A stretch of 37,449 nucleotides of DNA, taken from the sequence record SRR31156797_7348. One strand, written 5' to 3'. Both the position numbers and the translations under genes were made by a program. This document shows, piece after piece, positions 1 through 37,449 of the stretch (within the stretch, counting starts at the first letter, position 1; every line of letters begins with the position of its first letter). The notes beneath the pieces are model-generated. The model was not told the origin of the DNA and did no database searches. It was given only the letters and a program-made list of their open reading frames with translations.

Positions 1-122
1 TGACCCAGATTTGATTTTGCACAACTCATCCCTCCGGTTAACTATAGAAGTAAACTGAGCTGGCTTTTCAGAAAACGACAAAAGCGTTGTTCTTTTTTGA
101 TTTCAGTGATTCAACAAATCGA

Positions 123-1916
123 TTAGCGAGATTCTGAAGTCACTCCAACTCGTGCCCATGGATTATGATCTGGATCATATGCCCACGTAAAGTTTGCGAC
201 ACGATCAGAGACCGGCAAAACTTGGTTACGGTACAATGTCGGAATAGCAAACGCTTCTTCAAATGCATATTCTTGCCATGCATCAAATGCTTCTTTACGT
301 TTTTCTTCATCGAAGGAATCATTTGAATCGATGGCTGCTAACAATTCTGTATTGCGTTCAGACTCGTAACGAGTGTAGTTAAAGGCTGAATTTGGTCCCC
401 ATAAGCTAGTTGGTGATGGATCTGATCCAGTAGACCAAGCAGCTTGGAAAACATCGATATCTGGATCATCATTTTTCAACTTGTCATAGAATGCTTGGAA
501 GTCGATCAAACGTCCTGTAGAGTATTGGACATCCAAACCGATTTCTTGCCATTGTTGGACATAGTAATCTGCCAGTGGTTGTGCCACTTCTCCACCTGAC
601 ATTGAAGCAAAATTGATGGTTAATTTATTGCCATCTGGATCTTCCCGGAAGCCATCACCATCAACATCGATAAAGCCAGCATCATCTAGGAGTTGATTTG
701 CTTTATCCATATCTAAGTGGTAACCTTCCACATCAGTGCTGTGCAAACTACCATAAACCGGTGGGATCAATGTTGTACCATTTGAACGCAAGCCATGGTA
801 GAAACGCTCACCAATCGCATCATTATCGATAGCATAGCCCATTGCTTGACGCAATGCTTTGTTGGCCATTTTTGCGTTTGGATCAAAATCAACACTATTT
901 GTTTCGTCATTCCATGTTCCTAAATTAAAACCAAGATAGGTGTAAGATTGTTCTGGTCGTCCTAACATTTGGTAGCCATCCATATCTTGATACGTATCGA
1001 ACGTATCTGTTGGCATTTTCAATACTAAATCATATTGTTTTGCATTTAGTGCTTCATTGATCGATGCAGATGGAACATTACGCATCACAATTTTTTCTAA
1101 TGTTGGTGTTCCCCCATAATAATGTTCATTCGGAACATACTCTACGGTTTCCCCAGGTACGATATTCGTCATCTTGTAAGGACCAAAACCAATTGGGTTT
1201 GTCCGTACAGGATCACTGGATGGCATATCTGCTACTTCAATACCTTCAAAGGTATGTTTTGGTAATGCCGCGTTCCAAATTGCTCCACCGGATTGCTGCA
1301 TTCCAGGATGCATTTCCTTAAATTCGATCTCAACTACTTTATCGCTAACTGCTGTGATCCCAGAAATCGTATCTGCTTCACCGCTATGGTATTCTTCCAT
1401 TCCAACAATATTAGTAAAGTCATTATTGTAGCGAACGCCATCATAGTCTTGATGACCAATGACTTCATAAGAAAAAATGACATCTTCGGCTGTAACATCT
1501 ACCCCGTCCGACCATTTTAGTTCATCACGTAATGTGATCGTCGCTTTATTGTTTTCGACATCCAAGTCTAAGTCTGCAGGTCCACCATCAATAATCTTAA
1601 AATCCTCATCTTGTAAGAATAGATATTCATGACTTGGTAACATAAAGTCACGGTCATAGGCATCCTGATAGAACTCCCACTGGAATAATCCTTGGAACTG
1701 AGTGTCCATTACTACAGCAACGTCTAAAACTCCACCTTCAATCACTTCATCATCATTGACTACCGCTAGCGGTAATGTGCTGATATCTGATGCTGCAGCG
1801 TCTGATGACGACTCTCCTGTATCTGTCGAACCTGTTCCACCTCCGTTACTTTGTCCGCAAGCCCCTAAAACAAGCGCTGCCAATAAAGTAATCATGCCAA
1901 ACTTCGTTTTCTTCAT
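123..1916 (-). CDS. oppA: Oligopeptide ABC transporter substrate-binding lipoprotein (SBP family 5)
   Basis: Lipobox LGAC; family-5 motifs (LRDELKWSDGVDVTAEDVIFSY, PIGFGPYK, LRQAMGYAID, GFIDVDGDGFRE); RBS AAGGAGG. Confidence 0.92.
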   Translation of the reverse strand: MKKTKFGMITLLAALVLGACGQSNGGGTGSTDTGESSSDAAASDISTLPLAVVNDDEVIEGGVLDVAVVMDTQFQGLFQWEFYQDAYDRDFMLPSHEYLFLQDEDFKIIDGGPADLDLDVENNKATITLRDELKWSDGVDVTAEDVIFSYEVIGHQDYDGVRYNNDFTNIVGMEEYHSGEADTISGITAVSDKVVEIEFKEMHPGMQQSGGAIWNAALPKHTFEGIEVADMPSSDPVRTNPIGFGPYKMTNIVPGETVEYVPNEHYYGGTPTLEKIVMRNVPSASINEALNAKQYDLVLKMPTDTFDTYQDMDGYQMLGRPEQSYTYLGFNLGTWNDETNSVDFDPNAKMANKALRQAMGYAIDNDAIGERFYHGLRSNGTTLIPPVYGSLHSTDVEGYHLDMDKANQLLDDAGFIDVDGDGFREDPDGNKLTINFASMSGGEVAQPLADYYVQQWQEIGLDVQYSTGRLIDFQAFYDKLKNDDPDIDVFQAAWSTGSDPSPTSLWGPNSAFNYTRYESERNTELLAAIDSNDSFDEEKRKEAFDAWQEYAFEEAFAIPTLYRNQVLPVSDRVANFTWAYDPDHNPWARVGVTSESR

Positions 1917-2033
1917 ACTCTTCCTCCTTATTAAATCCCCTCATTTGTGATTCACTGATAAAAAAACCAAGCAAACAGTTTTTTTTATCTTAAAATGGCT
2001 TTTTTATTAGAAAATCTGAACGAGATTAACTAA

Positions 2034-2056
2034 ATTATAACAATTTTCTCAAAACT
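2034..2056 (-). promoter_or_regulatory. Putative oppA extended -10 (TGtTATAAT) with adjacent CodY-like box
   Basis: Minus-strand TGTTATAAT at 2034-2042; AATTTTCTCAAAACT at 2042-2056 has 2 mismatches to CodY consensus AATTTTCWGAAAATT. Confidence 0.5.
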
Positions 2057-2063
2057 CTTTCCG

Positions 2064-2095
2064 TCAATAATTTCATCAATCTATGAAATTATTGA
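2064..2095. promoter_or_regulatory. 13-bp perfect inverted repeat, candidate operator between divergent genes
   Basis: TCAATAATTTCAT-N6-ATGAAATTATTGA. Confidence 0.45.
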
Positions 2096-2277
2096 AAATA
2101 AGACGAAAATCATTGATAAATCGCTATTGCTTTTTTTCAGATATTCTTAAGTTTTTCTTTTATGACGTTCCTTTTCTCTCATATTTTTCGAAAAACGCCT
2201 TGTGAAAACTGTCAAAAAAACCTTCTTAGACGAGAAAAGATGTGATACTATGAAAAAAAGGAGCGTTCAGTGAAACT

Positions 2278-3579
2278 ATGTCAGACAAACGAATTTTCTT
2301 ACAAACGAAATCGAAACCTTTTGCACCGATCTCACAGCTCTTAACTCAGCGGTTGCTTCTGGCTTACAGCTGTGTGTTAATTCTAATCGGCTTGTTCACC
2401 TCGCCGCCTCAGGCATTGTGGCAAGGATCGTTGGCTATTTTGAATGCCCCTAGCAATTTGATTTCTGATTATTTTGCAATCGGCAATCTCGGAAGCGCCT
2501 TTTTGAATAGCGGCTTATTGACTTTGATTAGTATCCTGCTTGCTAAAAAGCAAGGAACCATTATTAGTGGTCCGATGATCGCCGCTTTCTTTACCATATC
2601 CGGCTTTTCTTTTTTTGGAAAAAACATCTTTAACTCAATCCCCATTCCCTTGGGTGTCTATCTATACTCTTACATACAGCAACGGCCCTCAACCCAGTAC
2701 TCACTTGTCGCTTTATTTGGCAGTGCTGCCTCACCCGTCATTAGTTACTTAGCATTTGGCTTAGGCTTACCTTTGCCCCTAGGAATCGCGTTAGGTTATG
2801 GAATCGGCATTTTGATTGGCTTAACACTCCCCCCACTGGCAGCACAATTTTTACAATTCCATCAAGGATTTTCTTTGTACAATATTGGCTTTGCCACCGG
2901 CATTATCACTATGTTTTTCACTAGCTTTTTACGATTATTCGACATGGAAGTCTATTCGAACAAGCAATTGACGACTGACTATCACTATTATCTGACGGCT
3001 TTCTTGCTCATCCTTTGTTTATTCTTGTTTTTTATTGGTTATTTTTTAAATAAACGATCGATAAAAGGTTTAACGGATCTTTTTAAAACTTCTGGGAAAC
3101 TGATGACCGATTATGTCACAATTTTTTCACTAGGAATCACCATGATGAACATGGCAATGATGGGGCTCTTGATGTTAGTCTTTATTTTCCTGCTGCAAGG
3201 CGAGCTTTCCGGTCCACTTTTAGGGGCTGTATTGACCGTGATTGGTTTCAGTGCCTTTGGAAACCATTGGAAAAATAGTTTGCCCGTGATGATTGGGGTG
3301 GTTTTAGCCACCAAAGTCGGTTTGACTTCTGATGTATCCACCTTCAGCTTATTACTGACAGCGATCTTTGGAACAAGTTTAGCTCCGATCAGTGGGTATT
3401 ATGGTCCTGTAGCTGGTATCTTGGCAGGCATCGTCCATGCAGCACTGGTCACAAATATCACTTATTTACATGGAGGATTGAACTTATACAATAACGGTTT
3501 TTCCAGTGGATTTGTCGCGGCGGCAATGGTACCATTGTTAGATGAATACCAACAAATCAGAAGGCGGCGAAAAAAATGA
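2278..3579 (+). CDS. DUF1576-family polytopic membrane protein
   Basis: Two internal repeats (GFSFFGKN / GFSAFGNH; HQGFSLYNIGF / HGGLNLYNNGF); highly hydrophobic. Confidence 0.8.
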   Translation: MSDKRIFLQTKSKPFAPISQLLTQRLLLAYSCVLILIGLFTSPPQALWQGSLAILNAPSNLISDYFAIGNLGSAFLNSGLLTLISILLAKKQGTIISGPMIAAFFTISGFSFFGKNIFNSIPIPLGVYLYSYIQQRPSTQYSLVALFGSAASPVISYLAFGLGLPLPLGIALGYGIGILIGLTLPPLAAQFLQFHQGFSLYNIGFATGIITMFFTSFLRLFDMEVYSNKQLTTDYHYYLTAFLLILCLFLFFIGYFLNKRSIKGLTDLFKTSGKLMTDYVTIFSLGITMMNMAMMGLLMLVFIFLLQGELSGPLLGAVLTVIGFSAFGNHWKNSLPVMIGVVLATKVGLTSDVSTFSLLLTAIFGTSLAPISGYYGPVAGILAGIVHAALVTNITYLHGGLNLYNNGFSSGFVAAAMVPLLDEYQQIRRRRKK

Positions 3580-3926
3580 TTGAAAAAGAACGGGCACGAC
3601 GAATCGTCGATGAAGTAGTCACCTACTTTTTGTCCCATGACTGTCAAAAGATAACGAGCGAGATGGCCTTTGAAGCAGAAGGTTTCAAGGCAGTTGTGCA
3701 GGGCCCTTTCCCTGAGCAGCCCTCTGATCTAGAACATTTTATCAACATGCTCAATACACCAAGAGACAGTACCTTGGAAAACTATTACGTTGAACTGTTG
3801 GGCGGTCATCAAACGATCCATGAAGAAAAAGATTACTATTTATTGGGATTAATGATCGATGAAGCCGCCATTATGTATGATGAGGGACAACTAGTCGTTG
3901 AACTGTTTCGCAAAAAATATGACTGA
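3576..3926 (+). CDS. Small hypothetical protein translationally coupled to the DUF1576 gene
   Basis: ATGA overlap with the upstream stop; 116-aa ORF followed by a terminator. Confidence 0.75.
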   Translation: MIEKERARRIVDEVVTYFLSHDCQKITSEMAFEAEGFKAVVQGPFPEQPSDLEHFINMLNTPRDSTLENYYVELLGGHQTIHEEKDYYLLGLMIDEAAIMYDEGQLVVELFRKKYD

Positions 3927-3943
3927 AGAGTAACAAGCAAACG

Positions 3944-3986
3944 ACGTTTCTGATTTGTGGATCACACAATTCAGAAACGTTTTTTT
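3944..3986 (+). terminator. Intrinsic terminator
   Basis: ACGTTTCTGA...TCAGAAACGT followed by a T-tract. Confidence 0.75.
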
Positions 3987-3997
3987 GTTCGTTCCTC

Positions 3998-4013
3998 GTG
4001 ACAAAATTGAAAG
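3998..4013 (+). promoter_or_regulatory. BceR/BraR-like response regulator binding site
   Basis: GTGACA-AAAT-TGAAAG resembles TNACA-N4-TGTAA, upstream of -10 TATACT (4057-4062) of a BceAB-type unit. Confidence 0.55.
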
Positions 4014-4094
4014 TTTATTGATAGATTTTTCACACTCCTTTTCAGAAAACTAGCGTTATACTTTCATCATAATAAAAAACGAGGTGACCTATTT

Positions 4095-4457
4095 ATGAAA
4101 AAATTTTTGATTGGACTAGCAGTTGTCGTGCTTGTGGGATTTGGTGCATTGCAAATTGCTGAATCAGTCATCATGGGGGGCGACAGCTATTATGTCCAAA
4201 TCACGACAGATGGCGAAAAGACGACTTCTAAAGATGACAGTGGCAATGTCTATACTCAATACCACTATGAACTACCGGCTTATGACGAAAATGGCAAAAG
4301 CAAAACCCTTGATTTCAATGGTTTCCAAGAGCGGCCTTTGCGTAAAGAAGCCTATTTGAAACTTACTTGGAATGAGAAAAAAGGCGTGACCAGCTATGAA
4401 GAGGTCAAAGAAAAAGACATTCCCGCAAAAGCACTAACTCAATTAAAAGGAGCGTAA
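4095..4457 (+). CDS. YxeA (DUF1093) family protein
   Basis: N-terminal hydrophobic segment; YYVQIT, YELPAYDENGK, LRKEAYLKL and GVTSYEEV motifs. Confidence 0.85.
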   Translation: MKKFLIGLAVVVLVGFGALQIAESVIMGGDSYYVQITTDGEKTTSKDDSGNVYTQYHYELPAYDENGKSKTLDFNGFQERPLRKEAYLKLTWNEKKGVTSYEEVKEKDIPAKALTQLKGA

Positions 4458-4464
4458 CTTAATC

Positions 4465-5217
4465 ATGGAAAAAATTATTCAAGCAAGTGAACTTACTAAA
4501 GTTTACGGAAAAGCCAACGAAAAACAAACCGAAGCCTTGAAAGGCATCAGCTTTGATATTGAAAAAGGTGAATTTATCGGAATCATGGGAGCTTCAGGCT
4601 CCGGTAAGTCTACCTTGTTGAACATTCTTTCAACCTTGGATCATCCAACCAAAGGTATGATCCGCATCAACAACAGCGACATCACCAAACTAAAAGGCGA
4701 TGCCTTGGCAGATTTTCGCAGCCGTGAAATTGGCTTCATCTTCCAAGATTTCAATCTCCTAGAAAACTTAACAGCTTCTGAAAACATTGCGGTGCCCCTT
4801 TCTTTACAAGGGGTCAAACCAAAGATCATCCAACAACGGATCAAACGAGTCGCAGAACGTTTGTCTATCACGCATATCCTCGACAACTATCCGGCAGCAA
4901 TCTCAGGTGGACAAAAACAACGGGTGGCAGCCGCTCGAGCCTTGATCACGGAACCAACGATTCTTTTTGCAGATGAACCGACAGGTGCCTTGGATTCAAA
5001 AAGTGCCAAAGACTTATTAAATATGATGGACGACTTGAATACCAATGACCAAGTATCGATTTTATTGGTCACTCATGATCCCCTTTCTGCCAGCTATTGC
5101 CAACGTATTTTATTTATCAAGGACGGGAAGATCCATCAAGAAGTGAAACGTGAGGATCAAAGCCGGGAAGAATTTTACCGCAAGATCCTTGTCATTCTAG
5201 GAAACTTGGAACAATAA
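4465..5217 (+). CDS. ABC transporter ATP-binding protein (BceA/YxdL-like)
   Basis: Walker A GASGSGKST, signature ISGGQKQR, ADEPTGALDSK. Confidence 0.92.
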   Translation: MEKIIQASELTKVYGKANEKQTEALKGISFDIEKGEFIGIMGASGSGKSTLLNILSTLDHPTKGMIRINNSDITKLKGDALADFRSREIGFIFQDFNLLENLTASENIAVPLSLQGVKPKIIQQRIKRVAERLSITHILDNYPAAISGGQKQRVAAARALITEPTILFADEPTGALDSKSAKDLLNMMDDLNTNDQVSILLVTHDPLSASYCQRILFIKDGKIHQEVKREDQSREEFYRKILVILGNLEQ

Positions 5218-5230
5218 GGAGGAAGAACAC

Positions 5231-7036
5231 ATGCTTTGGAAATTATCACTTACCGGAATCAAAGGCCGGTTGAAGGATTATATCGTCCTCTTTTCTGGTT
5301 TAGTCATGGCCTCAGCCATCTTCTATATGTTCGAATCAATGGCCAGCAATGAAGCCTTTTTAAAAAGCAACTCGATCATCAGTATGGTGGTCTTTATCTT
5401 TCGCTTTGGTTCTGTCTTATTGGGGATCATCACCTTTGCCTACATTTTATACGCCAATTCTTTCTTAATGGCGATGCGGCAAAAAGACTATGCCATGTTT
5501 ATGATGCTAGGAGCCAAAGGACGTAAGATCGCCCAAATGATTTTCATTGAAACATTCTTGGTCGGGATCGCCGCCACTGCTGTTGGTTCTTTACTAGGTA
5601 TTGGATTAGCCAGTGGTGTCAATACCTTACTAGTGAACCAATTAAATTTACAGATCAGCCATTATGCGGCCTTTAATCTACAAGCATTAGTCGTGACACT
5701 TGCATTCTTCTCGATTCTCTTTTTGATCGCTGCTATCTTTAATGCACGGGCAATTGCCAAAAAATCAATTTTAGCCTTGTTACGAGAAACCAGCACACCG
5801 GCGCAAGTCAAGCAACGTCCTTTCATGCTCTTTTTGCAAACTGTCTTAGGGATTTGTTCTTTAGCAGTCGGTTATTATATGATGAGCGACTTGATGAAAT
5901 TCCAATTGGTGGGGATCGGTGTTGCCCTAGTTACTATTATTTTAGGGACTTACCTCGTCTTTCGTTCCGTGATCATCACGATTTTATCTTTACTGAAGAG
6001 GACCGATGCCATTGCTTTGAAAAGGTTAAACAATTTCACCTTGTCTCAGCTAAGCTTTCGGATTCGTGATTATACGCAGATGCTATCGATGGTAGCCATG
6101 CTCTTTGCTCTAGCATTAGGTGCTTTGACTGTTGGTCTGGGCTTCAAAAACGAGATCCCAATTATGGCAAAATCCGTTGCCCCTTATGACTTGTATTTGA
6201 ATAATGCCCAAAATGCTTCTGACGAAAAAGTTGCAGCCTTAAAGCCGACTCTTGATGTCACTTATAGTCTGAAGGAAACAGACGACACCCTTTATTACAA
6301 TAAAGATCAATTCAACAAGAACAACTTGCTCAGCACCAGTACGAATCAGTTGAGTATCGACGTTACCTACAACAAGCTGTCGGGAGACCAATTAGCCAAA
6401 GACATCACCGCGCAGGACCAATTGCGTAGCTACCTCTTGCCAGAACAACGAGGCAAAGAGATCCAAGTTGTCGATCAAACCGCTTTTGACACAATCAATG
6501 CCCCTGAATCCAGCTTGCGAATGGTGCAAGTCAAAGACTTTCAAGCAAGTTACGATGCATTACATGAATTGGCGCAAACAAACCAAGAAACCAATACTAA
6601 TGAAACTGCCGATACGAATTTTTCGCAACGGGTCTTCGTCTATGACACGTATAATGGTCTCTTCTCCGGTTTTGAATTTATGGGCTTTTTCTTGGGGATC
6701 GCCTTCTTGACGATGTTAGCAAGCTGCTTGATGTTTAAAATTCTTTCTGGGGCCAACAGCGACATTCAACGCTATACGATGTTGAAAAAAATCGGAACCC
6801 GGACTAGCTTATTGAAAGGATCGATCCGCAAAGAGATTGGTGTGCTCTTCCTAGTTCCTGGTATCTTAGGGATGATCCATGTCTTGTTCGGATTACAAAT
6901 GTTCACAACATTGATGATCGATCCGTACCACGATCTATGGCTGCCCTTTGGCATCTTTATTGCTCTCTATGCCATTTATTACGTGGTGACCATCTGGTTA
7001 TACACCAACATCGTTTTACGACCAAACAAAAAATAA
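5231..7036 (+). CDS. FtsX-like ABC permease (BceB/YxdM-like antimicrobial peptide resistance)
   Basis: About 10 TM segments with a large extracellular loop; YANSFLMAMRQKDYA, GFFLGIAF and RYTMLKKIG motifs. Confidence 0.88.
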   Translation: MLWKLSLTGIKGRLKDYIVLFSGLVMASAIFYMFESMASNEAFLKSNSIISMVVFIFRFGSVLLGIITFAYILYANSFLMAMRQKDYAMFMMLGAKGRKIAQMIFIETFLVGIAATAVGSLLGIGLASGVNTLLVNQLNLQISHYAAFNLQALVVTLAFFSILFLIAAIFNARAIAKKSILALLRETSTPAQVKQRPFMLFLQTVLGICSLAVGYYMMSDLMKFQLVGIGVALVTIILGTYLVFRSVIITILSLLKRTDAIALKRLNNFTLSQLSFRIRDYTQMLSMVAMLFALALGALTVGLGFKNEIPIMAKSVAPYDLYLNNAQNASDEKVAALKPTLDVTYSLKETDDTLYYNKDQFNKNNLLSTSTNQLSIDVTYNKLSGDQLAKDITAQDQLRSYLLPEQRGKEIQVVDQTAFDTINAPESSLRMVQVKDFQASYDALHELAQTNQETNTNETADTNFSQRVFVYDTYNGLFSGFEFMGFFLGIAFLTMLASCLMFKILSGANSDIQRYTMLKKIGTRTSLLKGSIRKEIGVLFLVPGILGMIHVLFGLQMFTTLMIDPYHDLWLPFGIFIALYAIYYVVTIWLYTNIVLRPNKK

Positions 7037-7066
7037 CTAGTACAGACTTTCTGAATTGCTCAACGC

Positions 7067-7099
7067 AAAGAGACCATCAATCCGCTTGATGGTCTCTTT
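7067..7099. terminator. Bidirectional intrinsic terminator between convergent permease and menG
   Basis: AAAGAGACCATCAA-N5-TTGATGGTCTCTTT. Confidence 0.75.
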
Positions 7100-7133
7100 C
7101 ATTTCGTCGCTCTTCTATCGAAAAAAAACGCCG

Positions 7134-7847
7134 TTAGCTTTGAGGTTTAACGCCCATATGCATCGCCGCCGCACCTCCTGCATAGCTTTTGACTTGCAGC
7201 ACATCAAAGCCAGCTGCCTGAAATTCTCGTTTCAATGCCTCCCTGTCAGGAAAATCCCGCGCAGACTCCTGGAGCCAGGAATATTCTTGATAGCTTTTGG
7301 CGAACAGTTTGCCAAATAACGGCATGACATGGTAAAAATAAAAAGTAAACAGTTGCCGCCAGCCGATCAGTGTGGGCTGTGATGTTTCCAGACAAACGAT
7401 TTTCCCGCCTGGGCGCAGCATCCGATGGATCTCCGCCAAGACTTGTTGGCGATCCGCGACATTTCTCAACCCGAACCCGATCGTCACATAATCAAAGTGC
7501 GCGTCTGGAAAGCTTAATGCCATCGCATTGCCAGTCTGCCACTGGATCTGCGTTTGTTGCTTTTTCTTTGCCTTTGCTTTGGCAACCGTTAACATTTCTT
7601 CGCTAAAATCAACGCCGGTCACTTGCCCCGTCGGACCGACCGCTTCATTTAAAGCAAACGCCCAATCCCCGGTCCCGCAGCATAAATCTAATATCTCAGC
7701 ACCCATTGGTACTGCCATCCGTTTCATGGTGTCCTTGCGCCACCGTTTGTGCAGCTGAAAGGAGATAATACCGTTCATTCGATCATAACGGGAAGCGATC
7801 GATTCAAATACATCATGTACTTTGGTTTCTTTGGCTGTTGTTGCCAT
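7134..7847 (-). CDS. menG: Demethylmenaquinone methyltransferase (UbiE/MenG)
   Basis: VFESIASRYDRMNGIISF, SAM motif LDLCCGTGD, TIGFGLRNV, YSWLQES. Confidence 0.92.
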   Translation of the reverse strand: MATTAKETKVHDVFESIASRYDRMNGIISFQLHKRWRKDTMKRMAVPMGAEILDLCCGTGDWAFALNEAVGPTGQVTGVDFSEEMLTVAKAKAKKKQQTQIQWQTGNAMALSFPDAHFDYVTIGFGLRNVADRQQVLAEIHRMLRPGGKIVCLETSQPTLIGWRQLFTFYFYHVMPLFGKLFAKSYQEYSWLQESARDFPDREALKREFQAAGFDVLQVKSYAGGAAAMHMGVKPQS

Positions 7848-7976
7848 TGCGGCACGTCCTTTCTTTGTTCCCTCCGTTTTGCTGTTGCTTCACGTGCTTC
7901 TGCTTTTTAGTCTAGCACGAAAAAACCTGCGGAACAAAAACCCTGCTTTCCCCTTTTCCTCCAGTAAATTCCCCAC

Positions 7977-8064
7977 AAAAAAACAGCCTTTCCTACATAG
8001 CTCCCCGCTTGTTGACCAAGGCAATTCGGTCAGCAACAAGCGGATCCAGCAGTGAAAGACTGTT
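7977..8064 (-). terminator. Long hairpin/terminator closing the pilus cluster
   Basis: AACAGCCTTTC...GAAAGACTGTT outer stem, CCGCTTGTTGACC...GGTCAGCAACAAGCGG inner stem, A7 on + strand (U-tract on minus). Confidence 0.55.
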
Positions 8065-8099
8065 CTTCTTCTGTTTGTTTTAAAACAGGTTGTTCACGT

Positions 8100-11000
8100 T
8101 TAATCGATGAATTCCCAGATATTGTTCCAATAAGAAACACGGTCTGCGCCATTTTCATCTTTGTAGCGCACAGAAATCAAATTACGGATGTCATGAACAG
8201 GAATGTCAAGGGTGACAGAATCCGTTACGGGTCTTTGTTGCACGTTGTATGTTCGATAAAAGGTGCCATCCATATAGACGTCAAAGGTACTAAGATTGGA
8301 ATAAAAAATTTGCAGCTGATTGTTATGAACAGCAAGATTGATCAACTCACCAGTGACAGCGCGTGTGCCGGTCTGAAGCGTGAGACTGTCTTCCCCTATC
8401 AAAATGTTTTCCGTCTCTGGCTGATTCCCCGAAACTCTACCGTTGATCGTTACCGGGGTCAGAACATTACCAGCAGCTGCCTGTTCATCCACTCGAGCAG
8501 TCAAGTTCCATTCCATGCGATCCCCCGGTGCGATTGGTCGTTCTAAGTGGATCGTGATACGATCGCCAGAAAGACTAGCCGAGGCTATATTGTCTTGGTA
8601 CACGAGCGCATCGACATTTAAGAACGTCAATAAATTCGGCGAGATATCTAGTGTCACGACAGCATTCTCAATATCGTCTTTCCCAAAATTTCGCGCATCG
8701 TTGCTTTCTACGATCGTCCGCAAGATCAATTGATTGCCGACGGTGATAATCGGATTGCCTTCTTCATCACGATCAAAGCTTTGCGGTACTCGCAACGTAA
8801 TCGATGGGTCAGAAGGTCGAATACTGGTGACTTCAAAGGAGAGCGCTGGTGGGAAACGTTCATCGCCAATGGCATCACGATACCCTAAATAGTCCTCATA
8901 ATCGCTGGCGGACGGATTCGTGCTCCCCAACTGACCATTGGGTTCCGTCGTGGTCGTATCTGGTAAGGTTCCTACGAAATCGTCGTAACGATCATTTGCA
9001 AAATCTTTCGCGTAAAATTCGATATACACATCCTCTTCAGGATCAAGGCGACGTGGTAATTGATACTGCCATGGCACGGAGTTGCCTTGTTCGGCATCAA
9101 GCGTAATGACATATGGGTCACCTGAAGCATCACGGATCAATCCTTGCGCGGTACTCGCATAAATGGCGACTCGCTCTTTTGGCTGGTCGTCTTGCGGAGA
9201 ATGAAAATCCATGATCCCCGAAACTGTTGTCGTCCGTTCATTAAAGACCTGATCCTCTGCCACTTGCAGACCAGTCGGTGGTCGTACATCCACGACGACC
9301 GCATCAGGCAAAGCGACAATACTCTCTTCTGTTGCATGAATGAAAATCGAATCATCAACATCCTCCATCGTTGGGTCTAATCCTCGGTGGGCACGCAGCA
9401 CTTCAAAACGTTGACCTGTCTTGAAAAAGTCGTCCCGCGTCCATGCGATCACACCATTATGCACCTCACCAAAAACATCGACAGTTGATTTGGAGGAAAG
9501 CCATTGCGTTTCAAGCTGGTTGCCTGCTTCGTCCTTCAAAGCAACTTCTACCCAGACCTCATCATCCCAAGCATCGCGAATCGCCCCCGTGTATTCATAC
9601 GGAACGACCGCTTTGGCATAAAAGGTTTTGTCGGCATTGGTCGGGGTCACTAAGTGCTGGATCATTGGAGGATAATTATTGGCAGAAAATCGCGTGTAGG
9701 CATTCCCGCCCCTAAAAGTCGTACTGTTGAACTCATTTGAAAAAGGCTCTCCCGGCTGCGGACTAACGATTTGTGCAAAATTGACATTGCCTAGTTGATA
9801 GCTCAATGGATTCCAGAAATTGTCCGGATCACCATCTAGATTCACTTCGTTGCGTTTTTCCCAAACCGCTAGTCCAACACGATTAGACATAAAGGTACTG
9901 TTACGGTTCGAATTAGAAAAAGCTTGTCCGCCATTCGGACGATTATTTCGGAAGTCATAAAACAGTGGTTCATCAATCACAAAATTGCTTCTGGCAACCG
10001 AACTGATTATTCCATTATTTGCACCTAGGGTCCGACCTTCCATTCGAAAAGTCGCGTCTTTTCCAGCTAAGAACTCGGCTTCTCCGCCTTGCATCCAAAC
10101 AGCAGGTCCACGATGTGCATAGATATGGATTCGACTGTTTTCACCTTGTGCATGAAAAACCGAAGTTCCACTGCCATCAAGAGGAAATTGAATGCCTTGT
10201 CGACCAGCCGTATCTGAGCCATTACTGGCAGTAATGGTGGAATCAGCAGATGGGTCAAATTCTCGTTCTTCATCATTGTACTGATCAAATACGGCAAAAC
10301 CTGTTTCATCAATATAGATGCCATCATCTGCCGCAGTTCTGGTGCCTGCATGGTTAAAGATATTCAACTGACCGGCTGACTCCACATAGAACTCGTTGTT
10401 CCGCCCGTACATCCGCACTGCAGCCGCATTTCCGTGGTATTTGACGATATTCATTTTCCCTTGGTCGGCAAGCACAAAGGTCTGTTCCCCGACTAAGCGA
10501 AACCGCATAACTGAACCATACTCATGATGTTGCCCATCACCAAACATATTAAACTGCGACCCTTCCCCAGTTACCGTCACATTGCCGCCGAGTTTGGTGG
10601 TCGATCCCGCTTTTGAAATTTGATTGACAAAAGCAGTGGTTCCTCTCGGTACACCACTCGTGGGAGCAGGCGCTCTAGAATAGGAGTTTACGACCGCACC
10701 ACCAGAAATAATCGTACGAGAAAACTTATTTTGCGTTTCATCCCGTTGTCCAATCAAGGAAATGATTGCGCCGTTCGCTCCCGCTAAATTCATTTGTGAT
10801 GAGGCATTTAAGACCGTGCCTTCTCCATCGACTTCAAAAATCACCTCGTTAGTACGTCCTTCGAGATTTGCCCAAATTGCTTGCCACTGGACACTATAGA
10901 GATCTACTTTGGAACCCTTATTGACCCGAAACGAGGTTGAGATATTATTGTTGTCTGGTCGGAGCCGAAAAATCGGCTGCGTATTTGAGATCTTGACATC

Positions 11001-12143
11001 CGCCTCATCTGTGATCAAGACACTTTTGACATTAAAGCTGCCAGTATCTGAACTGTTGCCCGCGGCTGGGTTCCTGTGAGCCACCCAATGGAACATTCCG
11101 CGAATCTCGAGATTTCCTTGTTGCAAATAAAGGAAATTATTGCCTGTACTTCCCTCTAGCACACCACTTTTTGCCTCGATATTTTCTATTTTGACCGTCC
11201 AAAAAGCTGAGGCTGCCAACGATTGTTGATAGATCAACGCGTTTAATCCTAGATTGTTTCCCTGAAAATCGATCGTCATATTTTTCAACTCAAAGACCGC
11301 TGGCTGATGATCATGGGTAGTCGTCAGTTCAAAGAAACGTCCAGTAGGATTCGTGCTATAGTTTGGTGTCCCGTTCGTGTTGAAACGCTTCGGTGTGGTT
11401 AAGGTAAAGCCATTCCCATCGATGGACACCGACCGATCCAACGCTGTTAAACGATTGTTGGCCTCATCCGTATAATCAGCGGTAATGTCAGCGAGAAACA
11501 CGATTTCAGAGATCGATGAATCACTAAAAGCAGCCCGCAGCGCTTGATAGTCCGAAACTTCGGCACGCTCTCCTTGCGTCGCCCGTTCTGAAAGCAGTTC
11601 GACTGCCGCTGACTCATTGGTTTCCTGCTGCTGAATGTCAAGCAAGGCTACTTCTTCTACAGCCTTGTCAGCTTCCAATCGCAAGGCTTGTCGTTCCTCG
11701 AGAGAAGGCGGAGCGATTTTTTGCAGCGTCCGATTTCCCCGCTTAAGGACAAATTCGATGGCTTCTTCTTCTCCTAAAGAAACTGGTAATGCCAAGGACA
11801 ACGTTTCTTCCGTAGGCGCCACTTCGATCGCCACACCATAAACACCCTCTTGTTCAGCTGGATGCAAGGTCGCTTCCTCAAGCTCAAGCATTTCAAACAT
11901 TTCTAATGACACCAGCGCTTCATGATTTGCCATCAAGAAAAGCGTCTCGCCAGCGGCTTGTTCCGATTCGATCGTCACTACATATTGTCCTGTTTCTGGG
12001 TCAAAGTGACCGGACACTTCATAAGAATTGCCACCATGGATAGCAAAGACCGCATACAAGACAGAAATAACGATAAAGACCCCTAATGCAGCGGCAGCCA
12101 GTTTGATTTTCGAGACAGTCGCTAGAACAGTAAATGATTTCAT
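8100..12143 (-). CDS. Large exported adhesin-like protein (pectate-lyase-like beta-helix region plus Ig-like C-terminal domains)
   Basis: N-terminal hydrophobic segment; VSDYQALRAAFSDSSISEIVFLADIT...SIDGNGFTL resembles the start of pectate-lyase-like adhesive domains; Gly/Asn-rich beta repeats; no LPxTG. Confidence 0.65.
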   Translation of the reverse strand: MKSFTVLATVSKIKLAAAALGVFIVISVLYAVFAIHGGNSYEVSGHFDPETGQYVVTIESEQAAGETLFLMANHEALVSLEMFEMLELEEATLHPAEQEGVYGVAIEVAPTEETLSLALPVSLGEEEAIEFVLKRGNRTLQKIAPPSLEERQALRLEADKAVEEVALLDIQQQETNESAAVELLSERATQGERAEVSDYQALRAAFSDSSISEIVFLADITADYTDEANNRLTALDRSVSIDGNGFTLTTPKRFNTNGTPNYSTNPTGRFFELTTTHDHQPAVFELKNMTIDFQGNNLGLNALIYQQSLAASAFWTVKIENIEAKSGVLEGSTGNNFLYLQQGNLEIRGMFHWVAHRNPAAGNSSDTGSFNVKSVLITDEADVKISNTQPIFRLRPDNNNISTSFRVNKGSKVDLYSVQWQAIWANLEGRTNEVIFEVDGEGTVLNASSQMNLAGANGAIISLIGQRDETQNKFSRTIISGGAVVNSYSRAPAPTSGVPRGTTAFVNQISKAGSTTKLGGNVTVTGEGSQFNMFGDGQHHEYGSVMRFRLVGEQTFVLADQGKMNIVKYHGNAAAVRMYGRNNEFYVESAGQLNIFNHAGTRTAADDGIYIDETGFAVFDQYNDEEREFDPSADSTITASNGSDTAGRQGIQFPLDGSGTSVFHAQGENSRIHIYAHRGPAVWMQGGEAEFLAGKDATFRMEGRTLGANNGIISSVARSNFVIDEPLFYDFRNNRPNGGQAFSNSNRNSTFMSNRVGLAVWEKRNEVNLDGDPDNFWNPLSYQLGNVNFAQIVSPQPGEPFSNEFNSTTFRGGNAYTRFSANNYPPMIQHLVTPTNADKTFYAKAVVPYEYTGAIRDAWDDEVWVEVALKDEAGNQLETQWLSSKSTVDVFGEVHNGVIAWTRDDFFKTGQRFEVLRAHRGLDPTMEDVDDSIFIHATEESIVALPDAVVVDVRPPTGLQVAEDQVFNERTTTVSGIMDFHSPQDDQPKERVAIYASTAQGLIRDASGDPYVITLDAEQGNSVPWQYQLPRRLDPEEDVYIEFYAKDFANDRYDDFVGTLPDTTTTEPNGQLGSTNPSASDYEDYLGYRDAIGDERFPPALSFEVTSIRPSDPSITLRVPQSFDRDEEGNPIITVGNQLILRTIVESNDARNFGKDDIENAVVTLDISPNLLTFLNVDALVYQDNIASASLSGDRITIHLERPIAPGDRMEWNLTARVDEQAAAGNVLTPVTINGRVSGNQPETENILIGEDSLTLQTGTRAVTGELINLAVHNNQLQIFYSNLSTFDVYMDGTFYRTYNVQQRPVTDSVTLDIPVHDIRNLISVRYKDENGADRVSYWNNIWEFID

Positions 12144-12164
12144 CTAGGCACCCCTTTCCTTTGA

Positions 12165-12791
12165 TTACTCCAACAGTTCTTGTCCCGTTTCAAAGCTTGA
12201 TAGATAATACAGCTTGATAACGACACTTGCCGAAAACGCATCTGCTCCTGACGTATTGCTTCCTTGCCGATATTCGACTGATTCAACTTTTAAAAAGCGA
12301 TTCAGGTTTTCCATCCGATCAATAAAACGCACGATTCCTTCATTCGTCTCACTCAGGAGGTCAAAGCCGATCCTTGTGACCCGAAATTGCGTAGCCAAAG
12401 GATTGTCACCAGTCTGATCTGCCATTTGTTCTGGTGTAGGGTAAAGCATCTCCTCATTAAAGGTCGATTGCAAAATCGTGATCGGCAATTCCGTTTCAAG
12501 GGCAGCGAGATCGGTAAAATAAGACTCGATCGCCATGCCATTGGGAATGATCGGCACCTCATTGACCGTCTCTGAGGAAAGAAGGTCTGGTTCCCCTTGT
12601 AGGTAAACCAGCTGTTCCTGAATGTCGCGGATCTCTGCTTCGATCCCAGCTAATTCCTGAGCCAATTCGATCCCTTCGGCACGTTTGGGATTCAGTAAAA
12701 ATAGCCAGAAAATAAGTACGGAGGTAGCGAGAACTAGCGCAATTACCGCGGAGATGATGATGTGTTTTTTGGAGAAAAAGACTTTAGTCAT
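12165..12791 (-). CDS. pilO: PilO-like type IV pilus alignment protein
   Basis: Single N-terminal TM, coiled coil, FIDRMENLNRFLKVESV motif; follows pilM-pilN; start moved to ATG 12791 (RBS GAGGTG). Confidence 0.72.
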   Translation of the reverse strand: MTKVFFSKKHIIISAVIALVLATSVLIFWLFLLNPKRAEGIELAQELAGIEAEIRDIQEQLVYLQGEPDLLSSETVNEVPIIPNGMAIESYFTDLAALETELPITILQSTFNEEMLYPTPEQMADQTGDNPLATQFRVTRIGFDLLSETNEGIVRFIDRMENLNRFLKVESVEYRQGSNTSGADAFSASVVIKLYYLSSFETGQELLE

Positions 12792-13407
12792 CCGCTTCCA
12801 CCTCGCTTTCCTCTTCGCTCTCTTCACTGATCACTTGTGGTGCAGCGATTCGTGAGAGGTAGACAGTGATGCGCCCATCTTGCGGCGTTGAACTATGAGA
12901 AAAAGATTGATAAGTCACATGATGTACCCAATCGATTGCTTCAAAAGCCGATTTAAGGCGAATCAGACTTTCATAAACATCCCCTTGGACTGCCATGCTC
13001 ACCAAAGGAAACAATGGTGTACCGTCTTGGGCTGTTTCGGACATTGTCCCCTCGCCATTTAGCAGCAAATTATACGAATTGATGGTCACATCGATTCCTG
13101 ATGCCACTTCCTCAAAGGTTTCCATAATAGGCGCTGTGAAATATTTCTCTTGCTTTTGCAAGGCAATGAATTCTTGCAGGTCTTGAGATTTTGACGCTAG
13201 CATCTCTTCTAACTGGCGCTGGAAAACGATGCGCTCTGCTTGACTAGACATGATATTGCTTTGATTATTGGTCACCAGCCTTTGATAATACCAAAAGCCT
13301 AACCCACAAACCCCAACGACTACTAACGAAAGGAGAAGCGAAACCGAAAGAATGACTTCAAACGCCCGATTACGGATAAATTTATTAGGCAATAGATTGA
13401 TGTTCAT
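12784..13407 (-). CDS. pilN: PilN type IV pilus alignment protein
   Basis: Canonical N-terminal INLLP motif followed by TM and coiled coil. Confidence 0.85.
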   Translation of the reverse strand: MNINLLPNKFIRNRAFEVILSVSLLLSLVVVGVCGLGFWYYQRLVTNNQSNIMSSQAERIVFQRQLEEMLASKSQDLQEFIALQKQEKYFTAPIMETFEEVASGIDVTINSYNLLLNGEGTMSETAQDGTPLFPLVSMAVQGDVYESLIRLKSAFEAIDWVHHVTYQSFSHSSTPQDGRITVYLSRIAAPQVISEESEEESEVEADD

Positions 13408-13409
13408 GG

Positions 13410-14456
13410 TTACACCTCTTTCGTCGCTAATCCCGCAGCCAAGATATAGCGGTCGGGAATTTTTTTCTTGCTGGTTTCACTTACTTTTGCGGAAATCGTT
13501 TTGACCGGCAAAGAAGACAACTCATGAAATATTTCTTGGACTTCTTTCCGCAGCATTGGATGACCGCCGACTAAGTAGATTTTTTTCAATTCACAATCAG
13601 GCGAGATTTCCTGATAATAGTAAGCAATCACCGAATTCAAGGTTTCTGCTAACCCTTCCAGTGCTTGGATCTCCGCACTTTCCCTAAAGTTCACTTGCAC
13701 AGATTGGGCTTTTTCAATATATTTCCAGTTGGCTTGATTATAATCTTCATACTGCAGGTAAGTCGGCACCAATTCTTCAAAAAAGGTGATATTGGCGATG
13801 CCAGCATCTAACTCGACCAGCACGAAATTTTCACTCCAGTTGATCTGTCGCTGAAACATACGACTATACGCCAGAAAACTGCAATCGACGCCCATCAACT
13901 GATGGCCGCCTTTTTTCAATGTGTCGCCGAGTTGAATCAAAATCGGCTCTGATGTGACCACGACTGGCACATTGCCATTGATGGTAAACCGATTCCGCTG
14001 GATGACCACAGCTTGCGGTTCTGCTTTCTCTTCCTTCTTGCTGGCTTTTTTCTTTTGTGCTTTTGGTACTTTTTCCTTGTTGCCTTTACCTAGGATCAGT
14101 AGATCAAAAATCGGGTTTTCAAAAGGCAAAGAGATGGACTCCCCCAATTCAAAATACAAGTACTCGCGAATCTCTTTTTCCGAGTTCATCTTACCGATTG
14201 GGATCTGTTTGATCAGCAGACGAGAATTTAGTGCCGTGATCACCACACTCATCGTGCGTAATCCCAAGCGTTTGGCAATCTCATTGAAGGCGGCTTCAAG
14301 ACTATCAGGATTGCGCAGCTTATCATCTTTAAAAATCGTACCATTCACAACCAGCTCGCCGTATTTGAGACGGTCACCTTTTTTGGTACAGTAACGGATG
14401 CAGTTTTTTTGGATGTCGATCCCTACTAAGCGGGGAACTGTTTTTTTGCCAAACAT
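13410..14456 (-). CDS. pilM: PilM actin-like pilus assembly protein
   Basis: VGIDI near N-terminus, ISLPFENPIFD, KIYLVGG, C-terminal AAGLATKEV; start likely ATG 14456. Confidence 0.85.
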   Translation of the reverse strand: MFGKKTVPRLVGIDIQKNCIRYCTKKGDRLKYGELVVNGTIFKDDKLRNPDSLEAAFNEIAKRLGLRTMSVVITALNSRLLIKQIPIGKMNSEKEIREYLYFELGESISLPFENPIFDLLILGKGNKEKVPKAQKKKASKKEEKAEPQAVVIQRNRFTINGNVPVVVTSEPILIQLGDTLKKGGHQLMGVDCSFLAYSRMFQRQINWSENFVLVELDAGIANITFFEELVPTYLQYEDYNQANWKYIEKAQSVQVNFRESAEIQALEGLAETLNSVIAYYYQEISPDCELKKIYLVGGHPMLRKEVQEIFHELSSLPVKTISAKVSETSKKKIPDRYILAAGLATKEV

Positions 14457-14564
14457 ACGAGGACCTGCTTTCTTCTTGTTGGTTTTATATGAAGGAACCA
14501 ACGTTATTTCTATGTACAACGCTTGCTTAGCAAATCAAGCAAACGCCAAGGTCAGCAACCCAAT

Positions 14565-15317
14565 TCAAAGGAACCAGCCGCTGCCAAGATAAACCATGCC
14601 GGTAGCAATGGCGATAAAGGGACCAAAAGCAATGTAGCGACTTTTGACTTTGCCCCGTACCATTTGGATCACGTAAAAGATCACTGCCAAGCAAGAAGCG
14701 ACAAATAAAACCGTCAAGACTTGCACTGGGCCGATATACACACCTAAGACGGCAAATAATTTGATATCGCCGCCACCCATGCCTTTTTTACTGAGCTCCG
14801 CTAAGAGATACAATGGCAAGAAGCCAGCAAAGAAGCCAACGAGCCAATACCACCAAAATTCATTTTGCGGTTGGATCAACCGTAAACCGATCCCTCCGGC
14901 GAAAAAAGGGGCTAACACTTTATTGGGGATCAGCTGATAGAAGATGTCGCTGGCAGAAATAATGGCTAATAAGGCTAATAAACACCAAGCGGCAATCACT
15001 TCAGCAGTGCCCCAAAACAGCAAGGTCGTACCCGTAAATAGCATGCCGATCAACACTTCATAAAGAAAAGCAATCAGCGGGATCTTTTTTTGACACTTAC
15101 GGCACTTGCCTTTTAAAATAAGGTATGATAAAACTGGAATGAGGTCCCTTGCACCTAATGTCTGTTGGCAGTCATCACAGTGCGAGCGAGTCAGCAGGGA
15201 TTCCTTTTTGGGAACCCGCCAACCAACCACTAGGAAAAAAGAACCTAGACACATTCCTATGATGAAAAGATAACCAATGATTAGGCCCATTGGGATCTGT
15301 TGCAAAATTTCGTTCAT
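14565..15317 (-). CDS. pilD: Prepilin peptidase/N-methyltransferase (A24A)
   Basis: GSFF..V..RVP, Zn motifs CDDC and CRKC, catalytic Asp in SASD and GMGGGD, IAFGPFI. Confidence 0.93.
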   Translation of the reverse strand: MNEILQQIPMGLIIGYLFIIGMCLGSFFLVVGWRVPKKESLLTRSHCDDCQQTLGARDLIPVLSYLILKGKCRKCQKKIPLIAFLYEVLIGMLFTGTTLLFWGTAEVIAAWCLLALLAIISASDIFYQLIPNKVLAPFFAGGIGLRLIQPQNEFWWYWLVGFFAGFLPLYLLAELSKKGMGGGDIKLFAVLGVYIGPVQVLTVLFVASCLAVIFYVIQMVRGKVKSRYIAFGPFIAIATGMVYLGSGWFL

Positions 15318-15354
15318 AAAAAACTCCTTTTTTCCTGGGGGGTTGAGTTGCCGT

Positions 15355-15390
15355 ACACCTTAGGTCAGGTTAGTGACTTGAGGTGTTTTT
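15355..15390. terminator. Stem-loop between major pilin and pilD
   Basis: ACACCTTAGGTCA-N6-TGACTTGAGGTGT with T-tract on the + strand. Confidence 0.45.
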
Positions 15391-15413
15391 AGTTTCCTAA
15401 AAAAATTAATATC

Positions 15414-15938
15414 TTATAACGGTGGAGGAGCTGGTTGAGGATCTCCAAATACATACTCTCGAGTTAAACCATTGATTTGATTTTGTGTTAACCCAGTACC
15501 GAGAACACCTATCTCGTTGCTATTTTCTTGTCCAGCCTTTAAAACGCCAGCTGGAGCATACATTGTTAAAGCACCTGTTGATCCGATATAAAACATAACA
15601 TTATCAGTATCTTCCCATGATGTACTGTTTAGTAATCCATCATCCATTACATCTTCTAAGGTAAAATCTAAAACCGCGTTAGCTGTCCCGTCATTCAAGT
15701 TGCTATTAGTTGATTGATAGAGCACTGCTGCTGAGAAAGCTTGTTGAATATCAGAAACAACTGCATCTTCTCGAGCATTTTGAATCACGTTCCCAATCGC
15801 AATAACCCCGATCCCAGCGATGATCGCTAAGATAACGACTACTGCCAGCAACTCGACCAAGGAGAGGCCGCGCTCGTCTTTCAATAATTTATTCAATCGA
15901 TTGTCTGTTGTTTCTTCTGCTAAAATTGCATCAATCAT
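15414..15938 (-). CDS. pilA: Type IV major pilin (probable)
   Basis: Class III signal ...KDERG|LSLVELLAVVVILAIIAGI with E5; strong RBS AGGAGGAG before ATG 15938; about 150-aa mature protein. Confidence 0.85.
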   Translation of the reverse strand: MIDAILAEETTDNRLNKLLKDERGLSLVELLAVVVILAIIAGIGVIAIGNVIQNAREDAVVSDIQQAFSAAVLYQSTNSNLNDGTANAVLDFTLEDVMDDGLLNSTSWEDTDNVMFYIGSTGALTMYAPAGVLKAGQENSNEIGVLGTGLTQNQINGLTREYVFGDPQPAPPPL

Positions 15939-16013
15939 AGTGTGTTTACTCCTCCTGTTTCTTCCATATATATTAAACAAGCCGTCTAGGTGGCTTGATA
16001 ATACCAAAATTCA

Positions 16014-17225
16014 TTACCCTTGGATCGCACCGAATAAATCGAACATCGGGATCATGATCGCCGCAACGATCAAGCCAACGATCACACAGATTATCAAGAT
16101 GACAATCGGTTCCATGATCGTTTTCAGTCGCTTACTGGTTTCATCAACTTCTTTTTGATAGATGATACTCAATCGTTTCAGCATGTCCTCAAGGGAACCA
16201 GTACTTTCGCCAATCTCGACCATCTGGGTCACTAACATCGGAACCATCATGTTGCCGCGAAAGACATCGCTCATCTTGCCACCTTCTTCAATTTGAAAGG
16301 CACAGTTATCGATGATTCGCTTGATGTATTTATTGGCAACGACATCCCGACTCATATTCAAGGCGGTCACCATACCGACAGAGCTGCTAAGCAGTGTCGA
16401 CATGGTTGTCATAAATAATGAAAAACTATTTTTGGTGATCATATCGCCCACCAGTGGAATGCGTAATAGAAAACTTTGAAAAGCGAAATCAAAGGTTGGA
16501 TTGCGTCGCGCGATCCACAGTCCGACGAAAAATCCGACGATCAAGACGGCTAAAACCCATCCTCTGGACTGAAGGAACTCGCTGATCGCCATCGTTGCGA
16601 CGGTGATCGTCGGCAGATCGGCATCAAATCCTTCAAATACTTCCACGAACATCGGAACGATCATCACCAATAAAATGATCCCCACGATAAAGGTTAAAAT
16701 CACTAAAATAATTGGATAGACCATCGCGGTAACGATCCCGCTACGGTTTTCGGCGCTTTTTTCATAGTAATCCGCCATATCCTTTAAATTTCCTTCCAGT
16801 GATCCAGACATCTCCGAAACAGCGATGACACTGGTCAGAAGTGTCGGAAAGGCATTGGGATGATCTTTATAGGCTTCTGAGAGCGGGCGTCCGCTATCAA
16901 TCTCATCCCGAACTTCGCCAAGAATTTTCTTGAAATTCGGGTTTTTTTGTTGCTCTTCCAGCATTCGTGAGGCATCAACAATCGTGATCCCCGAAGCGAT
17001 CAGTGTCGAAAACTGGCGCAAATACCCTACCAACAGTTTTAACGAAACTTTCGTAAAGAGTTGAATCTCTTTGTTCGCCAAGGTTTCTGGCTGTTCGATC
17101 AAACTGTTGACTTTGATATGCTTTTGGCGCAGTTTTTGGCGGGCTTCGACGGAGGAATTGGCACGCAAGCTGCCAGAAAACGTTTCGCCTCGGACATTGG
17201 TGCCTTGATAGGCAAAGAGTGCCAT
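16014..17225 (-). CDS. pilC: Type IV pilus platform protein (T2SS-F family)
   Basis: RQFSTLIASGI, EMSGSLE, AMVYP, GESTGSLEDML, MEP..I, IMIPMF. Confidence 0.93.
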   Translation of the reverse strand: MALFAYQGTNVRGETFSGSLRANSSVEARQKLRQKHIKVNSLIEQPETLANKEIQLFTKVSLKLLVGYLRQFSTLIASGITIVDASRMLEEQQKNPNFKKILGEVRDEIDSGRPLSEAYKDHPNAFPTLLTSVIAVSEMSGSLEGNLKDMADYYEKSAENRSGIVTAMVYPIILVILTFIVGIILLVMIVPMFVEVFEGFDADLPTITVATMAISEFLQSRGWVLAVLIVGFFVGLWIARRNPTFDFAFQSFLLRIPLVGDMITKNSFSLFMTTMSTLLSSSVGMVTALNMSRDVVANKYIKRIIDNCAFQIEEGGKMSDVFRGNMMVPMLVTQMVEIGESTGSLEDMLKRLSIIYQKEVDETSKRLKTIMEPIVILIICVIVGLIVAAIMIPMFDLFGAIQG

Positions 17226-17228
17226 CGG

Positions 17229-18539
17229 CTATTCGCCCCCTTCCTCCATTAAGTTATCTGCCACATCGGCATCGACCCGTTCCGCAGCAACCAGTTCTTC
17301 TAAAGAAGCGCTCATGGTATGCATGCCTTCGTTTTTCCCCATCTGCAGCATATTATGGATCTGGTGGGTTTTCCCTTGACGGATCAAGCTGGCGATCCCT
17401 CTGGTATTGAGCATCATCTCGGTTGCTGCTACCCGTCCGTTTCCATCGATCGTTGGCAGCAAGCGCTGGGACAAGATCCCTAGTAAAGCGCCAGCAAGCT
17501 GTGTACGAATCTGAGTCTGCTGATCGGCAGGAAAGACATCGACGATCCGTTCAATAGTCGCTGGGGCACTTGACGTATGCAAGGTTCCTAATACCAAGTG
17601 TCCCGTTTCCGCTGCCGTCAAAGCAATCGAGATTGTTTCAAAATCTCGTAGCTCCCCTACTAAGATGACGTCTGGATCTTGACGCAGGGCAGCTCGTAAG
17701 CCATTGCCAAAGGACATGGTGTCGCTGCCGACTTCGCGCTGGGCAACGATGCTTTTTTTGTGGTTATGGATGTACTCAATCGGGTCTTCCAACGTCAAAA
17801 TATGCGTCTTTTTGGTATCATTCAAATAGTCCAGCATCGCAGCCAGTGTCGTTGATTTCCCTGAACCGGTCGGCCCTGTAACTAAGAACAAGCCTTGGCT
17901 TTTATGGATCAGAGTCCGCAAGACGGTCGGCATACCGAGTTTGCTTAACTTCGGGATCTCGATGGGGATCTGCCGCAAGGCGATCGAAACGGTATCTTTT
18001 TGGCGGAAAATATTGACCCGAAAGCGACAGATGTCGCCTAGTTCGTAGGCCAAGTCGGTCTCGCCTTTTCCCTTGAATTCCTCCCATTGCCGTTGGTTGC
18101 AAAGGATTTCGGCAATGGCTTCGATGTCCTTGGTGTCGATGGTCGGAACCCCTTCAATCGGTAGCAAGTCGCCGTGGCGACGAAAAATCGGCGGTACGCC
18201 TTCGACTAAATGGATATCCGATGCTTTTTGTTCGACGGCGATCATCAACCAATGATCGATCCGCTCTTTAGGTGACATGGCAGCAAATTGCGCCGCTTCG
18301 TTGCGATTGACGCCCTGTGTACTGCTGGCAGTCGTCGTTTTTGTCACTGCTTGCCGTTCTGCTTTTTGAATGATCTCCCGCGTCGAGACAGATCGGTCTT
18401 GATCGCTCTGGCGACTGTGGGCACGTTTTTTTTCTCTCAGTTCACGATTTTCCCGAATGCGGGTACGGGTCGGAGCTGTTTTTTCTCTCGTCGCCCTTTT
18501 GGTTGCTCGCTCTTGTGTTGCCACTCTCGTTTGATCCAT
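17229..18539 (-). CDS. pilT: Type IV pilus retraction ATPase
   Basis: ASDIHL, RFRVNIFRQ, GPTGSGKSTTLAAM, TLEDPIE, ALRQDPDVILVGELRD, AAETGHLV.GTLHT, GIASLIRQ (AIRNLIRE-equivalent), GMHTM. Confidence 0.95.
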   Translation of the reverse strand: MDQTRVATQERATKRATREKTAPTRTRIRENRELREKKRAHSRQSDQDRSVSTREIIQKAERQAVTKTTTASSTQGVNRNEAAQFAAMSPKERIDHWLMIAVEQKASDIHLVEGVPPIFRRHGDLLPIEGVPTIDTKDIEAIAEILCNQRQWEEFKGKGETDLAYELGDICRFRVNIFRQKDTVSIALRQIPIEIPKLSKLGMPTVLRTLIHKSQGLFLVTGPTGSGKSTTLAAMLDYLNDTKKTHILTLEDPIEYIHNHKKSIVAQREVGSDTMSFGNGLRAALRQDPDVILVGELRDFETISIALTAAETGHLVLGTLHTSSAPATIERIVDVFPADQQTQIRTQLAGALLGILSQRLLPTIDGNGRVAATEMMLNTRGIASLIRQGKTHQIHNMLQMGKNEGMHTMSASLEELVAAERVDADVADNLMEEGGE

Positions 18540-18592
18540 TAAACCAGCCCCTTTCTATGTGCATTTCCTTTTAAAACAATGTATGTAGTTCT

Positions 18593-18614
18593 TCGGTGAT
18601 CCCTAGATCACCGA
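18593..18614. other. Intergenic hairpin between pilB and pilT
   Basis: TCGGTGATC-CCTA-GATCACCGA, no clear U-tract. Confidence 0.45.
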
Positions 18615-18630
18615 TAAATCAATCCGTGCC

Positions 18631-20205
18631 TCACTCTTCTGCGGCGACCACCTTCAAGACTTCTTCGATGGTGGAAAAGCCTTGTTGCACTTTGTCTAAC
18701 CCATCATCCAACAAAAAGCGCATCTTTCGTTCCTGAACATAATCCATCAGCTGGTCGTTAGTCGCTTTGTTCGTGATCATACGACGCAGCTTGGCATCGA
18801 TCGTCAACAGCTCTTGGACGGCCATTCGCCCTTTGAATCCCGTATTGCCACACTTTGGACAGCCCACAGGCTGTGCCAGTTCCGTAACCGTGATGCCATA
18901 GGATTCAAATAACTGCTTGTCCTTGTCGCTGGCTGGTCCTACTGTCTTACAAGAAGAACAAAGGGTTCGGACGAGCCGTTGAGCTAAGATGCCTTCTAAC
19001 GCATTAGCGACCAGAAACGGTTCTACCCCCATGTCGACTAAGCGATTGATGGTGCTGACGGAATCATTGGTATGCAGGGTGGATAATACCAAGTGCCCGG
19101 TCATGGAAGCCCGAATCGCAATCTCCGCCGTTTCGCCATCTCGAATCTCTCCCACCATCACGACATTGGGGTCTTGTCGCAAGATCGACCGTAACCCAGC
19201 GGAAAAGGTCAAACCGACATTGCTGTTGACTGCCACTTGGTTGATACCTTGCAGCTGAAACTCTACTGGGTCTTCGACGGTGATAATATTGATCTCCGGC
19301 GTGTTCAACTCTTGCAGCGCCGCATACAAGGAAGATGATTTCCCTGATCCTGTCGGTCCTGTGACAAGAATGATTCCATGGGGTTTATGCAAAATCGCTT
19401 TAAAGGTCGCCAATACCTTCGGTTCAAAGCGAAACTCATCTAGGCGCCGAATGCCACTGGAGCGATCCAACACCCGAATCACGACTTTCTCCCCATGAAT
19501 GACAGGCAAAACCGAGACCCGCAAATCAACCACGTTGCCCCCGTTACGAATCATTGCCCGACCATCTTGTGGCACACGTGTTTCGGTGATATCCAAGGAG
19601 GAAATGATTTTCAGTCGTGAAGTAACACCAGTCTGAATACTCTTAGGCAAGTTTTCATGGGTACGAAGCTCCCCATCGACCCGTAAGCGGACGACTAATC
19701 CTTTTTCTTGGGGATCGAAATGGATATCACTGGCGCCCCGATCCACCGCATCTTGCAGCAGGGTATTGACCAATTTGACAATCGACGAATCATCTAATTT
19801 TGAGTCGCCTTCTGGGTCGATGGTTTCAACGAGAGAGTCGCTCAAGCCATCCAAACTGATCTCAGAAGGGTAATCGCGAACGATCAGTTGTTGGATATCG
19901 GCATTGTGGGCTTTTTGCGGACGAATCAATAACCCAGTGATCAAACGCATTTCATTGATCGCCGCATAATCCCCAGGGTTTGCCATCGCAACGGTCAAGC
20001 GGTTGCCTTTTTTTTCTAATGGAAAGACGCTGTGCTGTTTGGCAAACGAGCGGGGGATCAAGGACAAAACCTCTGAGCTGATCTCTAAGTCAAACAGGTT
20101 GCCTGTTTGTGTTTTCTCAGCAGTGGTTGAACTTGTGGTGTTCTCTGACTTTTTGAGAGGCCTTCTAGGTTTTCTACGTGGCGTTCTTTCACTTGATTGC
20201 GGCAA
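18631..20205 (-). CDS. pilB: Type IV pilus extension ATPase (GspE/PilB family)
   Basis: ASDIHFDP, RLRVDG, LDITETRVPQDGR, GPTGSGKS, LRQDPNVVMVGEIRD, tetracysteine CSSC/CPKC; TTG start at 20205 after AAGGAGG. Confidence 0.95.
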   Translation of the reverse strand: MPQSSERTPRRKPRRPLKKSENTTSSTTAEKTQTGNLFDLEISSEVLSLIPRSFAKQHSVFPLEKKGNRLTVAMANPGDYAAINEMRLITGLLIRPQKAHNADIQQLIVRDYPSEISLDGLSDSLVETIDPEGDSKLDDSSIVKLVNTLLQDAVDRGASDIHFDPQEKGLVVRLRVDGELRTHENLPKSIQTGVTSRLKIISSLDITETRVPQDGRAMIRNGGNVVDLRVSVLPVIHGEKVVIRVLDRSSGIRRLDEFRFEPKVLATFKAILHKPHGIILVTGPTGSGKSSSLYAALQELNTPEINIITVEDPVEFQLQGINQVAVNSNVGLTFSAGLRSILRQDPNVVMVGEIRDGETAEIAIRASMTGHLVLSTLHTNDSVSTINRLVDMGVEPFLVANALEGILAQRLVRTLCSSCKTVGPASDKDKQLFESYGITVTELAQPVGCPKCGNTGFKGRMAVQELLTIDAKLRRMITNKATNDQLMDYVQERKMRFLLDDGLDKVQQGFSTIEEVLKVVAAEE

Positions 20206-20219
20206 CTGGCGCCCTCCTT

Positions 20220-22268
20220 TCAATAATCGAGTTTGTTGATATAGTCAAACATTCGTGTAACGGTTAAATATGCTTCATCATCAGACCACATGTTTCGATC
20301 CAAAAAACTTCTGAGGATCGTTACCTCCCCCGGTTGCGCCTGACTTTCAAAATCGCGGACGCGATAATTGACGCCTAATTGTTGCAGTTGATTTTCCAGT
20401 TCCACCTGGTCATCCATATAGTAAGGTACGAGAACGACCGTTCCTTCAAGACGACGGTTATGAGCCCCTGTTGCTAAAAAAGTCGGGTCAAATAATGCCA
20501 AATCTGGCAGTATTTCCATGACAAAGGTCGACTCTCTATCCACAGCTAAATGAAAGGGTTCAACACCTGTATGACCCAAGATCAGCTGGGCACCATTTTT
20601 TAAGGTGATTTGATTCCAATACGCTGGATCTTCATAATAAGAATCAAAAACCGCTGAACTGCCGGCTTCTGCTAATGCCAGTCTTCGAGCAGTCTTCGGG
20701 GCATCGATAAATGAAAGTCCGTGAACCTCCATTGTGGTATTGCTGCCATCCAATGTGATTCTTGACGGGTCATGGGGCACTGTGAATTGATTTTGATTCT
20801 GAAAATACGAGAAATCATCGATCGTTCCACCACTAGGCATCATCGTATTCGTCAGCATAAAATCACCATAAACAGTAATCCTTCGTTCCGTATCTTCGGT
20901 ACTATGCACGATCGAGCCTTCCGTGACTGGTCCCGCATAAAAATTGCTGCTAGTCAGAACCATCGACGGCTTCATAAACGTCAAACTACCATCTGCTGCA
21001 GGGTTTTGTTTCGTGGCTTCTCGATGATAGAAATTAAAATAATTGCTATTTAATTCGCCTAATCCAGAGCCCGCATCTGGTGAATTTACGGAAACATTCA
21101 GATGGCCTTCAGCAAAGAGAACCCCTTCTTGCTCAACTCTCGAAGCCAAACTATTGGTATTGTTGATCCATACGTTTCCTGCAAGGATATCCGTATATGC
21201 TTGTGAGAGGACCAAGCGGCTGCCAGCTCGACTGCCCAAATCGATATACATTCCTAGACCCGCTTGCAAGAAGATGTCCTTGATCACGTTCAACCCGTTG
21301 CTAGGCTGTCCGCCATCATTCTGGATCGCAAGCAGACTTTTTGCCGAAAGCTGCCCGCTTCCCTGTCCTTCCATCTGGACCCCATGATTAAAGAAAAAGG
21401 AACCATCGAAATGCAGCCGATTAAGAATCGGCTTTGTACGAAAATCTAAAAATCTGCCGTCTTGAAAATCTTGCAGGACATTGTTGGCAAACCCGAATTG
21501 CAAGAAGTCATCCGATTCAAAAGCGAGATAATCAAACGATGGACGTACGCGCTGAAAATCAGCAACTTCGAACAATTTTCGAACCCAGGTATCGGCGGAT
21601 ACCGCTTGCCCTGCTGTAGAGGGTAAGTAATAGGGATAAAAAATGTTTCGCCAAATATCCAGCTGTGTTTGTCTTTGTTCGAGGTCTTCTTCTTCAAGCT
21701 GCATTTCATAGATATATTCGGCAGAAGCTGTATGTACTCGCGGCTGCCCTTCAGCCAATTGCGTCTGATCCGTGACTTGCGATTGAATTTGAATAATGAT
21801 TTGAAGATTGGTTTTATCTGGCAGCATCGAGGCTGCTTGGATCCATCCTTGCTCCCCACCAGATTTCGTCATTACATAAGGGGCGATCTCATTATATTCA
21901 TAGTCAACGATAGAGGAGGTAAAAGAAAATTTATTATCGATGGTCTCATTCACATCGACTTCATCCAGCACAGATCTCAATTCGTTATCTAGATTGTCTA
22001 TCCATTCATTATTATTAGAATAGAAGCCGCCATTCTGCATGGTTCGAGTGATGAAATCATCTATTCTCAGTTTTAGGTCCTGAGAAGCGAGTTGAAAGGA
22101 ATATTCGTGTACATCTTCCACGCGACGGAAGCTATCTACCGTTCGAATTTGTGAATTGACATTTCGAGCAACTAGGAAAACCAAGCCAATCATCAAAGAG
22201 GAAAGAATGATCGCCGCGAGGGCATAAATCAGCGCAAAACCCGCTTCATTTTGTCTACCATCGTCCAT
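20220..22268 (-). CDS. Large pilin-like protein lacking E5 (PilX/GspK-like), about 682 aa
   Basis: MDDGRQNEAG|FALIYALAAIILSSLMIGLVF class III signal with Tyr at +5; large beta-rich C-terminal region. Confidence 0.75.
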   Translation of the reverse strand: MDDGRQNEAGFALIYALAAIILSSLMIGLVFLVARNVNSQIRTVDSFRRVEDVHEYSFQLASQDLKLRIDDFITRTMQNGGFYSNNNEWIDNLDNELRSVLDEVDVNETIDNKFSFTSSIVDYEYNEIAPYVMTKSGGEQGWIQAASMLPDKTNLQIIIQIQSQVTDQTQLAEGQPRVHTASAEYIYEMQLEEEDLEQRQTQLDIWRNIFYPYYLPSTAGQAVSADTWVRKLFEVADFQRVRPSFDYLAFESDDFLQFGFANNVLQDFQDGRFLDFRTKPILNRLHFDGSFFFNHGVQMEGQGSGQLSAKSLLAIQNDGGQPSNGLNVIKDIFLQAGLGMYIDLGSRAGSRLVLSQAYTDILAGNVWINNTNSLASRVEQEGVLFAEGHLNVSVNSPDAGSGLGELNSNYFNFYHREATKQNPAADGSLTFMKPSMVLTSSNFYAGPVTEGSIVHSTEDTERRITVYGDFMLTNTMMPSGGTIDDFSYFQNQNQFTVPHDPSRITLDGSNTTMEVHGLSFIDAPKTARRLALAEAGSSAVFDSYYEDPAYWNQITLKNGAQLILGHTGVEPFHLAVDRESTFVMEILPDLALFDPTFLATGAHNRRLEGTVVLVPYYMDDQVELENQLQQLGVNYRVRDFESQAQPGEVTILRSFLDRNMWSDDEAYLTVTRMFDYINKLDY

Positions 22269-22941
22269 TCCCCGGTACCCCCCCTCTTGCTTTCTCATTG
22301 TCCCGATAATTGATCGTAAATTCTCGTTTATAGATAATCTGCTTGTGGTAATCAGTGACCAGATCCTCCATCTGCCAGCAGCCAGTCAAATCATCATAAT
22401 AATCCGCAAAGTTGATCGTTTCCGTGTAAAATAAAACGAAAAACTTGGTCTGGATACTGAACGTATCGCGATAATTTGGCGTATAGTGATGGGTCAACGT
22501 CGCTTCATTCTCATTTTTTTGTTGAATGATCTTTAACTTAATCGTAGGATCTTTCGTATCATAGACTCTGGCACGAATATTGTTGGTATCTGTGATATCC
22601 GTCACAACCATTCGCGGACTGCCCTCTTCCGTAATCGTTGCCCCTAAGGTTCCTTCGGGCATTGTTTTGACAATATGTTCCTCGTGGAAAAGAAGACTAT
22701 CATATTTTCCTAAATACCCCGCATGTTCATAGATACCATCAATTTTGGCGATTTGGTCTGCTTGCGCCAAGATTTCATTCGCTATCCCTTGAAAGGCAGC
22801 AATTCGACCTTGACGAACAGAGGCTTGGACGATCAAAAAGAGTGTCCCAGAAAAGAGTGCAATGATGATGCCGAATATGACCATCGCCCCTAACAATTCG
22901 ACAAGCGTGATTCCTTGCTCATCCTGTAATCGATGCTTCAT
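22255..22941 (-). CDS. Type IV minor pilin
   Basis: MKHRLQDEQG|ITLVELLGAMVIFGII class III signal; RBS AAGGAGG. Confidence 0.88.
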   Translation of the reverse strand: MKHRLQDEQGITLVELLGAMVIFGIIIALFSGTLFLIVQASVRQGRIAAFQGIANEILAQADQIAKIDGIYEHAGYLGKYDSLLFHEEHIVKTMPEGTLGATITEEGSPRMVVTDITDTNNIRARVYDTKDPTIKLKIIQQKNENEATLTHHYTPNYRDTFSIQTKFFVLFYTETINFADYYDDLTGCWQMEDLVTDYHKQIIYKREFTINYRDNEKARGGVPGNGRW

Positions 22942-22984
22942 CTGCGCCCCTCCTTTGCAACTTCCGCAAGAACAGCCAGCCCTT

Positions 22985-23680
22985 TCAATAGTCTACTACC
23001 CAATGCAGATACGTTTCTGTCAAAAATGCGCCCGTTTGTTTATCGAAGACCTGAATAATAAGTCCGAGCCCGAGCTGACGACGGTCGTAACTGTCTTCTC
23101 GCAGTCCATGTCTGGGGTCTTCGCGAATGGAGACCTTGACCAAATAGTTGGTGGTTTCTTCATTCTCCGACAAGTACGTTCCCATATAGAGGCGATTTTC
23201 TTCCGAATTTACCAAGGGCTGCGGCAAATGAGCGCCAGAATGATCGTATACCACCTTGCGAATAAATCGGCCCCGATTGAGATCATCTACAGCAATCGGG
23301 ATTTCTTCATACATCGGTTGCCCTTGCGCATTGTATTGAATCCCTGAATTATCGAGGACCAAATGGTGTCGGCGAACTTCTGAGGGATCATCTGGATCGA
23401 CCATCATCCAAGAAGGTCTAGCCGTAATGATCCCGATATTCAAATCCGCCAAGTCTTGAGTCTGTGCCCGGTATATTAGCCATTCCTTGACATCATCTCG
23501 TGCTGCGATGGCCTCTTCCATTCGGGTATTGTAGCTAAGGATCAGGTTGTTTTGGATGATCAGCATGGCGATCATGACCATTGCGATCCCGAGAATGACG
23601 ATCGCTCCAAGGATCTCAACAAGGCTGAACCCTGATTCATCAAGTACTTTATGTGCTTGTCTGCCTTTTTTCAGTTTCAT
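22985..23680 (-). CDS. Type IV minor pilin
   Basis: LDESG|FSLVEILGAIVILGI class III signal with E5. Confidence 0.88.
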   Translation of the reverse strand: MKLKKGRQAHKVLDESGFSLVEILGAIVILGIAMVMIAMLIIQNNLILSYNTRMEEAIAARDDVKEWLIYRAQTQDLADLNIGIITARPSWMMVDPDDPSEVRRHHLVLDNSGIQYNAQGQPMYEEIPIAVDDLNRGRFIRKVVYDHSGAHLPQPLVNSEENRLYMGTYLSENEETTNYLVKVSIREDPRHGLREDSYDRRQLGLGLIIQVFDKQTGAFLTETYLHWVVDY

Positions 23681-23705
23681 CACCTGCTTTTTGCCTAGCC
23701 CCCGA

Positions 23706-24035
23706 TCAAGGAGAATCCTTTTCTTCTAGCTGGTTGATACTTGTATCTGGGTCAAGAAAAGATAATTTGCTAAGGGTAAACCCCCAGTGAATCAGTTTAT
23801 TGAAATCAGGGTAGTCAGCTAATGGAATACTTTTTTTGGCTTTGCGTGTGATGCGGATTCGTTCCCTGATATAATGATACCTTTCTTCTTCAACCAGTCG
23901 CTGAATCTCGGCGATCTCTTTTTCAACATCAGGATCTTCGACATTCGCTTGCATATATTGTTGGTAGAAATAATCCAAATACTTCCCGTATTGAAGAAAA
24001 TAATGGTATTCAATTTCTTCAATGACCATTTTCAC
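23706..24035 (-). CDS. Small hypothetical cytoplasmic protein in the pilus cluster
   Basis: RBS AAGGAG before GTG; 109-aa co-oriented ORF. Confidence 0.7.
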   Translation of the reverse strand: MKMVIEEIEYHYFLQYGKYLDYFYQQYMQANVEDPDVEKEIAEIQRLVEEERYHYIRERIRITRKAKKSIPLADYPDFNKLIHWGFTLSKLSFLDPDTSINQLEEKDSP

Positions 24036-24067
24036 GTGAATCTCTCCTTGACTTATTTTCTAGCAAC

Positions 24068-25501
24068 TTATTGAAGTGAGTGCAAATGCCGATAGATGAT
24101 CGCAGTGGCACTCTCTGGCCGATCATTGTCTAACTGAAAGACCTCCCTTAATGATTGTCGATCAGAAGCCTGAATGACTTCGACTTTCGGTAAAAGTTTG
24201 TAGGCAAGATGGCTATCGTCTGCGACACTTGTATCGATCATCACTTGTTCGATCAGTGAACGGGTGACGCCATAACCGTCTTCACTTTGATAGGATCGGT
24301 CCAAAGGGAAACTATAATAAAACCAGCCATCATCGGGATTATAGATCCAAGTATTTCGATCGATCTGACGGTAATCACTCAAAGAGCCGAATTCGATCAT
24401 GATGGCTTCTGAGTCGATCTGGGCGGGACTTTCAGAGACAAAGCTGCTTAGCGTTTTCACCGTTTGGGTCGGATACAAGCCAGCAGCATCGGGAAACGCA
24501 CTGATCATCTCTGGCAAGTGAAAGGCACTGCCTAACCCAGATTCTGTCGTCGTGTAATCAAATGACGACTGGTCAATCGTTCCCTGTTCTCCGAGATACG
24601 TGAATCCCGTAGGTTCCTCACTGGTGGAAAAGGGGCTGGCTAGCTGCGACTCCGCCCAGTTTCGAACAAAATAACGATACCCTTCAAGATAATAACTATA
24701 GGTCAAGTTGGTTGCTTCAAAGGTCCACTCAGCAACCGGATCAGCAGGATTGAGCAGCAGCAGTTCCCCACTCATTTTCTGCATGACCGGTCGTTGGTTC
24801 CGTCGAAAGGAATAGCTGAAGTGAGCTTCGACAAGGACCGGTTCTTGCCAGAGATCAGGCGGACCATCGATCAAGTCTGATGACGGTTGCTCCTCCATTT
24901 CTTCGTTGCCTTCGGTGCGATCGTAGAAGTTCTCAGGATTTCCCTGTCCTTCAGCGTCTAATTCCCCCAATAGCTCCTGCATCTCTTCACTATCGAAGGC
25001 ATCCAAGGCAGGCGTGGGTGCCAATTCTTCGATCGTCTCATCGCTGATCCAAACCATCACTTGACCATCAAGAGCATTTCCAATGAGTTCTGGGATCTGC
25101 TGGGTCACGTTCTGATACCCTCTTGCTAAAATTTCGTTTTCATCATAGCGAGACAGTACTGGTAATAAGTCTGGCGCATCACTCGCATCTGCCGCCTGCT
25201 CAAAAGCTGCTTCCTCACTGTCTGGCGCGATATAGCGTAGCACTTCTTCAAAACTTGCTCGGACAAAGACTGGCACTTCACTAGCGTTCATTACCCGAAC
25301 GGATCGTTGGATCGTCGTCCCTGTAAGGGTCATTCGTTCCTGCCATTCTTCCAAAATCTCGATTTTTTCGAACACTTCATTTTCATCCGCTAATCGACGA
25401 ATATGAATAGACTGATTATTCTGCCAAATCAAGATGCTAAGCAACAAAAGAAAGAAAAGCAGACCCGCGATACTATTTCTTAACACTATTTTTTTTTGCA
25501 C
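24068..25501 (-). CDS. Membrane-anchored BsaA/TasA-like (SipW-class) exported protein
   Basis: N-terminal TM; IEILEEW, SVRVMNASEVPVFVRASFEEVL, WIYNPDDGWFYY and KVEVIQAS resemble SipW-dependent BsaA-type proteins; start GTG 25501 or TTG 25522. Confidence 0.55.
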   Translation of the reverse strand: MQKKIVLRNSIAGLLFFLLLLSILIWQNNQSIHIRRLADENEVFEKIEILEEWQERMTLTGTTIQRSVRVMNASEVPVFVRASFEEVLRYIAPDSEEAAFEQAADASDAPDLLPVLSRYDENEILARGYQNVTQQIPELIGNALDGQVMVWISDETIEELAPTPALDAFDSEEMQELLGELDAEGQGNPENFYDRTEGNEEMEEQPSSDLIDGPPDLWQEPVLVEAHFSYSFRRNQRPVMQKMSGELLLLNPADPVAEWTFEATNLTYSYYLEGYRYFVRNWAESQLASPFSTSEEPTGFTYLGEQGTIDQSSFDYTTTESGLGSAFHLPEMISAFPDAAGLYPTQTVKTLSSFVSESPAQIDSEAIMIEFGSLSDYRQIDRNTWIYNPDDGWFYYSFPLDRSYQSEDGYGVTRSLIEQVMIDTSVADDSHLAYKLLPKVEVIQASDRQSLREVFQLDNDRPESATAIIYRHLHSLQ

Positions 25502-25535
25502 CCTTGTTTCCTCTTTTCTCAAGTAATGACGGCTC

Positions 25536-26579
25536 TCAAGTAAAGAGATAAATGCCTAATAGAATGAATAAGGCGATCAATGATACACAGAAGATGATGG
25601 ATAATATCAAGTTTTGATCAATAAAACGAAACACATCTGCTACATGGTTGATACTCATTGAGACTTCTCCAACGAAACGGTCTGCTTCGATGGCTTCTTC
25701 CCCAAATGCCTGTCCATCACCAATGACGGATAAATGATAGCCCTGCTCTTCGTCAGCCTCGATCGATAGTACTCGGCGAGCAATATAGCCGGTTCCTGAG
25801 CCATTTGTAAAGACCGCGAGCCCGTTTGGCTGTACTTGAGTGAAGGCTTGTTCTCTTAAAATGATCAAATCTTGTGTGCGTAATGCGGAGCTGTCAAGAT
25901 TCGCCATCCCATTATCTGATAAACGCACCACCCGATGATTAAAAACTGTCATTCCGTTTTGATCAGTCACATATAAGCCGATAAACGTAAATAGGACAGT
26001 CATGCTACAAACCAAGAAAATCAGATAGATGATTTTCAGTACGAGATTGCCAGATTTCTTTTTGGCTGTTGGTTTCTTCGTCGCGGCTTTGCCTTTTTGC
26101 GGGGGACGTCGTTTCTGGGAAACTTCCGCTGGTTTTTTGCCGTGCTTGCGGGTCCCTTTTGATTTGGCATTAGGATGACTTGATTTTTTGATTTTCCCCT
26201 GCTCGTTGTGCTGACTTGGACGTGCTTGCTGCGGTGGACGCTTTTTCTTTTTGCGTGGTGCTTCACTGGTCGTACTGGCAGCTGCTCTTTCTTTTTGCTT
26301 GCTAGGATGCTGCTTTTCGGTCGGTAATTTGGGGCGATTCGCTGTACCAGCCGCTTTTTTTCGTTTCTTTTTCACAGGCGCCTGTCCTGTCGGTTCTTTT
26401 TGGGTCGGCTTTTTTGGTCGTTTCTTGCCACTAGAAGGGCTGGCTGGCTTGCCTTGCGCCTGAAACTTTTCGATTCGGGGATTTCTCGGTGTATCCTCTG
26501 ATTGGTCTCGTTTTTTTTCACGTTTGGCAGGCTGTGGCGGACGTTTTTTTCTTCTAGGTGCTTGCGACTGATTACTCAT
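25536..26579 (-). CDS. Degenerate SipW-like (S26B) signal-peptidase homologue with long Lys/Arg/Pro-rich N-terminal tail
   Basis: TM, then VRLSDNGM...DLIILR...AVF...IARRVLSI...IGDG...FVGEV...VFRFI, then TM; aligns by eye with SipW VLSGSM...THRIV...KGD...VGKV. Confidence 0.6.
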   Translation of the reverse strand: MSNQSQAPRRKKRPPQPAKREKKRDQSEDTPRNPRIEKFQAQGKPASPSSGKKRPKKPTQKEPTGQAPVKKKRKKAAGTANRPKLPTEKQHPSKQKERAAASTTSEAPRKKKKRPPQQARPSQHNEQGKIKKSSHPNAKSKGTRKHGKKPAEVSQKRRPPQKGKAATKKPTAKKKSGNLVLKIIYLIFLVCSMTVLFTFIGLYVTDQNGMTVFNHRVVRLSDNGMANLDSSALRTQDLIILREQAFTQVQPNGLAVFTNGSGTGYIARRVLSIEADEEQGYHLSVIGDGQAFGEEAIEADRFVGEVSMSINHVADVFRFIDQNLILSIIFCVSLIALFILLGIYLFT

Positions 26580-27951
26580 TGGCATCTACCTCGCTGCCCG
26601 CTCGTTCCATCCCTCTTAATTGGTTTGCATAAGTATTGGCATTGGCATTTTCCTGCAAGCGATCCTTGACGGTCCGAATGGACGCTGGCAAATTCCCTGA
26701 ACCTCGACGATTTGCCGCGCTTCTTTGCAAGTCTTCAAACAACGAACGGGTCGTCTCCGCTTCTTCCTTGCGGGCTGCTTCGATTGCTTGTGCACGTGTG
26801 CGTTCAATCTCTTCCAAAATCTCTTCGGTCGGCTCATTATCATAAATGGTTAGATCATAGGCCTCGATCAACGCATTCAGCTTTTGGTCATAATGGATGT
26901 CCGTAGCATAGCGCCCTGTCAACCACGCAGTTGCTTCCCGATAAGTTGGGGCATTTTCTTTCCAAACGGGGGCATAAAAGCGCGGGTTGCCTGTGATGCC
27001 TCCTCTTAGTAAGCGAGCGTAATCTTCGATGGATTCACGGTAACTTGGGTATTTACGGAAATTGGAAGAGATCGTATACCACGCACCACTTCCATCATCT
27101 TCTTGCGTATTGAAGGTCACTTTTTGCCCACGAAAGCTGCCCTTGATGCCGAAAAGATTATGGTTTGGCGGACTGGATAAGGCGCTGTTTCCTGAGCCGG
27201 TCTCCAAGATGGCTTGTGCGATCATCACTGAGGCATAAAGATCATTGTTATAGGCAACATCTTGCGCGTCAGAACCAATCTCATTGATGAATTGTTGTGT
27301 CGTTAGATTACGTGAAACCGAAAACTGAAAGTTGCTTTCCCGCTCTTCTTCATCGATCGGCGATTCGGGTTCTTCAGTGATTGGATCGGGCTCTTTTTCT
27401 TTGTCCTGATTGGTTTGATTCCCATTTGATTGGTTGTTTCCGCTATTGTTGCTGCTGTTGGTATCGTTGGTTTCTTGCTCATTCGTTTCAGGTCCAGCAG
27501 GCTGATTCGGCTGTTGATCGCCTTCTGAAGGATCTGGCGTCGACGGAACATTTTCGGCCTCTTGGTCTTCTGTTTCATCCGAGCCGCTCTCCATCTCTTC
27601 CTCGTCTGTCTGTCCCTCGTCTGCCGGTCGTTCCACATCATTTACGACTTGGACTTCCGTTCCTTTTTCGGCCTGCTCCGCTTCTTCTGGAAGGGTTTCT
27701 TTTGTTTGTTCTGGAGGAGTATCAAGTTGCTCCGTTATCCTGTCAGCTCCTTCGTAAGAGACCGGTCGGAGGGCATCCGTTATCGATTGCCCACGACTTT
27801 CTCGTTGTGCATCGATGGTTTCCATATAAGTAGATGGTTCTACACCTAAGATCGATCGAACCATGGCTTCAGAAATCGTTTGATTATTGATGATTCCGAT
27901 AAATGCTCCGATCGCTAACAGACTTTTTACGTTTCTTCTGGGCTTTTTCAT
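26572..27951 (-). CDS. Secreted GH73 glucosaminidase/muramidase (FlgJ-like) with acidic low-complexity linker
   Basis: LYASVMIAQAILETGSG, NLFGIKG, FRKYPSY, LTGRYATDIHY; ATG 27951 after GGAGGAGG gives a signal-peptide-like N-terminus. Confidence 0.88.
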   Translation of the reverse strand: MKKPRRNVKSLLAIGAFIGIINNQTISEAMVRSILGVEPSTYMETIDAQRESRGQSITDALRPVSYEGADRITEQLDTPPEQTKETLPEEAEQAEKGTEVQVVNDVERPADEGQTDEEEMESGSDETEDQEAENVPSTPDPSEGDQQPNQPAGPETNEQETNDTNSSNNSGNNQSNGNQTNQDKEKEPDPITEEPESPIDEEERESNFQFSVSRNLTTQQFINEIGSDAQDVAYNNDLYASVMIAQAILETGSGNSALSSPPNHNLFGIKGSFRGQKVTFNTQEDDGSGAWYTISSNFRKYPSYRESIEDYARLLRGGITGNPRFYAPVWKENAPTYREATAWLTGRYATDIHYDQKLNALIEAYDLTIYDNEPTEEILEEIERTRAQAIEAARKEEAETTRSLFEDLQRSAANRRGSGNLPASIRTVKDRLQENANANTYANQLRGMERAGSEVDANE

Positions 27952-28258
27952 CTTCTTGATCCTCCTCCTTGGGGCTGTTCTTGCTGGTGCCTTTTTTTGG
28001 TCGTTCATGGTCTTTGCTTTCATTTTTCTCAAGCTGCACAAGCAGCAATTGATAATGAAAGGCATTGTTCCGCAAATACATCGTAAAACCTAGCAAAAGA
28101 GCGAGTAAAAACAAGTGACTGATAGTGACATATTCTCGAAAGGCAGAGAGATAAAAATAGGCGGTCAGCTGCAAAAATACCGCTAATGGGATCAAAGAAG
28201 CAATAAAGTAGATGCGGTATAAGAATAAGAATCGTTGTTTTTGCTTTTGGGTTCTCAT
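27884..28258 (-). CDS. Small two-TM membrane protein with charged tail
   Basis: RBS AGGAG; two hydrophobic segments; start overlaps the upstream stop. Confidence 0.7.
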   Translation of the reverse strand: MRTQKQKQRFLFLYRIYFIASLIPLAVFLQLTAYFYLSAFREYVTISHLFLLALLLGFTMYLRNNAFHYQLLLVQLEKNESKDHERPKKGTSKNSPKEEDQEDEKAQKKRKKSVSDRSIYRNHQ

Positions 28259-29562
28259 AGACTGCTCCTAACGTCTGTATTGCCTTCGATCAATGCTTTT
28301 TTTTCTAATAGATAGCTTTCGCTTTGGAGAAGATCAAAGTAAGCGGCTTTTCGTAAAAGATTGTCATAGTCCATCTTCATAATGCGTGCGTAAGGTTTTC
28401 TAAACCATGGTCGCTCATACAATTTGACCCGTGATTCAATCACGCTGCATTCATAAAAAACCAAGCTGATATCTTTAGCAGAAAGGTTGTTGTCGACCAC
28501 TTGCTGCACTTGCCCTCTCTCATAGGTCAACTCTTTTTCGTTCAAGGTCATCTTTTCGATCTTTTGTACGAGATTGTCATTGATGCGCCAAACCTGTTCC
28601 AGGTATTTGGCTTTTTGAAAAAGATAGGTATATTCTCGTAAGCTGATCTTCAATTGCGTATGCCAGTTCTCGTCTTCTTCATCGGTCAAGCTGTTTAAAT
28701 AGTGGATACTATTTTTGATCAAAGAGGCTTCCAAGTTTTCGATGTAGATCTCAAGCTTTTGATTGGCCAAGCGCAAGCGCTCTTTGCTTGCTCGTTCTCG
28801 TTTCGCCTCTTCCTCCAACGCTAATTCATTGGCGTTGACTTTGGACAATTGCTTGGCTTTTTTTGACTGTTTTTTTTTGCTGCTTTTTTTGCGAACTTTC
28901 TTTTTGAACTTTGGTGGCTCATCCGCACTGACCTTTTGGAACTCGAGCGTGTCTTCCAGTTCTTTTTTCATTGCATTGGTTTTGCCCTGACGTTTTTCTT
29001 CATGGACTTGCGCTTTCGGGCGACTCACAAACGTGACATTTTGTTCGTCGATCACGCTTTGTACGATTTTTACCAGTTGCTCTTTAAAGTCGTTCGCATC
29101 ACTTACACCAGCGGGGGCTTGCTGCTGCAAGCTGGCATCCAACTGAATCGTAAAGGGAAACTCTTCTTCTGTGTAAGCGATTGGTACAAACTCTAAAAAC
29201 AAATTGCTTTTCTCATCGGACACATGATTGATGCCGATTTGCGTCCACACAAACTGAGGAAATTGCTGTTCCAAGGGAATGCGTAATTTTGAGTAATCAA
29301 TTTTTTTCCGTAAGATCTCCATCTCGATATGATGGGTGAAGGCTTCGATGGAATAAAATTGCTCAAAGTAATGCGTCACTTGTTTGCGGATCGAGGATTT
29401 GAGCGGCCACTTTTTTTGATAGAGGTTGTCGCAGGCAGTGATTACTGATGGAAGTGCCTCTTGTTTATAAAATAATTCCTCAAGATTTGGACTCAAGGTT
29501 GGATAGATGGCAATTTTTAAAATATCATTCGTCACATTCGTCCCAATAACCAACATGCTCAT
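28255..29562 (-). CDS. Hypothetical cytoplasmic protein with Lys-rich segment and coiled coil
   Basis: 435-aa co-oriented ORF; KKKVRKKSSKKKQSKK segment; start uncertain. Confidence 0.75.
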   Translation of the reverse strand: MSMLVIGTNVTNDILKIAIYPTLSPNLEELFYKQEALPSVITACDNLYQKKWPLKSSIRKQVTHYFEQFYSIEAFTHHIEMEILRKKIDYSKLRIPLEQQFPQFVWTQIGINHVSDEKSNLFLEFVPIAYTEEEFPFTIQLDASLQQQAPAGVSDANDFKEQLVKIVQSVIDEQNVTFVSRPKAQVHEEKRQGKTNAMKKELEDTLEFQKVSADEPPKFKKKVRKKSSKKKQSKKAKQLSKVNANELALEEEAKRERASKERLRLANQKLEIYIENLEASLIKNSIHYLNSLTDEEDENWHTQLKISLREYTYLFQKAKYLEQVWRINDNLVQKIEKMTLNEKELTYERGQVQQVVDNNLSAKDISLVFYECSVIESRVKLYERPWFRKPYARIMKMDYDNLLRKAAYFDLLQSESYLLEKKALIEGNTDVRSSL

Positions 29563-29699
29563 AAGAAATCAAGTCGTAGTTGTTGCCCGTGATTTCTTAA
29601 ACAGCACATATGGTCCTAGTGGGTTTCCCTCCTTTGTCGTGTCGCTCTCAGAAATTATTCAGCAGACCTTTTCGTCTATTCCGACTTATAACCTTCGTT

Positions 29700-30785
29700 T
29701 TAGTCTGGCAGATTCAATACTTTGCTATGCTGGATCAACTGCTCAAACAACCCTTTCGACTCATGATGAAACGCCGTAAGTCGTTCTTGGTATTGCTTGA
29801 TCTCTTGACGGATTTTCATCACTTCCATCGATGCTTCTGAAATGATTTTGTGAGCTTCATTTTCCGCCACTTGACGTCTTCTGTCGGCTTCCAGTTCTGC
29901 TTCAGCAGCGGTTTCCCGTGCTTTTTCTTTTGCTTCGATCAAAATCGTCGCCAGCTCGTCCTTCATTTGTTCGACCTTAGCCAGTTCACGTTCCAAGTCA
30001 CGCTGTAAAACATTCTTATCTGCCAGTTGTTCGACTCTTGAACGTTCAAGATCCCGATATTTCGCTTCCGCTTCTTGCAAGCGCAAGTTCAACTGTTGAT
30101 TTTCATTTTCAAGCGAAGTGATCCGCCGCATGCTTTCGACTTCTTTTAATTTGTAGTTTTCGATTATCGCCGCTTTTTCTTCTAAATGAATCGCTTTTTC
30201 TTCAAAAGCTTGGACTTGTTTGCTTTTCTCTTCTAATTCTTTTAGTAATTCATCTTCTCTTTGACGCAATTGTTCGAGCTCTTCTTCTACTTCGATCAAT
30301 TCGTCTTCTTGACTCGTCAACTGCTCAATTTCTTGCTCATAATTGGTTTTGAGGGCTTCTTGTTGACGTTCTGCTTCTTTTAACTGCTGCTGCAACTCGT
30401 TGTAGCGCATTTGCAGCTGCTTGTTTTCATAAATGATACTTTCTTGTTGCGTCGCTTGCGAAGCCATCCGATTGATGGATTCTTGTTTGTTTTCCAATTG
30501 CTTGGTCAAATGTTCGACGGTCTTGGTCAGTTGTGAAACGGTATTTTCTAATGCCAGCAGCTCTTCTTGGGCATCATCGTCATACTCGTCTTCCTCGTAT
30601 TCTTCATCCCCGTACTCATCGTCCTCGTACTCGTCGTCATCATATTCTTCATCGTCATACTCATCGTCATCATATTCTTCATCATCGTACTCGTCTTCGT
30701 CGTACTCTTCTTCATCATATTCCTCGTCGTAGACATGAACGCCTTCGTAAGTTTCTTCATCTTTCTTTTTGCGAAATAATGCCAT
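29700..30785 (-). CDS. Coiled-coil protein with acidic Tyr repeat and DivIVA-like C-terminal region; first gene of the pilus cluster
   Basis: RBS AGGAGG; long heptad pattern; LATILIEAKEKARETAAEAELEA...EAHKIISEA resembles the DivIVA C-terminal coil. Confidence 0.75.
   Translation of the reverse strand: MALFRKKKDEETYEGVHVYDEEYDEEEYDEDEYDDEEYDDDEYDDEEYDDDEYEDDEYGDEEYEEDEYDDDAQEELLALENTVSQLTKTVEHLTKQLENKQESINRMASQATQQESIIYENKQLQMRYNELQQQLKEAERQQEALKTNYEQEIEQLTSQEDELIEVEEELEQLRQREDELLKELEEKSKQVQAFEEKAIHLEEKAAIIENYKLKEVESMRRITSLENENQQLNLRLQEAEAKYRDLERSRVEQLADKNVLQRDLERELAKVEQMKDELATILIEAKEKARETAAEAELEADRRRQVAENEAHKIISEASMEVMKIRQEIKQYQERLTAFHHESKGLFEQLIQHSKVLNLPD
30573..30732 (-). repeat. 15-bp coding tandem repeat encoding [D/E]4-Y pentapeptides
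   Basis: VYDEEY-DEEEY-DEDEY-DDEEY-DDDEY-DDEEY-DDDEY-EDDEY-GDEEY-EEDEY-DDD. Confidence 0.9.
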
Positions 30786-31348
30786 GTTACCCCTCCTGAT
30801 TCCTCACTCATCGATGATTTGATTCGTTGAACAATTTAATGTGTCTACAAATTGGTCTGCTTGTTCGTCTGCTTTCGTGAAAAGTTGCACTTTCGCAGTT
30901 CTATCCGCGGTCGTTCTTTCAAACGAGCTGACGTTTCTGCTGTGACCTTTTGAGCAGTGATGTCCGTTTCCTTCTTGCCATCATTCGTTCAAAAAAAGAA
31001 AGCAAAAACCACCACACCCCTTGATTTTCACGACCTCCATTTATTTTGGAGGATAGAAATCAAGTCAGTGAATCGGCCTGTTTCTCAATAAAATAGCCAT
31101 TAAACGAAAAGACGGCTTCCGTTCGCAGAACATCTGTTGTCTATTTGATAGTATCAAAGCAAAAACAGATTGAAAAATCAGATATTTCTTCACTTGATGA
31201 AATATCTGTCAGAGCAAGTCGGTTATCCACATGATATTGTTAAAAATTGAGCAAAATATCCTCGTATTAAGGAAACGAATGGTCTTCTTTAAACGATCTT
31301 TATCTTAAATCAACAATCACGCCTTCCTAACCGCCGATCAATCCCCTC

Positions 31349-31386
31349 AAAAAAAATCAGCGACCTTATAAGCCAAGGTCGCTGAT
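31349..31386 (-). terminator. Intrinsic terminator (minus strand)
   Basis: TCAGCGACCTT-N7-AAGGTCGCTGA with A8 on + strand (U8 on minus). Confidence 0.75.
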
Positions 31387-31576
31387 CGATTCTTTACCTA
31401 TTATATAGTTTTACTGCTCAGTCATCTTTCATCTATTGGAAGCGATCCCTTTTCTCTCAGTTTGAAAGCCGGTTCCTGTCTACCGATCCGCAACTGTAAG
31501 TTTTTTTCTCCCTAATGGGCTGCTCTTCTCTTGCCTTCAAAAAAAGAAAGAACCGTTTCTTGAAAATCAGTTTTCT

Positions 31577-32305
31577 TTAAACGAACAACTTTTTATGCAT
31601 GTATAATGTCGCCATCCGATAATCATAATGGATCATCGAAAAGGCTAATAGCTCCCCATTTCTCAGATAGCTGTCGTCTCGTACGATCAGTGCGGGCATG
31701 CCTTCTTCTAGATGAAAAAACGCAGCTTGTTCCTGTGATAGCGGTTTGCTTTGAATGAACTTGTCGATGAAGGCGACTGTCAGTTGTTTTTCTTCTGCCA
31801 AAGCTTGGAACATTGACCCCTCCATCATTGTTTCGGAGATCTCCCCTACGATTTCAGGTATATAATAGGAACGCTCAATCAAATACGGTTTGTCATCTAG
31901 CGTGCGAAACCGTTGGACTTCGATAAAGTGCTGATCTTTCGCAAATTGTTTTTGGCTTGGGAGAAACAACGCCTCTGATACTTTGACCAGTCGCTTTGAG
32001 GCTTTGACCGTTCGAATGTTTTTCTCGCCCCGGGTCAAGTCTTCATTGAAGCCAAGATCTCCTTGTTCAATGGTCGGTTTTTGGTTGTTATGAAAACGAA
32101 TATACGAGCCGCGGCCTTGCATCTGGTAGATCCAGCCCATCTTGCTCAACTTATTGAGGGCTTGGCGTAACGTATAACGAGAAACTGGATAAATTGCCAA
32201 AAGCTCTCGTTCACTAGGCATCTTCCCCTGCTCATTTCCAATGTCACCGGCTTCGATCTTTCTGATCAATTCTGCTGCTAAGTCTTCAATACTGAGTTTC
32301 GTCAT
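31577..32305 (-). CDS. GntR (HutC/UTRA) transcriptional regulator
   Basis: MPSEREL...VSRYTLRQAL...QGRGSYI HTH; C-terminal UTRA domain. Confidence 0.9.
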   Translation of the reverse strand: MTKLSIEDLAAELIRKIEAGDIGNEQGKMPSERELLAIYPVSRYTLRQALNKLSKMGWIYQMQGRGSYIRFHNNQKPTIEQGDLGFNEDLTRGEKNIRTVKASKRLVKVSEALFLPSQKQFAKDQHFIEVQRFRTLDDKPYLIERSYYIPEIVGEISETMMEGSMFQALAEEKQLTVAFIDKFIQSKPLSQEQAAFFHLEEGMPALIVRDDSYLRNGELLAFSMIHYDYRMATLYMHKKLFV

Positions 32306-32356
32306 CTGCCTACTCCTTTCCTTGCGATTCTCTACTACTATTATCGTCTTTGGCGT

Positions 32357-32388
32357 AAAAAAAGCCAGCTATTTTTCATAGCCGGCTT
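32357..32388 (-). terminator. Intrinsic terminator after PTS IIC
   Basis: Minus strand AAGCCGGCTAT-GAAAA-ATAGCTGGCTT followed by a U-tract. Confidence 0.75.
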
Positions 32389-32406
32389 ATCAAAAAAACG
32401 GATAGA

Positions 32407-33762
32407 TTATGCCTTCGTTGCGTTTGCTTGTTCGTCCTTGTATAATTTGCCATCATACATTTTGATGAATGGGAACCAAATCAAGAAAGCAACGACTGCA
32501 CAGATGATTGCTAAGACAAAGGCACGCCAGTCACCACCTGAACCAATAAAGCCGGATAAGCCAATTGGGGTCGGCCACGCTACTTGGGCAATCGGTGGGT
32601 TAACAAAGCCTAAGTTGATGCCAAAATAAGCAACGGACATTGAAACCATCGGTGCTAAGAAGAATGGGATCGCTGTGTACGGGTTGTATACCACTGGCAT
32701 CCCGAACAAAATCGGTTCATTGATATTGAAGAAGGATGGCACGATCGCTGCTTTTCCTAAAGCACTTAACTGCGCTGATTTTGCAAAGAAGGCGATGAAA
32801 ATCACCATTCCTAACGTCGCTCCTGAACCACCGATCGTTACGAAACTATTGTTAAACTCACCCGCAAAGGCAATGTTGGCACCATTTTGGTTTTCCACCA
32901 TATTCGACAATACGATTGGCGTCAAGAATGAGGTCACGATCGTTGCCCCATGAATACCCACGATCCAGAGCGCATGCATGAAGAAGTAGATAACAAGTAG
33001 TCCGACCCAGGTACTGGTCAATTGCGTCACGAAACTAAAAGGAATCGCAATGACTTTGAAAATATCTGTGCCCATTGCGACTAATGCACCATTGATGACG
33101 ATTACAGCTAATGAAGTCAGTGCCGTTGGGATCAATGCTGTAAAAGAGGAAGATACTCCTGTTGGCACTGTGTCAGGCATTTTGATGACAATATTGCGTT
33201 TCACACAGAATGCGTAGATTTTTACGGCAATAATCGCCATGATGATCGCTGTAAAGATCCCAGTTGTTCCTAAACGAGTCACCCCGCCAGCCATTTCCCA
33301 ACCATCGATGATTTTTTGGTCATCAGAAATGACATTGACTAATGTTGCCATACCGCCTTCAAAAACTAATTGTGGCAAGCACATAAAGAACGCCATCATT
33401 GAAAGCAACGCGCCATTGACTGGGCTAAGAACGATTTTTTCTTCTTGTGCTTGGATTTTGGTGTACTCGTAACCAAACACGACACAGAAGTAAAGTGCTA
33501 AAATCCCCATCGTTGCGGTATTACCTAACATGTAAAGATTTTGGATCTTATCGAATGACGCACTCCAAATGCCCTCTAATGCAGGGAAGCTTTGTGGTAA
33601 AACGCTGACGATCAAGAACATTGATCCTACAATAGTGAAAGGAATCGACGCCATCCCGGCTGCCATGACCCCACGAACGATCCGTAATTGTGAGATTTTC
33701 CCCATTGGACCCATTAAGTAGCGGTCCAAGAAGGCAAACATTTTGTTATTTTCTGAATCCAT
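32407..33762 (-). CDS. celB: PTS cellobiose/lactose-family IIC component
   Basis: IPFTIVGSMF, LWIVGIHG, IGGSGATLG, FNINEPILFGMPVVYNP, WPTP; ATG 33762 after AAGGAGG. Confidence 0.88.
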   Translation of the reverse strand: MDSENNKMFAFLDRYLMGPMGKISQLRIVRGVMAAGMASIPFTIVGSMFLIVSVLPQSFPALEGIWSASFDKIQNLYMLGNTATMGILALYFCVVFGYEYTKIQAQEEKIVLSPVNGALLSMMAFFMCLPQLVFEGGMATLVNVISDDQKIIDGWEMAGGVTRLGTTGIFTAIIMAIIAVKIYAFCVKRNIVIKMPDTVPTGVSSSFTALIPTALTSLAVIVINGALVAMGTDIFKVIAIPFSFVTQLTSTWVGLLVIYFFMHALWIVGIHGATIVTSFLTPIVLSNMVENQNGANIAFAGEFNNSFVTIGGSGATLGMVIFIAFFAKSAQLSALGKAAIVPSFFNINEPILFGMPVVYNPYTAIPFFLAPMVSMSVAYFGINLGFVNPPIAQVAWPTPIGLSGFIGSGGDWRAFVLAIICAVVAFLIWFPFIKMYDGKLYKDEQANATKA

Positions 33763-34258
33763 TGACTGTTCCTCCTTGAGTTTCAAATGTAGTCAAATAC
33801 GTGAAATATTTGTCGCGGTCATGCTCGATCAACCACGCTTTACGCTGGATGAACAGGCACGCGATCATGCCGGCAGTAAACAAGGCAAGTAAGATGCCTC
33901 TACCCGATTGATTCATAAAAGGAATCAATGTTGCTTGCTGTCCGATCAAAATAAATAGAATTGCAATCAGATTGACACCGAATTGGAGCCAATATCCGAT
34001 TTTTGTCACCAGTAAACGATTCGATTGCTGCCAATATTTTTGAGTTTGTTCAATAAGTATAAGTCCATCAACGATCAATAAGGCAATGGGAATCAAACCA
34101 GCCCATGTCCATTGAGACAGACTCAATAGGGTCCAATAAAGATTGACAAAGAAAAAGATCGCAGTCATATAACGAAAAAGTAAAAAACGATTAAACCGCA
34201 TACTTTTGTTTGCATATTCTTTCTTGGCTGCTTGGGTTACCGGTTTCCTTTTGGTCAC
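33746..34258 (-). CDS. Four-TM membrane protein associated with cellobiose PTS loci
   Basis: FNRFLLFRYMTAIFFFVNLYW; GTG 34258 after GGAGGAGG; overlaps the IIC start. Confidence 0.75.
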   Translation of the reverse strand: MTKRKPVTQAAKKEYANKSMRFNRFLLFRYMTAIFFFVNLYWTLLSLSQWTWAGLIPIALLIVDGLILIEQTQKYWQQSNRLLVTKIGYWLQFGVNLIAILFILIGQQATLIPFMNQSGRGILLALFTAGMIACLFIQRKAWLIEHDRDKYFTYLTTFETQGGTVNGFRK

Positions 34259-34292
34259 AAGTCCTCCTCCTTTCTTTTTGCTTTCGCTCAAC

Positions 34293-34349
34293 AACTTGTT
34301 CGAACAAGTTATATTCTAGCAGAATTCTTGTTGAATGCAACCGATTTCT
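34293..34349 (-). promoter_or_regulatory. Promoter of the PTS unit with palindromic operator and cre-like site
   Basis: -35 TTGCAT (34335-34340), TGcTAGAAT -10 (34313-34321), palindrome AACTTGTTCGAACAAGTT (34293-34310), cre-like AGAAATCGGTTGCA (34336-34349). Confidence 0.65.
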
Positions 34350-34675
34350 TTTTGAAAGTATTCTCTGAAAATAACCTGCTTTTTCATTTGTTATTTCTGA
34401 AAAGTTAAGCTGATCTCAAGGAACCGTGCAGATAATACTGGAATGTTCCTGATGTTTGGCTTTTGTTCGAGCAGAAAAAAAGTTGTTTTTAGCGTTACTT
34501 TTTGCAAAAAATGTTTGTTTCTGAAGGCTTTATCCCCCATGCAAGGCAACAGGTTTGTCAACTTACTAACTTTACAGTACACTCTAAGTAACAAAATAGT
34601 TGATTTCAAACATGCGTTATTTTTATTAATCGACATTGCCTGTACTCGTTCCTTAAAACGAAAGGAGATCTCCCA

Positions 34676-35044
34676 ATGGATGTATTAGAAACTTACTTAA
34701 CCAGCATTGAAGATCCAGTAAAACAAGAAAAACTGCGTGCCTTATTTGCCGCTATTACCAAGAAATTTCCTGACCTCGTTCCAGTCATTAAATGGAATCA
34801 GCCGATGTTCACCGCACATGAAACCTTTATTATCGGTTTCAGCGTTTCAAAACCGCACTTTTCTGTCTCTCCAGAAACCAAGTGTCTTGAACAGTTTATC
34901 GATGCCATTGAAAAAGCTGGCTACAGCCATACGGATAACATTTTTCGCATCAAGTGGACTGAGCCGATCGATCAAGCATTGATTGAAGACATGATCGCTT
35001 TCAACCTGAAAGACAAAGCGGAGATGACCCGCTTTTGGCGCTGA
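34676..35044 (+). CDS. DUF1801 (YdhG-like iron chaperone) protein
   Basis: IKWNQPMFT.H.TFIIGFS.SK.HFSVSPE and C-terminal FWR. Confidence 0.85.
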   Translation: MDVLETYLTSIEDPVKQEKLRALFAAITKKFPDLVPVIKWNQPMFTAHETFIIGFSVSKPHFSVSPETKCLEQFIDAIEKAGYSHTDNIFRIKWTEPIDQALIEDMIAFNLKDKAEMTRFWR

Positions 35045-35076
35045 GCCAATTGAGACTTCGTAAAAGAATAGCAACC

Positions 35077-35114
35077 AAAAAATCCGCAGAAGCCTGTTCG
35101 TTTCTGCGGATTTT
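35077..35114. terminator. Bidirectional intrinsic terminator
   Basis: AAAATCCGCAGAA...TTCTGCGGATTTT between convergent genes. Confidence 0.8.
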
Positions 35115-35121
35115 CTGACTA

Positions 35122-36462
35122 TTATAAGCCCAATTCTGGTGCCGGATCAAAGAATCCTGACCATAAGCTTGTTGACATCCCTAAATGTAGATGGACGCCA
35201 GTTGAATTTCCAGTCGTTCCCATACCGCCTACATATTGTCTAGCTGAGACGCTTTGTCCGACCGAGACAGCTGGCAGTGTACTAAAGTGCATGTAGTAGC
35301 TGTAAATGCCATTGGCATGTTTGATGATCACATAGTTACCAGTTGACGGACCATAGCCCGCTTCGACAACTTCGCCTGCTTGAATCGCATAGATCGGTGT
35401 TCCTGTCCCCCCGGTAAAGTCGATGCCATTATGTTGATTTCCTGATGCCCCTGTTGGATCTGTTCGATACCCAAAACGACTCGAAATATGAACCGAATCG
35501 ACTGGCATTTGCCATCCACCTGTGCTTGCTTGTTCTTTTGGCTCAGTTGCTTGCTGCACAGGTGCAGGAGTAGCTGCAGTTTTTTCTGGAGCCACCGATG
35601 TTTCTGGTGCCACTGCTGCTTCCGTCTTCGGCTGTGCTGCTGCCACTGCTGCTTGTTGAACGGCAGGATTTTCAGCAGTTTTAGCTGACTCGGCTTCTGC
35701 TGCTTGCTGGCGTTTTGCTGCTTCTTCTGCTTCTTTGCGCGCTTTTGCTTCTTGTGCTTCTTGCTCAGCCAGTTGCTTCAACGCTGCTTCTCGTTGCCGT
35801 TTTGCTTCTGCTTGATCCGCTTCCAATCGGTCTTTTTTCTCTTCTTCGGTGTTCAATGCCAAGGCAAGGTCCGCTAGTTCAACTTCTTGATTCAATTTGA
35901 CATCAGCTAATTCCGCTTGTTTTCCTTGCAATGCGCTTGACTGCTCTTCGATCGCAACCAATTGTTCCTGCAACTCTTTTTCCAATTTCTGGCTCATTGC
36001 GATATCTTCTTGCTGTTGTTCGACGATGCTATTGCTGGCATTCATGATCGTTACTGAAGCAATCGCCCGTTGAATGGCTTCTCCGATGGATTCAGCATCA
36101 ACGATTTTTTGGAACAACCGATTGGAAGGTTCCGACGTTTGAATGTCACGCGCTTGATTCGCCAGTACCTCTGTGCGCTTGATGATTTTTTCTTCAAGGA
36201 CTTGGATCTCTTGTGCCAAGGCATTGACTTCTTCTTCCGTCGTCGTTTTCTTTTGTAGGATTGCTTGGATTTCTCCTTCAATCGATTGAATCTCTGCCTC
36301 TGTGGATCGTTTCAGTGATTCTAATGAGGTAGATTCATTTTTTATGTCACTGATTTTTTCATTTTGCTGCTGGATCTTCTGATCAAAGCTGTCTGCGGAT
36401 ACCGTCACGACAGGCAGCGTCAGCAAAACAAGTGAACTTGCAACCAAAAGTGTCTTTTTCAT
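35122..36462 (-). CDS. Secreted PcsB/CwlO-type coiled-coil protein with C-terminal M23 peptidase
   Basis: Sec signal (VSA|D), long coiled coil, Ala/Pro linker, M23 motifs HNGID and TGNSTGVHLH. Confidence 0.88.
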   Translation of the reverse strand: MKKTLLVASSLVLLTLPVVTVSADSFDQKIQQQNEKISDIKNESTSLESLKRSTEAEIQSIEGEIQAILQKKTTTEEEVNALAQEIQVLEEKIIKRTEVLANQARDIQTSEPSNRLFQKIVDAESIGEAIQRAIASVTIMNASNSIVEQQQEDIAMSQKLEKELQEQLVAIEEQSSALQGKQAELADVKLNQEVELADLALALNTEEEKKDRLEADQAEAKRQREAALKQLAEQEAQEAKARKEAEEAAKRQQAAEAESAKTAENPAVQQAAVAAAQPKTEAAVAPETSVAPEKTAATPAPVQQATEPKEQASTGGWQMPVDSVHISSRFGYRTDPTGASGNQHNGIDFTGGTGTPIYAIQAGEVVEAGYGPSTGNYVIIKHANGIYSYYMHFSTLPAVSVGQSVSARQYVGGMGTTGNSTGVHLHLGMSTSLWSGFFDPAPELGL

Positions 36463-36744
36463 TTTTTCTCCTTAACTAGATGTGTTTTATCGCTTTCTCT
36501 AGCATACCGAAAGATTTCATTCTTGGGGCTGTTTTCACACAAATAACATCTGGCTGCAAGAAATTGACATCTAGCTGAAACAAAATTGTTAGAATATTTC
36601 AACGAAAAAGATTGCTTTTCTTCGTCATTTAACCTTCGTTACTTATCAAGCGGTTCGTCTCCTGACCGATTGTCTACGAAAGTGCCGCGATTCGCAGCAA
36701 TCAGTACTGGACCTATGCTATACTGAATAAAAACGGAGGTTCTC

Positions 36745-37176
36745 ATGATACAACAAGTGACCCAATTTACTGATTCTGAATTAGAAACCATCGCCCAGAT
36801 TTGGCTGCAAAGTAATTTGGATGCCCATGACTTTATTTCGGCTGCCCATTGGCAAGATAACTATGATTTTGTGAAAAAAGCCTTCTCTGATGCCCTTATT
36901 TACACCTATTCGGTGGATGATCAGCCCGTCGGCTTCATCGGGATGTTGGGTGATTATATCGCTGGTATTTTCGTTTTGAAAGACTATCGTGCCCACGGCA
37001 TTGGCAAGCAGCTTTTACAAAAAGCACAAGCAGAACACGAGAAGCTGACTCTGAATGTCTACCAAAAAAATACAGCTGCTATTGCGTTTTATCTCAAAAA
37101 CGGCTTTACCATCGTTTCTGAACAACTGGATTCTGATACCAATGAAATCGAAAACACCATGGAGTGGCATCGTTGA
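36745..37176 (+). CDS. GNAT family N-acetyltransferase
   Basis: IFVLKDYRAHGIGKQLL acetyl-CoA motif, LNVYQKN..AIAFYLKNGF; RBS GGAGG. Confidence 0.88.
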   Translation: MIQQVTQFTDSELETIAQIWLQSNLDAHDFISAAHWQDNYDFVKKAFSDALIYTYSVDDQPVGFIGMLGDYIAGIFVLKDYRAHGIGKQLLQKAQAEHEKLTLNVYQKNTAAIAFYLKNGFTIVSEQLDSDTNEIENTMEWHR

Positions 37177-37427
37177 TGCTGCTCTTTTTCCTTTTTTTTT
37201 CTACCTGTTAGTTAACGAACCCTTTGGAAACTGTTTAATAAAAAAAGTATAACTGATCAAACAACATATTTCCCAGCAATACATATAGGACAAATATACA
37301 AAATTTGAATGAGCAACATGATTGATTATTTTTCCCTTCGTGCAGTCCCATCTTCCCTTGGATTGGCACTGTCAAATGGTATAAAGCAGTGGATACTATG
37401 GTCATTGATGCAATGAAAGTAAACAGC

Positions 37428-37449
37428 CTCCTCCTAAATTTAGGAGGAG
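37428..37449 (+). promoter_or_regulatory. Perfect 22-bp palindrome sequestering a Shine-Dalgarno of the next gene (outside window)
   Basis: CTCCTCCTAAA|TTTAGGAGGAG. Confidence 0.55.

Follow-up and report, generated by a model that had tools for sequence, protein, structure and literature searches.

The closest described counterparts of the locus analysed here are the type IV pili (T4P) of Streptococcus sanguinis and the clostridia. In its available sections, Pelicic 2019 lists the parts of a monoderm type IVa pilus (T4aP) as pilins, peptidase, platform, extension ATPase, PilM/N/O and PilT. The S. sanguinis pil locus encodes PilE1/PilE2, PilF, PilG, PilD, PilMNO and PilT together with the modular minor pilins PilB and PilC, and clostridial T4P are associated, in the available excerpts on these pili, with gliding, adherence and a possible role in secretion. 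The filaments or pseudopili already known from enterococci are sortase pili (Ebp; PilA/PilB of E. faecium) and the ComG pseudopilus, and the E. faecium and E. faecalis entries in the available part of Imam 2011 are com operons only. Among the titles and abstracts listed by full-text searches on T4P in enterococci or Lactobacillales, none describes such pili for enterococci; the words pilus, pili and pilin have 0 occurrences in the available text of the E. entomosocium preprint, and pilus, pilin and type IV are absent from the available text of Schwartzman 2024, in which the two word-start matches to 'pili' are to the genus Pilibacter.

Gene content of the locus

The window, that is, the whole 37,449-nucleotide stretch of sequence record SRR31156797_7348, carries 19 co-oriented, tightly packed open reading frames (ORFs) running from 30785 to 8100 on the minus strand, with spacing from overlaps to 137 nt; all genes below lie on this strand. 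All parts in the monoderm T4aP list above are present and intact. The eight canonical machine genes stand in canonical order on a single strand, an arrangement far beyond chance. We consider it likely that the cluster encodes a complete monoderm T4aP machine, which an Enterococcus of the casseliflavus/entomosocium group gained through insertion of a 23.6-kb island into its chromosome. The T4aP is real and probably functional; 'retractile', like any function, is a prediction from the genes.

PilB, the predicted extension ATPase (530 aa; 18631..20223), matches T2SSE (440.9 bits) and MshEN (60.7 bits), and Walker A and CxxC...CxxC motifs are visible in its translation. PilT, the predicted retraction ATPase (436 aa; 17229..18539), carries a basic N-terminal extension of ~90 aa and scores 457.1 bits on TIGR01420 (cut-off 319.1); among solved structures it matches Aquifex PilT best (2ewv, E 2.1e-100), and the alignment pairs up Walker A, Walker B and the His box. 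The platform protein PilC (403 aa; 16014..17225) matches T2SSF in two stretches (192.7 bits), and the scores of both PilB (538.9 bits on TIGR02538) and PilC are under the NCBIfam equivalog cut-offs. PilD, the prepilin peptidase / N-methyltransferase (250 aa; 14565..15317), matches A24_N_bact (97 bits) and Peptidase_A24 (70.6 bits), with CxxC pairs and GGGDIK visible. PilM, the actin-like cytoplasmic assembly protein (~350 aa; 13410..14519), reaches only 23.6 bits on Pfam, under the cut-off, and an 11-sequence profile matches the solved PilM of M. xanthus (3jc8, E 3.4e-16) and of P. aeruginosa (5e-6). The product of 12784..13407 (207 aa, bitopic) is assigned as a putative PilN from motif and architecture: its N-terminus is an invariant MN(I/V)NLLP that lines up with INLLP of M. 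xanthus PilN, and a transmembrane (TM) segment and then a coiled coil come next; the score is not significant (E 0.29-0.49). The second bitopic assembly protein (~208 aa; 12165..12827) is a predicted PilO, its profile having M. xanthus PilO as first-ranked PDB match (E 6.9e-4).

The original prediction of 19 co-oriented, closely spaced genes filling 8100-30785, with pilB-pilT-pilC-pilA-pilD-pilM-pilN-pilO content and order, three more class III-signal proteins and eight accessory genes beside the core and prepilins, was thus borne out, with the ORFs at the positions given and the core genes identified by profile or PDB scores (PilN by motif and architecture). Its separation of the locus from the comG pseudopilus also held. 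A Com pseudopilus reading of the cluster was rejected: on the ComGA model PilB reaches 254.6 bits, under the 300-bit cut-off. Genome G001, the nearest of those compared, which shares 63% of sampled 31-mers and from which statements on ComGA, flagella and GGDEF are taken, encodes a separate ComGA (319.1 bits, over the 300 equivalog cut-off), and DNA uptake therefore has its own machine. It is very improbable that the pilus serves DNA uptake in natural transformation. Many diderms use retractile T4aP in this way, with PilT retraction as the motor, but the Com pilus does this step in monoderms (Pelicic 2019, available sections); beside the separate ComGA, Pfam and NCBIfam searches found no DNA-binding or competence gene in the island, and the adhesin-type modules encoded there point to surfaces, not DNA.

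Major and minor pilins

The major pilin (174 aa; 15414..15938) scores over the cut-offs of N_methyl (25.5 bits) and TIGR02532 (22.3 bits). Its start is most likely the ATG at 15938, not the TTG at 16007, because AGGAGG precedes the ATG. By this start call the leader has 24 aa, longer than in classical type IVa pilins, with cleavage after Gly and a mature N-terminus of LSLVE. In the PDB it matches PilE1 of entry 8pfb best (E 5.7e-5), query residue 26 aligning with residue 2 of the chain. Compared with G001, the pilin is 65% identical and all other cluster proteins are 96-100% identical; pilin dS is 0.79 versus 0-0.11 for the other cluster genes. The C-terminal head (about 15384-15705), the sole part that is hypervariable between strains, is replaced in contigs of other strains, as would be expected for the subunit of an exposed filament.

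Three further products carry class III signals, and the motifs are kept in every homologue examined (16 to 18 per gene). Minor pilin g08 (232 aa; 22985..23683; G|FSLVE) scores 18.8 bits on N_methyl, under the cut-off, with the motif kept in 17/17 homologues. Minor pilin g09 (228 aa; 22255..22941; G|ITLVE) scores 24.4 bits on N_methyl and its motif is conserved; 13 clusters match at E<=1e-10, their source names coming from Enterococcus and Vagococcus, and its relatives are annotated at source as PulJ/GspJ or FimT family. The third, g10 (692 aa; 20220..22298; G|FALIY), is a modular minor pilin without Glu5. Its AF2 model (pLDDT 79.5, pTM 0.71) has a helix (residues 17-88), a sheet (115-205) and a beta-rich region (260-690); the atlas lead is to PilX_N-like clusters (0.93), and residues 248-666 match beta-helix adhesins, namely SRRP (5nxk, Z 14.9) and tapirins (6n2b, Z 12.7; 6n2c, Z 11.4). 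The model suggests a pilin module joined to a right-handed beta-helix module of adhesin type, and g10 is a probable tip subunit and adhesin.

Island, host and distribution

The whole insertion spans 7952..31588 (23.6 kb). Same-genus genomes G002 and G004, which are without the island, align to the window up to 7951 and from 31589, with these flanks ~45 bp apart. GC is 44-50% within the island versus 40-42% outside; neither an integrase (family search) nor a flanking direct repeat (repeat search) was found. Upstream of the first gene lies a non-coding stretch of ~800 bp (30786..31588, minus strand) with no ORF of 60 aa or more, in which the terminator of the neighbouring GntR gene occupies 31355-31387 (hairpin of 14 pairs plus T run, minus strand). 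An Rfam search of this stretch was without match and no promoter was located; the island promoter presumably lies there. PilT shares 99% identity with that of E. entomosocium IIL-Cl05, to which the flanks are also syntenic. The host is an insect-gut Enterococcus of the casseliflavus group, in agreement with the original assignment to Enterococcus; among named records E. entomosocium, the sister species of E. casseliflavus, is nearest.

Of 134 Enterococcaceae species genomes, 13 carry a PilT homologue; for Lactobacillales the figure is 44 of 401 sampled species genomes. The window type forms its own clade in the PilT tree, and its signature accessories are the beta-helix minor pilin without Glu5, a g19-type protein and, often, an upstream glucosaminidase module. 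Among the 13 Enterococcaceae genomes with PilT, 11 show synteny across the 12-gene block g08-g19; of the remaining two, G099 breaks off at a contig end. The block recurs in five loci from other Lactobacillales families; the window-type set used below comprises 18 loci, including these five and the window's own. The earlier statement that such a pilus is not functionally described in enterococci agrees with the titles and abstracts listed by the searches on enterococcal and Lactobacillales T4P; as to novelty, none of the papers retrieved describes the pilus type for enterococci, but with PilT in 13/134 Enterococcaceae it is not unique to the strain. Public annotation already names parts of the locus, generically.

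The cluster genes are under purifying selection. Between the window and G001, dN/dS is 0.03-0.14 for PilB, PilT, PilC, PilD, PilM, g10 and g19, and between the window and G008 it is 0.026-0.033 for PilB, PilT and PilC. These values bear on whether the acquired island is cryptic, staying silent and forming no filaments in this host, which we regard as unlikely. Horizontal acquisition, with GC higher than in the flanks, would fit silence, as would the lack of any regulator in the island in Pfam and NCBIfam searches and the lack of any report of this pilus type for enterococci in the papers searched. Public runs labelled as RNA do contain the locus, on contigs of 16-41 kb, and the longest records in those runs are 85-142 kb; these libraries therefore contain DNA. 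However, all 19 ORFs are intact in both the window and G001 and dN/dS is low, turnover of pilin alleles implies selection on the product, and several genera and families retain this same architecture.

Accessory proteins

Seven accessory genes lie upstream of the pilin block. The first, g01 (361 aa; 29700..30785), encodes a cytoplasmic protein with an acidic repeat N-terminus and a DivIVA-like coiled coil (PF05103, 30.3 bits, cut-off 28); its dN/dS is 0.03 (versus G001), and homologues lie upstream of pilus genes in 6/13 Enterococcaceae loci. The conserved cytoplasmic protein g02 (435 aa; 28255..29562) matches no Pfam or NCBIfam family, and a 6-sequence profile against PDB gives a best E of only 0.042; it is syntenic in 6/13 Enterococcaceae loci, with weak matches in three of the five window-type loci of other Lactobacillales families (G184, G172 and G277). 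A small membrane protein, g03 (124 aa; 27884..28258), recognized by hydrophobic segments in its translation, is syntenic with g04 in 6/13 Enterococcaceae loci and 3/5 window-type loci of other Lactobacillales families. The g04 product (up to 497 aa; 26572..28065) is a membrane-anchored peptidoglycan hydrolase with an N-acetylglucosaminidase domain (PF01832, 110.9 bits; FlgJ-type and autolysin models also match, under cut-off), its start codon being uncertain because the listed ORF overlaps the preceding one by 182 nt. A glucosaminidase of this type lies directly upstream of the pilus genes in 10/18 window-type loci and is absent from 8/18. The next three genes are more restricted: g05 (349 aa; 25536..26585), with a Lys/Pro-rich basic N-terminus, a TM segment, a small outer domain and a C-terminal TM segment, turned up in G001 and otherwise only in part (G010) or weakly (G371b), and g07 (109 aa; 23706..24035) only in G001, neither matching a Pfam or NCBIfam family. 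Between them, g06 (484 aa; 24068..25522) encodes an N-terminally anchored or secreted protein without meaningful match in PDB.

Behind pilO, g19 (1347 aa; 8100..12143; PF20585, 45.2 bits) encodes an N-terminal membrane anchor, a beta-helix with a pectate-lyase-like adhesive domain, a stalk of beta-sandwich domains and a conserved C-terminal beta-sandwich domain of ~80 aa (about 8103-8345). Its AF2 model (residues 148-1347) has pLDDT 81.2, with Foldseek matches to tandem-Ig adhesin extenders. The anchor and C-terminal domain recur behind pilO in 16/18 window-type loci (the window's own included), with a different body between them in other loci, and just 31 representatives out of 1.84 billion match the C-terminal domain at E<=1e-3. 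Sequence and model together suggest a very large adhesin-like protein that is anchored in the membrane and ends in a conserved domain of rare occurrence.

The invariable presence of a gene for a large extracytoplasmic protein behind pilO would also suit a machine working mainly as an exporter resembling type II secretion, in which a short dynamic pilus pushes folded proteins (for example, the g19 or g06 product) through the cell wall; we judge this reading quite unlikely. It is modelled on a proposal made for Clostridium perfringens and its second set of T4P genes. The available part of the Kivimaki/Melville preprint describes pilin-dependent BsaC secretion and a link to BsaA/TasA-like matrix proteins, and g06 matches the BsaA/TasA-like family model TIGR04090 at 22.2 bits, but the cut-off is 60 and the match is sub-threshold. 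On the GspE model PilB reaches 575.2 bits, more than the 538.9 bits it obtains on the PilB model; neither score attains its cut-off. Against export, PilT over its family cut-off together with PilM/N/O are hallmarks of retractile T4aP in the available sections of Pelicic 2019, g05-g07 are absent from most window-type loci, and the hypervariable pilin head suggests an exposed filament.

Predicted mode of action

A T4aP working by established T4aP biology could proceed as follows. The major prepilin and three minor prepilins would be inserted in the membrane, where PilD would cut them after the conserved Gly and methylate the new N-terminus. The three minor pilins would prime assembly, and the large one, g10, may stay at the tip as an adhesin because it has no Glu5 and carries the beta-helix module. 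Hexameric PilB would drive the PilC platform as pilins are added, with cytoplasmic PilM holding the INLLP tail of PilN and PilN-PilO forming a membrane alignment complex. PilT would then replace PilB and remove pilins, such that the filament retracts and pulls, which could lead to adhesion and twitching-type surface movement. Accessory roles are speculative and drawn from synteny: DivIVA-like g01, two unknown proteins and the anchored glucosaminidase may open and organize the thick cell wall where the pilus is assembled, and g19 may be an exchangeable adhesin coupled to the system via its conserved C-terminal domain. A retractable type IV pilus would be a surface organelle so far undescribed in enterococci, with related gene sets in a minority of relatives.

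Comparison with known systems

Among the 19 products, no sortase or LPXTG anchor was matched in Pfam or NCBIfam, nor is there such a motif at the g19 C-terminus. The Com system, which G001 encodes at another place, is without PilT and PilM/N/O. Clostridial T4P (C. perfringens, C. difficile) resemble the window's system in being monoderm and having PilB, PilC, PilD, PilM/N/O and PilT, but belong to a different class of Bacillota. C. difficile uses a c-di-GMP riboswitch, and an Rfam search of the island found no riboswitch or other Rfam element.

By analogy, g19 can be set beside PilY1/PilC, the tip adhesins of diderm T4aP, as a large non-pilin protein that is encoded in the pilus locus and joins a variable body to a conserved C-terminal part. 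Neither a sequence nor a fold match between them was obtained, and g19 differs in its N-terminal membrane anchor, its position behind pilO rather than with the minor pilins, and its conserved part, a ~80-aa beta-sandwich rather than a propeller. The beta-helix fold of g10 is common among adhesins, lyases and tailspikes. Tapirins and ComZ, both linked to T4P, are proteins with a beta-helix or beta-solenoid that act in adhesion or DNA binding. The g10 beta-helix matches the C-terminal domains of Caldicellulosiruptor tapirins (Z 12.7, rmsd 3.0, 191 residues; Z 11.4), whose genes adjoin a T4P locus in the available excerpts, but identity in the structural alignments is only 10-11%, and unlike g10, with its class III signal, tapirins are not pilins. 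Thermus thermophilus ComZ appears in the Foldseek results for g10 as a non-significant row.

The nearest PilT proteins outside the window's clade (51-58% identity), forming its sister group in the PilT tree, come from Bacillaceae/Caryophanaceae (Lentibacillus, Cytobacillus, Jeotgalibacillus) and a second Lactobacillales type (G084, G143, G273 and G472), which share the pilB-pilT-pilC-pilin-pilD order. At E<=1e-5, tblastn matches to g08-g10, PilN, PilO and g19 occur in 0 of 78 non-enterococcal loci. The S. sanguinis T4aP is likewise monoderm, from Lactobacillales and encoded in a single locus with PilM/N/O, PilT and several minor pilins (Pelicic 2019, available sections); its PilE1 (8pfb) is the best solved relative of the window's pilin, and its PilB, in the available description, also carries an adhesin module on a minor pilin. 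It nevertheless represents another lineage: PilT of the Streptococcus-like locus G166 branches far from the window's clade, tblastn shows only PilB, PilT, PilC and part of PilD to be shared (29-54% identity), and the g19 family and glucosaminidase module were not found there. The window's PilO has ~208 aa, whereas that of S. sanguinis has 56.6 kDa (Pelicic 2019, available sections), and the grafted minor-pilin module is a beta-helix here and vWA in S. sanguinis.

Architecture of the pilus locus

Nineteen open reading frames (ORFs; g01-g19, numbered 5' to 3') lie on the minus strand from 30785 down to 8100; neighbours either overlap or stand at most 137 nt apart. ORF calls and Pfam/NCBIfam annotation agree with the original prediction in extent and composition, that is, eight core genes of a type IVa pilus (T4aP), three further proteins with class III signals and eight accessory genes. 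Membership in the T4aP class was assessed with the monoderm machine definition in the accessible text of Pelicic 2019. The extension ATPase PilB carries T2SSE (440.9 bits) and an N-terminal MshEN domain (60.7 bits; both Pfam), and it matches the equivalog models TIGR02538 and TIGR02533, both under their cut-offs. The retraction ATPase PilT scores 457.1 bits on TIGR01420 (cut-off 319.1) and matches PilT proteins in the PDB at E values of 2e-100 to 1e-91. The platform protein PilC has two stretches of PF00482 (T2SSF, 192.7 bits), and the peptidase/methyltransferase PilD combines PF06750 (A24_N_bact, 97 bits) with PF01478 (Peptidase_A24, 70.6 bits). The major pilin has the class III signal (PF07963, N_methyl, 25.5 bits; TIGR02532, 22.3 bits; both over cut-off), and its best PDB match is the pilin PilE1. 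Long N-terminal extensions rich in Lys, Arg and Pro, and probably disordered, occur in PilT (17229-18539; residues 1-90), PilB (18631-20223; residues 1-40) and g05 (25536-26585; residues 1-180); that of PilT is kept in the comparison genomes G008 and G010 and is shorter or absent in more distant loci. A PilB-PilT fusion suspected in G105 and G099 from open frames of 985-990 aa was rejected, a stop separating the two genes in G105.

PilM alone reaches 23.6 bits, under the Pfam cut-off, and a profile of 11 homologues retrieves Myxococcus xanthus PilM (3jc8) at E 3.4e-16. PilO belongs to no Pfam family; the top PDB match of its profile is M. xanthus PilO (3jc8; E 6.9e-4, profile positions 17-110), a weak but specific match that supports its assignment as PilO. 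PilN likewise has no Pfam family and is non-significant against M. xanthus PilN (E 0.29 and 0.49). Its N-terminus has an invariant MN(I/V)NLLP that aligns in these comparisons (E 0.29-0.49) with INLLP of M. xanthus PilN, followed in the same order by a transmembrane segment and a coiled coil. INLLP is presumably the PilM-binding motif of PilN; a literature text search for the motif returned no paper.

Two related machines were considered and rejected. A Com pseudopilus would have a ComGA-type ATPase and lack PilT and PilM/N/O; here PilB scores 254.6 bits on NF041000, below 300, and PilT and PilM/N/O are present. The nearest relative of the window, G001, encodes a separate ComGA elsewhere (319.1 bits), which speaks against DNA uptake as a rival function for the island. 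Type II secretion models all fall below cut-off (GspE 575.2 bits against 630.25, GspF 312.2 against 424, GspG 17.7 against 88.85), and no secretin family of Pfam or NCBIfam was matched among the 19 products. Another rival view is that the pilus serves secretion, a role proposed for Clostridium perfringens. We favour retraction-powered adhesion and twitching over both rivals.

Host and chromosomal setting of the island

The original assignment of the host to Enterococcus holds. PilT is 99% identical to that of Enterococcus entomosocium IIL-Cl05 and 83% identical to that of Ca. Enterococcus testudinis, and the other 78 or fewer rows of the best 80, drawn from 534 confirmed matches in a species-representative collection, lie at 45-56% identity. 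In its accessible part, the E. entomosocium preprint places this species as sister of E. casseliflavus and assigns to it several records named E. casseliflavus. G001 shares 63% of the sampled 31-mers of the window and has the same flanking genes (ubiE 97% and GntR 98% identical); all cluster proteins are 96-100% identical between the two, the pilin excepted.

In G002 and G004, from the same genus, the ubiE side ends at window positions 7951 and 7948, respectively, and the GntR side begins at 31589, with ~45 bp between them, which makes window 7952-31588 an insertion of 23.6 kb. The island has a GC content of 44-50%, compared with 40-42% in the flanks. No integrase and no direct repeats were found at the island ends, and PLSDB holds no plasmid copy with PilT of at least 60% identity (82 records, all <60%). 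The genes in the flanks (35122-36462, minus strand, and 123-7036) are ordinary chromosomal ones. Among their products are an M23 peptidoglycan hydrolase that resembles PcsB and contains a coiled coil, an oligopeptide-binding protein, proteins with DUF1576 and DUF1093, and a transporter pair of the ABC/FtsX type. Elsewhere, at C45:153926-155893 and on C46 and C63, G001 encodes FlhA (836.7 bits) and three GGDEF proteins, and FlhA had no match in G002 or G008. The lineage may thus have flagella and c-di-GMP signalling together with a type IV pilus whose PilB has an MshEN-type N-terminal domain.

Seventeen public runs labelled as ant metagenome or metatranscriptome contain 43-54% of the sampled words of the locus, and the three compared show several strain variants; an island-bearing, entomosocium-like Enterococcus seems common in this ant material.

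Distribution and phylogeny

Full-length PilT occurs in two of eight genomes of the genus, two further matches being ComGA-like ORFs of ~320 aa. At wider scales PilT was found in 13 of 134 Enterococcaceae species genomes and in 44 of 401 sampled Lactobacillales species genomes, spanning six of nine families. Twenty-two loci were compared in detail (13 from Enterococcaceae and 9 from other families). Eighteen loci are of the window type, with the minor pilins g08-g10, PilB, T, C, pilin, PilD, M, N and O, and a downstream anchored protein; these are the window, loci in 12 further Enterococcaceae genomes (that of G099 ending at a contig end) and five loci in two other families, with G371 counted twice. 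Five loci (G084, G143, G166, G273 and G472) share only PilB, T, C, D and, in part, the major pilin and PilM; G166 is Streptococcus-like, and the other four are the second Lactobacillales type. Across 78 PilT loci from outside the enterococci, the accessory genes had no match.

Of the 51 rows in a PilT tree, the 18 of the window type group in a single clade (support 100/99) within which Enterococcaceae are not monophyletic. Its sister comprises Bacillaceae/Caryophanaceae and the second Lactobacillales type. The Streptococcus-like row has a long branch and is placed at a great distance. G371, from another Lactobacillales family, carries two complete window-type loci ~27 kb apart on contig C4 (PilT at 59699-60748 and 86963-88159), each followed downstream by a separate anchored protein (945 and 1113 aa).

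The major pilin has a variable head

The pilin motif KDERG|LSLVE is kept in 18 of 18 homologues. From the gene sequence, the start is probably the ATG at 15938, behind AGGAGG, which would give a leader of 24 aa and a mature protein of 150 aa. In the diderm definition, classical type IVa pilins have a leader shorter than about 10 residues and Phe at +1. The window pilin falls outside that subclass, with Leu at +1 and, if the ATG at 15938 is used, a 24-aa leader, and it is therefore the machine, not the pilin, that is filed as type IVa. Long leaders do occur in monoderm T4aP pilins.

Between the window and G001 the first 54 pilin residues are identical and overall identity is 65%; dS is 0.79, compared with 0-0.11 in neighbouring genes. 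In one isolate-like run, 275 unrelated letters stand in place of the head stretch (15384-15705, the 3' two thirds of the gene), and in ant-metagenome runs contigs break at both edges of this stretch, the island elsewhere being 95-99% alike. On these comparisons the pilin head is a strain-variable cassette, and the shared N-terminus, high dS and replaced head together point to an imported pilin allele. A terminator behind the pilin gene was also considered and rejected (hairpin z -1.83, without a U run).

Minor pilins

The three additional class III-signal proteins predicted upstream of pilB are confirmed, with the motifs G|FSLVE, G|ITLVE and G|FALIY kept in all homologues compared. The third, g10 (692 aa), belongs to a family in which Glu5 is absent from all 17 homologues compared, although four of these have an N-terminal stretch that stops short of position 5 or an ORF whose start lies within the gene. 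Its AF2 model (pLDDT 79.5, pTM 0.71) has a helix (residues 17-88), a pilin-like sheet (115-205) and a right-handed beta-helix (248-666). Foldseek returned no PDB match for the model at E<=0.001, and the beta-helix was found afterwards by VIA-align against solved structures, with the Lactobacillus reuteri SRRP (Z 14.9), EtpA (Z 13.7) and Caldicellulosiruptor tapirins (Z 12.7 and 11.4) as matches; it also matches tailspikes and lyases. The predicted layout of g10, in which G|FALIY and a pilin fold precede a domain that folds separately, is that of the modular type IV pilins conceived for Streptococcus sanguinis, where a functional module is grafted onto a pilin module, and we read g10 as a modular minor pilin that would sit at the filament tip.

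Homologues of g09 form only 13 clusters at E<=1e-10, with the source names E. casseliflavus, E. faecalis, Enterococcus sp. BWB1-3, uncultured Enterococcus, Ca. E. clewellii and Vagococcus coleopterorum. One record labelled E. faecalis and a truncated one of 163 aa labelled E. casseliflavus are among them. Their annotations read 'type II secretion system protein', 'PulJ/GspJ family', 'FimT family' or 'hypothetical'.

Accessory module and the protein behind pilO

The upstream genes g01 (DivIVA-like), g02, g03 and g04, a glucosaminidase (PF01832, 110.9 bits), are present at 10 of the 18 window-type loci, and g05-g07 are nearly private to the lineage of the window. Searches of the PDB with the g02 profile and the g06 sequence gave nothing usable. 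The 800-bp non-coding stretch upstream of g01 contains a 14-nt inverted repeat (31179-31208; 93% complementary, 2 nt between arms), a possible operator. Rfam had no match in the island at E<=1, the sole weak match in the window being a snoRNA model outside it.

The product of the last gene, g19 (1347 aa), begins with a hydrophobic anchor and carries an adhesive domain, PF20585 (45.2 bits); in the model of residues 148-1347 (pLDDT 81.2), a long beta-helix precedes beta-sandwich domains. Behind pilO, 16 of the 18 window-type loci, including that of the window, have a gene for a protein of 745-1359 aa that is anchored in the same manner and shares the ~80-aa C-terminal domain. The bodies in between are unrelated to each other, one with MucBP. 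A word-based search with the C-terminal region of g19 gave only three near-identical proteins, and a profile search with the domain (8103-8345) was needed to retrieve, from 1.84 billion proteins, 31 representatives at E<=1e-3 (18 at 1e-10), in which the domain almost invariably forms the C-terminal end. It matches no Pfam family, and one homologue has a sub-threshold TcaA_3rd_4th match only. Judged from its sequence relatives, the domain is a very small family that could be defined as associated with type IV pilus (T4P) loci. Complex prediction of the domain with the minor pilins g10 and g09 scored 0.00, a value that counts neither for nor against binding.

Function and comparison with known systems

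A silent island is a further rival. Between the window and G001, dN/dS is 0.03-0.14 for PilB, T, C, D, M, g10 and g19, and between the window and G008 it is 0.026-0.033 for PilB, T and C. Eighteen RNA-labelled public runs contain 43-58% of the sampled words of the locus; in the four compared, the contigs that cover the locus reach 41.6 kb, and the longest records of these runs measure 85-142 kb. Contigs of such length indicate DNA in these libraries, so that nothing on transcription follows from them. The island is real and intact, and its T4aP is probably functional.

By established T4aP biology, PilD would process four prepilins. The minor pilins g08-g10 would prime the fibre and stay at its tip, PilB and PilC would polymerise the pilin on a PilM-PilN-PilO scaffold, and PilT would depolymerise the fibre, so that its retraction powers adhesion and twitching. 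An opening in the cell wall may be made by the glucosaminidase module, and g19 may be an adhesin docked through its C-terminal domain. A broader and, taken whole, rather unlikely proposal is that the locus represents an unrecognised monoderm T4aP lineage, horizontally mobile among Enterococcaceae and other Lactobacillales families. Such a lineage would bring its own wall-breaching module, made up of a DivIVA-like scaffold, a glucosaminidase anchored in the membrane and two unknown proteins. It would also bring a giant adhesin, exchangeable and with either a beta-helix or a MucBP body, which the rare ~80-aa C-terminal domain would couple to the pilus or to the site of its exit; it would add retraction-powered adhesion and twitching and an antigenically variable pilin to a flagellated insect-gut Enterococcus.

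Enterococci are the textbook case of sortase-built pili, and to our knowledge the competence pseudopilus is the sole type IV filament known from them. Literature searches on type IV pili in enterococci or Lactobacillales, on E. entomosocium and on Ca. E. testudinis, covering titles, abstracts and passages of text, yielded no description of type IV pili of enterococci; supplementary tables of Denise 2019 and Schwartzman 2024 may list Enterococcus T4aP. With an intact PilT-containing T4aP island in a culturable species of the E. casseliflavus group, the genus would gain a force-generating organelle of adhesion and motility. Pelicic's review asks how the filament crosses the thick cell wall; the linked glucosaminidase/DivIVA-like module and the g19 family are candidates for this passage, and a wall-breaching module of the pilus's own would, if real, answer how T4P cross thick peptidoglycan. 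The patchy, horizontally shaped spread and the variable pilin head are relevant to insect gut colonisation and perhaps also to the adsorption of phages. The island would offer a new, genetically approachable monoderm model in addition to S. sanguinis and clostridia. The machine itself is of a known kind; what is new is the host genus and the clade-specific accessories.

Follow-up and report, generated by a model that had tools for sequence, protein, structure and literature searches.

The window analysed here, a stretch of 37,449 nucleotides, encodes an ER-type signal peptidase homologue that has lost its catalytic residues and, directly after it, a BsaA-family protein that has lost the matching cleavage site. 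To judge from their sequences, both genes are under purifying selection and are not decaying. On balance, we think it probable that they represent a SipW/BsaA pair that degenerated together and is still selected, the first as a membrane pseudo-peptidase and the second as an uncleaved, anchored BsaA-like protein, both within an envelope platform.

Table 1. Features of the locus, in the direction of transcription (positions are those of the window).
Feature	Position	Strand	Basis
Terminator-like hairpin of the upstream gntR-type gene (14-pair stem, then T-run)	31355..31387	-	Terminator prediction
Conserved upstream module	26572..30785	-	Pfam; gene order across loci
DivIVA-like gene	29700-30785	-	Upstream module
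unk435 (435-aa protein)	28255-29562	-	Upstream module
mem124 (small membrane protein)	27884-28258	-	Upstream module
GH73 glucosaminidase	26572-28065	-	Upstream module
S26B (SipW/SEC11-type) pseudo-peptidase, 349 aa	25536..26585	-	ORF, family profile, Foldseek, HMMs
N-terminal cytoplasmic tail, residues 1-177 (Lys/Arg/Pro-rich, net charge +47)	26055..26585	-	Composition and hydropathy
First transmembrane helix, residues 178-208	25962..26054	-	Kyte-Doolittle segment; AF2 helix 2-33 of the 172-aa model
D-N-G-M (D224-N225-G226-M227) replacing the T-[DN]-S-M nucleophile motif	25905..25916	-	Alignment of 18 homologues
A-R-R (A269-R270-R271) replacing T-H-R	25773..25781	-	Alignment of 18 homologues; family profile
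G-D-G-Q replacing G-D-A-N (Asp kept)	25710..25721	-	Alignment of 18 homologues
C-terminal transmembrane helix, residues 318-349	25539..25634	-	Hydropathy; AF2 helix 149-171 of the model
BsaA-family protein, 484 aa as listed	24068..25522	-	TIGR04090 and hhalign
Hydrophobic N-terminal segment, residues 11-36 (predicted uncleaved signal anchor)	25415..25492	-	Hydropathy
I-L-I-W-Q-N-N-Q-S at the SipW-type site G-T-F-A-W-x-T (cut between A and W)	25409..25435	-	Alignment of partners
V-F-V-R-A-S-F-E-E, most conserved BsaA-core strand	25244..25270	-	Invariant columns
Acidic disordered insert, about residues 165-228	24839..25030	-	pLDDT <50 at 191-225; variable or absent in orthologues; hhalign gap
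orf109, small cytoplasmic protein; lies after the pair and ahead of the first pilin gene	23706..24035	-	Gene order
Type IV pilus cluster	8100..23683	-	Pfam and NCBIfam

The 349-aa ORF, whose likely true start is Met3 (26579), is a signal peptidase homologue of the ER type (S26B, SipW/SEC11), as a preliminary description had proposed from its SipW-like pattern. A profile of 18 family members matched human SEC11C (E=4.6e-8) and SEC11A (E=2.6e-7) in the PDB, and the models TIGR02228 and NF046067 (SipW) matched 16 and 15 of the 18 members, respectively. The window and L001 proteins were the two without a TIGR02228 match at E<=0.01; for the window protein alone, Pfam gave no match and TIGR02228 (NCBIfam) reached 12.5 bits (E=0.1), below its cut-off of 51.85. 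With an AF2 model of 172 aa (pLDDT 84.1), Foldseek returned SEC11C first (E=3e-5, TM 0.50/0.56) and SEC11A second (E=8e-5), followed by the C-terminal domains of LexA and lambda cI, with SipA of Streptococcus pyogenes (4n31) at rank 7 (E=1.5e-3).

We compared the window with 20 related Enterococcaceae loci and aligned 18 peptidase homologues. The catalytic motifs of the intact relatives read T-[DN]-S-M, T-H-R and G-D-A-N; in T-N-S-M the Ser falls at the nucleophile position of SEC11A, and the His of T-H-R aligns with the SEC11 His. In the window, Gly226 occupies the position of the nucleophile and Arg270 that of the general base, on the minus strand and at the places noticed earlier, and the Asp of the third motif (Asp290, D113 of the alignment) is the same in all 18 sequences. 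Ser and His were both present in all 14 relatives outside the degenerate clade. Inside it, which comprises the window, L001, L002 and L003 and belongs to one small group of Enterococcus species, His was absent from all four loci and Ser was kept in L003 only. The replacement motifs D-N-x-M and R-R are invariant across seven clade sequences. Since 136 of the best 150 representatives from a search of 1.84 billion proteins keep both Ser and His, the residue loss in the window is not a matter of chance.

By sequence comparison, the second ORF is a BsaA-family protein. Its likely start is a GTG at 25504 behind the ribosome-binding site AAGAGGAAA, which would give a protein of 478 aa. TIGR04090 matched all 20 members of the partner family (best 1.4e-21); the window protein scored E=9.5e-5 and 22.2 bits against a cut-off of 60, with only residues 65-143 covered, and bit scores were similarly low for L002 (28.5) and L003 (27.2) compared with 66-98 in intact relatives, except L013 (47.9). 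When aligned by hhalign to the relatives that pass the cut-off, it matched with 99.9% probability (E=6.8e-36) over window residues 8-165 and 374-484, in agreement with the BsaA-like motifs reported in the preliminary description. The gap between these blocks includes the acidic insert, part of a roughly 200-aa insertion relative to short BsaA paralogues. The core strand V-F-V-R-A-S-F-E-E was used as a search pattern. A TasA-like fold, which had also been suggested, is predicted for the partner from its family membership: its AF2 model was beta-rich (pLDDT 76.8), Foldseek of the 484-aa model against the PDB gave no significant fold match (best E=0.14), and profile searches of PDB sequences with the partner family gave none.

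Loss of the cleavage site in the partner accompanies loss of catalysis in the peptidase. T-[FY]-A-W was found in every one of the 14 partners of intact peptidases and in none of the four partners of His-less ones, so the matched loss described earlier for the window holds throughout the clade. Residues 28-38 of the window partner read LSILIWQNNQS, as had been reported, with Thr and Ala at -3 and -1 of the old site replaced by Leu and Ile; Trp33, Gln34 and Gln37, just past it, are conserved in both clades. The window, L002 and L003 partners have no conserved pair of small residues at -3/-1 after the hydrophobic segment. In HMM searches, the model of the SipW-type signal peptide (TIGR04088, G-T-x-A-[WYF]) scored above its cut-off in the intact relatives L015, L017 and L020 and was unreported for the window, L002 and L003 partners. 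Residues 2-52 of the window partner form one continuous helix in the AF2 model. Together, the -3/-1 rule, the TIGR04088 result for the degenerate-type partners and the modelled helix suggest that the partner stays uncleaved.

A second feature of fibre subunits appears to have been lost as well. An Asn-Glu-Lys isopeptide triad has been outlined for a subset of the BsaA family (Kivimaki et al., 10.1101/2024.11.04.621531), and the candidate positions, mapped to N35/E56/K74 of C. perfringens BsaA by position and spacing only, are occupied by Asn, Glu and Lys in all 13 intact-type relatives and by Arg42, Glu58 and Arg73 in the window partner. The Asn (x-N-[RK]-x) was present in 13/13 intact-type and 0/7 degenerate-type sequences, and the Lys (T-K-E-V) in 13/13 versus 2/7. 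The Asn lost in the degenerate-type partners is probably the isopeptide donor. Accessory genes are missing too, at least five in all: an LPXTG protein and a 219-aa BsaA paralogue occur in all 17 intact-type loci and none of the four degenerate ones, an extra S26A peptidase in all seven intact loci with the DivIVA module and again in none of the four, and the clade is also without the large protein and the two small BsaA paralogues of intact loci.

The degenerate loci are monophyletic with 100/100 support, their topology is (L003,(L002,(window,L001))), and one change suffices on the tree. Loss of the catalytic residues and loss of the partner's cleavage site thus both map, by sequence, to a single branch. 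Because all of these matched losses lie on one branch, they count as a single evolutionary event and not as replicated co-evolution.

Upstream of the pair, the order of the module is shared by L001-L006, L009, L011, L012 and L014, and the complete series (DivIVA-like, unk435, mem124, GH73, SipW, BsaA) is found in seven Enterococcus loci that have intact peptidases and lack type IV pilus (T4P) genes. Downstream, orf109 (present in L001 and L002, absent from L003, and without a family match in Pfam and NCBIfam searches) separates the pair from the T4P cluster. This cluster contains two prepilin-like genes, genes for a 692-aa protein, PilB, PilT, PilC, PilA, PilD and PilM, PilN/O-like genes, and a gene for a 1347-aa protein with an adhesive domain. 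The preliminary description had put the pair inside a T4P operon; it lies instead at the 5' edge of the cluster. From the GH73 gene to PilB, genes overlap or are separated by at most 43 nt, as in an operon, and no convincing minus-strand terminator was predicted between them. The hairpin of the upstream gntR-type gene probably marks the 5' limit of a long transcription unit, and no comparable minus-strand site was found between 30785 and 20000.

This arrangement bears on the proposal, made in the preliminary description, that the pair has become a membrane-anchored structural partner of the pilus, which we regard as possible but doubtful. Such a partner might serve assembly, help the pilus to cross the thick cell wall or take up its position there, or act with PilM/N/O. 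T4P genes follow the pair in three of the four degenerate loci (window, L001 and L003) and in none of the 17 intact-type loci, and the tree topology makes this adjacency most simply ancestral to the clade, arising on or near the branch on which catalysis was lost. The operon-like spacing up to PilB fits such a recruitment, as does a terminator-like hairpin after orf109 in L002, at the point where the window runs on into pilin genes. Efficient secretion of C. perfringens BsaC and, in part, of BsaA oligomers is likewise outlined as dependent on T4P proteins (Kivimaki et al., 10.1101/2024.11.04.621531). However, adjacency by itself is weak evidence, and it is the sole basis of the proposal. In L002 (Ca. 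E. testudinis) orf109 is followed directly by menG, no T4P genes adjoin the pair, and the pair is nevertheless intact and conserved on a branch of ordinary length. Moreover, the pair and the module upstream of it existed before T4P genes came to lie next to them, and in other loci they serve a BsaA fibre. Neither protein matched T4P families, pilin or PilM/N/O, in Pfam or NCBIfam, and the N-terminus of the partner is not a prepilin signal, with Gly at -1 not conserved and Glu at +5 absent.

The partner might instead still be exported and released by a housekeeping S26A signal peptidase or another protease, with the dead SipW kept for a non-catalytic function such as regulation. B. subtilis SipW is reportedly bifunctional, and the conservation of Trp33, Gln34 and Gln37 in both clades, just past the old site, would fit this reading. 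Yet no small -3/-1 pair follows the hydrophobic segment in the window, L002 or L003, and the module's own S26A peptidase is missing from the clade. With the donor-strand Asn and the LPXTG base protein gone, a released subunit would lack the features needed for a locked, wall-anchored fibre, and we consider this explanation quite improbable.

Rates of change indicate that the pair is maintained. For the catalytic-domain homologue, pN was 0.34 against L002 and 0.44 against L003, with pS of 0.77 and 0.84; for the BsaA-like gene, pN was 0.40 versus a pS of 0.74. The comparison of the window with L001 yielded two non-synonymous changes and one synonymous change in the catalytic-domain homologue, too few to inform. 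With synonymous sites already saturated, both ORFs are nonetheless intact in the window, L001, L002, L003 and homologues P0001-P0012, and 80 columns, replacement motifs included, are invariant in the seven full-length clade sequences. Since the ORFs have stayed open, pN lies well below pS and the replacement motifs do not vary, the sequences argue that the pair is under purifying selection. It is thus highly improbable that the pair is a functionless, decaying relic of a lost fibre operon, as the loss of accompanying genes, the long branch to the clade (the two groups are about 3 substitutions per site apart) and the tiny size of the close family (three representatives at E<=1e-30 among 1.84 billion proteins) might suggest, given these same data and the operon-like way in which the genes overlap or abut their neighbours.

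The co-degenerated, still selected pair that we favour could have arisen as follows. In related Enterococcaceae, a long-tailed ER-type signal peptidase would cleave a G-T-F-A-W signal peptide, between A and W, from a BsaA-family subunit, and the LPXTG protein, two smaller BsaA paralogues and large protein of the intact operon would fit a secreted, wall-anchored fibre assembled by donor-strand exchange. In the clade of the window, the His base of the peptidase went first and the Ser nucleophile later. The BsaA-like protein that remains has lost the small -3/-1 residues and the conserved Asn of its would-be donor-strand segment, and, with the accessory fibre genes and the extra S26A peptidase absent, the product is likely no longer a released fibre. 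The partner is predicted to be a type II membrane protein that keeps its N-terminus in the cytoplasm, is anchored by a single uncleaved helix and exposes a large, beta-rich ectodomain bearing the acidic loop. The pseudo-peptidase would span the membrane with two helices, and its S26 domain, outside the cytoplasm, has probably kept the ability to bind the anchor or juxtamembrane segment while no longer cutting it, in the way proposed for S. pyogenes SipA and a pilus component. We consider it probable that the pair joins the DivIVA-like protein, unk435, mem124 and the GH73 glucosaminidase in an envelope platform, and that in the window's lineage this platform is transcribed ahead of the T4P genes.

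The closest precedents are SipA and the T4P-dependent secretion of Bsa proteins in C. perfringens. As in SipW-TasA of B. subtilis and SipW-BsaA/BsaB/BsaC of C. perfringens, a gene for an S26B peptidase with the same two-helix membrane topology immediately precedes that of a BsaA/TasA-superfamily protein, and the partner matches TIGR04090; NCBI gives its relatives the names 'BsaA family SipW-dependent biofilm matrix protein' or 'TasA family protein'. The intact Enterococcaceae relatives have the whole SipW-Bsa set, including the LPXTG protein. Unlike these systems, the window peptidase lacks the Ser nucleophile and His base and bears a basic cytoplasmic tail of 177 aa, the partner lacks a SipW-type signal peptide and the candidate isopeptide Asn and, with its insertion, is about twice the size of BsaA, and the locus has neither the other BsaA paralogues nor the LPXTG and large proteins.

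SipA, a pseudo-signal-peptidase chaperone of the SipA/LepA type, likewise has a signal peptidase fold without either catalytic residue and is encoded in a surface-fibre cluster; it is described as lacking Ser and Lys, keeping the peptide-binding cleft and being essential for pilus assembly (PMC4049620). By analogy, the window protein may also bind a component rather than cut it. It differs from SipA, which derives from the S26A (Ser/Lys) type with its catalytic residues changed to Asp and Gly, in being nearest to S26B (Ser/His, SEC11/SipW), in its second, C-terminal membrane helix and long cytoplasmic tail, and in having a BsaA-family partner in place of sortase pilins.

In C. perfringens, too, T4P machinery is linked to a sipW-bsa system in a Gram-positive bacterium, functionally there and by gene adjacency here. 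As outlined by Kivimaki et al. (10.1101/2024.11.04.621531), secretion of Bsa proteins in that species depends on T4P, BsaA oligomers are reported to be membrane-anchored, the peptidase is active, BsaA is cleaved and polymerises, and T4P are uncommon in Gram-positives outside the clostridia. The bsa operon and the T4P-associated genes are treated as separate sets in the same outline, whereas in the window the two sets are contiguous and the Bsa part, judging by its motifs, is disabled. The preliminary description had called the locus a hybrid that it did not recognise: its combination of parts does differ from each precedent, but SipA and T4P-Bsa secretion in C. perfringens go some way towards accounting for it.

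The locus would be a clean case, provided by nature, of an enzyme and its substrate that were disabled together yet remained under selection: catalytic residues, cleavage site, probable cross-linking Asn and accessory genes were lost on one lineage, and the core genes are still selected. It would extend the idea of a pseudo-signal-peptidase from the S26A type, as in SipA, to the ER-type SipW branch, and in it a remnant of the BsaA/TasA family lies physically beside a T4P cluster in Enterococcus. As sister species carry intact and degenerate versions, comparing them could show what a signal peptidase fold that does not cut is for.

A bolder version, which we think unlikely, is that the DivIVA-like protein, unk435, mem124, the GH73 glucosaminidase and the pair constitute a polar or septal platform, which first pushed a BsaA fibre through the wall and was re-used for a T4P in this Enterococcus clade, with the disabled pair kept as a permanent strut from membrane to wall and the +47 tail of the pseudo-SipW docking on the acidic tail (charge -44) of the DivIVA-like protein. 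If true, the platform would play, in a Gram-positive cell, the part of the alignment/secretin subcomplex and would offer a handle on how T4P cross thick peptidoglycan. The tail of the peptidase homologue is fast-evolving (pN 0.55 against both L002 and L003), and its net charge ranges from +37 to +47 in the degenerate clade and from +6 to +15 in intact Enterococcus loci.

Single-sequence searches said little about either protein of the pair. Pfam gave nothing for either, even at E<=10, save a DUF2207_C match at E=0.099; in NCBIfam the 349-aa protein had a sub-threshold match to TIGR02228 (archaeal/ER-type signal peptidase I, E=0.1), and its peptidase domain alone found no match in a PDB sequence search. 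Relatives are few among the 5.8 billion searched (6 clusters for the 349-aa protein and 9 for the 484-aa protein), and scanning a single genome per species with a sequence pattern gave 20 loci, which belong without exception to Enterococcus, Vagococcus or an unclassified Lactobacillales bin. The identity of the pair was settled by these relatives, which are recognizable where the single window proteins are not. When the C-terminal 172 residues of the window protein were aligned with 17 locus-encoded homologues, the resulting profile matched human SEC11C (E=4.6e-8) and SEC11A (E=2.6e-7) in the PDB; 16 of the 18 aligned sequences matched TIGR02228 and 15 matched the SipW model NF046067. Foldseek of the AF2 model of the peptidase domain (pLDDT 84.1) likewise ranked SEC11C (E=3e-5) and SEC11A at the top, followed by the C-terminal domains of LexA and lambda cI (same clan), S. 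pyogenes SipA (rank 7, E=1.5e-3) and S. aureus SpsB, so that the S26 similarity proposed in the preliminary description was found in both fold and profile. Hydropathy and the model give the topology of SipW, with a helix at residues 178-208, an extracytoplasmic domain and a second helix at 318-349.

The S26B fold persists although its catalytic base, and in most of the degenerate sequences its nucleophile, has gone. All 14 homologues that fall outside the clade of the window have the motifs T-[DN]-S-M, T-H-R and G-D-A-N, whose Ser matches the SEC11A nucleophile in position and whose His and Asp align with their SEC11 counterparts. In the window these motifs had been read as D-N-G-M and A-R-R, which are indeed encoded at 25905-25916 and 25773-25781, and the loss extends to the orthologues: the His position is Arg in all four degenerate sequences, and the Ser position is Gly in the window, in Enterococcus entomosocium (L001) and in Ca. 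E. testudinis (L002), Ser being retained only by L003. Asp290 is invariant across the 18 aligned sequences, and the replacement residues D, N and M of D-N-x-M, and R-R, are fixed in seven sequences of the clade. The L003 contig is labelled Enterococcus faecalis, and its proteins are only 32-71% identical to those of the window.

An exhaustive search of 1.84 billion representatives returned only three proteins at E<=1e-30, all of the degenerate clade. Among its best 150 matches, 136 have both Ser and His, 3 belong to the degenerate clade, 2 have Thr at the Ser position and 5 are misaligned or have a gap at one or both positions. Four others, independent SipW-like representatives, are substituted at the Ser/His positions (P0110, Asp/Arg; P0158, Asn/Cys; P0099, Leu/Ser; P0145, Ser/Tyr); dead S26B relatives thus arise now and then elsewhere too. 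P0110 and P0158 are SipW-sized, and their motifs, S-D-[DN]-M and T-[RC]-R-L, recall those of the window protein.

The 484-aa partner belongs to the BsaA family. It matched TIGR04090 (BsaA family) in NCBIfam at E=9.5e-5, with 22.2 bits against a cut-off of 60, and the same model matched 20 of 20 members of the partner family (best 1.4e-21). Profile-profile comparison with ten relatives above the TIGR04090 cut-off gave 99.9% probability and E=6.8e-36 over window residues 8-165 and 374-484, with approximately 200 residues inserted between. Relatives of this kind appear in NCBI as 'BsaA family SipW-dependent biofilm matrix protein', 'TasA family protein' or 'alternate signal-mediated exported protein', and in the Atlas the window partner adjoins clusters of the last name at 0.93. 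The AF2 model is beta-rich (pLDDT 76.8), and Foldseek against the PDB returned nothing at E<=0.001 (best E=0.14); PDB sequence searches with profiles of the partner family and of the relatives passing the TIGR04090 cut-off gave neither TasA nor any other match. Of the BsaA/TasA likeness claimed at the outset, homology to the BsaA family thus stands, and a TasA-like fold gained no support from these PDB searches.

The partner has also lost its SipW site. Its residues 28-38 read LSILIWQNNQS, as first described. T-[FY]-A-W follows the hydrophobic core in 14 of 14 partners of Ser/His-intact peptidases (G-T-F-A-W in twelve) and in none of the four partners of His-less peptidases, which have [IMT]-L/M-I-W instead; the proposed matched loss of catalysis and cleavage site therefore holds across the loci. 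The curated SipW-type signal-peptide model TIGR04088 matched the intact partners of three loci (L015, L017 and L020), and its search reported no match for the partners of the window, L002 or L003. Type I signal peptidases need small residues at -3 and -1, where the window partner has Leu and Ile in place of Thr and Ala. The alignments contain no conserved alternative cleavage site downstream of the old one, and AF2 renders residues 2-52 as one helix. Taken together, the violated -3/-1 rule, the lack of another site and the continuous helix suggest that the N-terminus is an uncleaved signal anchor. We also considered the partner as a substrate of prepilin peptidase and rejected this, as it has neither a conserved Gly ahead of the hydrophobic segment nor a Glu at +5.

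In C. perfringens BsaA, an intermolecular isopeptide triad (Asn35-Glu56-Lys74) is described as fixing each subunit's donor strand in the neighbouring subunit; its authors note the triad in some Enterococcaceae homologues (10.1101/2024.11.04.621531). Ten residues past the old cleavage site, a conserved Asn (x-N-[RK]-x) is present in 13/13 intact-type and 0/7 degenerate-type partners, the latter having Arg, Gln or Thr. The Lys of T-K-E-V is present in 13/13 versus 2/7, and Glu58 is invariant. Judged by position and spacing, the intact-type Asn, Glu and Lys would be the counterpart of the BsaA triad.

The fibre accessory genes are lost as well. An LPXTG protein and a ~215-aa BsaA paralogue are encoded in all 17 intact-type loci, a ~290-aa BsaA paralogue was matched in 15 of them (not in L015 or L017), and a >700-aa protein in 16, the L013 contig ending before it; all four are missing from the window, L001, L002 and L003. 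In addition, a conventional S26A signal peptidase lies between unk435 (a 435-aa protein) and mem124 (a small membrane protein) in 7/7 intact Enterococcus loci with the upstream module and in 0/4 degenerate loci. Neither tblastn nor blastp gave a match at E<=1e-3 between the lost genes (LPXTG, BsaA, large) and the T4P minor pilins or the 1347-aa protein, so we rejected the possibility that the former gave rise to the latter.

A maximum-likelihood tree of 18 peptidase domains, rooted at the midpoint only, sets the four degenerate sequences apart by one 100/100 branch, with the topology (L003,(L002,(window,L001))), and one change suffices. Because Ser and His are common to SEC11 and SipW, the degenerate state is derived; retention of Ser and Lys by L003 suggests stepwise decay in which His was lost first. 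Since the losses lie on a single branch, all of the matched-loss correlations represent one lineage and not repeated co-evolution. Both ORFs are intact in every lineage seen. For the catalytic-domain homologue, dN/dS against L001 is uninformative (3 substitutions), and we quote only pN and pS against L002 and L003 because synonymous sites are saturated (pS 0.77-0.84). The corresponding pN is 0.34-0.44 for the catalytic-domain homologue, 0.40 for the partner and 0.55 for the faster cytoplasmic tail, showing purifying selection on the pair. That the two proteins are a co-degenerated, retained enzyme-substrate pair is well supported.

Features of the window around the pair, in order of transcription
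Feature	Coordinates	Strand	Remarks
Terminator-like site	31355-31387	minus	upstream of DivIVA-like gene
Leader, ~570 nt	30786-31354		between upstream terminator and DivIVA-like gene
DivIVA-like coiled-coil protein	29700-30785	minus	first gene
unk435	28255-29562	minus	conserved, 435 aa, family not assigned
mem124	27884-28258	minus	small membrane protein
GH73 glucosaminidase	26572-28065	minus	
349-aa ORF	25536-26585	minus	S26B homologue
484-aa ORF	24068-25522	minus	BsaA-family partner
orf109	23706-24035	minus	109 aa
T4P cluster			two prepilin-like genes, 692-aa protein, PilB, PilT, PilC, PilA, PilD, PilM, PilN/O-like genes, 1347-aa protein
1347-aa protein	8100-12143		last of T4P cluster; pectate-lyase-like adhesive domain, N-terminal hydrophobic segment (residues 6-40)
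menG			after T4P cluster

The window DNA is enterococcal, its proteins being 97-100% identical to those of L001, and between 30785 and 7134 all genes are encoded on the minus strand. The arrangement of the pair is operon-like: from the GH73 gene to PilB, genes overlap or lie <=43 nt apart, and the sole strong minus-strand terminator-like site is the one upstream of the DivIVA-like gene. A single long transcription unit is plausible, and the leader is a candidate for its regulatory region; Rfam had no family at gathering score anywhere in the window, leader included. The mem124 and GH73 ORFs share 182 nt in different frames. Their L002 counterparts (7239-7481 and 7498-8925) do not overlap, and the overlap in the window probably reflects a wrong start or stop call or a lineage-specific mem124 tail.

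The preliminary description took the pair for a structural partner of the pilus. In the window, L001 and L003 the pair runs directly into the same T4P cluster, and in L002 orf109 is followed by a terminator-like hairpin and menG, with no meaningful remnants of a T4P deletion at the orf109-menG junction. On this tree, the simplest course is that the ancestor of the degenerate clade already had the T4P adjacency and that L002 lost it. This adjacency is compatible with a pilus partner and also with coincidence. L002 keeps its pair intact, with an ordinary branch length, which points to a function independent of a neighbouring T4P cluster. The module of DivIVA-like protein, unk435, mem124, GH73 and the pair is present in 11 loci, seven of which lack T4P genes and have intact peptidases, the full BsaA gene set and an upstream tyrosine integrase, and the window's T4P proteins matched nothing in any of the 17 intact-type loci. 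Neither protein looks like a pilin or PilM/N/O, nor does the partner begin with a prepilin signal. The pair is not intrinsically a pilus component, and the original proposal draws on adjacency in three of the four degenerate loci. Complex prediction with the pseudo-peptidase domain and the full partner scored 0.00 twice; run without alignments or controls, it has no bearing either way.

Intact sipW-bsaA islands (L004-L014, e.g. L004:3327-19518) occur in 3 copies in Ca. E. ferrettii, 2 in E. pallens and 4 in Ca. E. moelleringii, flanked on the upstream side by a tyrosine integrase and on the downstream side by resolvase-like, regulator and NlpC/P60 genes; copy number and the integrase and resolvase-like neighbours suggest a mobile or duplicating island. 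Within the T4P cluster, PilA (15414-16007) is 69% identical to its L001 counterpart (L001:19516-20100; dN 0.21, dS 0.67), whereas flanking genes are 97-100% identical, suggesting pilin diversification or allele exchange. The 1347-aa protein may be a pilus-associated or T4P-dependent adhesin.

The pair derives from a SipW-BsaA/TasA system. It ought not to be classed among the working members, however, because the defining catalytic and signal-peptide features fail. It had also been called a hybrid not recognized from described systems. A T4P-Bsa connection has in fact been reported in C. perfringens (Kivimaki et al., 10.1101/2024.11.04.621531), although the components are active there and the window pair is catalytically disabled; a dead SipW, or this pair, was not described among the literature matches listed for SipW in Enterococcus, catalytically inactive SipW and enterococcal TasA. 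The nearest functional precedent is SipA, which has been proposed to hold a pilus component by binding without cutting (PMC4049620), yet it comes from the S26A branch and the window peptidase from S26B.

The partner is likely to remain membrane-bound, as a type II protein whose ectodomain is large, and the pseudo-peptidase probably still binds the partner's anchor or juxtamembrane segment, unable to cut. Trp33, Gln34 and Gln37 of the partner, in that stretch, are conserved in both clades. The cytoplasmic tail of the peptidase homologue (26055-26585) has a net charge of +37 to +47 in the degenerate clade and +6 to +15 in intact Enterococcus loci, and the first 80 residues of the DivIVA-like protein (30546-30785) have -27 to -45 and -11 to -14, respectively. 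These values hint, speculatively, at an electrostatic contact between the two that was strengthened on the same branch. On that reading, the module could be a positioned envelope platform, formerly a BsaA-fibre exporter and now the head of a pilus operon. The DivIVA-like protein bears [DE][DE]Y repeats. For unk435, the Atlas, PDB profile searches and Pfam gave no lead; it is cytoplasmic and strongly conserved, 94 columns being invariant in an alignment of 10 sequences with identities as low as 37%, and has a Lys-rich central stretch; its gene always follows the DivIVA-like gene and precedes the membrane/GH73 genes.
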